Shown: positions 1-64,000 of the stretch, one piece after another
Layout: each line of letters begins with the position of its first letter
Position numbering within the stretch: the first letter of the stretch is position 1
NCBI GenBank assembly: GCA_964035545.1
Contig: OZ037773.1
Location: forward strand, 1,579,751 to 1,643,750
DNA from: Bugula neritina
Lineage: Eukaryota; Animalia; Bryozoa
Reading direction: 5' to 3'
DNA: 64,000 nt
Position numbers and translations under genes: made by a program
The notes under the pieces: generated by a model
Seen by the model: only the letters and a program-made list of their open reading frames with translations
The model's database searches: none
What the model was told of the DNA's origin: nothing

Positions 1-323
1 CTTAAACTTTTTCACAGCACTGTAGATGTTAAGTACTGATAATAAACTTCAGTTGTCAAGTTTGCCCATGTAGCCTGTATCCGACAGTTTGATAAAATAA
101 CATTATTGGCAAAAATAGAAAATCATACCTTTTGTCCCAGTTCAGTATGGAGTAAGAGATGTTTACGAAGAATAGTAATAAATGAACCCAAGAACATCTG
201 GTGTTATTTAGATCTGTTGAGAAAATTTTCTAATGACTAGTACTCGAAAACGACAAACAGCAAAGCCAACCTTAGACCCAGGACACTATTTTAGCACTAA
301 ACCCATATGATTAGAAAGCTTAC

Positions 324-378
324 TTTGGAGATTTGAGATAAGTTCGCGATTGTTGGTACCGCCCGACCTCCAAGCCAT
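324..378 (-). CDS. PCMT1: Protein-L-isoaspartate O-methyltransferase, first coding exon (gene continues beyond the left edge)
   Basis: The minus strand reads TATAG|TGTG ATG GCT TGG AGG TCG GGC GGT...CTC CAA A|GTAAGC, giving MAWRSGGTNNRELISNLQ. This matches the PIMT N-terminus (MAWKSGGASHSELIHNLR). The coding part is 55 nt and ends phase 1 at a GTAAG donor. Not in the ORF track. Confidence 0.8.
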
Positions 379-1080
379 CACACTATAACTCTCAAATACA
401 GTTGGTAGAACAAGCAAACTGGCTAATAGCTTTCCTTTCTTAAATAACATCTATACCATACTGGACAGTAGTCAATCTGCAAAACAGTCACACTGAGTGA
501 TGCATCATAATGATAAAATTGCAGTTGGTGTAGCTTAGACATCATCACAGTGATCATCTGCAATATTTAGAACTAGCTTCATCAAAATAAAAATAACAAA
601 CTGTTGAGTATTGTTATTGAACAACTAGAAAGTATAAGATGAGAACTATAATAACAGCATGTATTGGTAGTTAACTGAGTAAACGTCAGCTGCTAGATCT
701 GCGTTTACAATTACAGACTCCGGGACCCGTGAACTTATACTTACACACAGTAACTTATAGTTATTGTAACTGTAAGTATTTTAATTTATAGTGACACCGA
801 TACTGGTAGTCATACTCACTTAGTTTTACTAATACAGTGATACTTATAGTTATAGTATTACTTATTGATATTCTTACAGTTAATCTTATAGTTATTAGTA
901 CTTTAATCCATTTCCAGTATCTTTATTCATATTCATATTGACTTTGAGCATTAACAGAAAAACTAAGTCCAAAACTTTTGGCAAAGGTAAAAGTAAAGAC
1001 AAAGCAGTTGATTACAACTAAATTTACTTTTACTTTTAGTATTACTACAACAATAAGCATTAGTGATTAGCCTTTAGTTT

Positions 1081-3435
1081 TCTCATCTCATCTCATCTAA
1101 TTAATCTCACTCGGAGCGCTTTGGCTCCTTTATCGAGATGCAGTGGTGTATGAACAATTGTTTAGATTATCAGTAGTAAGTAAGAAAACCATTTTGTCTA
1201 CGAGATAAGAATATAGTTAATTATGCTTTGATTCAAAGCTCAATAGCTAGCTACTGCCAGGAGAGAAAAAAGAAAAAAAAGAAAAAGTAAAAAAAGTAAA
1301 AAAGTAAATAAATAAATAAATATACACCGCACAGCTTCAGATGATATAAAGTAGAGTCGGTGTTAAGTGCTTATAATCAGTTAGGCAAAGCAGCTAGAAT
1401 CATTAGAAAAGTTTATGGATGCGATGTTTATATGAATGTTTGGCAGTTTTGGTATTGATATTGCCCTTAATAGCACCATGTCTGGTATTGTGAGACTCTG
1501 CAAAATGAAGGGAGAACCGGTCTTGGTCTATAGCGGCACTACCAGAAAGCATACGAAAGTACATTTTTTGGTCTGCATTGTCACGTCTTTGTGCAAGGCT
1601 ATCCCAATTAGAATTTGTCATGAGCTCAGTTATATGATCTCGTTTTCTCTTACAGAATGTCCACCTGAAGGCTTTTCTATTTATACCTTCTATGATGTTG
1701 ATGTTTTTCAATTTAAATGGAGACCAGGTGTGGGTCGCAAATTCTAGTATAGGGCGACAGGCTGTTTTATAAGCTATGGCTCTGGTTTTACTTTTAGCCT
1801 TTTTTAGACAGCGCATCAGCATGTGTAATAATTTATTAGCTTTTGAGCAAATGTTTATTATATGTTGATCGAATGACAGTTTATTATCAATCGTGACACC
1901 AAGGTATAATACTTTGTCAACACATTGTAAGGGGTCATTATTCATGCTGTATTGAGACACTAGAGGATTTACAGTGGAGTGTTGAATTGTCATATGCTCA
2001 CATTTATTTATATTGAACTTCATCTGAGAACTGTCTGCCCAAGTTATAAGATGGTCTAAGTCATTCTGAAATAAACTAGAATCAGCAGGTGTTGTGATTG
2101 GTTTGTACAACAAGGAATCGTCTGCATATAGTTTAAGCTTGCTGTTGGCTACCGCAGAGTGCATGTCATTTATGTACACATTAAATAACAATGGTCCTAA
2201 TACACTGCCTTGGGGCACTCCTGAGGTCACATGTCTAGTGGCCGATTTGACGTTGTTGACACAGACTGAAAGAAGACGGTTCTGAAGCCATGAAAAAATC
2301 CATTTGACAGTTTTATCAGCTATTCCGATATTTAGCAGTTTAACCTGTAGTTTATGGTGCGACACAACGTCAAAGGCCTTTGAAAAATCCAAGACAGCGA
2401 GGTCAACCGGTATCATTTCATCGAAAAAATCTATAAATTCACTCACGGTATTCAACAACTGAGTATCGCAGCCATGATTTGTCCTGAAACCATGTTGGTG
2501 TGGGTAAAACAGGTCATTTGATTCGAGGAAACAGTTGATATTATGTGATACGATATGCTCGAAGATTTTGGATATGATAGAAGTGAGTGATATTGGCCTG
2601 TAATTCAGCGGGTCTGTACGACTTCCTTTCTTGAAGATCGGTACAATGTTTGCTGTTTTTCAGTCTTGTGGTGTCTGAGATGTATCGTAAAAGTACTGAA
2701 AAACCTTTGTCAGGGGCTCATATATATAATGTGCAAGATATTTTAGAAGTGCAGGAGAAAGCTCATCTGGGCCAGCACCTTTTCGTGGATCGAGTTTGGT
2801 GAGCTGTGTTAGGACTCCCCGGGGATCAAATCGTATAGGAGATGATATAGTTTGAGGTGGAATGCAGGGAGAGATATTACCATCATCAATAGAAAACACA
2901 GAAGCAAAGGAGTCCGCAAAAGATTCAGCTATAGCAGTATTGTTGTTAGGGGGAATGTTGTCTAGTTGGCGTACAGTATTTGAGCTGCCCTTTTTACTTG
3001 CTATGAACCGATAAAGAGGTTTTGAATCACCCTGCTCTAATGTATTGCATATGTGTTTGTTTATATAATTATTATAGTCCCTGTTACACAATTTCTTGCA
3101 GTACCGGGACTGGGTGGCATGTTTTAAAATGTTGTGCGGGGTGCGATCGTTAAGGCAAGCTAGGTGGAGGTGTTTTCTTTTTCTGATCTCACTTTTAGTT
3201 TCTTGGGATATCCAGAGTTCTGATTTTTTCTTTCTAAATTTGTATGGGATATTGGAATGTGCTACCTGAAGTATTCCAGATTTGAGATTATGCCATAACT
3301 GTTCAGCGCTACATTTCTTAGAGATATCTGAGGTGTTTTACAATGTAGGGAGTAACAGTCCACGGTGATGTTCGTTATGTCTGCCTTTTCAAACTGCCAA
3401 TATGGTTTTGGTTTGGTTAAGGATGCTGTCCTAAC
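1081..3435 (-). mobile_element. 5'-truncated, inactivated LINE (CR1/L2/Jockey-group-like ORF2 reverse transcriptase)
   Basis: ORFs 1403-2458 and 2660-3091 are one frame broken by TGA at 2660-2662, where PxDW is expected, followed by KTANIVPIFKKG..NYRPISLTS. RT motifs are present: LDFSKAFD, SGVPQGSVLGP, LYADD, YLGV. Degraded upstream coding runs to about 3435. The 3' end is at an (AGATG)n tail near 1081-1098. Confidence 0.9.
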
Positions 3436-3794
3436 CTTTAACTTTAATTTAGAATTCAGAAGTATAATAATAACCATAATGATAAAGTGATATTGACTAC
3501 ACTATATTTAATGAGACTTATATTCATATTGATATTAACATTATAATTATTATTGTAAATGATATTCATATTCATATTCATATTCATATTGATATTGAGA
3601 TTCTCATTCTGATTTTGATCATTTTGATTGGTATATTATTCATACTATAACTATAAGTATTTCACTCAGTATAATCATCACTAGATATACGTATAAGTAT
3701 GCCAATAATTATTTTAAAATACTATTTAAGTAATTTAAATCATGCGAGAAAAACAATTTTTCCAACAACTAGTACTAAAACTCAACATTTAGAA

Positions 3795-3942
3795 GCAGTG
3801 GTGGAGAAATTGAGATGGGCTAAGTTCTTCAATTTATTATTAAGTTCTGGTTTGGGGTAGAATTTTATAATTTTCGAAAGAACAACTTTTTATGTTACAT
3901 TTCTAATCTAGAACACAGGCTTTTCTCAATTTTTCTCATCAC
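3795..3942. mobile_element. MITE family A copy (~150 bp)
   Basis: Begins GCAGTGGTGGAGAAATTGAG and shares the internal TCTAGAACACAGGCTTTTCTCAATTT with the copies at 19532, 24878 and 36404. Confidence 0.6.
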
Positions 3943-4042
3943 AATTTTTATTTAGCTAGTTATTTTTTTTTTGCATAGAGAGCACAACTCCATTTATGTA
4001 GATATATCAACAAAAGTGTCGATATTATAGCATAGGTGTGGC

Positions 4043-5896
4043 CAGGGATGTAGTGGTACCCATACGGTCCCATACGCCGTATGGCCTAGAAGAAATTACA
4101 CTGTTCTAGGCCATACGCCCGTATGGGCATATGTTTTTTGAAAGATGATTAGTGCACAGGATAGTTAGGGCATCCTCACTGAGAATATCATAAATTTCGC
4201 TCACAATCTAGTTTAAGTTCTTGTTATGTTAATGCTATGTGGATGGCATGCGTGTTGCCTACTTGTGATTGTTTAGCCTGAGATTACTCTATGAATAATA
4301 AGCAGCCACTGAGCTGGAATAATATTATTGAGTTCGATGTAAGCAGCAATCAACATCCTATCTTCTCATCTCTCCGTGTTCACTGAAGCGCGAAGTGCTG
4401 TGCATTGGTTATTACTAAGAAAAAAATATTTCATTTTCAGTGTATAAATCACTAATTTGTAGAAAATCTATGAATGCTATTGAAAAGATCAAAAAAATTT
4501 GCTATGCATAAATTTCTCAGGTTTCCAACAGTGTTTGTTTCATTTGAATACCATGCTTTCCTGCTGAGATATTTGGCAGGGATTGAAAAATAAACTTTTC
4601 AGGTAAAATTGGCCAAAAATGGGTAGATTTTTGTCTATAACTTTGAAAAAAAATTATTGGAAACTCGGAAAATTATGTGCTCTAAGGAACAGGAAGATCT
4701 AAAACATGGTTTTTAAATTTTAATTCTAGCACAATTAAGTGAGGTTTTATTTGGCAGGACTGAATTCTTATAATATACCAATAATGTGGCCTCAGCAAGG
4801 CAGTGACAGCTAGAAGGTTGCCCTTATCTATCTTGTGTGGACTTGCATTTTGTCATTAAGCAATGGAATTTGAAAAAAAACCAACATGAAATCCAGAAAT
4901 AAAACCAAAATGTCTTCAGGAAACAGTACCAGGTGTGTAGGAGAGGTTAATGAAAATTGATCACTGAGGTCTACAGGTACTATATCCACATTTTGGTCAA
5001 AAACCTAGCAGCGTTATTGCATGTTAATGATCAATGCAATGAGGTTTTGCAAACTGTACACCATCATAAGTAACCTGTTATGTTCGATTGTACTAACGTC
5101 TGGCTTTACATTTAATCATTTTCTAGGTTAACACATATTAAACCTGTCAAATTTGTTCTTTTGGGGTATATTTCCTTGATGTGTCTAGTGGAAACTCAGG
5201 AGTTTTATTTTGAAACCAAGTTAACATACTCTTCTTGGGTATGCTTTATTGTATGAAAGGAGGTGTGGTGGTATCTCCTTATGAATTAGACTAGTACTCC
5301 AATAAACTCCAAATAGGTTTTCAACCAATATCTGCTTGCCAATGAGTTATCAATTCAAATTGCTCTTTATAAATAACCAACACACAATTTCTGATTTGCA
5401 ACCTTCCTCTGTTCTGATCTATTATTCTTTTTCTGTGCACGGCAGTGTATTAGTTATTTAAAGTAATGTGGTTGCATTTGGAGAGCACTTGTTACCTGAC
5501 TCTATCCTTCTATCTGTTTGAGATTTTCAGCAATTTTTCTGTACAGGTTGGACTTAGTAGTGTCAGAACAAACCTAACTGCAGTTGAGTAAGACTACATT
5601 TAAAATTACAGTCAACAGGTATGGGACAATACTGAATATTTATATAGTTTGCAGCAATGCCCAGTCGTCATGTAGCTGGTATGGTATGAAAATAATAGCG
5701 AGGTGCACATTTCAACACAGATTTTTTTCAGAAGAATTATAATTCACAATGGCTTTAAATTGCATAAATTTGCATCAGAAGCGCTCTGAGGGCTTCGGCG
5801 CCGGGGCGCTGCCCCGGACCCCACCGGGGGCTTGGGCAGCCCCCTGGACCCCGGCCTGAGAGTATGGCCTAGAATATTTTTGCCACTACATCCCTG
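4043..5896. mobile_element. Non-autonomous hAT DNA transposon, 1854 bp
   Basis: Perfect 14-bp TIR CAGGGATGTAGTGG / CCACTACATCCCTG. Perfect 8-bp TSD GGTGTGGC (4035-4042, 5897-5904). Subterminal CATACG/CGTATG repeats and a GC-rich segment at 5790-5860. No transposase ORF. Confidence 0.92.
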
Positions 5897-7056
5897 GGTG
5901 TGGCCTACATGATGGCTAGTATAAGAGAGAGTAGAGTGTTATATGTAGGTACCCTTTTATCCTAAGAAAGAGAGCAGGATGAGATAGATTGAGAGACAAT
6001 AGAATGTGGAGAAATATAGATATAGAAGTTTATGTATATAAAGTTTAGGATAATAATTATACAGAACTTGTGTATGCTGTGAGATTGTCAATATCTAGCT
6101 CTCCCTGCAAATTGATGGGAGCTGGAGTTACTGTGCAGCCAAGCCAAGCAACCCGCACCAACACACCAAGCAACCCGCACCAACACACCATGCAACCCCA
6201 GACTGATCTGGAGGCTGCAATACTATATGTTGAATAAATAACTTAATAAAACTTCTGAATATGTTTGTTGTATGGTATTTTATATCGTCACCATGTTTAC
6301 AAAAAACTATATATTGCAATATTTTTTGCATATTTCTTACAACTGATAATAAAGTCTAGTAACAATTTGAAAATCGCAAAATTTAGTTTGTACTAGTACT
6401 AGCCTTGCTAGCTGCAGCTTCATAGCTGCTAACGAGACAAAATTTTGCAATTCTATTGAAATTCTCTTCATGAAGCAACTGCCTAAACTAATTCAAACTG
6501 AAACGGTTTAAACCTCCAAGATCAAGAAAATTGTATTCATATAATGAGAATTCATAGTTAATTAAAGTTGATTGAAGTAAACCAGATAAACTTGTATTAA
6601 TAAATGGAATACAGTTACTATATTGTATGTATGTATGTGTGTATATAATATAATATACATAGTCAAATTTACCACAACTATTATTATGCAATATAACATG
6701 TTTTCTCCAACTTGTAAGTATAATATTTTAAAAACTTTACGTACACAGAAATATATTCTCACACCATTTTATATACAATAATACTATCATTATCAAGTGT
6801 GAACGCAGAAGAGTGGTAGCACAGCGTATGTACAGTATCGGCGGGTGGCTATAACTATGTCCCAATAGTTGATGTAGAGCAAAGTCTATGATTCTAATAT
6901 CCTGTTACTATTGTATTAAAAGCTGGGTGGTAGTTTATGGAGCATGTCCCGACAGTTGGTGTGTAGCTTAGTCTATGAATTGAATACACCATGGCTATGC
7001 CCATAAAAGTGTGGGTGGTCATAAAGAACGTATCAATAGTTGGCGTGGAGCTAAGT

Positions 7057-10000
7057 CTAAGATTTGAATATCTGGTTACACTCGTCCTGATCAATATTGT
7101 CGGGACAGGCGCATGTGGAGTCGTAGTTGGAGGTGGGGAGACAAAGGAACTGACAGCCACCATTGTTGTAAGTGCATTCATTCGTACCTGTAATGTGTAA
7201 TATACTTGATAACATAGTAATATAGTATAATACGTAATATATCCAATAACATAGTAATATAATATAATATGTAATATACTTGATAACATAGTAATATAAT
7301 ATAATGCGTAATATACTTGATAACATAGTAATATAGTATAATACGTAATATACCCAATAACATAGTAATATAATATAATATGTAATATACCTGACAACAT
7401 AGCAATATACCTGACAACATAGTAATATAATATAGTATGTAATATATCTGACAACACAGTAATATAGTATAATACGTAATATACCCAATAACATAGTAAT
7501 ATAATATAGTATGTAATATACCTGACAACATAGTAATATACCTGATAATATGTAATATAATATAATATATAATATATCTGACAACATAGTAATATACCTA
7601 ATCATATGTAATGTACCTGATAACATAGTAATATACCTGATAACATAGTAATATACCTGATAATATGTAATACAATATAATTTTATATACTATAGCTAGT
7701 AATATAATAATAATATACCCAGTAATATGTTAATAATATACAATAAATATTGCATCTCGTATGTTAGTTATAGTATATAATATATACTATACTTAGCAAT
7801 ATATTATAATATATACTACACCTAGTAGTATAGTAATAATATATAATATATACTATACCTGGTAATATAGTAATAATATATAATATATACTATACCTAGT
7901 AATATAGTAATAATATATAATATATACTATACCTGGTAATATAGTAATAATATATAATATATACTACACCTAGTAATATAGTAATAATATATAATATATA
8001 CTATACCTGGTAATACAGTAATAATATATAATATATACTATACCTGGTAATATAGTAATAATATATAATATATACTATACCTAGTAATATAGTAATAATA
8101 TATAGTATATACTATACCTGGTAATATAGTAATAATATATAATATATACTACACCTAGTAATATAGTAATAATATATAATATATACTACACCTAGTAATA
8201 TAGTAATAATATATAATATATACTATACCTGGTAAACACTGACTAGCTACAGGCTCGATGCTGTAAGCTTTCCCATTTCCGCCAACAGGAAACAGCATGC
8301 TAGCTCCAAGCACTTCCCCTCCGCGAGGAATTGACTGAATCGCATTTTTGTGCCAGTCCGTCCAGTAGAAGTTGTCCCGGAAGGTGGCAAGTCCAAACGG
8401 GTAGTTGGCGAGGTCGTAGATGATGCTTCTACCGCTGCCATCTGGCCGCACACACTCCAGTTTCTGCGTACCGGCATCAGACCAGCAGACCTGCTGTCGG
8501 TACAGGTCAAAGGTCAAACCATTTGGTAGTCCAAGGCCAGTGTCGACTATCACTTGTCGGTCTGTTCCGTCAGTGTTGGCAGCCTCTATCTTCGGGCCGT
8601 CCCTATTCCAGTCGGTCCAGTAGATTTTACTGGAACAAGACATGATGAAACTCTGACTGGTTAATATATCGGTATAAAATATAGTATATAGTAAAGTATA
8701 GTGTAGTATATAGTATAGTATTTAATGTATCGTATAGCACATAGCATAGTATAGTATATAGTAGCTTAGTATCGTACAGTATATAGTATAGTATAGAATG
8801 TAGTATAGTATATAGTCTAGTATAGTAGAAAGTAACATACTATGGTACAGTATATTGTAGTAATAATAGTAACAGTAAGTATTGTAAGTGAAGAGAACAT
8901 ACTTACCCTTCAATAGGATCCACAGTTATAGCCCTAGGATTGACAAGGTCACTGTCTATCAACACTTTACGGTATTTCCCTTCCAAGTCGGAGACCTCAA
9001 TTCGATCAAGGGCGGAGTCAGTGAAGAAAAGAGTTCTACTTATCCAATCAACTGCCAGGCCTTCGGGAGAGCCGAGATCTGCAATTAGTGAGTGGATAAA
9101 GAAACCCCTCAACATTAGTGAGTGGATACAGAAACCCCTCAACATTAGTGAGTGGATACAGAAACCCCTCAACATTAGTGAGTGGATAGAGACACCCCTC
9201 AACATTAGTAAGTGGATAAAGAAACCCCTCAACATTAGTGAGTGGATAGAGACACCCCTCAACATTAGTGAGTGGATACAGAAACCCCTCAACATTAGTG
9301 AGTGGATACAGAACCCCCCTCAACATTAGTGAGTGGATAGAGAAGTCTCTTTGAGCTAGTAAATAGAGTTCAACTTGTGACGAACTCTGTGACTGAAGAC
9401 TATTAACTATTAGATAGCTACTAGCTACTAGGTAGTCATTTACTATAAATTATTAGATAACGAGTTGCTACTAACTACTAGATAAAAAGTTACTACTAAC
9501 TACTATATAAAGAGTTACTACTAACTACTAGATAAAGACTATTGCATGGATATATAACCTGCTATAATGACGTGACTGTCTGTGCTGTTGTCCAGAGAAG
9601 CCCTGCTAATGGTGCCGGTGCTGATGTCGCTGTAGTAGAATTGTCTGTCCTTGCAATCAGCTGCCAATCCCACAAGTGTCCCGCCTACACAAACAGAAAT
9701 TAAGATTGGGGAAAGTGAGAGTTAGTTGTAGTATAGTGAGAGCTAGTAGTAGTATAGTGAGAGCTAGTAGTAGTATAGTGAGAGCTAGTAGTAGTATAGT
9801 GAGAGCTAGTAGTAGTATAGTGAGAGCTAGTAGTAGTGTAGTGAGAACTAGTAGCAGTATAGTGAGAGCTGGTAGTAGTATAGTGAGAGCTAGTAGTAGT
9901 GTAGTGAGAACTAGTAGCAGTATAGTGAGAGCTAGTAGTAGGGTAGTGAGAACTAGTAGTAGTATAATGAGAGTTAGTAGTAGTATAGTGAGAGCTAGTA

Positions 10001-13000
10001 GTAGTATAGTGAGAGCTGGTAGTAGTATAGTGAGAGCAAGTAGTAGTATAGTGAGAGCAAGTAGTAGTATAGTGAGAGCTAGTAGTAGTATAGTGAGAGC
10101 TAGTAGTAGTATAGTGAGAGCTAGCAGTAGTGTAGTGAGAGCTAGTAGTAGTATAGTGAGAGCTAGTAGTAGTATAGTGAGAGTTAGTAGTAGTATAGTG
10201 AGAGCTAGTAGTAGTATAGTGAGAGCTAGTAGTAGTATAGTGAGAGCTAGTAGTAGTATAGTGAGAGCTAGCAGTAGTGTAGTGAGAGCTAGTAGTAGTA
10301 TAGTGAGAGTTAGTAGTAGTAGTATAGTGAGAGCTAGTAGTAGTATAGTGAGAGCTAGTAGCAGTATAGTGAGAGTTAGTAGTAGTGTAGTGAGAGCTAG
10401 TAGTAGTATAGTGAGAGTTAGTAGTAGTAGTATAGTGAGAGTTAGTAGTAGTAGTATAGTGAGAGCTAGTAGTAGTATAGTGAGAGCTAGTAGCAGTATA
10501 GTGAGAGTTAGTAGTAGTGTAGTGAGAGCTAGTAGTAGTATAGTGAGAGTTAGTAGTAGTAGTATAGTGAGAGCTAGTAGTAGTATAGTGAGAGCTAGTA
10601 GTAGTATAGTGAGAGCTAGTAGTAGTATAGTGAGAGCTAGCAGTAGTGTAGTGAGAGCTAGTAGTAGTATAGTGAGAGTTAGTAGTAGTAGTATAGTGAG
10701 AGCTAGTAGTAGTATAGTGAGAGCTAGTAGCAGTATAGTGAGAGTTAGTAGTAGTGTAGTGAGAGCTAGTAGTAGTATAGTGAGAGTTAGTAGTAGTAGT
10801 ATAGTGAGAGCTAGTAGTAGTATAGTGAGAGCTAGTAGTAGTATAGTGAGAGCTAGTAGTAGTATAGTGAGAGCTAGTAGTAGTATAGTGAGAGTTAGTA
10901 GTAGTATTGTGAGAGTTAGTAGTAGTATAGTGAGAGTTAGTAGTAGTGTAGTGAGAGCTAGTAGTAGTATAGTGAGAGCTAGTAGTAGTATAGTGAGAGC
11001 TAGTAGTAGTATAGTGAGAGCTAGTAGTAGTATAGTGAGAGCTAGTAGTAGTATAGTGAGAGCTAGTAGTAGTATAGTGAGAGCTAGTAGTAGTATAGTG
11101 AGTTAGTAGTAGTATAGTGAGAGTTAGTAGTAGTGTAGTGAGAGCTAGTAGTAGTATAGTGAGAGCTAGTAGTAGTGTAGTGAGATGCATCACCTTACAC
11201 ACAACTTTCATTAAATTCAATTCTTTTGACACATTTTGTGAGAAAAAATAAATGTAGCTGCAGCTGAAAGAAAACATTATGTTAGATCCAATCAAAACTC
11301 AGTTACCTTTTCTAACGATGATACATAGATAAACATAAGTTTCCGCATTAAATGACAAATCCAAGCAACATTAGCAAAAACATATTTTATTACATGAATT
11401 ATATTATATTCTAAGTATAATTTATAGACAACCCCATAACAACCCTATAGGCAATCGCACGGTAACTCACCAGATTTGAAGAGAATTCTCCGCCCTCGAT
11501 CACTGCCAGCCTGGTAGAATGGGACCCTGAAGATGGACATGCCTTGAGAGAAGAGTAGATAGTTGCCCTTCTCGTTCAGTGCTGTAAACAGGGAGCAAAG
11601 TCTAACACTCACTAATTAATGACAAGATATGTTACAAGAATATATAGACTGTCAGCTTAGATTGGTCTTCTTTATCAGTGGAAAGGCACTGCCTTTACTA
11701 ACATATACCAGACTCAATCTAAAGAATACAGACAGAGTTTTAAAGATACCGAATTTGTACAGCTTACAGAAAATTACAAGCCAGGTTTTGAAAGTCGTGT
11801 AAAGATCAAAGCTTTCTTTGTGCATACTGTGGTCGTAGGATTCTTCAAATAGACTTACGAGAGCATGTAGAGCCATCGCCACGGTAACCAGGATTGCAGA
11901 TACAGACAAAGTCACCAGCAGAAGTTCTGGAGCAGACGGCATTCCTGTCACAGAGGGCCGGTCTGGTCAAGCAGTTGTCTGTAAAAATTACACCATGTAA
12001 TGAAACAGCCACACAATACTATCAAAGTGAGGCCAATCACTAGGTTTCCATACTTCACATTATGCGAATGGATTTTTTATTTGCCTAATGGAAATAGTCG
12101 CATCGAAGCAAAACCACAACCATAAGTTAATGCAAACTGCAAGCACAAATTAATGTTACAGGCATCCATTTGCATAATGCGCATGTCATTGAAATACAGT
12201 GAATGTGGAATATTCAGGTCAAGGTTAAATAATCAGCCACCGAATACAGTGCGCCCTCCGTATCTTACTAAGCTGCTGGTCCCGAAACCTCAATTCGTGA
12301 CAAAGTAGAATACTACATTACACTTTAGGACGTGGTTGATTTGGCCATTTGTCCCTAAACATACATACATAAGCCACAAAACAGGGGTCCAAGCCCTTTT
12401 CGTGGATTTATGTGAGAACTGGATCAGGAGATATGGAGGGAGAACTGTAATATCATGTAATATCATAAATTAGTTACGTTTGACAAACAATGACAGAGTG
12501 TATTGTGCCAAAAGAACTTTAACATGTCCTCATCCTTACCCTGTATAGCAGTGCAGGAAACACCATCTCCAATAAAGCCATTTCTACAGACACATTTGGG
12601 TCCCAGTGCAGTGTCGTAGCAATCGGCATCGAGATGGCAGACATTAACTTGATTACACATCGTCACGGCTACAAAACAGGAAATGAACTCTTAGTGTATG
12701 ACATGATACAATGAGCTCTAAAATACAATATTATTATACAATGAGCTTTAGGAATACAACATGATACAATGAGTTCTAGGATTACAATGATCTCTAAAAT
12801 ACAATATGTTACAATGAGCTCTACGAATACATTATGCTACAATGAGCTCTAGGAATACAATATGCTACAATGAGCTCTAGGAATACAATATGCTACAATG
12901 AGCTCTAGAGTGTCTGCTGCAAAGAATGACTTACCTGTAGTGGTGCAGAGTTGTCCATCTCCCTGGTAACCGTCGTCACAGGTACACTGATACTTATTCT

Positions 13001-16000
13001 GTTCCGAGGAGAGCTGACAGTGGGCGTTGGCCCCGCACTCCTGATGACTTTCACAGTCAGCCTCTACACACTCAGATCCAGAGCCTGTCAACACAACAGT
13101 CATTAGTCAATGAAGACTGAATCAACCAATCAGCTGTCGGGTATGATGTATGTATTTATTTACAGCCGGCACAAGTGATGTGAGCATGCTTAAAGACAAA
13201 AGTACTTACGAAGGAATCCGGGGTAACAGAGGCAGCCATAACTCCCGTCTCCTTGAGCTACACAGTAACTGTTGACATTGCACAGAGTGGGCGTGTCCAG
13301 ACAGCTCTTGGGTACCGCCTCTTTCTCTGTATGTGAAACCAACAGTTAGCAAGGGTTACTGTATTATGTAACTATATAGCTTCATACTATTATATTACTA
13401 TAGCGAGATCGTCATATATGCAAATGGTGAGTTCCTTTATGCTACCTGTGGGTGTGGTAGGGGGAGGAACCTACATACCTGTGGGTGTGTTAGTGGGAGG
13501 GACATACATACCTGTGGGTGTGTTAGTGGGAGGGACATACATACCTGTGGGTGTGTTAGTGGGAGGAACATACATACCTGTGGGTGTGTTAGTGGGAGGA
13601 ACATACATACCTGTGGGTGTGTTAGTGGGAGGGACATACATACCTGTGGGTGTGGTAGGGGGAGGAACATACATACCTGTGGGTGTGTTAGTGGGAGGGA
13701 CACACATACCTGTGGGTGTGGTAGTAACCTACATACCTGTGGGTGTGGTAGGGGGAGGAACCTACATACCTGTGGGTGTGGTGGTGGGAGGGACATACAT
13801 ACCTGTGGGTGTAGTGGTGGTGGTGGTAGTGGGAGGAAGTATAGAGGTGGATTCTATAAGCTGACAAGATCTGCCATCGCCAGTGTATCCCGGAAGACAC
13901 GCACAGTAGTAGTAGAGTCTATCTAAATTGTACAGACACTCGGCGTGGAAAGAGCAGTAGGCACAGCTGGCATCTGGAGGACTACTGCATGACTCGCCAT
14001 CTCCAGAGAATCCATCTATACACTGGCACTCGTATTTCCTAGTCTCATCATTGTAGAGGCATTCAGCATTGCTGTCACATATATCTGCCTCATCACATGT
14101 CACCACTACAGTATATACAGTAGCAACTACAGCCTATACAGGGGCAACCACAGTATATACAGCAACAACTACAGTATATACAGTAGCAACTACAGCCTAT
14201 ACAGTGGCAACGACAGTATATACAGCAACAACTACAGTTTATACAGTAGCAACTACAGCCTATACAGTAGCAACTACAGTATATACAGCAACAACTACAG
14301 TATATATAGTAGCAACTACAGTATATACAGTAGCAACTACAGTCTATATTCTATACAGTAGCAACTACAGTCTATACAGTAGCAACTCCAGTCTATACAG
14401 TAGCAACTACAGTATATACAGTAGCAACTGCGGTGTATACAACGTAAACTATAGTATAAAAGATAACAACTGCAATGTAGATTGTATCAACATACAGTAT
14501 ATTCACAAGCACATACCCACAGGGTCACAATAGCTGCCATCTCCTCTATAGCCAGGTTTACAGATACAGGAGACATAATCCCCCTGATACACACACTCGG
14601 CATATTTGTGGCAGCTTAGGTCTCTGCAAGATTTCCTGCCCTCTTCCATCTCTGTGGAACAAATTCAAAGTAGATAGGCAAGTACACAGGCTAAAGATAT
14701 ATCTAAATATACAGCCTACATAGATATCTTGGTACATAGAGTATGTAGAGACCCTGGGTGGTACACAAGCTAGATGTAGATATGGTGGTACACAAGCTAG
14801 ATGTAGATATGGTGGTACACATGCTAGATGTAGATATGGTGGTACACAAGCTAGATGTAGATATGGTGGTACACAAGCTAGATGTAGATATGGTGGTACA
14901 CTGGCTACTTACCGCAGAGATACCCGTCTCCACTGAAGCCCATCTTACAGGTGCATCTATAGCCACCATCTGTGTTGGTGCAAGTGGCATTTTCAGAGCA
15001 AGTATTCAATCCAGTGCTGCATTCGTCCAGATCTACACATCGAGTGTAACAGTTGAGGAAGTGTAGCAGCATTCCTAACTAAGCAAGTTCAAAATATCAT
15101 AAGACTCCATATTTAATCGCAGGACTTACCAATGCAGTTCAAACCACTTCCTTCATAGCCTTGTTTACAGGTACATGTGAACCCATCTCCTTTTGGTATA
15201 CAATCTGCATTGTAGTGACAGTCATGGCTGGCACACACATCCCCTATGGTATAAGCAAGTCACCAACTCATGTACAGTTTTGTGAAGGATATAGAAGGAA
15301 GATGACATTAGATTGCAGCAGAACAAAATATGCTTTTGTGAACTATAATGATTTTTTAGCCAAATAGACTATAAATCATTTGCACAACTTTGTCAATTAT
15401 ATTGAACAAAACTAACAGTATATTAAGATTTAAGCTACAAGTCAACAGACTAATATTGTAATTACTGATTATATTATAGGTAGTGTAATAATGATGGAGC
15501 AAAGTCAGATGTTGATATTATGCTAAAGATAATTTATTGCTTTTTTTGTTAGAAAGTTACAAATATTAAATATATATAAATATCATTGTAATTATATTCA
15601 AAATATTAACATTATATACAGATATATAGTAATTTTTCAATTTTCTTATCTTTCATCAATTGTTAATTTATAGAGCTTAAAAACAGTTCTAAGTCTGATG
15701 TCTTTTTGTTTGATTTATTTTTAAGTTGAGATTTGAACATGTTGCCAACTTTATCTTGCTGAAATTTCTTCAGAATAGCTTTGCTCTTGGTACTAGCTAC
15801 TCTGGGCTGGACAATTCTCTTTACACTTTTATTAGAGAGCTCACTGTTAGCCTTAAATGCTTGCATGGGAGAATCATTATTAATTATAAATGAAGATGAT
15901 GTAGGCTTGTCAACAAATGCGTGATGGTTTTTCTCTCTGCTGACTGAGCGAGATTCATTTTTCATATCTGATTGTTTGTGAAGCAATTTCCGTCGCTTAG

Positions 16001-19000
16001 AGTTAGTATTAGAAGAGTGTCGCTCAATGAAGGAGGGGGCAGCCCGCTTTTCACCACGCTTTTTCATCACTTGTTTACAAAACGAACACTGATAAAATAG
16101 CTGGTTTGGGGATTTAAAGTAGTTCATTAACATTCTATCTTTGAATTTAGACTTCGTCCCCTTAACTTCGAAGAGTCCATCGCTCTGATTGTTAGTACGA
16201 GTTTGAGTTCTATACTTCTTCATCAGACGCATGATAGCATTGCTAGTTTTAGCTTTTGGCTTCAGTTTAAACCGTCTTTGATTAGTCGATCCACAAAAAT
16301 TACAATTCAAGTTCAGTTCTTTTGAATTGCTATTAGTACAATAATTCTGCTGCCTAACTCCGTCAATCTCGTCACAGTCAAACTTGGGTGTGTTAGATCC
16401 TACGTATTTGGCTGTCATTTTAATGTGCTGAAGATTAAAGTGCCTAGAAAGTTCCGGTAAAAGTTGAAAACAAGTTTGTGAAACTCTCTTGGAAAAGTTT
16501 AATCTAGCTTTGAGTGGATCTCCATACTTATGCGAAGATACTTTGCTTTCAGCCATAGCTAAGCAATTGTAAATTCAATATTCGAGTTACAGTAAATCGT
16601 AAATAGGTATACAACGTCGTTAGGACTTAAATATCAAAGAGAAGACAACCTGTATTACTAGTATGTTTCTTCAATGTGAGAAGACTACTCTTAATACAAT
16701 TTAATAAATATTCGCATTTATCAAATAGCATATTATTTTTTATTATAATATCATAAGTCTTCGATATTCTCCATTGTACTGTACTTGCTTCCTTACCAGC
16801 AGATAAAAAAATCGATGCTAAATGATAAAAAAATAATAATGCATTATTATCTTCTATCTTCTCATAATATAATTTGCATGTACATTATATACAAACTATT
16901 GCATAAAAATAACCCTTGGAAAAGAGTGGAAGAAAAACTACTTTATTTGGTAGAAATTTCTATAATTGTTATTTAGCTTGGGTTTCTAATTTCTGCTATG
17001 GGTCTGCTTCAATTTACTGAACAGACAACTTGCCATGCTACAAATATTGCATTTCCTCCTTTCCTCCTTAAAAAATGTTGCAAAAGACTATAGTAAATTT
17101 AATATCAAGTGATATCAAGTGCAACATTGACAGTAAAAAGTATTGATTATTGATTGAAAATATTGTCTCCCAAAAGTAGTAATTGTTGTTAGCATTTTGC
17201 TGATTGTAACAGTTACTGTAGCAACTATGGTAGTTACTGTGGTAGTTAGTGTAGTAGTTACTGTAGTAAAGAAAGCAGTTACTGTAGTTACTGTGGTATT
17301 TACTGTAGTCAATGTAGTAGCAACTGTAGTGACTGAAAGCTACTGTAGCAATTGTGGGAGTAATTACTAAAGATACTGTAGAAGCTATTGTAGTAAGTAT
17401 GGAAGTTACTGTAGTAAGTGTGGTAATTACTGTAGCAGTTGCTGTAGTGGTTACTGTAGTCACTTATTATCTCACCGGTTGTAGGTTGAGCCTCGGAGAT
17501 GAGAGCAAATCTTGTGGTCAACTCATTCTCATTGTAAATCACATAGTAGCCTTGGTGTCTCACACGGTAGAAGTCCGGGGCGGGGGTGCACTCTCTAAAT
17601 GTTATCACCTCCGTCACATCAAACTGGTACTCTTTGTTGTCGACAAAATAAGATCTAGAAGCTTCCGACCTGTATTCTCCTGTAACAAAAGAAAGATAAA
17701 TCCAAATTATTAAACAAACATTCGCAACTACCCCCTTCATGTTTAGGTCTGCATTGGCTAACATTTATCAGTCTACAAAGTCTAAGACTTTCAAGCTCTG
17801 CCCACACTGGCATGTTTTCATGAAAAGTATGACTGTTAAAGTCAATCATCACAAAAACAGATACATTGAGAGGGCAAATTCTTTTAAAATTTAGATATTA
17901 TTTTCTTCTCCCAAATTTAAGAGGAATAAAAGTCTAATGCTTGCTTGACATTGTCTTTTAAAGAAAAAGTCTCCTCTGTGGGTGAATACACAGTTTCTAA
18001 TCAGTTCAGCTAATCAGAGACTACTAGTGTTAAAAAGACTCTTTTTTTATGGTTTTGAATGTTGAAAATGCACTTTGTGTTAAGTTTGTTAAGACGCCAG
18101 TGTTTCAGTGCAGACAAACCTCAGCAGAGAGTATTCTTGCAGTCAAAATGGAGATCAAACAGATATTGAAGAATTTGTTTGCAAGCAAGCATTATGTAAG
18201 CAGCATACATGGCACTCTCACAACTCTTGTCTCTGCAGACTATATTAAAGATGTAGTTTATCCAGAAAGCAAATGTTTCTAGCATGACCTTGACCTACCC
18301 GGTTGTGTCTTGGTGTAGTCAGCCACATAGTCTTTATACGTAGCCTGAGAACCAACAGTGTTGACGGGGAGGGTGCCAGTGATCCGTACTACCATGTCTT
18401 TAGGAGGTGTCTGCATGTCTTGTGGAGTTCCATCGGAAGTCACTCCACTCATTTCTACGTCTAGCCTTACTCTCTCACTGCCAAAGTCCATAGTTGCTGA
18501 GTAGTTCATTATTCCCCCTGTAATAACATACATGTTACACAGAGCTCAGTCTATGGATGACTCATCCAGCTGCAACTAGCCTCAAGGTGTCTATTGCTAT
18601 CCTTATGCAGGGCGGTTTACATTCTTTTATATCATGCAATATGTGAAAACAAAAGCTCCAAAACTAAATAGCAAAATATACTGACATTATGGTTACAAAA
18701 TGGTAGTTTCATAGTTGCTTTGCACCAGTATACACTGGTGCAAAGGAACTGAAGTTAAGCAGTTTCAATCAGCAGTACTGTGACATAACTGATTACTCAG
18801 TCTACCATACTAATCAGACAAAGCTGGCCTAAAACTAATGAGGTGAAGGACAAAGTGGTGATATCACCACATCTGTATGCTGCATAGCATATAGGAAAAC
18901 ATCACTACATTGGCATGTTGTATGACATATAGGCAGCGTGTATGTTTATATGTAGGAAGCATCCTTGGCGTTATATAGATACAAATATTTATAGCTGATA

Positions 19001-22000
19001 AGTGTTCAAACATTTCCTCAGCTGACACCAAAACACTGACAATCATCTTCTATGTTAACCAAGTGTAACCTTCAAACCCGTAGTTATTTTATTCACAAAA
19101 ATCAGATTGCTTTCATTAATCACTCATTCCTATGTGGTTTTAAAACTTAATTTGGCTTCTCATTCAGTTTTTGGCTGAAATACCAACTTTTCGACTAACA
19201 TTTATTCTATCCTGTTGCATTCTACAAGTTAATATGTAGGGTGCCTTTAGTAATATACACTACATATTATTATATTATGATATAACATATATAATACTTT
19301 GAATACATATATGATATATAATCTATTATATATCATATACTATGGGATATGATAATATACGATCTATATAACATGGATATCAGATACATTACATTATTAA
19401 ACTCGTTGCTGTTTTATGTGTGGATGATGATTTATCGAATGTCACCCAACATATCTATAAATAGCTACAGCAGAAATGAAGGCTGCAGGAAGTGTGTTTA
19501 TTTACTAACTCTACTTTTAGTTATCTAGGTAGGTGCAGTAATAGAGAAATTGAGAAAAGCCTGTGCTCTAGATTAAAAATGTAGCAAACGAAGTTATGTT
19601 ATGGCAAAAAGTTCAACCCGCATCACAAACCAAAATTTAATAATAAAATTAAAGAACTTAAGCTATCTCAATTTATCCACCACTGCACTTAAATGGAGTT
19701 ATCATAAGAGGAAGGAACCAGACCTGTGATGGAGAATCCGTTTTCACTGGTTCCGGTTGAGGCTGTAGCAAACAGCCACCCCATAAGTTCTCCAAGAATG
19801 ACGAGGATCTGCAGGGGGTAGCCGGTGAGAGGAGGCAACTTGCTAATCGCTGTGTACGTTCTTGCCTCGTCGACAGCAACATAGACGTACATCCCAGCAT
19901 TACTAATGTCCTCTTCATTCACTGTTCCATATACCTTACCATTGACCCAAAGGGCATCATCTACAGTAGAATACAGCCATTAGGTGTTAACAGAATCCAG
20001 TTAACAGTTTCAACAGTGACATACAGTCAGTAGATATTAATAGCAAAATACAGTCATTGTAGTTAGCCAGTGGTAATTACAAACAATATCTACAGGACGT
20101 ATATAACTGGGACATAGTTCAAGAGAATTTCACCTCCCAAGCATGAGATTCCATTTCCATAGTAACCAAGCTTACAGACACAACATCCCTCTATGCAAAC
20201 TGCATTGGCACTGCACCCCTGAGGGCACTCGTTAGTATCCGGTCCAGGTAGAGCTGTAAGTAGAATAATAGCCGTAGAACTATCAGCTACAACAGGTTGT
20301 AGCTTAAAAACTGTCAGCTAAATGGGCTGAAACATAAATTGCCGAATTGTTTGGTGTTAACTGCTACACTTTTTAGTGAAGTGACGTAGTAGTTAAGGTT
20401 TATGTAGGACTGTTTTGTGAAATATAAGTGAAAAATAACAAGAATAATTCAGTTTGACTATTTCTCAGTCTGATTAACTGAGACTGCAATTGTTATTAGT
20501 GACACATTAAGAGGAGGTATTGGCCCACCTGGACTTGGAGTGGTGGTCATCATGTTAATTTCAGGCTGTTCTATGACCGTCAAGTATCCTATCTTATACA
20601 TCCATACTCCAGGTATGCCAGTGTTGCTCTCTCTACAGTGACAGAGAGCTACTTGAGTATTATTTGAGTATATGTAGCAGAGTGCTACTTGAGCATTACT
20701 TAAGTATACATGTACATGTTACAACACCACTTGATTACAAGTAACAAGCGCTGTTAGAGTATTACTGAAGAATACATAACAGAATGCTACTTGAGCACAA
20801 GTTACAGAGTGCAGTTGAAGAATTACTTAAGTGATACAACATGACTAGAGCACAGGTAAGTACATTAGAGTATTACTTGAGCCTTACTTGAGCAGATGTT
20901 ACATAATGTTACTAAATAATTGCTTGAGTGTTATTCATATACATATAGATATCTTAGAACTAAGGAGACCTGTAGTATTAACACTCTATTACCCATTTGC
21001 CAAACTAAATACATCTATTACTCAAACCATACATGCAGCTATAAAAACAAATAGAAGAGTGTAGTTTGGCTAATACACACTTATCCCAGTTAAAAGCTTC
21101 TTCGAATCCACTTCCAGGCACAACAATAGGGCCGTATTGCTGCGCCCCGCTATCAAAGCCAGCTTGCGCTGAAACCTCTGCTATTTCTGGCTTCAGGTCT
21201 GCCTGTATCCAGTTGATGCTGTTATCCATGTAGATGAAGAAAGCATAACTCCTAAATGCATCTGTGGCAATCACCAACTGGAAGGTGTTGAGCTGTAACA
21301 CAGTTATATATAGTCTTATATTATCTAGTTATATACTATAGAGTTTATATATAATTATATACTATGATATATAAGGTGACTATAAGCTTTATAAAAAAGA
21401 AGTTTGTATAGTCAGTGATATCTAATCTAATTAGTGTTCAGCTTGATTTTTTCATAAAAATCTTAAGCACTTTTTACTTGCCAGTTTTTCACAGCTCCAA
21501 GTGAACGGTTACAGGATATACTCACCTTAGTAAACCGTTGGTAGAACGCACCTACGTTCACCCAGGTAACAGTGAACAGATAAACTTACCTTAGTAAACC
21601 GTTGGTAGAACGCACCTACGTTCACCCAGGTAACAGTGAACAGATAAACTTACCTTAGTAAACCGTTGGTAGAACGCACCTACGTTCACCCAGGTAACAA
21701 TAAGCAGGTAAACTCACCTTAGTAAACCGTTGGTAGAACGCACCTACGTTCACCCAGGTAACAATGAGAAGAGATGCCGGCTGAAAAGCCTCATCAGGTC
21801 TGAACACTTTGCTGATATCAGAGGCAGCTTGGTTGAGTTCAGCCTCCTCTTTGGTTTCTCTGGAAGTATATTTGTGACATTCTGGAATATTCTAAGAAAC
21901 ATATTGGAATATTCTAGCAAACATATTGCAGTTGTCATGAATCAACCAGAAGTTATAGAACTGAAGCTATGACCATCAAATGATATTATTTGGTTTTAAG

Positions 22001-25000
22001 ATGTCTGACTGAAAGTTACAGACTATAACCAGAAGCCATCTTGAAAACTTGTAAAGTAGGAAACTCTGTTGGCAAGGGATTTATGTAGAGCAGTGTATAT
22101 ATTATGATTCAGGAGTATTTCACTCACAGATGAGTTTGAAAACAGTTCAATTCATAACTTTATCAGTAAAATAAACACTGCTTTTAGCTTATTTACTTTA
22201 CATCAACTATAGGAGGTCATGTAAATAAAGGCATTGGTATGCAGATATTTCTGTAGAATAATACTGTTAGAAAGAGCAAAGCTGTAGGGTTGAAGCATGT
22301 CTCTTATGAACCAGAAAGCTAGTTGTAAACTGCAAAATTGACTTTGTAATATAATCCAATGAATGGATCCTCAAAATAACATTAGTGGAACTACTACAGT
22401 TATGTAACCTAGTCTCTACCCTATATAGTAATGTGTATGGAGTAATTAATATAGGCAGAGTACACTTCATATGTTATAAGGGTAATTATTTGCTACCTAT
22501 ACTTAGCTTATGCCCAATGATTATAATATTCTTGTTTTTCATCCCATATTTTGGGCTCACAGCCTATATACTATGTTGTTATATGATATTGTTATTATAT
22601 GGTTATATTATAGGTGTACAATTATAATAGATAACATTCTCTGTTATCAAATGTGCTCACTACAGCATATTTTAACTAACCTCACTCACTCACCTGTAAA
22701 AGACGTCACCTGAAGATGTGGTGTCGATGTCAGCATAAAAAGGGGCAACAACTTCTCTGCCAAGTGGAAACAACTCTCCTGCATATTCTTTCAAAGGTCC
22801 GTCAAACGAGATCAGTCCATTTGTACTAATCTAAAACATCAATTAGCAAATCTAAATCATCAGGACAAACGACAAACGACCACCCAACTCAACCAAAAGT
22901 GATATTTTCTGGCTAAGTGAAAATCTAAATTTTTGTACCTTACTAGCTAAATAGTAGGTTAGATTCCCTAAAAGTTTTTAACTAGTCTACACTTCAAGTG
23001 AGGGTTTTACTACCAGTTCAGCTTTAAGTAACTATGTTGCTATCAGCTCAGCTCTATCTGGTGCAGCTCACAGTGCACGTTATTATATGGTGTCAACAGC
23101 GTGAGGTATGCTACACATGTCTTGCATAACTACTTCTATTGCAGAACACAGGACTTCAACTTATCCTGACTGATTTAAATTACTGATCCTTCTGATATTA
23201 GTTAATCACACGTGGCATCAACTTAGACAGCATTTATTAAATTCAGACATTGAATTACAATTTAGAGATGTAGCGTAACCCCCTTTAGCAACTGATTTAG
23301 GGGTGTCTCACACCCACTTTAGTGACCGAATCAGGGGCATCAGGGGCACACTGCGCCCCCCCCTTTAGTAAACAGCTTACTGACACACATGTCCTATGAC
23401 TCATGGCTGTCTATCTACACTTCACTGCTGCCAGTTGTCAGCTGGAATTGTTTATTTCGTCAGAAACATTAAACTGAGCTGAGCTTTACACTCCTGTTCA
23501 AGCTAATGAGTTTAGGGTGTCGTTTTACTAGACACAGAGAAATTCTAGCAGATCATAATCAAGGGCAACAAACACTGCAGCCAACAACAAAATGACTAAT
23601 AAAACGGCTCATAAAACTTTTCAGCCTTTCTGATCATTTGAGTGACATGTCTTTATAATTTGTAACAAATGAAGACATGCAGACAGGAGATGTAGTAAAG
23701 AACCAGACCCTACAAGTTATTGTAGAGGAAATGTTTCTACGAGAAAAATGGAGACAAACAATTAACAGAACCCATGAGACTCAAGCTTTAGGAAGCATGT
23801 TTGCTATAAAATTAATTTTGAAATTTATCTGAAAACATCACAATTATGATCTATGGAGGCTACATAAACCCATATCACATGTCTGGTGGCTGAGAAAAAG
23901 GAACTTCATGGAAATAATATGCAAAGAGTAACTTTTGAGCAGTTAGGTGCAGAAATGGAGATTTTGACCAAAAATTCCCCCCTGAATAGCATACTGTTGA
24001 AAGTTTTGGGCTTGTGTTAGATGGGCCCTACCAACATATTTGGAAGTGTAAAAAGCTATGGATACAACTGTTGAGCATGATCAACATGTTCCAACTTTTA
24101 TGTGAAATTAGAAACTGGAGCTAAATAGGCGTACATTTCAGTCTCTGAGATACAGCCCTCGATATTCATCTACTATAGGAGGTTGAGAATTAGGGATTAC
24201 GGTTTACTGGGACTAGAAATGTCTGAGATAAGAAATGTCTGGACTAGAAATGTCTAGATTAGAAGTGGAGTTTAATAAGGTATGAGGGCAGCACAAAGGG
24301 TCCCTTATTCACCTATGTATAATAGGAAGTGCACAGTAAGGGCAACCACAGCTACAGCTCTCAGCCTTACAGCACTTGCAGATTAGGAAATGCAAGTAGG
24401 TGCAATGTAACAAAGAAATGACTGTTGGCTAGAAGAGCTGCCTTAGCCACTACTGGCAGCAACTAATGACATTGTTATCAGTATGAAGCATCTGCTATTG
24501 GTAATTAACTTCATAGCAATCATGTTTATCTTTCTATGTTGATACATTCAGTCATAAACGCCACAACAAAATCTTCAGATAAAGCGTGGAACTACATTAT
24601 TCACTGACCATTAGTATAGCTGTAGTAACATAATAAACCCTCCCTACTTGTATAGCTACCACAATGTGTTCAGCTCCTAACTGCAAGCTCAAGATGTGAG
24701 TGACTAGCTAGTAGTTTTAGATAGTTCTAGCCCTAACTCAACCCTTCACACTTAGTAATGGAGCTTAAACTAGCTTGTGCTCAAAAGACTAGCTATAATA
24801 ATTTAAAAGTAACTGGAATCTGCAGTGATCATCATGTAATACTAATTAAATACATTCCCGGCACTGCAACATTGTAGCAGCATTAGTGGAGAATTAATTG
24901 AGAAAAGCCTGTGATTTAAGCTGGAAAAGTAGCAACAGAAGTTATGCTCCCACAAAAAACTTTAACTCATGTCCCAAACCAAAATTTAAGAGAATTAAAG

Positions 25001-25618
25001 AAATCAGGCTATTGAAATTTCTCCACTACTGCACCTAAAATGAAAAAAAATTTTAATTGCCCAAGTTCTTTAATTTTTTTAGAAAAATTTTGGTTTAAGT
25101 TCTCTCGACAACATAACTTCTTTTGCTACACTTATAACCTAGAACATGGACTTTTCTCAATTTAATCTGTACTACTACACTAAATACTTCAGGTTTCTAC
25201 TATTCTAGCTATGCTAATTATATTTTCTATGTTATGCAGCATGGGAAAAGATGATTAGCATAGCTAGAATAGTAAAAAATACACTAGAAAGAAACATGGC
25301 GGGAATAGCTATACCATAATCAACTCTTTCGACCAGAACTAAGTTGGTAGACTATAAACAACCTTGTCACTATGTGGGAGTGAAGTATGTTGATGTTCAG
25401 CAAAAACTTACCCACACTTCGCTTTTCCGCTGAGAGTAAAAGACAATGGGTATGTCTAAATTGTATTTATCTGACGTCACGTCATCACCGATGTCTAAGC
25501 TTTCATCTATGGTGATACCATATGGGTAGAACTGGTCAACGCTGGCTGCGTGTAGATTACTCCAAGTCAAGAATGCACAAGCCAACATGGCTATCCATGA
25601 TTTTATAACACCAGCCAT
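7057..25618 (-). CDS. NID: Nidogen/entactin, ~1236 aa: signal peptide, NIDO, EGF, G2F, 9 EGF, YWTD beta-propeller, EGF
   Basis: 22 phase-compatible GT-AG exons: 25412-25618, 22694-22830, 21718-21859, 21081-21292, 20529-20632, 20134-20253, 19724-19960, 18299-18517, 17476-17679, 15130-15243, 14913-15032, 14517-14651, 13803-14105, 13210-13326, 12935-13084, 12540-12668, 11859-11978, 11471-11581, 9559-9684, 8907-9078, 8229-8629, 7057-7187 (3711 nt). Motifs: [56 protein letters not shown]. Confidence 0.95.
7195..7670. repeat. AT-rich intronic minisatellite next to the last nidogen acceptor
   Basis: Recurrent AACATAGTAATATA / ATATACCTGA units. Produces spurious Tyr/Ile-rich ORFs. Confidence 0.85.
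7805..8236. repeat. 37-bp tandem repeat, ~12 copies, containing the nidogen exon-21 donor
   Basis: CCT recurs at 7821, 7858, 7895 ... 8228 (period 37). On the minus strand the unit includes TACCAG|GTATAG. Confidence 0.9.
9084..9341. repeat. 30-bp tandem repeat, ~8.5 copies, abutting the exon-20 acceptor
   Basis: Unit AACATTAGTGAGTGGATACAGAAACCCCTC. Confidence 0.92.
9714..11185. repeat. 21-bp (some 24-bp) minisatellite, ~1.47 kb, intronic
   Basis: Unit GTGAGAGCTAGTAGTAGTATA. It accounts for ORFs 9676-11106 and 9700-11295. Confidence 0.95.
12700..12910. repeat. ~28-bp degenerate tandem repeat, intronic
   Basis: Unit ATACAATATGCTACAATGAGCTCTAGGA. Confidence 0.8.
13441..13835. repeat. 33-bp tandem repeat, ~12 copies, containing the nidogen exon-13 donor
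   Basis: Minus-strand unit GTATGTATGTCCCTCCCACTAACACACCCACAG, which translates as [11 protein letters not shown]. Confidence 0.92.
14105..14450. repeat. 21-bp tandem repeat starting at the exon-13 acceptor
   Basis: Unit ACTACAGTATATACAGTAGCA; on the minus strand it ends CTGTAG|T. Confidence 0.85.
14757..14901. repeat. 27-bp tandem repeat, ~5 copies
   Basis: Unit GTGGTACACAAGCTAGATGTAGATATG, immediately inside the intron after exon 11. Confidence 0.9.
15663..16556 (-). CDS. C18orf21: C18orf21/RMP24-like protein (Rpr2/RPP21-related zinc ribbon, RNase MRP subunit), 297 aa, single coding exon nested in nidogen intron 9
   Basis: Non-repetitive, basic ORF with two CxxC pairs (CNFC, CSFC). Three blocks resemble recalled human C18orf21 segments: [18 protein letters not shown] vs RVRLKPKARLTPKIQKLL; [16 protein letters not shown] vs TCKTCNRTVKHHGKSR; DLELFLSSI vs DFRNFLSSL. 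An AATAAA lies on the minus strand at 15533-15538. Confidence 0.78.
   Translation of the reverse strand: MAESKVSSHKYGDPLKARLNFSKRVSQTCFQLLPELSRHFNLQHIKMTAKYVGSNTPKFDCDEIDGVRQQNYCTNSNSKELNLNCNFCGSTNQRRFKLKPKAKTSNAIMRLMKKYRTQTRTNNQSDGLFEVKGTKSKFKDRMLMNYFKSPNQLFYQCSFCKQVMKKRGEKRAAPSFIERHSSNTNSKRRKLLHKQSDMKNESRSVSREKNHHAFVDKPTSSSFIINNDSPMQAFKANSELSNKSVKRIVQPRVASTKSKAILKKFQQDKVGNMFKSQLKNKSNKKTSDLELFLSSIN
19532..19689. mobile_element. MITE family A copy
   Basis: Imperfect terminal inverted repeats GTGCAGTAATAGAGAAATTGAG ... CTCAATTTATCCACCACTGCAC. Homologous to the other copies in the window. Confidence 0.7.
21521..21765. repeat. 64-bp tandem repeat x4 spanning the nidogen exon-3 donor
   Basis: Exon-end positions are at 21526, 21590, 21654 and 21718. 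Each unit is ~45 nt of exon plus 19 nt of intron beginning GTRAGT. Confidence 0.95.
24878..25182. mobile_element. Two adjacent, oppositely oriented MITE family A copies
   Basis: GAGAAAAGCCTGTG...TTTCTCCACTACTGCAC (to ~25035), followed by a reverse-oriented copy ending CTTTTCTCAATTT..ACTACTACAC. Confidence 0.6.
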
Positions 25619-26842
25619 ATTTCAAACTAACTTTGAAACAAATATGGCAGCAGTTATAAATTAGTATTAATATGTTTCTGGATGCTCTACCAACAAATGT
25701 GATTCTTGCTCATTGATCACCTGGAGCTACAGATTTTTCCAGATGGAATGCACTGCCAGTAATGAGTTTCTTCTCGAGGCACAAAGCATACATTATAATC
25801 AGGGAGTCAAGAATAACGTTATCCAATCACAACTGCTTTAGAACAAAAGCCCTTTATATGAAAGGATAACGGTGCTTCATTAGGAAGTTGTCTGCTAATC
25901 TGCTGCACAGCGCATTTGCGTTAATACTAAAGAAGTTGTCCTCTCTTCAAGACTCTTTTTACATAATAATAATATTATAAAGGGTAGGTAGCCTGATGAA
26001 CCCGCTTTCCTATTTCATTCAAACGAAAAAAAAACATATTCAATCAAAGGACAACAGCAATGCCAAATCATATACGATCAATGAATTAAAAACTGTGAGT
26101 GTGAGTGAGCTTAATCAATCACTATGAGTCACTATCAGTATGACGATGAGTATGAGTATAACTATTAGTATTACTATTAGTAATACATTTGCTCCATTAG
26201 ACTTCCACTTACTCTTAGTCTTAGTATTACTATTACTCTTGGTATTACTATAGTATTAGTATTAGTACTACTACTACTAGTACTACTACTACTAGTACTA
26301 GTACTAGTATTGCATCTTTATTTCAAATTTTATTTATTTTTAAGAATAAGTTGCAACAATTTTGTTTTATTGATAATGATTGTACATTAACTCATACGCA
26401 TAGTCAATATCATACTCATTTGATAATGATAATCTGATTATGATAATGGGATGCCGTTACTGCTGGTCATACTCATATTGATATTCATAATGTTATTCTT
26501 TTTCTAAGTCTAGTCATCAGATATTCTTATTCGATTAATTACTATTACTGAATAATACTATAGTAATAACATTAACCAATACCTGACCCTGTAACACTAA
26601 CTGTAAGTGTAGTTGTGCTACTACTTGTACCATACTGATAGTGATTGTGATACTCATATTCATACTGGTACAGCCAAGCCCAATAAGTGAATGTGGCAAT
26701 GTCAGTGTCAGTGAGAAACTGGATGTCATACTGATACTCGTATTCATACTGATAGTAATACTCAGACTTTGATTACTTATACTGTAAGTGTAAGACTAAC
26801 ACTAAATTACTGATAGTAATGCTATTACTCTTGGTATATGTA

Positions 26843-27116
26843 CAACTTTTGCCCCCACTGGGATTGGAACCACAGACCTCAGGCTTGCAAGCAGGTGCGC
26901 TAACTAATTACACCACAAGGGCTTCAGGATGCCTAACAACATTCCACCCAGTTCTCCCCAGAACTGCACTGGCCCCCACATACTCTGTCAGTTTATGGGC
27001 TCCACTCGCCACTCAACTCCCTAACAATACTTCTGCAACACAAGGCCGAAATAGCTTGTAAAACTTTTGCCCTGCTAACCAATTACACCACAGCGGTTTC
27101 GGGATTCCTAACAGCA
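26843..27116 (-). mobile_element. tRNA-derived SINE-like element with duplicated tRNA-like ends, copy 1
   Basis: 26851-26922 on the minus strand is tRNA-like: A-box TGGTGTAATTAG, CTGCTTGCAAGC arm, B-box-like GGTTCCAATCC. A partially deleted second head lies at ~27063-27116. The spacer is homologous to 39655-39785. Confidence 0.7.
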
Positions 27117-28567
27117 GTATAAGTGTTACATTTACTATTAGTATTACTACTACTTTAACTTTGAGTTCAATTATAATACTATAACTATAGTTATTAGTAT
27201 ACTATTAGTATAATGAAGTGAACATAGACAACTCCAAAAGAAAACAACGAAAAACATTGCTGGTTGTTTTAGCTAAGAAAAATAAAACAAGTTTATTTAA
27301 TTACAATAATATTTATGACATGTTTTTTTTTAGATAGAAAGTTTTAATAAATTTAGTTTTTTTGTGGTTGTTGTGTCACACTAATCTTTCAATTTGTTGT
27401 GCGATTGTCTAAGATTAACTACCGGAGTTCCCATCTTTGAAAGTTCTTGTTTTTACGAAGAGTTTTGCTAAAAGTCAGTTAGTTTTTGTGATTTATTTGA
27501 TTCCTGAGTGATAGTTTCTTGTGTGTGTTTAAATAAAATATATTCTAATAATTACTTTTTTCTAGTAATTACAAACTCAACAAGTTAATTGCAGCAGATA
27601 AATAAGTATTACTAAGTTGAAATATAATTAAGGATAAGTGACTCTTCAATAGTAATACTAGAACTGTATAATTATAACTGTTACTATTACTAATAGTAAT
27701 AGTAATACCTATATGACCGCTATTGAATACTTATTGCTAGTACTTACTAACTCAGTTTTATACCAATATGAATAGCTTTACTAAATAGTACCTAATCCTA
27801 CTATTGTTATGTAATAAATATAATGCTATTAATTATACTTGGGTAATAGAAAAGCTAAGTTCATCTGCAAACTGATAATTATAGTTATAATGATACCTTT
27901 CACCTGTAATTAAATATTATAGGTATACCTATGTTAACTGTAAATAATGTTTTGAAAATTTGAAATTGTTCTTTTTGATAATTTGGTGTCTGTAACTCTT
28001 TCATTTGTTCTTTGTTTTACACTCTAATTGGTGTTATCAATATTGATAGTATAATTCATTGACTTCTTTACACAATTTTGCAATCAAATGGGATACATCT
28101 GAGTGTCATGAAAGTTTATTATATCAGTATAACTGTCATCAAGCTGCATGTTAGTAAGAAATTGTTCATTGTTGCCACAACAGCAAAATAACTAAATTCA
28201 TAAAACACTATTTTTTTACAACCACCTTAATTAGGTATTTTTAAAAAACTTTTGTTTGAAGTTATCTGGCAGATGAGTTACACATTTTGTTAGGATTACA
28301 ATCCATAAAAATATGTAACTGTGAATATTGATTTTATATTCAATTTTTTAATACTAGATACTTCAAACTAAATCCCAATTAAATCCATTTTATGTTGAGG
28401 CTATGTAGTTTCAACTTATAGACGAAACTTTGAAAGACAGCCCCCAAAGCAAGTATTGTTGACTTATAAGAACTAAACATAATTGAGAAGTGAATATAAA
28501 TATCAACTGATTTTATGATGCTCAGCCTTGTATCTCTACACACCTTACAATTTTATGTTCTAGTATC

Positions 28568-30776
28568 ATGTGTGATTCTGAACCACGCAGAGATGAGCAG
28601 CTCTCATCTCCCTCTACAGGTGGGTCTCAGCTTCTATTCTTGTCCACAAGGGTGTGGTCAATCTATTTTTAAAGATTTTAGGTAAAAATGGTACCAGTAA
28701 AAGTGGCACAGGTAATAATGGCATAAATGGAAAAGTAGGTGAAAATGGTGCACTGGGGTTAAATTTTCCCAAACCCGAAACTCAAATCCCAAACCTAAAC
28801 CCTAATATTGAAAATGTGCCATTCTTACCTGGGCTATTTTAACTGTGCCACTTTTTTTACCGGACACCATTTTTAAAAACATTTCGCAGCTTCCCACTTT
28901 TGAAGTTGTTTTATATTCAAGTATGCCTAAAACTGATGATTCTACATCTTGTATTCTTTAGTTGCTAACAAATGCTCAATAATTGAAAACCCTGATGTAA
29001 CTGAAGCAAACCTTCCACAAAATGACCCACAGAGCGCTGAACCTGACACGTACGGCAGCGGTTTGGAGGCAGCACCAGCAGAACCAGTCATGGCTTCCAC
29101 CTCTACACCTCCAGCCTCGGTTCCATGTGCAAACCCTTCCACCGAGGCTTCTCACATTGAGCCAACAACTCCAAATACTTTGCATGAATCAATTCAGAAA
29201 GCTGACGATTCGATCGCTGAAATAAATAAAGACGAAGCATATGAAGGGTTACAAGAGAATGCAGCTGAAGTTGCCTCCCCTACGGAGGTCAAAAGCTCAG
29301 TCCCAGTAGATGCTGAATCAGCCATGGTGAGCAATGATTCCCAAGTGCCACCAGAGTCGATGGATACCTCAGTAGATCTGACTGCCGCTGGTGAAGACAG
29401 CTGTCAGTCGGGGACGTGGTCGGAGTCAGCCTCCCCTCAGAAAAAGACTCGAGTGACTAATAGCAGACTAATAGTGAGTGGTCTGCCACAGGGTGTGGGT
29501 GCTGACACCCTCTTCGAATACAGATGGCCACTCGATGATGAACACTCAGATTACTGGATGCTGCAGGAACAAGTGTCAACATTTCTAAATGTCAAGTCAT
29601 TTCGTCGAAAGCATCCAGGTGAGTTTTACTTCCTGTTGGCAATACACTCAGCTATTTAGCTACTTACTCACTATACTTACTCACTAACTCAGTTATACTG
29701 TCACCAACTCAGTTATACTCTCACTAACTCAGTTATACTCTCACTAACTCAGTTATACTCTCACTAACTCAGTTATACTCTCACTTACTCAGTTATACTC
29801 TCACTAACTCAGTTATACTGTCACTTACTCAGTTATACTCTCACTAACTCAGTTATACTCTCACTAACTCAGTTATACTCTCACTTACTCAGTTATACTC
29901 TCACTAACTCAGTTATACTGTCACTTACTCAGTTATACTCTCACTAACTCAATTATACTCTCACTAACTCAGTTATACTCTCACTAACTCAGTTATACTC
30001 TCACTAACTCAGTTATACTCTCACCAACTCAGTTATACTCTCACTAACTCAGTTATACTCTCACTTACTCAGTTATACTCTCACTAACTCAGTTATACTG
30101 TCACCAACTCAGTTATACTATCACTAACTCAGTTATACTCTCACTAACTCAGTTATACTCTCACTAACTCAGTTATACTCTCACTAACTCAGTTATACTA
30201 TCACTAACTCAGTTATATTCTCACCCACCACTTCCTCTATATGTTAAATTACTGGCTGTTAGATCTGGAAAGAAGACAGATTGAGATGGAAGAGAGGAAT
30301 TATCTGCTGAGTGTAGGAGTTGTCACTGAAATGCAGTGTGATCTTGGTGAGTTACACAAACTACCATGTCGGAGGTCTTGTATCTTTGTTGGCATCACTC
30401 CACAGTTTTGAAAGTCTTTGATAGTGTGTCAATCTCCGGTGTAGTTCCATTAGATTCAGTTAATTTTAAATAACATTATTCCTGAACCATTTTATATTGT
30501 CATTGTTATTATATTTTCATTAGTATTTTATTAATCAGTTTCACCATTCAGCACAATATTGTGATGTGTTATGCATAAAATACGATGCCACACATATTAT
30601 ATTGTATCATGGTACAGGATTGACAGCGTTAAGGAGTGAAGATATATCAGACCTTATGATACAGGAATATTCTGATAAATATGATGTGAGTATGACTAGT
30701 AGTTCTACTACTACTACTAGTACTACTTCTACTACTACTACTACTACTACTAATATTACTACTACTAGTACTACTT

Positions 30777-30810
<34 letters not shown>

Positions 30811-30845
30811 CACTACTACTACTACTACTACTACTAGTACTACTG

Positions 30846-30910
<65 letters not shown>

Positions 30911-33900
30911 GCTACTACTATTACTACTACTACTACTACTACTACTACTGCTGCTACTGCTACCACTACTACTACTAATAGTAATGCTACTACTGCTACT
31001 GGCTATTTATTTAGGAGTACGCTAAAGTTCTAAGAAAAAGGGAGGAAGAGAGGCTGGCCAAGAAGCACCAGGACCTGCAGGATTTGCAGAACTCCGTCCC
31101 CTCTCAGCCAGCCGTCAGCAAAGTTGACATGAAGAAGCTGACGGAGAAAGCGGTGAAGGCAGCTGCTACTTACAATGCTTTTCTGATGAAGGAGAAGAGG
31201 GAGGAGAGAAGACATTACTTTGATATACAGACAGGGGTAGGTGTGTCATATGTGGGTGTGTTTCATATATATGGGTGTGTCTTGTGTATGTGGGTGTGTC
31301 TCATATATATATGGGTGTTTCTCAAATATGTGGGTGTGTACAAGAGGTATTAAGCACGCCCTGTGATGCCTGGTTTGCCTAAAAGAGACGTATTTACTGA
31401 CCAATTTGCTTAACATTGATGAAAATATTACAGATAATTCAGTCTCCTAAGTCAGTGTCGGGCGTTCTCCCTCCAGAACTCACCCGTCCCTCACCCTACC
31501 CTGTAGCTGTATTGAGGGGACAGTTTGCTCAATACTACAAAAGGTATGAGTTGCTGCACTGTTACTCAAGTTGATTTTATTGGTGTGTCCTAAACATCTC
31601 TTTCATTATAGATCTCTTTCATTGCCTCCCTCCGTGTATAGGTACACTCCTGATGAGCTGAACTATCTACCTGTGAAGACAGTGCTGTATGACCCTCCAA
31701 TCAGAATACACAACCTTTACATGCCCCTCCCACCAGAGGAAGAGGCCACGCCCACTCCACTGCCTCAGGTATTTACATAGCTTATAGTTGTTGGACCCCT
31801 TCCCTCTGTAGACTTCCTGTGGGGGTAGCTTACACACCTCCACCCAATCATGGCCCTAGTTCCCAGTCCGAGTCACATATACAGAGCTGTGCTCAAAACT
31901 GTGACCTTCCTTTTTACTTACCAGCCTTTTTCTGATCATAAAATTTTCCAATCTGAAAATGACTCGCTATATTCTAGCTCAAGGGTGGGCAACTTCTTTT
32001 GCATGAAGGCCAAGTTCAGAAGTCGGCCAAGACGAAGCGTCATATGATTGAACACATAAAAAACTTTATCATAACAAAGTAGTTTGTCACCAAACCTATG
32101 CTGTGCTAATCAGGGTGCATATAACAATTTTTTACTTATTTTAAGCATTAAAAGGGTCACTAAAAAATGGGCAAAGGGTCACAGGTGGCCCTGGGGCTCC
32201 CACTTACATACCCCTATTCTAGCTGGTCTGTATTCAGCAATAGGTTTTTGGAATTAATGAATAATGCTTTACCCACACAACTTTCCTGTCTATCATTACA
32301 ATATTAAACTTCTATTAGGTGGACAACTCCCTGCTGCCGACCACTGTTGAGCTCCTGACAGCTGACCCTCTGCCACCAAAGAAACACATGACAAGATTAG
32401 TCGACGCCATTTGCATTCTGTGTGGGCGGGAAGAGAACAGATCGGGTGCTGCTGAGAAATGTATCAAATGTAACCAGTGTCGGCGTGAAAGTACGTTACT
32501 CTATTAGTCTGTAATACTTACTCTATACCTCTGTAATACTTACTCTATACCTCTGTAATACTCACTCTATACCTCTGTAATACTCACTCTATACCTCTGT
32601 AATACTCACTCTATACCTCTGTAATACTTACTCTATTCCTCTGTAATACTCACTCTATACCCTGTAATACTCACTCTATACCTCTGTAATACTTACTCTA
32701 TTCCTCTGTAATACTTACTCTATTCCTCTGTAATACTCACTCTATACCCTGTAATACTCACTCTATACCCTGTAATACTTACTCTATACCTCTGTAATAC
32801 TCACTCTATACCTCTGTAATACTTACTCTATACCTCTGTAATACTTACTCTATACCTCTGTAATACTCACTCTATACCTCTGTAATACTTACTCTATACC
32901 TCTCTAATACTCACTCTATACCCTGTAATACTCACTCTATACCCTGTAATACTCACTCTATACCTCTGTAATACTTACTCTATACCTCTCTAATACTCAC
33001 TCTATACCCTGTAATACTCACTCTATACCCTGTAATACTTACTCTATACCTCTGTAATACTTACTCTATACCCTGTAATACTTACTCTATACCTCTGTAA
33101 TACTCACTCTATACCTCTGTAATACTCACTCTATACCTCTGTAATACTCACTCTATACCTCTGTAATACTCACTCTATACCTCTGTAATACTCACTCTAT
33201 ACCCTGTAATACTCACTCTATACCTCTGTAATACTCACTCTATACCTCTGTAATACTCACTCTATACCTCTGTAATACTTACTCTATTACCCTGTAATAC
33301 TTACTCTATACCCTGTAATACTTACTCTATTACTCTGTAATACTTACTCTATACCTCTGTAATACTCACTCTATACCTCTGTAATACTTACTCTATAAGT
33401 GAAAGTATTTTACCTTCTACTCTTTATCTCTTAACTTGCGTTGAAGAAATAAATTCAAGATCTACAAAAAGTTATTTCTCTTTTACTAAACTAGACTGTA
33501 TTCTAGTTGTACTCTATAGTATTCTTATTGTGTGATGTAGCCCACCCAAGGTGTATTATATACTCTATAATATTCTTATTGTATGATGTAGCCCACCCAA
33601 GTTGTATTATATACTCTATAACATTCTTATTGTATGATGTAGCTCACCCAAGGTGTATTATATACTCTATAATATTCTTATTGTATGATGTAGCCCACCC
33701 AAGGTGTATTATATACTCTATAGTATTCTTATTGTATGATGTAGCCCACCCAAGGTGTATCATATACTCTATAAGTCTATAATATTCTTATTGTATGATG
33801 TAGCTCACCCAAGTTGTATTATATACTCTATAACATTCTTATTGTATGATGTAGCTCACCCAAGGTGTATTATATACTCTATAATATTCATATTGTATGA

Positions 33901-34722
33901 TGTAGCCCACCCAAGGTGTATCATATACTCTATAAGTCTATAATATTCTTATTGTATGATGTAGCTCACCCAAGTTGTATTATATACTCTATAATATTCA
34001 TATTGTATGATGTAGCCCACCCAAGGTGTATTATATACTCTATAATATACTTATTGTATGATGTAGCTCACCCAAGGTGTATTATATACTCTATAATATT
34101 CTTATTGGATGATGTAGCTCACCCAAGTTGTATTATATACTCTATAATATTCATATTGTATGATGTAGCTCACCCAAGTTGTATTATATACTCTATAATA
34201 TATTTATTGTATGATGTAGCCCACCCAAGGTGTATTATATACTCTATAATATACATATTGTATGATGTAGCCCACCCAAGTTGCTCAGAGTTGACTCCTG
34301 AGATGCTGACTAGAGTTGTCACCTACAGCTGGACATGCATGGAGTGTAAGGTGTGTGTCAGGTGCTCTGATCCTGGCAATGAGGTATGTACTGATACTAT
34401 ATACACTACTATTATGTATACTATTACAGTGTATACTAATACCATGCATAGTGTATACTAATACAGTGTATACTGATACTGTATATACTAATACAGTGTA
34501 TACTGATACTGTATGTACTGATACTATGTATACTAATATAGTGTATACTGATACTGTTTATACTACAGTTGGTATATTTACTGTGGTAACACATGTATTT
34601 TGCAGGACAAGATGATAGTATGCGATAAATGTGACAGAGGTTACCACACTTTCTGTGTTGGCCTCAAAGCTATCCCAGAGGAGAGCATTTGGGCTTGTCC
34701 AGAGTGTGCTGGGTCCAGCTAA
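28568..34722 (+). CDS. PHF10: PHD finger protein 10 (BAF45A/SAYP, PBAF subunit), ~573 aa
   Basis: Exons 28568-28619, 28962-29618, 30263-30346, 30618-30685, 31015-31236, 31434-31543, 31642-31768, 32319-32490, 34271-34383, 34606-34722. SAY-domain motifs: EYRWP, LQEQVSTFLNVKSFRRKHPDLERR, LGLTALRS, RYTPDELNYLP. C-terminal double PHD (CILC..CNQC..HPSC..WTCMECKVC..CDKCDRGYHTFC). The first coding exon is less certain. Confidence 0.93.
28651..28868. mobile_element. Palindromic MITE family B copy
   Basis: GGTAAAAATGG/GGCACAGGTAATAATGGCA repeats on the left are mirrored by TGTGCCATT..TACC on the right. A reverse copy lies at 49510-49690. Confidence 0.7.
29660..30225. repeat. 20-bp minisatellite, ~28 copies, PHF10 intron
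   Basis: Unit CTCACTAACTCAGTTATACT. Confidence 0.95.
30695..31000. repeat. (ACT)n microsatellite filling a PHF10 intron
   Basis: About 100 ACT-type triplets. It accounts for the poly-Thr and poly-Val ORFs. Confidence 0.95.
31980..32216. mobile_element. Decayed hAT-type MITE, 237 bp
   Basis: Starts CAAGGGTGGGCAAC and ends with the degenerate CTTACATACCCCTA. Perfect 8-bp TSD TTCTAGCT (31972-31979, 32217-32224). Confidence 0.75.
32495..33397. repeat. 21-22-bp minisatellite, ~40 copies, starting at the PHF10 exon-8 donor
   Basis: Unit CTCTGTAATACT(C/T)ACTCTATAC. Confidence 0.95.
33505..34284. repeat. 51-bp (twice 59-bp) tandem repeat x15 spanning the PHF10 exon-9 acceptor
   Basis: GATGTAG|C(C/T)CACCCAAG with the AG ending at 33540, 33591, 33642, 33693, 33744, 33803, 33854, 33905, 33964, 34015, 34066, 34117, 34168, 34219 and 34270. 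Confidence 0.95.
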
Positions 34723-36403
34723 CTCACTCCAGAGTGTGCTGGGTCAAATTAACTCTCACTTCAGAGTGTGCTGGGTCAGGCTAACTCTCACTCCAGAGTG
34801 CGCTGTACAATGTACATTTAGACCATTATCATGTCTTTCTGTAATTGAAATCAAATTCTGACTGTCTATAAATAGCGGTGTTGTGTAGGTGTAGTTTGTA
34901 CTTACTCTACAGTGACATACACTCGGTTTCTCAGTCCAGGGTTGTATATATAAATCAACTTATATGTAAATATTTTGTACATATTGAATAAAGCATGTTT
35001 CTCATTTTATAATATTAATGTTATGTCATCAAGTCGTTCTACAATAAAACAGATTTTAACGGTCAACGGAGTTGTATTCTCTTTATGTTGTGTCTCGCAT
35101 CTGCTTTCTTAGATACCTTTTTTGGATATTGGTTTTATAAGCATGCTGATTTAAGACTTCTCTATGTTATCATGAGATTGGAGTGCTGTATATGTATAGA
35201 TTTGAATAGTACAGTCTGATATTGAATAATACTGTTCCATGTTTCAGAATTACAGAACTCCCTTTTTACATGGCACTAGCTCACTGCTGGTATATTCATG
35301 CCTTTTTACCAGAGAGCATGTGTCTACATTAGCCAATGGGGCTGGAGTATGCAATATGCAGTACATAAGCAATCAACCAATGCAGTATAACAAACATAAT
35401 TACATAACATTCATAATTGATCTTGCTGTGAAGATAATTTTTATTACATGTCTGTCCACAGCTGTACCTACTGCTTATGGAAGATGAATGTATCTTATGC
35501 TTTGAAGCACATTGCCTTTCCTACCTGTCTAGTTTGTTTTCACCTGACGATGCTCTAATTCTAGATACAGGTTTTAATTAACAAAAAGTTGTACAAGTTC
35601 AACAAGTTTAAATATCACGTCTAAAAGCAGCATCAAGTTGAGGGAGACTGAGTACAGTATTTCTGTATACATCTTTATGTCTGAACTCCAAACTTGAGAT
35701 CTCTCCAGGAACCGCTGCACTTAGTGACCACCATTTTGGCGCTGCTTCAAGCATTTTCAACGATTTTGCACTTGCACCTTAAACTTTGGATGAGCTGACA
35801 ACTTCAGTGTATTATAGTAAACTTATTGTATGGTTCTAAGCTACAGCTATATCCAGTCAAAACTGTCAATAAATTGCTATTATTAACTGTTACATGTGCA
35901 AATGGTAAAGTAACAGTGTAATGCACAGCTGACATATAACTGAAATCCATCAATAGCTTTCAATTCCTGAAACTAGTTGCACTGAATATGTGTTATCAAT
36001 TTAAATTGTTGCAGTTCTCAGTGTCTGAAGAATAAACTTGCATCTTAGTTTTACATAATATTGTTGCAGATTTTCTTAAGATATGTAAAACCTAACATAT
36101 ATATTTGACGGTATAACTCAGTTTTGGTCAGATTGTTTGTAAGTGCTCTAAGTTTCGTGGCATTACGTATCTCGATCTCTAAACATTGCAGAAATGGAGA
36201 TTTTGAAGAAAAAATTTTCCCTAAATATTATTTTGTTGAAAGCTCTTAGCTAGATGAGCTGTCTAACACTTTCAACAAACTTCCAAGTGTTGATATATAA
36301 AATAATGTGGAGAAATCGAAAATTTTGTTTAGTAAATCCTATAAATATGTGGCTTCCAATATCTCCATTACTGCACCTACCTCACCTCTAAACACCATTT
36401 TTG

Positions 36404-36545
36404 TAGTAGTGGAAAATATTGATAGCCCAAGTTCTCTAGTTTTCTTGATAAATTTTGGTTTGGGACCATGTTGAAATTCTCAGGAAGATGTGACTTCTTT
36501 TGCTACATTCCTAATTTCTAGAACAAAGCCTTTTCTCCATTAATG
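36404..36545. mobile_element. MITE family A copy, diverged
   Basis: GTAGTAGTGGAAAATATTGATAGCCCAAGTTC...TCTAGAACAAAGCCTTTTCTC matches the other copies. Confidence 0.55.
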
Positions 36546-38563
36546 CTTGAAATATTAGACTAGAGATTAGTAGTCATACATTCTGATACTATAACAATGT
36601 CTCCTGTACATATAGTACTCCTCATAGGTAAACATTACATAACCATGACACATGTAGCCCTCACAACCAATGTCAGTGACATAGTAGTATATAGTACATA
36701 ATATTATGTACTATATACTACATACTACATAATATAATATAGTATAATATAATATAATATAATATAATGCATATTAAATAATACATATAGTATATTATAG
36801 TAAAATATCAGACTCAATTATACTGAATCTATTTTTTTCCTATACACACATACATAAATCCCAAAACGGGGTCCAAACCATTTCTCAGGAATGGAATTTC
36901 CTGAGAAATGAAACCATAGGATATATGAAGAGAGCACAGTACCTTTGGCTTGAAGGTTAGGCCTTGGCCCAATAAAACTAGCAAAAACGCAAGAAAGCAA
37001 ATTTCCCTTTATTAGCTATTAATTTGAGATTCATAAACTGCATCATAAAGATAGATTGGAACTTGGAAACACTCAACTGCACATCGATTGCATATACTTA
37101 TACTTTCAATATTATTTTGATGAAAATTTATATGGCAAAACGTTAAATAAACTATAAATTTACTTTGGCTTAGTATAATATTCTAAAGCAATTTGTTGGT
37201 TGAACTCCAAGCAGAATTAACAGTCAACATTATGTAACTATGAATTCAATGACTAGTATATTTCAATAAATAGATGGTCAGCGCACTTGTAGCTAATATT
37301 ATACCAGTAGCTTTTTACATTGAGTGCCTGCTTTAAGGGTAGGTACAGTAATAAAGGAATTAGTCAAGTGTTTTAGATTAGAAATGTAGCAAAAGAAGCT
37401 AAAATTGTATTTTAATTAGTAAGCCTCAGTATACTGTATGCCAGCTTGATAAAACATGGCGCATTAATTTTATCCTGGCATCCATGTACCAAGTGTCACT
37501 ATGCTGTTATATACTGTCATGTATATCAGTATCACAATTATACCATTTTTTGTCAAATTGCAAACATAAATGGTTTTGCTAGTTATTGTTTCTGCATGCA
37601 TGTTTTATGATCGTTCAATCAGATCAAGTTGTATTGGGGAATAAGGCGCTGGAGATCGACTATTATTGTAATAGACATGCAATCACATTGCTTGCACTGG
37701 TCTCAAACTAAAACCTTGTACAGTGTACCCAATATGTGTTTTATGTATAATAAAGAAAAATTAAGAAATTACAGACTGTGCAGGAACTAGAAGAAAAGTT
37801 GTCCTTCCAATACATTTTGAGATGGTTGATGTCTGCTTGTCTAACACAATAAATATTTCGGAGTTTTCAATCAATCAACGTAAACCTTGATCGGCGTTTT
37901 ATCGCAAAGTAATAGACTTGGATTCAAAAGGATTTCCGCCAGACATGTAGGTTCAACGTAACTACACGAACTTTATTTAGTTTCAAAAAGTAATATCTAG
38001 AACAAGTTCTAAAGTCCCATCACTAAGTCAAAGTTGAAAACTGTACATCCTAACAGAAATTAGGAAAGTATTGTTTTATAAATATTGTAGAATTCCTCGC
38101 TTCAAACAGATTTCTAAGATTCTGTAGAATATGTAAAAATGTAAAGCTTTAAAATCAACTAATAACCGAGTTAGAGTATTTGTTTTTGTAATAAACAATT
38201 TTAAGTTGTAATTAAACCTCGTCAACTCAAACTTTTCTCGGTTCTGACAGTGACTCCGTCCTAGCACAGTGACACTCACACTGACAGTATCAGTATGAGT
38301 ACTACTACTACTAATAATAGTACTACTAGTAGTTGTCGAACTAGAAGTACAGTTCTTGCCTCTACGGCTCTGCCTGTTCACTATCTTGTTTTGACAGTAT
38401 TTTAGTTTTTCTGATGCTTATAGTTATAGTTTTCTTTTTCCACTTTTAGTTTTTAATCTACTTAGCTGTAGTTACTAGCTAAAATAGTTAGTAACTTAAA
38501 GTTTGTATTACTATTACTCATACTATTAGTATTACTATTACTATTAGTATAATAATAATAATA

Positions 38564-39147
38564 ATGAGTGAATGTGAGAAGTTAGCACAAGGAGAATATA
38601 AGAAAAGACACGGCCATGTGGCATCGATAATTTACTGGGAGTTGTGTGAGCTTCATGGATTTCAGAGAAGCAAAAATTGGTACGACCACCGAGCAGAATC
38701 AGTACTGAAGAATGACAATGTAAAAATCTTGTGGGACTTCAACATACACACCGACAGAGTCATCGAAGCAAGGAGGCCTGATATAGTAGTAGTTGACAAG
38801 CGTAATGCTGAAACAACAATCATCGATATCGCAGTTCCTGGTGACTACAGAGTAAAAGAAAAAAAATCAGAGAAGATAGGGAAATATCAGGATTTAGCAC
38901 TAGAGTTGACCCGCCTTTGGAAAACATCAACAAAAGTCATCCCCATTGTAACTGGAGCCCTTGGAGCTTCACACAAAACTGTAGACTGGATGGCACTACT
39001 TGGAGTAGCTGAAAACAAATACCCACTGATTCAGCAGACAGCCTTACTAGGATCAGCTCACATCTTGAGGAGAGTTCTATCCATCCCAGCCTAGTGAAAC
39101 TAGGCCGATGGTAGAAGGTTACACCAGCTAAAAGCTGTGATACAACC
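38564..39147 (+). mobile_element. 5'-truncated R4/Dong-clade non-LTR retrotransposon (restriction-like endonuclease end)
   Basis: ORF 38564-39094 has YKKRH, ILWD, RRPDIVVVDK, IIDIAVP, EKIGKYQDL and PIVTGALG, which form the RLE PD..D-x-K core. It is flanked by (AAT)n on both sides, the known target of Dong elements. Confidence 0.88.
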
Positions 39148-39552
39148 AATAATAATAATACTAATACTAATATTGATACACTATGACTATACAGTATTAT
39201 TAATAATAATACTAATAGTAATAGCTTAAGTTTAACTTTCTTGTGCAAGTATTAGATTTACTCATTTTGATTTACTTTTAGTACGTTATAATAATTGTAA
39301 CTACTAATTACTAATTTATTGTAATGTTAGAATGGATTTATTTTTACATTCAATAATATAACATGAAACTAATGTTACAGGCATACCTAATAAACCTAAA
39401 GTCAGTATTACTATTAACTATTAGTATTAGGTCTGGCACTTGTACTATTAACTTTAAGTTTCTGTTTGGCTGGAAGTGCAACAATTAAGCAGCTACTAAG
39501 CGTAGGGTTTGATAGTCACATTCAATATCCTATATTTGATGGTGAGTAGAAA

Positions 39553-39883
39553 ATAATTTTTCTCCCACTGGGATTCGAACCTGAGACCTCCTGCTTGCAA
39601 GCAGTCGTGCTAACATTTACACCATGGGGACTACTGGGTAAACACAACACTACATCCCACCCAGTTCACAAGAACTTCACTGGCCTCTCTGCTACTCCTT
39701 CAGTCTTTAGGCTCCCCTGGCCTCTCAACTCCTTCTGAGTACTACTACTACACTTCACTAAAGGTTGAAATAGCTTATAGAGTAATTTTGCATCCACTGT
39801 GATTCGAACTCGAGACCTCCGGCTTGCAAGCAGGCGCACTACCTATTACACCATGGGGACTACTCAGTAAACACAACACTACA
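39553..39883 (-). mobile_element. tRNA-derived SINE-like element with two tRNA-like direct repeats, copy 2
   Basis: Heads at 39561-39631 and 39791-39860. Minus strand: GTCCCCATGGTGTAA..CTGCTTGCAAGC.GGAGGTCTC..GTTCGAATC. Each head is followed on the + strand by GTAAACACAACACTACA. Confidence 0.78.
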
Positions 39884-40809
39884 GTGAGTTAATGAGTTAA
39901 AAGGTAAACTGAAACTTGTAGTTAAACTACAATGGCGATCGGTCAAGTGTAAACTATTGGTATAATAATATAAGAATATTTAAACCAATAGTTATATGTA
40001 AATATGGCTACGCTGTGGCAGTCGGTGTTTTTAATTTTAATTTAAGCGAAAAAGTAGTAACTGAAACTCATAATTTTTAAATTATCGGAATAATTTTAAA
40101 ATGATGCTCTGCTGGCTGTTTAAATAAATTCTGGCCCACTTTTAGACTTTGACTTGGTCTACAGTTATTTTAATAATTATTATTAAAGCTCTGTTATAGT
40201 TTGATTATTACACTTTCATTTCTAGGCTATAGTAGTATGCCTGAAGTATCAGCTAGTATCAATCTATTGATCTTTAATATTTTTTGATAGTAATGCGTTG
40301 AGATAGTTGCAGTAACAATTTCAGTATCACTGTCACTATGAGAGCATGTACTCGTAACATTGTGTTTGATGTTCCCAAACTTTAATTAATAATTAAACTG
40401 TTGATTATTTTATATTTAGTTTATATTTATTATATCTTACAGAAAACAATAGCAAAACACAAACTTTAATTTTAATGAAAATTACCTTTTCTGTGTCTAA
40501 GTAACATTAGGCAAGATTGTGTGACTTATCGATCTTTCTGGAATTGGCTTAGTCATATACTACAAATCACTCTAGTCTATTGCTTAATTTTGTCATTTGG
40601 TTATTTACATTTTAACAATAGATACCGTATAATAAAAAGGTGTACATTAATTGATCAAGTTAGTGAAAGTAAATAACAGGAACTGTATTTTTAGAGGCCA
40701 GGTGCTAGCTCCAGCAACTAACTAGAATACTGCTACTGACATCCAAATATGACTCAGCTTTGAACATTCTAGCAGTTGATTTAAAAAAAAACACTTTTAA
40801 ACCTTAAAA

Positions 40810-45888
<5,079 letters not shown>

Positions 45889-46034
45889 GCAACGAGTTCT
45901 GTGTAACAGATCTTGTTTTAGGAAGAAGTTATTGTTTTTTCAGTAAATTTGGTTGCGATATTTCTAATCACACATTTCCCTGTTGCTTAAATTATTCTAA
46001 TAGATTCAAATTAAATTAAGCAGTAAATGAAATG

Positions 46035-46140
46035 AGAGTCATCGGTTCGAATCCCAGTAAAGGCCATTAGTGATGTTAGGAAGAGCATCCAGTCATAATT
46101 GCTCCTGTGCTTCACCTGAACAAGTCCTTAGCCCGCTTTA
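46035..46140 (+). mobile_element. Probable SINE fragment
   Basis: B-box GGTTCGAATCC followed by a GGAAGAGCATCCAGTCATAA core-like stretch. No complete cloverleaf. Confidence 0.4.
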
Positions 46141-47146
46141 ACAAAGCAATTTCCATCTGTGGTTCTCACAGCGATAGTGATTATAAATTTCCGTGCGTTT
46201 TTTATATTACGTTTTTTATATTACGCAGTGTATGCGTAGCATGTGTATAGTGTATATACACAATGTTATAATAGCATATATATACATTGTAATTATACAC
46301 ATTTTATTGTATACAATATATACACACTGTATGTATTATATATAGACTACTGACACCACACAATGTATATATTAATGACACTGACAAGTTCTTCATTCTG
46401 CTCTAAAGCATTTTCTCTCACTGCATGTTTTCTTTTGCTTGTAGTTCAGTCAGCAAACAGATAGATGATGTCAACACTTCCCACAATCCTCTGCTACATT
46501 ACGCAATGCTCAACCTATTCTCTCAACTTACCCGGTTCAATTCTTCACCTTCAACACTAGCAGCAGCCTTTCTATGTACTCTGCTACATAGACACTCTTG
46601 ATTCTCTTGCCCTAGCTACCTTCTGACACACCTGCCAGCACCTGCCAGGCGTGCTCAACTCTACTAGCAACTTTTCAATCATAGGAACTTATATCCTAAA
46701 TTATGCAGTACCTGTGAATCTCCTCTATGATTAATGCATTCTATCATGATTAGCCTTCCACTCGTTAGTTCATTGTTCTGCAGTTAAGTTTTAAATTATT
46801 AATTTTGTTATATTTTTCTAGTTAAAAATATTATTTGTATTAGCCAAGGAATTGAAGATGATTAATAAATTTATAAAAAGAACTCATTTGTTTTGTTAAA
46901 ATTTTCAAGCATATATTTACACTGCATACTGTGCTAATTAAAATGGAGTTTCAGGCTTCAGATCACTAATTGATACTTAAGAGTGTACTGCGCAAGTGTG
47001 TGAACCTTGATTTTTACAATTACTGCAATTGCATTTGTCTTTGCGGAGTTGTCTTGTGAGCCGAACTAGGTCTCTGCAAGTACAAGTAATAGTTTTATTA
47101 TCGATGCTTGTGTATTTTAATGTTATGCGTCGTTTATGATTATGAG

Positions 47147-47186
47147 TACGTGTGCCACAAAGCATATCCGATTGGCTATATAGACT
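47147..47186 (+). promoter_or_regulatory. Candidate NUPR1 proximal promoter motifs
   Basis: TACGTG (47147-47152), a reverse CCAAT box (ATTGG) and TATATA, 180-215 bp upstream of the ATG. Motif matches only. Confidence 0.3.
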
Positions 47187-47361
47187 GAGAGTTCAAAATA
47201 ATGAACAAAAATGCATGTACGGTGCCCTATAACGAACAGGCTGAGTGGTTGCCTGGGCTACAGACTAATTCGTAATACTGGAAGCTGCACACTGACTACA
47301 ATTTCAATTCGCTCCCAACTTGCATTTTCTCTAAAAGAAAACATTGATACTTTTTGCTATT

Positions 47362-48070
47362 ATGGCTGATAAGGACGAGTATGAACATTACAATTACGAT
47401 AACGAAGTTCAAAAGCAAATGAATTCTGGTCATAGTGGAAAACAAAGATCTAAAAAGGAGGCTGAACAGCATACAAACCAGCATGATGTTGGAGGTACTT
47501 GTAGTTGTAGTACTTGTTGACGTTGTCATATTCACATTGTGTCCTGTTGGTGCTGCTAGTTTCAGCAACGGTTTGCGTCTCAGTCTTTTATCTCAAATTT
47601 CTCTTTGGATATTCATATCTAATAATACGTTCACTATAGCTTTTCCTTATTCTGTTATTCATAAAGCTTATAAGCTATAACATTAACTATAAGTAGATCG
47701 TAAAGTAGCCTAGGGCTATGGCTATAGGCTATACTCTATAGCCTATTACTATAGGCTATAACTTTAAGTTATACATGTAAATATAACTATAAGTATAAGT
47801 ACTAAGTAGCTACTTGCATAAGAATTGGCATATAACTATCAGTATCACCATCAATGAGTATGTCAGTGTCGCAGGTGAACTTCAAATCACTTCGTTCAAT
47901 TATAAATTATATTTATAGTTATACCTTTTTACCGATGCCTTACTAGTTGGTTGACCCAGGGATTGTAAAATATTGTTTTTATAGGTCATACAAGAAAAAC
48001 TGTGACTAAGCTTCAAAATAATGCACAGAATCAGAAGGAACCTCCAAAAACAGACTCCAAGTCATCATAG
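47362..48070 (+). CDS. NUPR1: Nuclear protein 1 / p8, 72 aa, two coding exons
   Basis: Exons 47362-47494 and 47985-48070 (phase 1, G|GTACTT...ATAG|GT) give MADKDEYEHYNYDNEVQKQMNSGHSGKQRSKKEAEQHTNQHDVGGHTRKTVTKLQNNAQNQKEPPKTDSKSS. This matches the p8 motif GR(T/S)K(R/K)EA..TN...GGH.RK.VTKLQN. AATAAA at 48200. Not in the ORF track. Confidence 0.93.
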
Positions 48071-49509
48071 ATCTCAAAGTGAAAGTACTTACTATTTAGT
48101 AAGTATTAATTTTATGATTGCTAGTTGATTCTATAATAATTTTAGAATAGTTGTGCGGATGATCCATGGTTAAATTTGAATAATTTTTATAATCTATTCA
48201 ATAAATGGCAAGTTTGGTTTTAAATTTCAAGTTTGTTTATTTTTGTACTCAGGAATGTTGTTTCAAAATTAATAAATATTGATTTCAAAATTTTGAAACA
48301 CAGCAAACCGTAACAGTGAGATTTTCATTATGAATAATTTTGCCAATGTTACAGAAATATAGAACATAATATTAAGTTTTAGAAGAAATTTCTTATAACA
48401 AAATGGATACCATTTTCAAGAGTCTTGTAAAAATACTTACTGTGTTCAGTAAGTTTAGTAAGTTGAGTTTGAAAATGGCCAAGCTGTGTGGTTAAACCAA
48501 AAGCTTAGGAAATATGTTTAATATTTCTGTACAAAGGTCCTTTTAGTTTCTAATTTTATAATTGAGGTTTTATCCCAAACAAGTGTTTATTTTTAAATCT
48601 GTATAGTATGACTTGTTTAATGTAAAGTAATGTTATTGATATGAACATCAGTGGCTGTAGAGAAGACAACTCTTTGATATTTTAGCCAAATATAGCCAAG
48701 ATACCCTGAAACAAACACCACCTATGGAACAGACTATGAAGTAAAGGATGAAACAGACTCACAGTCTATAACTACTTAGTCTCTAGTTAGACTTGTTCTG
48801 CTACTGAGTGATTCATCAGTAGATTACACTTTTATATTCTTAACTTACTGTAGATTGACTCTTTAATGCAGATGTTTTATGCAGACTAGCATTATTTATT
48901 GTAGTCACTGTTGGACAGTCTTGAGGTTTTATTTCAAGTGAAGCCAATAAAATGGTGCTGAATGAGAACCACATAGTTATGTTAGTATTTACTGTCAGTG
49001 GAGAGCAGACAATTCCTGTTATGTATTGAGTGAAATTTCAACTTAGGAACTTATGATTTTGGTGTTTGGAATAACTAACTTCATTTCATAGTCCACAGCT
49101 AAGAAGTGTAACTGCAATTATCTGCTTTGAAAACCCCTTCCATTCCTAGCTAGTCGCAAGGGGCGAAATTTTAAAGGTGCTATTCTGACAAATCAGAGAG
49201 TCCATGTTTATTCTGTGTTATACCTGGAACTGGAGAATCAGTTTAGGTGGGAACTGACACCTGCCATTTGTCAGGATTAGTAATTATATTCATCTCCTTG
49301 TTAGCTGCCTGTCTGTTGAGACTCCACATTATGCAACCTCGTAGACAATATTCAGTGGACATTGAACTTATCTTGTTATTAAACACAGTACTATGTTTGT
49401 GTTTGCTAAGTGATAAATAATAATCCTGTTAGTATGGCCAAGTACCAGTGGCTTGTTTACTTGAGACTTTATATCTGCATCACTATAGAGTATAGTCGCA
49501 TTTCTACTA

Positions 49510-49690
49510 GCTGTTCTAAAAATGACACAGGTAAAAATGGCAATGTAATAATGACAATGGAAAAGTAGGTAATAATGACACATCTTCATTATTGGGGTTT
49601 CGAGTTTGGGAAATTTAACAGCAGTTGTGCCATTGTTACCTACTGTTCCATTTGTGCCATTATTACCTGTGCTATTTTACCTAAAACCGG
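49510..49690. mobile_element. Palindromic MITE family B copy
   Basis: ACACAGGTAAAAATGGCA..GGAAAAGTAGGTAATAATG is mirrored by TGCCATTGTTACCTAC..TGTGCCATTATTACCTGTG. The core is the reverse complement of the 28651 copy. Confidence 0.68.
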
Positions 49691-50893
49691 AAAATTATCT
49701 AGCTTTAGTTCTGCTGCTATAGATGCAATTCTCCAGAAATATTCATAATTCATATATCACAGAAACATAGAAGCTACATTGACTAAAACACTCCATATTT
49801 CTAAGTTACGAATTCTGTATGCTAAATATATTCGAGAAAGTGCAAGAAATGATTGTAGCTTCAACTTTTTTCCCTGGTGTGCAGACTTAGCACCCATCAT
49901 TTATGTCTAAACTGACTTTTTCCAGAAAATAAAGATCCAAGTTTAGTGAGATGGTGTGCACCAGCACGTGCAACTTGGTGCACCTGCTGTGAAGTGTCTA
50001 GCAGCTGCCATGTGTTTAGTTACTGGCGTTGCTACATTTCTTGATGTATAGATACTACAGAACAGCACATTCTCACAGACAACTAAAGTTTGCATTATAA
50101 TAGAGGTGATGCTGAACATAATTCATCCAAGGGGCATGTGTTTTATGTCTCAATAACTTGACACTATCTCACTCATGCTTAACATGGTAATATACCAAAT
50201 ATAATTCCCACATAAGTTGTCATTAGGGAAAATATCTAGTTATACTGCACAATACACTTGCTTGTTATGGCATCTTGTGTATAAACAAACATGAGTCAGA
50301 TGGACAGAAATAGCAAATTAATAAATTGTTCGGCATTGAATAAAGTAGGACAGATTAGATTTGCATGAATTCCAGCTACTCAACAGGAGATAGGTGATAA
50401 TAGAATTAGATTTGCATGAACTAAGTATGTCACGTGATTTTTATTGTGTACCATATGGTTTATAATGTATTGGAATTCGCCACTATAGTTGCACTATTTC
50501 CAATAAAATAGTTGACAATTCATGAAATGATAATCAGAAGTGAACCATTGTAGTGAGAATTGGTAATTGTCTTCTCTAAACAGGCTTTGCTCCATAGTCT
50601 ATTATAGGAATATTTCTGTTACTAAGGAGTTATACAAACAGAAGACAATTTTATATATATGCAGTATGTTATCCAGTTTTATATATTGTATAGTTTATTA
50701 TGGCAGATTATATCTACAAATTAATAAATAAAATGCATAGAAAATATTTCTAGAGTTTAAAAACTTTGCACAGATCTTGAATTACTGTAACAAGTAACTA
50801 GTGTATGTTGTGACAATTTGGATAGTACTTGGCCCTTTGAATAAAAAGTAGAAAAATAGATAAGCACACGTTAAGATGAGTTGAGCCATTGAG

Positions 50894-51239
50894 TTAAAGA
50901 GTGAATAACTCTTCTTCCTGTCTCTGCTCATGACTCATCAGCTTCTTCTTTATCTTTGACCTTACCACAGGTTGCGGGGTCACAGTGAGGTCATCGAGAG
51001 ACACCGGAGACAGTTTGGGGTGACTATCCACAGCGTAATTCCCGCAGCCGTTCTCCAGAGAATTAGGTTGGTGAATAAAACGATCAAACAGAAGACCATC
51101 TGAGTCACCATTTGTTAGCAGCCTGCAATATATATATATAGTAAAACTATAAGTTTTACTATTGCGAAGGTGTGGGCCATGGTACTCTGTTCTGTGCTGA
51201 TGAGGGGACAAATCCCGAAACAGCTGCTGTCCACAGATT

Positions 51240-51316
<77 letters not shown>

Positions 51317-53740
51317 TATAATAATATATATATATTATATATATATATACTCTATAATAATATATATATATATTATATATATATATATATTATAATTATT
51401 ATATATATATATATTATATTATATATCTAACTAAATTTTACAAATCCTCTGAACAAGCTAGAAGAAGTGGACAATAACAATATTATAATAAACAGAGATA
51501 CAATGCATATCGAAATGAAATAAATAAATAAACTTACACAGAGTTAAATCTAGAGCCAAAGAAATCTTACATAGTTTAGTTGAATGTATTTTAAAGCAAC
51601 ATTTTAGAAATTGTCTGTCCTTGGTTTTTATCAAACTAAGGGAAGACAACTGATGATAATGGATTATTTGACGTAAAAACATTGAAGAAATTAGAAAAAA
51701 TTATTACCAAAAAGTGGATAAAGGAGATATGGAAAAAAATTTAGGGGAACTGAAATGAATTCCCAATAAATTAGAACAGAGTTACAGAAAAAAGCTGTTA
51801 GGTTGTGAAAACGGGGACTAATAAATATTTTAACATTAATGTGCTGGTTTTGTGAGAAGTGAATAGAAATGAGCGTACTAGGTATGTAGGAGCATCAGCT
51901 ACCTGTGTAGGAGCACAGGCTATCTTTGTCATATTTCAGAAAAGAAATGATTTAGCAGCATATCTATAGTTAATAGAATGTTAGTATAGTAAAGGTATGG
52001 TTACTCGTTACTATTTATAGTAAATAGTTAGGCATCAGTTACTAGTTACTAGTTAGTAGTATCAGTTACTAGTTACTAGCAGCAGTGAGATCATTACCTG
52101 TTACCTGACAAAAGAGAAAGAAAACTCAAATTGAACATACACCATATTTACAATGACTGTGTATAGTACTTATAGTAATTCAGCGAGTGACTCAACATGG
52201 CCAACTAGTGAACATCAGGTAGTGAATAGCAGGTGACAGCAGGTAGTGAATAGTAGGTGACAGTAGGTAGTGAATAGTAGATGATAGTAGGTAGTGAATA
52301 GCAGGTGATACCAACAACACTCTGTAGGATGAGGACAAAATGGTTAAAAAATCTTTGGTTTGACAGAGAGTGTGCTCTCAACCATCGAATTCACCATAAT
52401 AGACCGATACTATAGTCTACCAAGTGCATAAAGATACTACCCTGGCCTGTCAAATATATAGATTATAACAAAAGTAATAAATCTAAATTTAATAGCCAAT
52501 GATTTAAAGATGACAGACACTGAGGTTAATGCTTTCTCATTGGCTGTGTAGAAGGGAGGACCCAGACACGTGACATACTCGTGACAATAAGAGATGGTGA
52601 GGGATTGATGTGATTGTACGGAGCAGAGAGTGTGGAATACTGATACATAATGTAATATCTAGGGCACAGAGTGAACTACAAGACAAATAATGTGAGCTAC
52701 AACACCATAGAGTGCTAGTAGAAAGAACATTATATAATACATGAGATATGGACATACTATGGACACGCTATGGGGCCTATGGTTACATGTGTATGTCTAC
52801 CAGTATAATACAGTGTACCTGTATACAGTGTACCTGTATACAGTGTACAGATTTACAGTGCACAGGTATACAGTGCACAGGTACGGCTAGCTGTGGTAAG
52901 ATAGCTATCAACGCCACCCCATCAGAAGGTGTATAAACTCTAGAATCTAGAGAACTTATGTAGCCTGAATTGCCATTCTAATATTAAGAAACTTCTCATG
53001 TATTACCATTATCTCCATTTGAGAAATGATGGATCTAAGCCTATTTCAGAAAAATGAGACATGGTAATCTATGACGTCAGTTGCGCAAAGTTTCTGAACA
53101 TCGTAAACTCTAATGGAGTAACATATATGATAACATATGAGCAGAAGTGATTGTGGAGCTGGTAGAGGAAGGACATACAAATAAAGGTCAAGGTCAAAGA
53201 GGTAAAGGTCAAAGAGATGACTCACTCATGGCAGACGGAAGTCTGATCCTCAACCTTCTTTTTTAGGAGACTCAATGACTTGTCAAACTTGGCAAAGAAA
53301 TCTTGGCTGCCGTCAGCGTGAGTTCCGTTTGACCGAGAAGTACTGGAGGTCAAGGTTGAAATACTCCTAGAGTCTGAAGTTGGTATGCTGCCGGTAGACG
53401 AGTCAGGAAGACTGGTTTCTCCTGGAAGACGCTGACTTAAGGGGATTCTGGGATTGTTAGTAGAAAGGTCACAGCTCCTCTGCTCTGAGTAGATTGGAAT
53501 ACTTATAGTGTCTTTGAACGCCAGACTTTCATTGTTCCACAGTCTGTTGTATCGCTTTATATCCGCTACAGAAGTGTCATATCTGATAGCCAAAGAATTC
53601 AATGTGTCTCCAGGCTGTACTTTGTGTGAGGTGATGGATTTAGGTGTTTGGTAAGAGTTTAAATAATAAGGGGTGGTGGTCACTGCAGCCCCATACCCCC
53701 GCTGTCTTGTTAGTAGCAGACCTCGGTCTTCATCAGCCAT
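50894..53740 (-). CDS. LYSMD1: LysM domain-containing protein 1/2-like, ~247 aa
   Basis: Exons 53226-53740 and 50894-51122 (phase 2). LysM domain HKVQPGDTLNSLAIRYDTSVADIKRYNRLW. Also has R.YG, QDFFAKFD and a C-terminal EEELFTL typical of LYSMD1/2. No transmembrane helix, unlike LYSMD3/4. Confidence 0.85.
51243..51426. repeat. (TA)n microsatellite
   Basis: About 70 bp of perfect (AT)n followed by degenerate TA. Confidence 0.95.
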
Positions 53741-56616
53741 ATGTGTAGCTAAATAAACAAGAATAACATACAAGAATAGATATATTATATATCAGCATGC
53801 ATAAGTCTCTAGTATATAATAGTCCATAAAACTAGTTAGCTACAGTTGAAAAAAAAACCAATATTTCATGCTTTCATCAGTAATGACTTTTCTCCAGAAA
53901 GAATAAAATATTGAACTCAATATCTTAATTTAATGAAATGAAGTTTTAAATCTAATCTATAATTGTGTCTTCTATTGAACATTTTCAACCACTAACACCA
54001 TTTGTTATATCACGTAGACCTTCCATTCAGTATACTACTAGCATGGCTAATTGCACTAGAAGTACTGCTACCAGCATAAATTACTATGAAATAGAAAAAC
54101 CACAATAATGTACCATATAGCTATACCTACAAAACAAAAGGAAAGTGTGATAATATCACTAAGTATCCAGCTTCTTTAATTTACTTCACCATGTCTGGCA
54201 GACTTGTAATCACTCATTCTCACCTGCCATTACTGTCAGTGTCACAAGTCACTACTGTCTGTCACATGTCAAAACTATCCACATGTTGCTACTGTCAATG
54301 TCAAATACTACTGTGGGGTCAGTCAGAGTGAGAATATTCAGTGTGAAGTAAGTGATAGGTCCAGATTAAAGTCAACATTTTAAAAATACCATATAACTAA
54401 TATATTTTAGATCAGTAATTAAACACAGGCTTTTACTTGATGCAGTGATATATTAAATATTTATATTGGCATCCAAGCTTGAAATTTTCATCTTAGTTTC
54501 ACTATTCATTTTGATATTCCTTTTTACATAGATAGCAAATATTTTACTCTAATGCAAAATGAAACAGTTGGATAGTTATAAATGATGAATGTACTACAGA
54601 GTAGGATATAACATACAGCTATAATGTCAGTTAATGGGTCACTCTAACCTTAGCCTTAGAAGGAATCTTGAAATAAAATATTTAGAATATACAACACAGT
54701 ACAGCCAGTGCATATTGTGGACTATGCTCACTGTTACTTCAGACACACATTAAATGATTAGTAATTCACAGATATCCAACCATATCAAATATAGAAGAGC
54801 ATGGGGCAGAAATAGCTTCTTGTGAAATCTTGTAAATACATTAAATGAGCTTCTATCTTAAATAATCCAACAGAATTTTGACTTTTGACTTTTTTCTTCT
54901 TCCATTTTTGTTCATGCCTACTTATATTATAATCAGTATTTACACTGAATTTAGCAATGTGTTGTCATGTTTGTGATATGCAATCAATCAATCAATCAGT
55001 CAATTAATCAATGAGTATGACTTATTTTAACAGTAACAGTAACTGTAGATGTGAGAGTTAGCTTGAGTAGGCTTTATTCATCACAATTCATCCCATAGAA
55101 AATTGACGATTGGATTTTAAAATTGTTATCACCATAGTAGCACTAAGGAATGACAAGTTGAATGCAAACATTTATGCCTGAAAATAAGGCACTACATTAG
55201 AAATAGAAGAAATAAAAACATACTCATAAAACTAGTTGAGACTTATGAATAAAAAGGTAAGCAGAGAGCCTGTTGTTAGCAGATCGGAACCTGGAACTTT
55301 TCAATCGAAATTACAAGGTGGCCATAATGAAAGAAAAAGCAGAGGAAAGTGATGGATGTGTAATGCAAGAGATGTAACTGTAATGCAGATACTCAGCAAA
55401 TGTGAAAATTTAACACAAGGAGAATATACAAAGAGATATGATCCTATAGTTGGTCTACATGGTCTACATACAAAACTGTAGATTAGATGGCATCACTTGA
55501 AGTACATTAGAAAAATACTCATTGACTAAACAGACAGCTCAACTAGCATCAAATCAAACCTTCATCTTGATCTTCAAAAAATCCTATAATCACATTTACT
55601 ATTAGTATTGCATTTTGATTTACAATAAGTATAGTAATAATTAATGGTGTATCATAATTATTATTGAATTATTATTTAAGATATAATATAGTTATACTTA
55701 TACTATAAGTTATAGTATAAGATTAAGTATATTCATAATTAATTAATTTAATTCAATTGGTAAACTAAAAGTGAAACTGTTATTAGTAATACTAATACTA
55801 TTAGTAATACTATTAGTATTACATTTACTCTAGACATAGTATAAATATAATAGAATAATTATTACTCAGAATCTATATTGGACAGCTACCCATTTACTGT
55901 TGAACTTGATAAAACTAAAATTAAATGCTATTAGTATTTCTATGCCGGTTATTGTTACACTTAGTCTTACTGTCACTGGTTAAGCTAACACTTTCACTTT
56001 GGGTTTGACTCCCAGTGACACTTACAGTTGTGAGTTACTGTTAGTGTTACCCATGGCCATACTTATACTCATAGTGAGTATCATACTCATAGTGATAGTC
56101 AATAGTCATACTGATGCCGATGGTGCTTACAGTTACTGACTTAGACTTACAGTTACGAATACTTACTCATTGATCAGAAATCATGCGCATGAACCAACTT
56201 TTTCGATGTCTCAAATGCTTTCTTTCACACATTGACATAACAAATGCGAGGTTATTAAAACAAGTAGCGTGTGAAATTAACTTGAACGACTTTTGGTTTT
56301 CATGTTGATGTTACTCGTTAGCTCAAATTGAAATTAATCTGCTAGACAAAGTACGATAATAGTTGACTCGCTAGCGAAACGAAACCACGCCGGAAATATC
56401 ACTTGCAAAAGGAAACCCATATCACAATTACGTCTACAACGTCTACAACGTCTGCAAAGCGAGATCCTTTGGCTTTTGGCTTTGCACTTTGCAGTTGCAC
56501 TTTGTCTGCAAATTACAAAACTTTAAAGAATCAGCAGTCCGACGTTGATTACTTTCAGTTTTTATTCCTCAAATTTTTAAAATTATTAATGTATGTTAAT
56601 AAACAATAACATTAAT

Positions 56617-59600
56617 ATGAGACTGAGTTTGATTACTAAACTAAAACTACGAAACCCAAATCTATCTTCGCAAAATCCTAGATTAAGATTTAGCACAAAG
56701 TCAAACGGCTCTTACAGTAGCACAACTACTACACCTAAGTCATTACTTGATTTTGCACGATTAAAACCCAGTCGACGTAATAAATTCTTACCCTTCTCTG
56801 TCCAATTAAGTAGTTATTCCTCATCACCTTGGCCTGAATTTAGCCAGTATGAAACTCATGCTGAATTGTATCAGTTTAGTTTAGATAATCCAGAAAGTTT
56901 TTGGGGAACATTGGCTAAGAGTAAGTTAAGATGGCAGCAATTATTCGATAAAGTGCATCAATGCGATATGGAGAAAGGGCAGTTTTCCTGGTTCTTAAAT
57001 GGAAGTCTTAACATTTCCGGTAAGTACAAACATACCTACTGCATGAATTTAAAAAATCATTTTTTAATTTCTTTATATTTTTTCAACACTAAGTATGATG
57101 TGCCTAATTAAGGTAGACTTCAAAGTGATCTTATTAAACATTAATTGAATTCCGATTGTTAAACATCAATGTTTTCGACATTTCATAACTATACTTTCAG
57201 ATAACTGCATAGACAGACATGTGGAGTCAAATCCTAATCAAACTGCTCTTATCTGGGAAAAAGATGAGCCTGGAACTGAGGAGAGAGTAAGCTACAAGTG
57301 AGTAAAACTGGAGCTGGTAAAAGTGTAAGTGAGAGTGTAGTTTAAAGGATAAAGGTGTGAAGTAGAAAGAACTTAGAGTCTTAGACTGTAACAGGGCATG
57401 CAATTGGCATACTGGAACTCAATATTTTAGTTTTTCCAGTTGTTTTTGTAGTCACGTCACTTTTTAATTTAACTTTGTACATGCAAAATGTCCTACTCTT
57501 TGTCTGATAGACCTTCTCTTTGTTTGTTAGAGAGCTCTTGGATATGACATGCAGAGTAGCCAATGTTCTGAAAGGTCATGGCATTAGTAAAGGAGATCGG
57601 GTGGCTATCTATATGCCCAACTCACCACTAGCTGTAGCCTCTATGTTGGCGTGTATGAGAATAGGGGCTGTACACAGCGTTGTGTTTGCTGGATTCAGTG
57701 CAGAGGCTTTAGCTACTCGGATACAAGATGGTAGGTTATTGTCATAGAGTTACCTCTCCCCTAGGATACAAGATGGTAGGTTATTGTCATAGAGTTACCT
57801 CTCCCCTAGGATACAAGATGGTAGGTTATTGTCATAGAGTTACCTCTCCCTTAGGATACAAGATGGTAGGTTATTGTCATAAAGTTACCTCTCCCCTAGG
57901 ATACAAGATGGTAGGTTATTGTCATAGAGTTACCTCCACCCTAGGATACAAGGTGGTAGGTTATTGTCATAGAGTTACCTCTCCCCTAGGATACAAGGTG
58001 GTAGGTTATTGTCATAGAGTTACCTCCACCCTAGGATACAAGGTGGTAGGTTATTGTCATAGAGTTACCTCTCCCCTAGGATACAAGATGGTAGGTTATT
58101 GTTATAAAGTTAAAAGCTACTTGCAGTTATGCAACTGCTTTTTACTTACTGTTGAAAACTGGCAGCTAGCTCTGTTTTGGTATCTCGTCATGAAATATAC
58201 TGAGAAATATTAACGCTGCTAATGATCATCAGCTGCTGTTGTAGATCAAAAGTGAAAACTCTCACCAAGGTAAGCTAGATGCTAGAATGATTGTAATTTT
58301 TTTAGTTCCAATTTTGTATTTTTAAAAAAATGGTATTCGGTATTGTTTGCTCTTGAAAGGTTTGACAAATGTAGTATGTCGGGGCTAGTTTCTTCTCAAT
58401 CGCTTACTGTAATGTTTTAGCAGTTAAGTGAAAGTAAGTTATTCCTGTTTGATGAACTCTTGTTGTAAGAGTCATATAAGCACCAGGATATCTGACTAGC
58501 CATCTTTTGTGTATAAAGTTTATAAAATAAAGTCAGTATAGGTTGGTGTCCAGCTACAAAAACACTTCTTCTGTAGTATAATTTAGTGCCAGAAAGATAA
58601 TATTTTTTATGTCAGTAACTTCTTTTTTTTCTATTACAAATTTACCTACTTCTAAAAATATACTATGACATTGTATGTGCTCAATATTGTCGCTTTTTTA
58701 ATATTTTTTTTGTAATATTTTGGAGATTTTTAAGATGAAAATATCTGGTAGCCTAAGATGAATTTGTCTTATCAGAGAATTGCATTAGGATGATTCTACT
58801 AATATATTCTTTTTGTGACTGGACATTTCTCTCTCTCTCTCTCTATCTTTCTCTATCTCTCTCTGGTTTATGTGTAGCTTCTTGCGTGGCTGTTACCACA
58901 ACAGCTATCTTTCTCTATCTCTCTCTGGTCTGTGTGTAGCTTCTTACGTGGCTGTTACCACAACAGCTATCTTTCTCTATCTCTCTCTGGTCTGTGTGTG
59001 GCTTCTTGTGTGACTGTGATCACAACAGCTATCTTTCTCTATCTCTCTCTGGTCTGTGTGTGGCTTCTTGTGTGACTGTGATCACAACAGCTATCTTTCT
59101 CTATCTCTCTCTGGTCTATGTGTAGCTTCTTGCGTGACTGTGATCACAACAGCTATCTTTCTCTATCTCTCTCTGGTCTGTGTGTAGCTTCTTGTGTGAC
59201 TGTGATCACAACAGCTATCTTTCTCTATCTCTCTCTGGTCTATGTGTAGCTTCTTGCGTGGCTGTGATCACAACAGACCAGGCTGTCAGAGGTGGGAAAA
59301 CCATTGAGCTGAAGAAAACAGTTGACTCAGCTGTAGAACAATGTCCTTCTGTCAGGAATGTGTTTGTCGCCAGGAGAACAGGTGCAGATGTGCCCTATCA
59401 GAGCAAAGATGTTTCTCTTGATAAGGTAATGTATACATTGTATTTGAACTGGCTATTGTATACAATAACCATTTTATTATCCATAAAGTTGAAAGGTTAA
59501 CAGCTCTAAACAGAATAATGGCAGCCAGCGCAACAAGTAATTGAAGAGGTATATATCACAGCTGCTGCTTCAGCATAGCTCAATAACCAAAACCACAAAA

Positions 59601-62600
59601 ATGTTATCAAGTTTATTTGTTTCAAAATTTATCATGAAGAACTATTTTTAAAAAGTTTTTGAACTGCTAATATGTGTGTCTCTATCAAAATATATCTATC
59701 TCCTAAAGGAACAATTCTATAGCATAGTTGGGATTTTAAGTAGCAGCCAAACTTTAAATTTGTAATGAGTTTGCTCTTTATATTGTAATTTAATTAAATC
59801 CCTACCAGGAGAAAGCAACTCCTAATTGTAAACCGGGTACCAGGGATGTTGAAAAAGAGTCTATTACATTATAATGTAATATAATCTAGTCCTTTATAAA
59901 ATAATATTTTGCAATGTAATATATGATATAATATGAATATTATTACAATATGATATAATATAATACCATACAATACGATAGACAATATAATATGACAATA
60001 GAATAATATAACGTAGTAAGTATGATATAAGAAGATATACTACGACATAATATGATGACCATCTAGTCTACTATAATCTAATATGATATAATAGAATATG
60101 CTGTAATGCCATTACAAATACATGATATGATGAAGATGATGGATAATAGTAGCATATAATATGGTTCTATATAATATAGTAGCATATAGTATGATTGCAT
60201 ATAATATAATATAATATAGTATAGTAGCATATAGTATGATTGCATATAATATAATATAATATAGTATAGTAGCATATAGTATGATTGTATATAATATAAT
60301 ATAATATAGTAGCATATAGTATGATTGCATATAATATAATATAATATAATATAGTAGTATATAGTATGATTGTATATAATATAATATAATATAGTATAGT
60401 AGTATATAGTATGATTGTATATAATATAATATAGTAGTATATAGTATGATTGTATATAATATAATATAATATAATATAGTAGCATATAGTATGATTGTAT
60501 ATAATATAATATAATATAGTAGCATATAGTATGATTGTATATAATATAATATAATATAGTAGCATATATTATAATATAATATAATATAATATAATATGAT
60601 GTGTGTTCAGCTAATGGAACAGGCAGACACATCTTGTCCGGCAGAGCAAATGGAGAGTGAGGATCCATCCTTCATGTTGTATACATCTGGCAGCACTGGA
60701 AAACCAAAGGGTTTACTTCATTCTACTGCTGGATATCTTCTCTATGTCGCCTTAACTCACCAGGTATAATCTGCAGTCAGAGTATACTCTGTAGTCAATA
60801 TAATCTGCAGTCAGGGTGTAATCTGCACAGGGTGTAATCTGTAGTCGGAATGTAATATGTAGTCTGCATAATACACCATTTACTATAGTATGCGTGTAGA
60901 GTTTAGATTTAGTGTATTTATTCATTTAGATATTCATACACACGCAGCATAAAAACACAGTTTGACTTTGTTGAACAGAGCTGACAACCCTTCCTTCTTA
61001 CTCTGTGAACTATACAGCCTTCTGCTAAGGATGTCTATTCTGCTATAATCATTCGCAGAGTTTCCAACCTTGACTTTTGGTTGGTCAAGGAAGACAACTC
61101 TGGTTTATATTTGCAGGCGGTGTTCAACTGTAGCCCTGGAGATGTCTATGCTTGTGTAGCTGATATCGGGTGGATTACTGGGCACTCGTATGTAGTGTAT
61201 GGACCTCTGTCTAATGGTGTCACCAGTGTGCTATTCGAAAGTATTCCTACTTACCCAGACCCTGGTTAGTCCAAGCACTAGTTTCTATGGTGATATGTAC
61301 ACAATAGTTGCTATGGTGATATGTACGCTATGGTGATATGTACGCAATAGTTGCTCTGGTGATATGTACACAATAGTTGCTATGGTGATATGTATGCAAT
61401 GGTTGCTATGGTGATATGTACGCAATAGTTGCTCTGGTGATATGTATGCAATAGTTGCTCTGGTGATATGTACACAATAGTTGCTATGGTGATATGTACG
61501 CAATAGTTGCTCTGGTGATATGTACACAATAGTTTCTATGGTGATATGTATGCAATAGTTGCTATGGTGATATGTATGCAATGGTTGTTATGGTAATATG
61601 TACACAATAGTTGCTATGGTGATGTGTACACATTGGTTGCTATGGTGATATGTACGTACTGGTTGCTATGATAATATGTATGCAATGGTTGCTGTGTTTG
61701 CCTGTAGGCAGATACTGGGAGATGGTGGAAAGGTTAAAGGTCAATCAGTTTTACACGGCGCCCACGGCAATCAGACTACTCATCAAGGCAGGTGAGTGGA
61801 CAACTCCTACATAAGTAAGAGTTGGTTTTCCATGACTGTGATAGTAGGCGGTACTAGTCATATGACTGTGATAGTAGGCGGTACTAATCACATGACTGTG
61901 ATAGTAGGCGGTACTACTAGTCACATGACCACGTACCACTACTACTGAAACTAAGTTCTAGCTTTTGCTGCAGGGGATTCGTGGCCTCAGAAGTATAACC
62001 TGTCTTCACTGAAGACTTTAGGGTGTGTGGGGGAGCCCCTCAACCATGAGGCCTGGGAGTGGTACAACAAGTTTGTAGGCCAGTCTCGGTGTGACATTGT
62101 GGACACCTGGTGGCAGACAGGTAATGTCCCAGCATATGGTGTCCGATTACATGGTACCATACTATATCACATGGTGTCATACTGTATCACACCACATGGT
62201 ATCATACTGTATCACATCACATGGTATCATACTGTATCACATCACACCATAATTTGTCATGTGAAAGATTGACTATTCTCTGTAAACATCCAGTTCATAG
62301 ATGTAAAGTTTTACACTAAGCGTATCCATAGAACTAATCTCTGTAATGTAACATTGATTACAATTACTACCTTGCTGTACTTCATAGTGTCGATTACTTA
62401 TCATGTACTTACCCTGTATTCTTATCTGATGTGCCTGCAGTCTTATCTTATTTTTTCTTAATGTCGCCTAATCAGTAACGCCAGTTTTCTCTATGATGTA
62501 GCATGAGTTCTCGCTCTCTGTGTTTATAGAGACGGGTGGCATATGCATAACTCCCAGACCTTCAGAAAGTGGAGCCGAGATTCTTCCTGGGATGCCCATG

Positions 62601-63630
62601 AGACCGTTCTTTGGCATTGAGCCAGCTCTACTAGACTCTCATCAGGTAGTCTAGTTTAGGAATTATCTGCTCTTTGCTCTACCACTTGGTTTCTATTAGC
62701 TTGTTTGTATTATTGCGCTGGTTTGGTAGAGAGAGTTCACAGGAAATGATGTCACAGGCTCTCTGTGTATCAAGAAACCATGGCCCGGAATGGCTCGTAG
62801 CATTTACGGGGATCATGAGAGGTTCTTAGATACATACTTGAGACCTTTCCCAGGTGAGGGTTTCAGTTCTTCTCTTCTCCATCTTTCTTTTCGGTCTTTC
62901 TTCTTCTATCTCTCTTCTCCATCTTTCTTCTCCATCTCTCTTCTTCATCTCTCTTCTCCATCTTTCTTCTCCATCTCTCTTTTCTATCTCTCTATCTCTT
63001 TTCTCCTCTCTTCTACATCTCTCTTCTCTTCCCTTCCACATCTCTCTCTCTCTCTTTCCCTCTATTTCTCTCTCCTCTCTCTATCTCTTTTCTCCTCCCT
63101 TCCATATTTCTCCCTCCCTCCCCCTTCTCTCTCTTCTCCATCTCTCTTACACATATCTGTCTCTTGTCTGCTAAGTGAACTTTTGGATTAAAGCCATCAT
63201 AATTGGTATGCTAGATGTAATATCAGTTGTGATTGGATGCTCTTTATTATCATCAATGAGTGAGCTTATATTATTCTGTTATTTGCTTTCTTGGATGCAA
63301 ATCTTCGGCCGTTTAATTATCAATTTTAGTAATTGCAAAATGTTTTTTTGTCTAAGTTGTTTTCATATTCTCAAATAAAACAAAGTTATACCACAGTTCT
63401 TATAAGCTACTCATAGACTCAGTTCTGTGTTATATTATTAGTTTGGTTGGGGGACGATGACAGCACTTCCCAACGTTTCCAGCTTTTTGTCTTGCTCTGC
63501 AGGTTACTATTTCTCCGGTGACGGAGCACACAGACACAGTAATGGTTACTATCAGATCACCGGCAGAACTGATGATGTCATCAATGTTAGTGGTCATAGA
63601 CTGGGCACTGCTGAAGTTGAAGATGCTATG
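56617..63630 (+). CDS. ACSS1: Acetyl-CoA synthetase, mitochondrial type (3' exons beyond the right edge)
   Basis: Exons 56617-57019 (alternative ATG 56593), 57201-57297, 57531-57730, 59250-59425, 60611-60763, 61117-61264, 61708-61791, 61974-62120, 62530-62645, 62730-62853, 63503-63630. Motifs: [55 protein letters not shown]. The N-terminus is Arg/Ser/Leu-rich and acid-poor, like a transit peptide. Confidence 0.93.
57720..58112. repeat. 45-bp tandem repeat x9 spanning the ACSS1 exon-3 donor
   Basis: Unit GATACAAGATG|GTAGGTTATTGTCATAGAGTTACCTCTCCCCTAG, with donors every 45 nt from 57731 to 58091. Confidence 0.95.
58843..59276. repeat. 62-bp tandem repeat x7 spanning the ACSS1 exon-4 acceptor
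   Basis: Acceptor positions are 58877, 58939, 59001 (GG), 59063 (GG), 59125, 59187 and 59249. Each carries a CT tract and the first 27 exon nt. Confidence 0.93.
60145..60598. repeat. AT-rich minisatellite upstream of ACSS1 exon 5
   Basis: TAGTAGCATATAGTATGATTGTATATAATATAAT-type units. Confidence 0.85.
61278..61695. repeat. 26-bp tandem repeat, ~16 copies, filling an ACSS1 intron
   Basis: Unit TGGTGATATGTACACAATAGTTGCTA. Confidence 0.92.
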
Positions 63631-64000
63631 GTAAGGGTGGTCCAATCAGGACCCAAAGCTTCTGTTGCACTTGTTGCGTTTTAGTTAAGGCAATCACACA
63701 GCCTCAGTTATTAAAAATTGCTATTAAATATAATGTGTATACATTTCCTCTCTAAGCTGTTGGGAGTTCTTTATTAAAGTCAAGGTTTATGGTAAAAACT
63801 TGTTATTCTGCAGTTGTATGTCATTGGTTTATGGTGTAAATAGTTTGTGTACATTTCAGAGCATGTTGAATATTGGAACACTCGCTTCAACTGTTAGTCA
63901 TTGTGTTTTGTATCATGAGGTATATTAAATATGTAATGTACAAGATACGTGTGCTTAATACATGTGAGTTATGTGTAATATACATGTCTGATAGAGACGA

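Follow-up and report, generated by a model that had tools for sequence, protein, structure and literature searches.

Tandem arrays that straddle splice junctions in a Bugula neritina window are compatible with undirected local duplication

In a window of 64,000 nt from Bugula neritina (the whole stretch of DNA analysed; OZ037773.1, GCA_964035545.1, positions 1,579,751-1,643,750), seven tandem arrays have a first repeat unit that crosses an exon-intron boundary, either carrying exon sequence or ending exactly at the junction. The genes concerned are nidogen-like, PHF10-like, and ACSS, and each array holds 4 to 19 identical or nearly identical copies of a splice-site motif. We consider it probable (about 70%) that these arrays stem from local tandem duplication at a high rate and that their overlap with junctions is explained by geometry plus the loss of coding-side copies.

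Tandem arrays were called with TRF, which recovered every array named in the initial annotation of this DNA. Gene models were built from homologues and from GT-AG and reading-frame logic; the ACSS junctions alone have RNA support, in the form of transcript contigs from three studies (X9, X10, and X14) that display the dominant isoform only. The intron sample comprises 47 introns from 4 genes, with 28 to 40 arrays and the LysM gene excluded. For comparison, we used a PacBio/Canu assembly (L005) from a lineage 10 to 13% divergent, together with JGI and Logan contigs (L006 to L008). The initial annotation had stated that at least seven junctions are themselves the repeat unit, and TRF and the gene models bear out 7 of 7 at these positions:

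7197-8235 (TRF 7200-8235), minus strand: nidogen last-intron array of 37-bp units; intron 7188-8228, donor 8228
13443-13812, minus strand: nidogen donor array, 33 bp in 11.4 copies; real donor 13802 (TRF and gene model)
14105-14502 (TRF 14105-14441, 15.7 copies), minus strand: nidogen acceptor array of 21-bp units; acceptor 14106
21515-21767, minus strand: nidogen NIDO-exon donor array, 64 bp in 4 copies; real donor 21717
33510-34280, plus strand: PHF10-like acceptor array, 51 bp in 14.8 copies; real acceptor 34270
57719-58112, plus strand: ACSS donor array, 45 bp in 8.8 copies (TRF; RNA joint 57730/59250)
58843-59276, plus strand: ACSS acceptor array, 62 bp in 7 copies (TRF; RNA joint 57730/59250)

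The last nidogen intron (7188-8228) consists almost entirely of 37-bp GT...AG units, which present 19 donor-like YAG|GTRTA sites (6 of the 19 as exact 10-mers). Its splice, QCLPG|TNEC, matches B. neritina protein P0011, an AUGUSTUS model from the other assembly in which the exon-proximal donor is used. The 33-bp unit also starts with GT and ends with AG (GTATGT...CAG, with CACAG|GTATGT present 11 times), and only in these two arrays do a 3' and a 5' splice site adjoin, as AG|GT, at each unit border. The 21-bp acceptor unit ends in CTGTAG, which occurs 12 times, and its array occupies all but 14 nt of intron 14106-14516. In the 64-bp unit, 48 nt of exon are joined to 16 nt of intron, giving 4 splice-site copies, while the PHF10-like 51-bp unit combines 41 nt of intron with the first 10 nt of the PHD exon and repeats GATGTAG|CYCACCCAAG 15 times. 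When the protein database was searched for spliced products, nidogen exon 13804-14103 gave no match and PHF10 exon A returned an unspliced DNA ORF only.

The ACSS gene carries a spanning array at each end of one intron. The 45-bp donor unit consists of the last 12 nt of exon 3 and 33 nt of intron, and the array contains nine copies of RTG|GTAGGT, the first of which is the true donor (intron start 57731). The 62-bp acceptor unit consists of 35 nt from the 3' end of the intron and the first 27 nt of exon 4; five of its sites are intact and two are mutated from AG to GG, with the true acceptor in the last copy (intron end 59249). Transcript contigs from all three studies join the exon-proximal donor (one of nine) to the exon-proximal acceptor (one of seven) of intron 2. 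The proposal that the exon-proximal site is chosen is thus demonstrated by RNA at both ends of this intron, and the AUGUSTUS model at nidogen 8228 agrees.

Further arrays lie close to splice sites, within one intron, or across a stop codon:

9084-9344, minus strand: nidogen array, 30 bp in 8.7 copies, ending 5 nt before acceptor 9079
9714-11185, minus strand: nidogen array, 21 bp in 69 copies; no array in the window is larger, and acceptor 9685 lies 29 nt downstream of its end
32491-33397, plus strand: PHF10-like donor-end array, 22 bp in 41 copies, in the same intron as the 51-bp acceptor array
34698-34805, plus strand: PHF10-like stop-codon array, 32 bp in 3.4 copies; stop codon 34720-34722
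41282-41452 and 42304-42511, plus strand: B56 intron 1 arrays of 16-bp units; intron 41270-42578
45468-45556, plus strand: B56 intron 8 array, 27 bp in 3.1 copies, beginning 5 nt into the intron (donor 45463)
60764-60864, plus strand: ACSS intron 4 array, 18 bp in 5.8 copies, starting at base +1 of the intron

Arrays previously described as lying near junctions were found at 5, 29, 11, 17, and ∼20 nt from splice sites. The 11-nt case is the array at 14901, measured from its donor, and the ∼20-nt case is an array at 61.3 kb whose first recognisable copy lies that far past the donor. TRF starts the PHF10-like 22-bp array at 32508, 17 nt past the donor; before that, a degenerate first copy begins at the donor GT itself (32491). 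Units of the B56 intron 8 array have a donor-like start (GTGMAGTAAC), and 4 of 6 units in ACSS intron 4 start with GTRTA. The two arrays in B56 intron 1 share one 16-bp unit and are separated by ∼850 nt of unique sequence.

To gauge junction overlap, we employed a null in which duplications may cross junctions, distances are measured in unique sequence, and exon-internal events are assumed to be purged. The expectation is 2(L-1)/(U+1+2(L-1)), U being the length of unique intron sequence. Under this null, the 7 spanning arrays compare with 5.1 (P = 0.22) or 7.4 (P = 0.66) expected; at a TRF score of ≥50, 9 were observed against 6.1 to 8.5 expected. Array positions are compatible with uniform placement (KS 0.32 to 0.48), and the spanning share, about a quarter of arrays, matches the prediction for local duplications that strike short introns at random. 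In array-bearing introns, the unique remainder ranges from 9 to 2007 nt (many at 60 to 130 nt, median near 120) and is similar in length to array-free introns (76 to 2581 nt). Two introns are nearly all array, with unique remainders of 9 and 14 nt; their ancestors would have been shorter than any array-free intron here, which strains the null for them. With ancestral length capped at 76 nt, the expectation falls no further than about 6.8, an estimate rather than a separate run.

The explanation that we favour begins with local tandem duplication at a very high rate in B. neritina, with units of about 13 to 64 bp, and with arrays that probably expand and contract by slippage or unequal exchange. 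Within genes, the surviving copies would be those that land in non-coding sequence, exon-internal copies presumably being purged. Because introns are short, a duplicated segment is a large fraction of an intron, so that roughly a quarter of survivors straddle a coding/non-coding border. A straddling duplication would keep one exon intact and place the extra splice-site copies on the intron side, from where they would leave with the intron provided that splicing uses the exon-proximal site. Use of a decoy would mostly give the transcript a frameshift or an in-frame stop, and such transcripts may be cleared by NMD; read-through from exons into the arrays does run into stop codons. The PHF10-like 32-bp array, which has the final 8 codons and the stop in its first copy and its remaining copies in the 3' UTR, shows this same geometry at a stop codon, and splicing is therefore not needed for the straddling pattern. 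The selective filter suggested earlier survives in this plain sense only, that exon copies are lost and intron-side copies are harmless. That arrays reach only into the intron is likewise true, but it is a geometric necessity of any junction-straddling tandem duplication.

The arrays arose in situ, as had been proposed: their units are private, and orthologous arrays occupy the same sites in the second lineage. Relatedness was seen in just 4 of 465 unit pairs (2 within one intron, 2 AT-rich and of low complexity), and the units had no genuine match in 195 kb of further sequence from the same genome. The nidogen arrays are shared between the two lineages with copy numbers that differ 2- to 6-fold, short-read contigs being liable to collapse arrays. 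In L005, the 37-bp array has about 4.6 units, and the 33-, 21- (acceptor), 64-, and 30-bp arrays have 5.6, 8.8, 2.8, and 2.7 copies, respectively; the array at 9714-11185 has 31 copies in L005, 20 in L006, and at least 18 in L007. In nidogen intron 6, L005 has a 27-bp array of 17 copies abutting the acceptor, for which the window has a single copy. The comparison with relatives called for in the initial annotation thus gives 2- to 6-fold differences between lineages 10 to 13% apart, and the presence of the nidogen arrays in an independent PacBio assembly with other copy numbers indicates fast turnover and argues against artefacts.

Local duplication with loss of coding-side copies leaves one observation unaccounted for. 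Arrays make up 36 to 40% of intron bases versus 0 to 5% of bases in the five intergenic segments of this window, a 10- to 25-fold excess in density within one window. We found no mention of such near-confinement to introns in the B. neritina draft-genome paper or in the Flustra foliacea genome paper; the novelty seems to lie in the scale and in the apparent intron restriction, within the scope of one window. A bolder reading, which we regard as tentative and rather doubtful, is that bryozoan introns are the specific substrate of a transcription- or splicing-coupled minisatellite process. The 10- to 25-fold density would then be genome-wide, with arrays born and lost within ∼10% divergence and with the spliceosome and NMD coping with dozens of perfect decoys. 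If so, B. neritina would offer a naturally occurring test of splice-site choice on the scale of a genome.

A mutational process directed at the junctions themselves, for instance by way of AG|GT microhomology or of breaks or R-loops linked to co-transcriptional splicing, seems unlikely to us. When the null keeps arrays inside introns, the observed arrays do lie closer to junctions (KS 2.5e-5, Fisher 1e-7). A junction is found within 30 unique nt for 20 of 28 arrays, where 15.6 would be expected, both sides of the 37- and 33-bp units carry CAG|GTA, and arrays are almost limited to transcribed introns. However, the excess vanishes once straddling and unique-sequence distances are allowed (7 versus 7.4; KS 0.48), many arrays lie at least 40 to 80 nt from both junctions, and the stop-codon array shares the geometry. 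Exon-derived shares also vary widely, from about 7/37, about 22/33, 12/45, and 48/64 in donor units to 0-1/21, 10/51, and 27/62 in acceptor units, a scatter which implies that AG|GT does not fix where duplications begin and end. The initial annotation had inferred a duplication process focused on junctions, to be judged by whether overlap exceeds expectation; with 7 spanning arrays against 5.1 to 7.4 expected (P = 0.22 to 0.66), it does not, a sample of 28 to 40 arrays leaving room for a junction bias below about two-fold. A naive within-intron shuffle thus produces false enrichment, and a suitable null should permit straddling and discount later array growth.

Even less probable, in our judgment, is that the decoys are functional, as selected tunable alternative sites or as recursive-splicing points (an AG|GT ratchet) that aid intron removal. 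The nidogen 33-bp unit is a multiple of 3, so that use of the second donor (13769) adds 11 in-frame residues with no stop; the GT-start, AG-end design of the 37- and 33-bp units recreates AG|GT at every border; and junction-spanning arrays have been kept in two lineages. On the other hand, the exon-proximal isoform of ACSS stands alone in three RNA assemblies, contigs in which low-level decoy use would be invisible and which hold no sign of recursive intermediates, and most choices of decoy lead to a frameshift or stop (45-, 62-, and 64-bp units). Copy number drifts 2- to 6-fold and the acceptor AG is lost in 2 of 7 ACSS copies, which looks neutral.

That the assembler created the arrays or their copy numbers is very improbable: the 21-bp array at 9714-11185 is indeed shorter in short-read metagenome contigs (20 and at least 18 copies) than in long-read assemblies (31 and 69), but the same arrays occur at the same sites in the independent PacBio/Canu assembly and in the JGI and Logan contigs, and 91% of sampled words from the 6-kb ACSS stretch, arrays included, are present in run X1. 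In DNA run X3, a symbiont metagenome, coverage fell on a dispersed repeat in ACSS intron 3 only, and on no array.

Several other candidates were rejected. Transposition or transposon-derived introns (introners, MITEs) conflict with private units that have no dispersed relatives, and rolling-circle reverse transcription of lariats conflicts with units that hold 12, 27, or 48 nt of exon sequence. Units built around a yeast-like branch point are not indicated, CTAAY lying near the 3' end in only 8 of 47 introns, and sense-strand G-poverty as a way to avoid GT and AG fails by count (19 of 40 arrays). As a separate observation, array bases on the sense strand are 11.7% G versus 22% C, due to the longest arrays.

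Among known systems, Daphnia pulex also has its highest tandem-repeat density in introns, a distribution called rare in animals, and some of its motifs are strand-biased (PMC3152781). The Daphnia excess involves units of 1 to 8 bp, with units of >8 bp depleted in introns (PMC3152781), whereas Bugula units are 13 to 64 bp and cover 36 to 40% of intron bases. In the Rogers model, introns are gained via tandem duplication across AGGT (Hellsten et al. 2011, PMC3265369; potato RdRp, PMC4974935), and here too, tandem duplication of a splice-motif segment supplies extra usable GT and AG sites. In the Rogers cases, however, an exonic duplication yields a new intron; in Bugula, the junctions of existing introns are straddled and only decoys are added. 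The link to intron gain drawn in the initial annotation is therefore not supported: rather than duplicates of flanking exon bounded by AG|GT, most introns hold unique sequence beyond their arrays (remainders of 116 to 730 nt in most), and the spanning units are mostly intronic, the 64-bp unit excepted.

Recursive-splicing ratchet points are of the AG|GT type and comparable to dual-specific AGGT sites. In the UBC polyubiquitin gene, such dual-specific sites mark off coding repeats, and their use is stochastic (Duan et al. 2024, PMC10809524). The borders of the nidogen 37- and 33-bp units are likewise AG|GT, and any in-phase pair of sites would in principle give the same final mRNA; unlike the coding repeats of UBC, the Bugula units are intronic, and the RNA contigs give no evidence of internal-site use.

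The closest precedent is the 37-bp VNTR in intron 7 of human F7 (IVS7), a minisatellite with its first unit lying across the exon-intron boundary (Borensztajn et al. 2006, PMC1557585). There, identical pseudo-donors come after the authentic donor, and splicing uses only the exon-proximal site, the one furthest upstream (PMC1557585). The Bugula arrays share the boundary-spanning first unit, the decoy sites, and exon-proximal use, the last shown by RNA at ACSS and resting on homology or AUGUSTUS at the other five junctions. F7 is one mammalian locus with donors only, whereas Bugula has several junctions per gene, both donors and acceptors, and up to 15 to 19 site copies, in a setting where over a third of the examined intron DNA is private minisatellite. 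In the acceptor arrays, the site used is the last to be transcribed, so that donor-type 5'-to-3' scanning, the F7 model, fails to explain its choice. Single junction-spanning VNTRs such as that of F7 serve as models of how the spliceosome chooses among identical sites; the Bugula genome seems to supply many such cases together, at donors and acceptors alike, with naturally varying copy number.

The window lies at G000:C9:1579751-1643750, in a 216-Mb assembly that includes nine contigs of chromosome size. It carries the following genes.

About 7060-25618, minus strand: nidogen-like gene, 22 exons, from homologue alignments.
28.9-34.7 kb, plus strand: PHF10-like gene, PHD finger confirmed.
40.8-46 kb, plus strand: PP2A B56 gene.
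About 52-53.8 kb, minus strand: LysM gene.
From 56.5 kb, plus strand: acetyl-CoA synthetase (ACSS) gene, with TIGR02188 and AMP-binding matches.

We take the second of these to be PHF10 from a reading of its conserved N-terminal motifs, and the orthologous locus of the nidogen-like gene in another lineage gives NIDO, G2F, EGF, and LDL-receptor class B matches. The LysM gene was left out of the intron set, which comprises 47 derived GT-AG introns, including seven ACSS introns taken directly from RNA contigs.

TRF distinguishes about 40-60 arrays in the window. The initial annotation listed seven junctions that are themselves the repeat unit; comparison of TRF calls with the gene models showed all seven to be real, each in register with its junction. 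At the 5' end of ACSS intron 2 (57731-59249) lie nine 45-bp units, each composed of 12 nt of exon end and 33 nt of intron, and at its 3' end lie seven 62-bp units, each composed of 35 nt of intron end and 27 nt of exon start. The nidogen 64-bp unit joins 48 nt of exon to 16 nt of intron, the 33-bp and 37-bp units start with GT and end with AG, and the 21-bp array ends in the acceptor AG at 14106. The PHF10 51-bp unit takes in 10 nt from the start of the PHD exon. Spanning arrays hold 4 to 19 copies of the site motif, and exon sequence contributes anything from almost nothing to three quarters of the unit, a spread as expected of random endpoints.

Within one PHF10 intron of 329 nt, a (CTA)x99 microsatellite (30705-31000) takes up nearly the whole length, with only 19 nt and 14 nt on either side. 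In B56 intron 1, one 16-bp unit occurs at 41282-41452 and 42304-42511 with about 850 nt of unique sequence between, which looks like a single array split by a later insertion. On the sense strand, intron arrays are G-poor and C-rich by bases (G, 11.7%; C, 22%), with 3.9 AG per 100 nt versus 6.1; the longest arrays are responsible for the G-poor bias, which by count holds for only 19 of 40.

Under a naive null model, with arrays placed uniformly inside present-day introns, arrays lie too near junctions (KS, 2.5e-5; Fisher, 1e-7). This model is wrong because it forbids straddling and counts as target space sequence that was added later (the array itself, other arrays, and insertions). In a better model, a duplication of length L can straddle any one junction from L-1 different starts, and wholly exonic events are presumed lost. 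With straddling allowed, 7 spanning arrays were observed versus 5.1 expected at a TRF score of at least 100 (P = 0.22), and 9 versus 6.1 at a score of at least 50 (P = 0.13). In unique-sequence coordinates, the corresponding values were 7 versus 7.4 (P = 0.66) and, for the larger set, 9 versus 8.5 (P = 0.49), and array positions agree with a uniform distribution (KS, 0.48 and 0.32). The unique sequence left in introns that bear arrays, in many cases 60-130 nt, resembles array-free introns in length (76-135 nt and upward). The same straddling geometry recurs where no splicing is involved, in a 32-bp x3.4 array over the PHF10 stop codon (34698-34805), the first copy of which ends the coding sequence while the rest lie in the 3' UTR. 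A duplication process focused on exon-intron boundaries, as initially proposed, is not needed, although 28-40 arrays leave room for a bias below about two-fold.

In the window, arrays are nearly confined to introns. They make up 36.5-39.6% of 27.8 kb of intron sequence, versus 1.5-4.2% of all non-intron sequence in the window and 0-5% of five intergenic segments; 24-30 of the 47 introns contain at least one. In an unannotated 180-kb sample taken at random, which covers eight chromosomes besides the window's contig as well as a distant region of that contig, tandem repeats of period 7 or more make up 16.8% (11.9% minus one pure-satellite stretch); richness in tandem repeats is thus genome-wide. 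An ACSS paralogue (L001, L002, and L004; G000:C1:8208205-8213084) whose five introns are about 170-670 nt long contains no tandem array, so array load differs strongly among genes.

Repeats of other kinds were also encountered. The single AT-rich satellite that makes up all 10 kb of one sampled segment (L013, G000:C3:500001-510000) has periods of 5 and 26 bp and a GC content of 20%. In the window, mobile-element remnants lie between genes whereas arrays lie in introns; one intergenic remnant is an RVT_1 fragment of a non-LTR retrotransposon (1403-3091, minus strand). A dispersed repeat, which may be a MITE or SINE, occupies part of ACSS intron 3 (59470-59790): in the symbiont-metagenome run X3 the summed contig depth over this stretch is about 800x, and many contigs end within it. 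Nidogen intron 9 holds a Lys/Ser-rich 297-aa open reading frame without a Pfam match (15663-16556, minus strand), which could be a gene nested in the intron or what is left of a mobile element; a 292-aa gene call flanked by those for G2F and EGF on the other-lineage metagenome contig L006 (3524-4402) may be its counterpart.

The same arrays occupy the same places, with other copy numbers, at the orthologous nidogen locus of an independent PacBio assembly of another lineage (L005) and of metagenome contigs L006-L008; the arrays are no assembly artefact.

Copies per nidogen array, window versus L005.
64 bp: 4; 2.8
33 bp: 11.4; 5.6
21 bp, acceptor: 15.7; 8.8
21 bp, large: 69; 31
37 bp: 27; about 4.6
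30 bp: 8.7; 2.7
25 bp: 4.8; 8.8

A 27-bp x17 array abutting the nidogen intron 6 acceptor in L005 (2736-3194) is a single copy in the window (19961-20060), a lineage-specific birth or loss. Unit variants also depend on lineage, the ACTAAC form of the 33-bp unit being predominant only in the window. Given shared sites with differing copy numbers and variants, the arrays predate the lineage split and have a rapid turnover, with births or losses continuing.

The spliced B. neritina protein KAF6039099.1 matches the window's nidogen C-terminal exons but for a few residues. Sequencing runs that contain the window carry the labels of one organism and of a 2016 symbiont metagenome, in keeping with the B. 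neritina metagenome study (PMC5041132), and the window is therefore of bryozoan origin. Exons in 56500-62120 diverge by about 3-6% from RNA contigs of three studies, and the nidogen locus diverges by 10-13% from the published 2020 PacBio draft genome, GCA_010799875.2 (PMC7576161). The lineages behind public data labelled B. neritina are thus divergent, and belong to a highly heterozygous species or to a species complex. Several small contigs of the window's assembly (C80, C101, C126, C127, C154, C204, C213, and C231) have CCT/myosin matches in which TAA and TAG codons are read through many times, and look like ciliate contaminant or epibiont contigs.

At ACSS intron 2 the exon-proximal sites are used, one of the two possibilities raised in the initial annotation: three RNA runs, each from a different study, gave Logan contigs in which 57730 is joined to 59250, so that the first copy of the donor is spliced to the last copy of the acceptor. 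These contigs represent the dominant form only, and minor decoy use would not show. Because splicing at most decoys would give a frame shift or stop, RNAs spliced there would probably be degraded. In F7 IVS7 the first donor site is likewise the one used (PMC1557585), as at the ACSS donor. The site used in the acceptor array is the last transcribed, which points to exon definition or clearance of wrong products as candidate reasons. Since each unit border of the 37- and 33-bp nidogen arrays reads AG|GT, stepwise removal could conceivably yield the same mRNA.

The arrays most likely arise and persist through duplication and selection acting on short introns. Local tandem duplication would be frequent and followed by array growth, with copies that disturb coding sequence removed by selection; straddling copies would do no harm, as splicing takes place at the exon-proximal site and the remainder leaves with the intron. 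The initial observation stands, and its interpretation does so in part, without junction targeting. The mechanism is ordinary; the genome is unusual.

We found no mention of intronic minisatellites in the B. neritina draft-genome paper (PMC7576161) or the Flustra foliacea genome paper. A junction-spanning repeat at a single locus is known from F7 (PMC1557585), and tandem AGGT sites are in use in UBC (PMC10809524). Duplication across AGGT is a known route to intron gain (PMC3265369, PMC4974935), whereas no gain is shown in the window. Daphnia repeats are similarly enriched in introns but have short units (PMC3152781). Compared with these systems, the B. neritina window differs in scale, in that acceptors are affected too, and in that the arrays are apparently restricted to introns.
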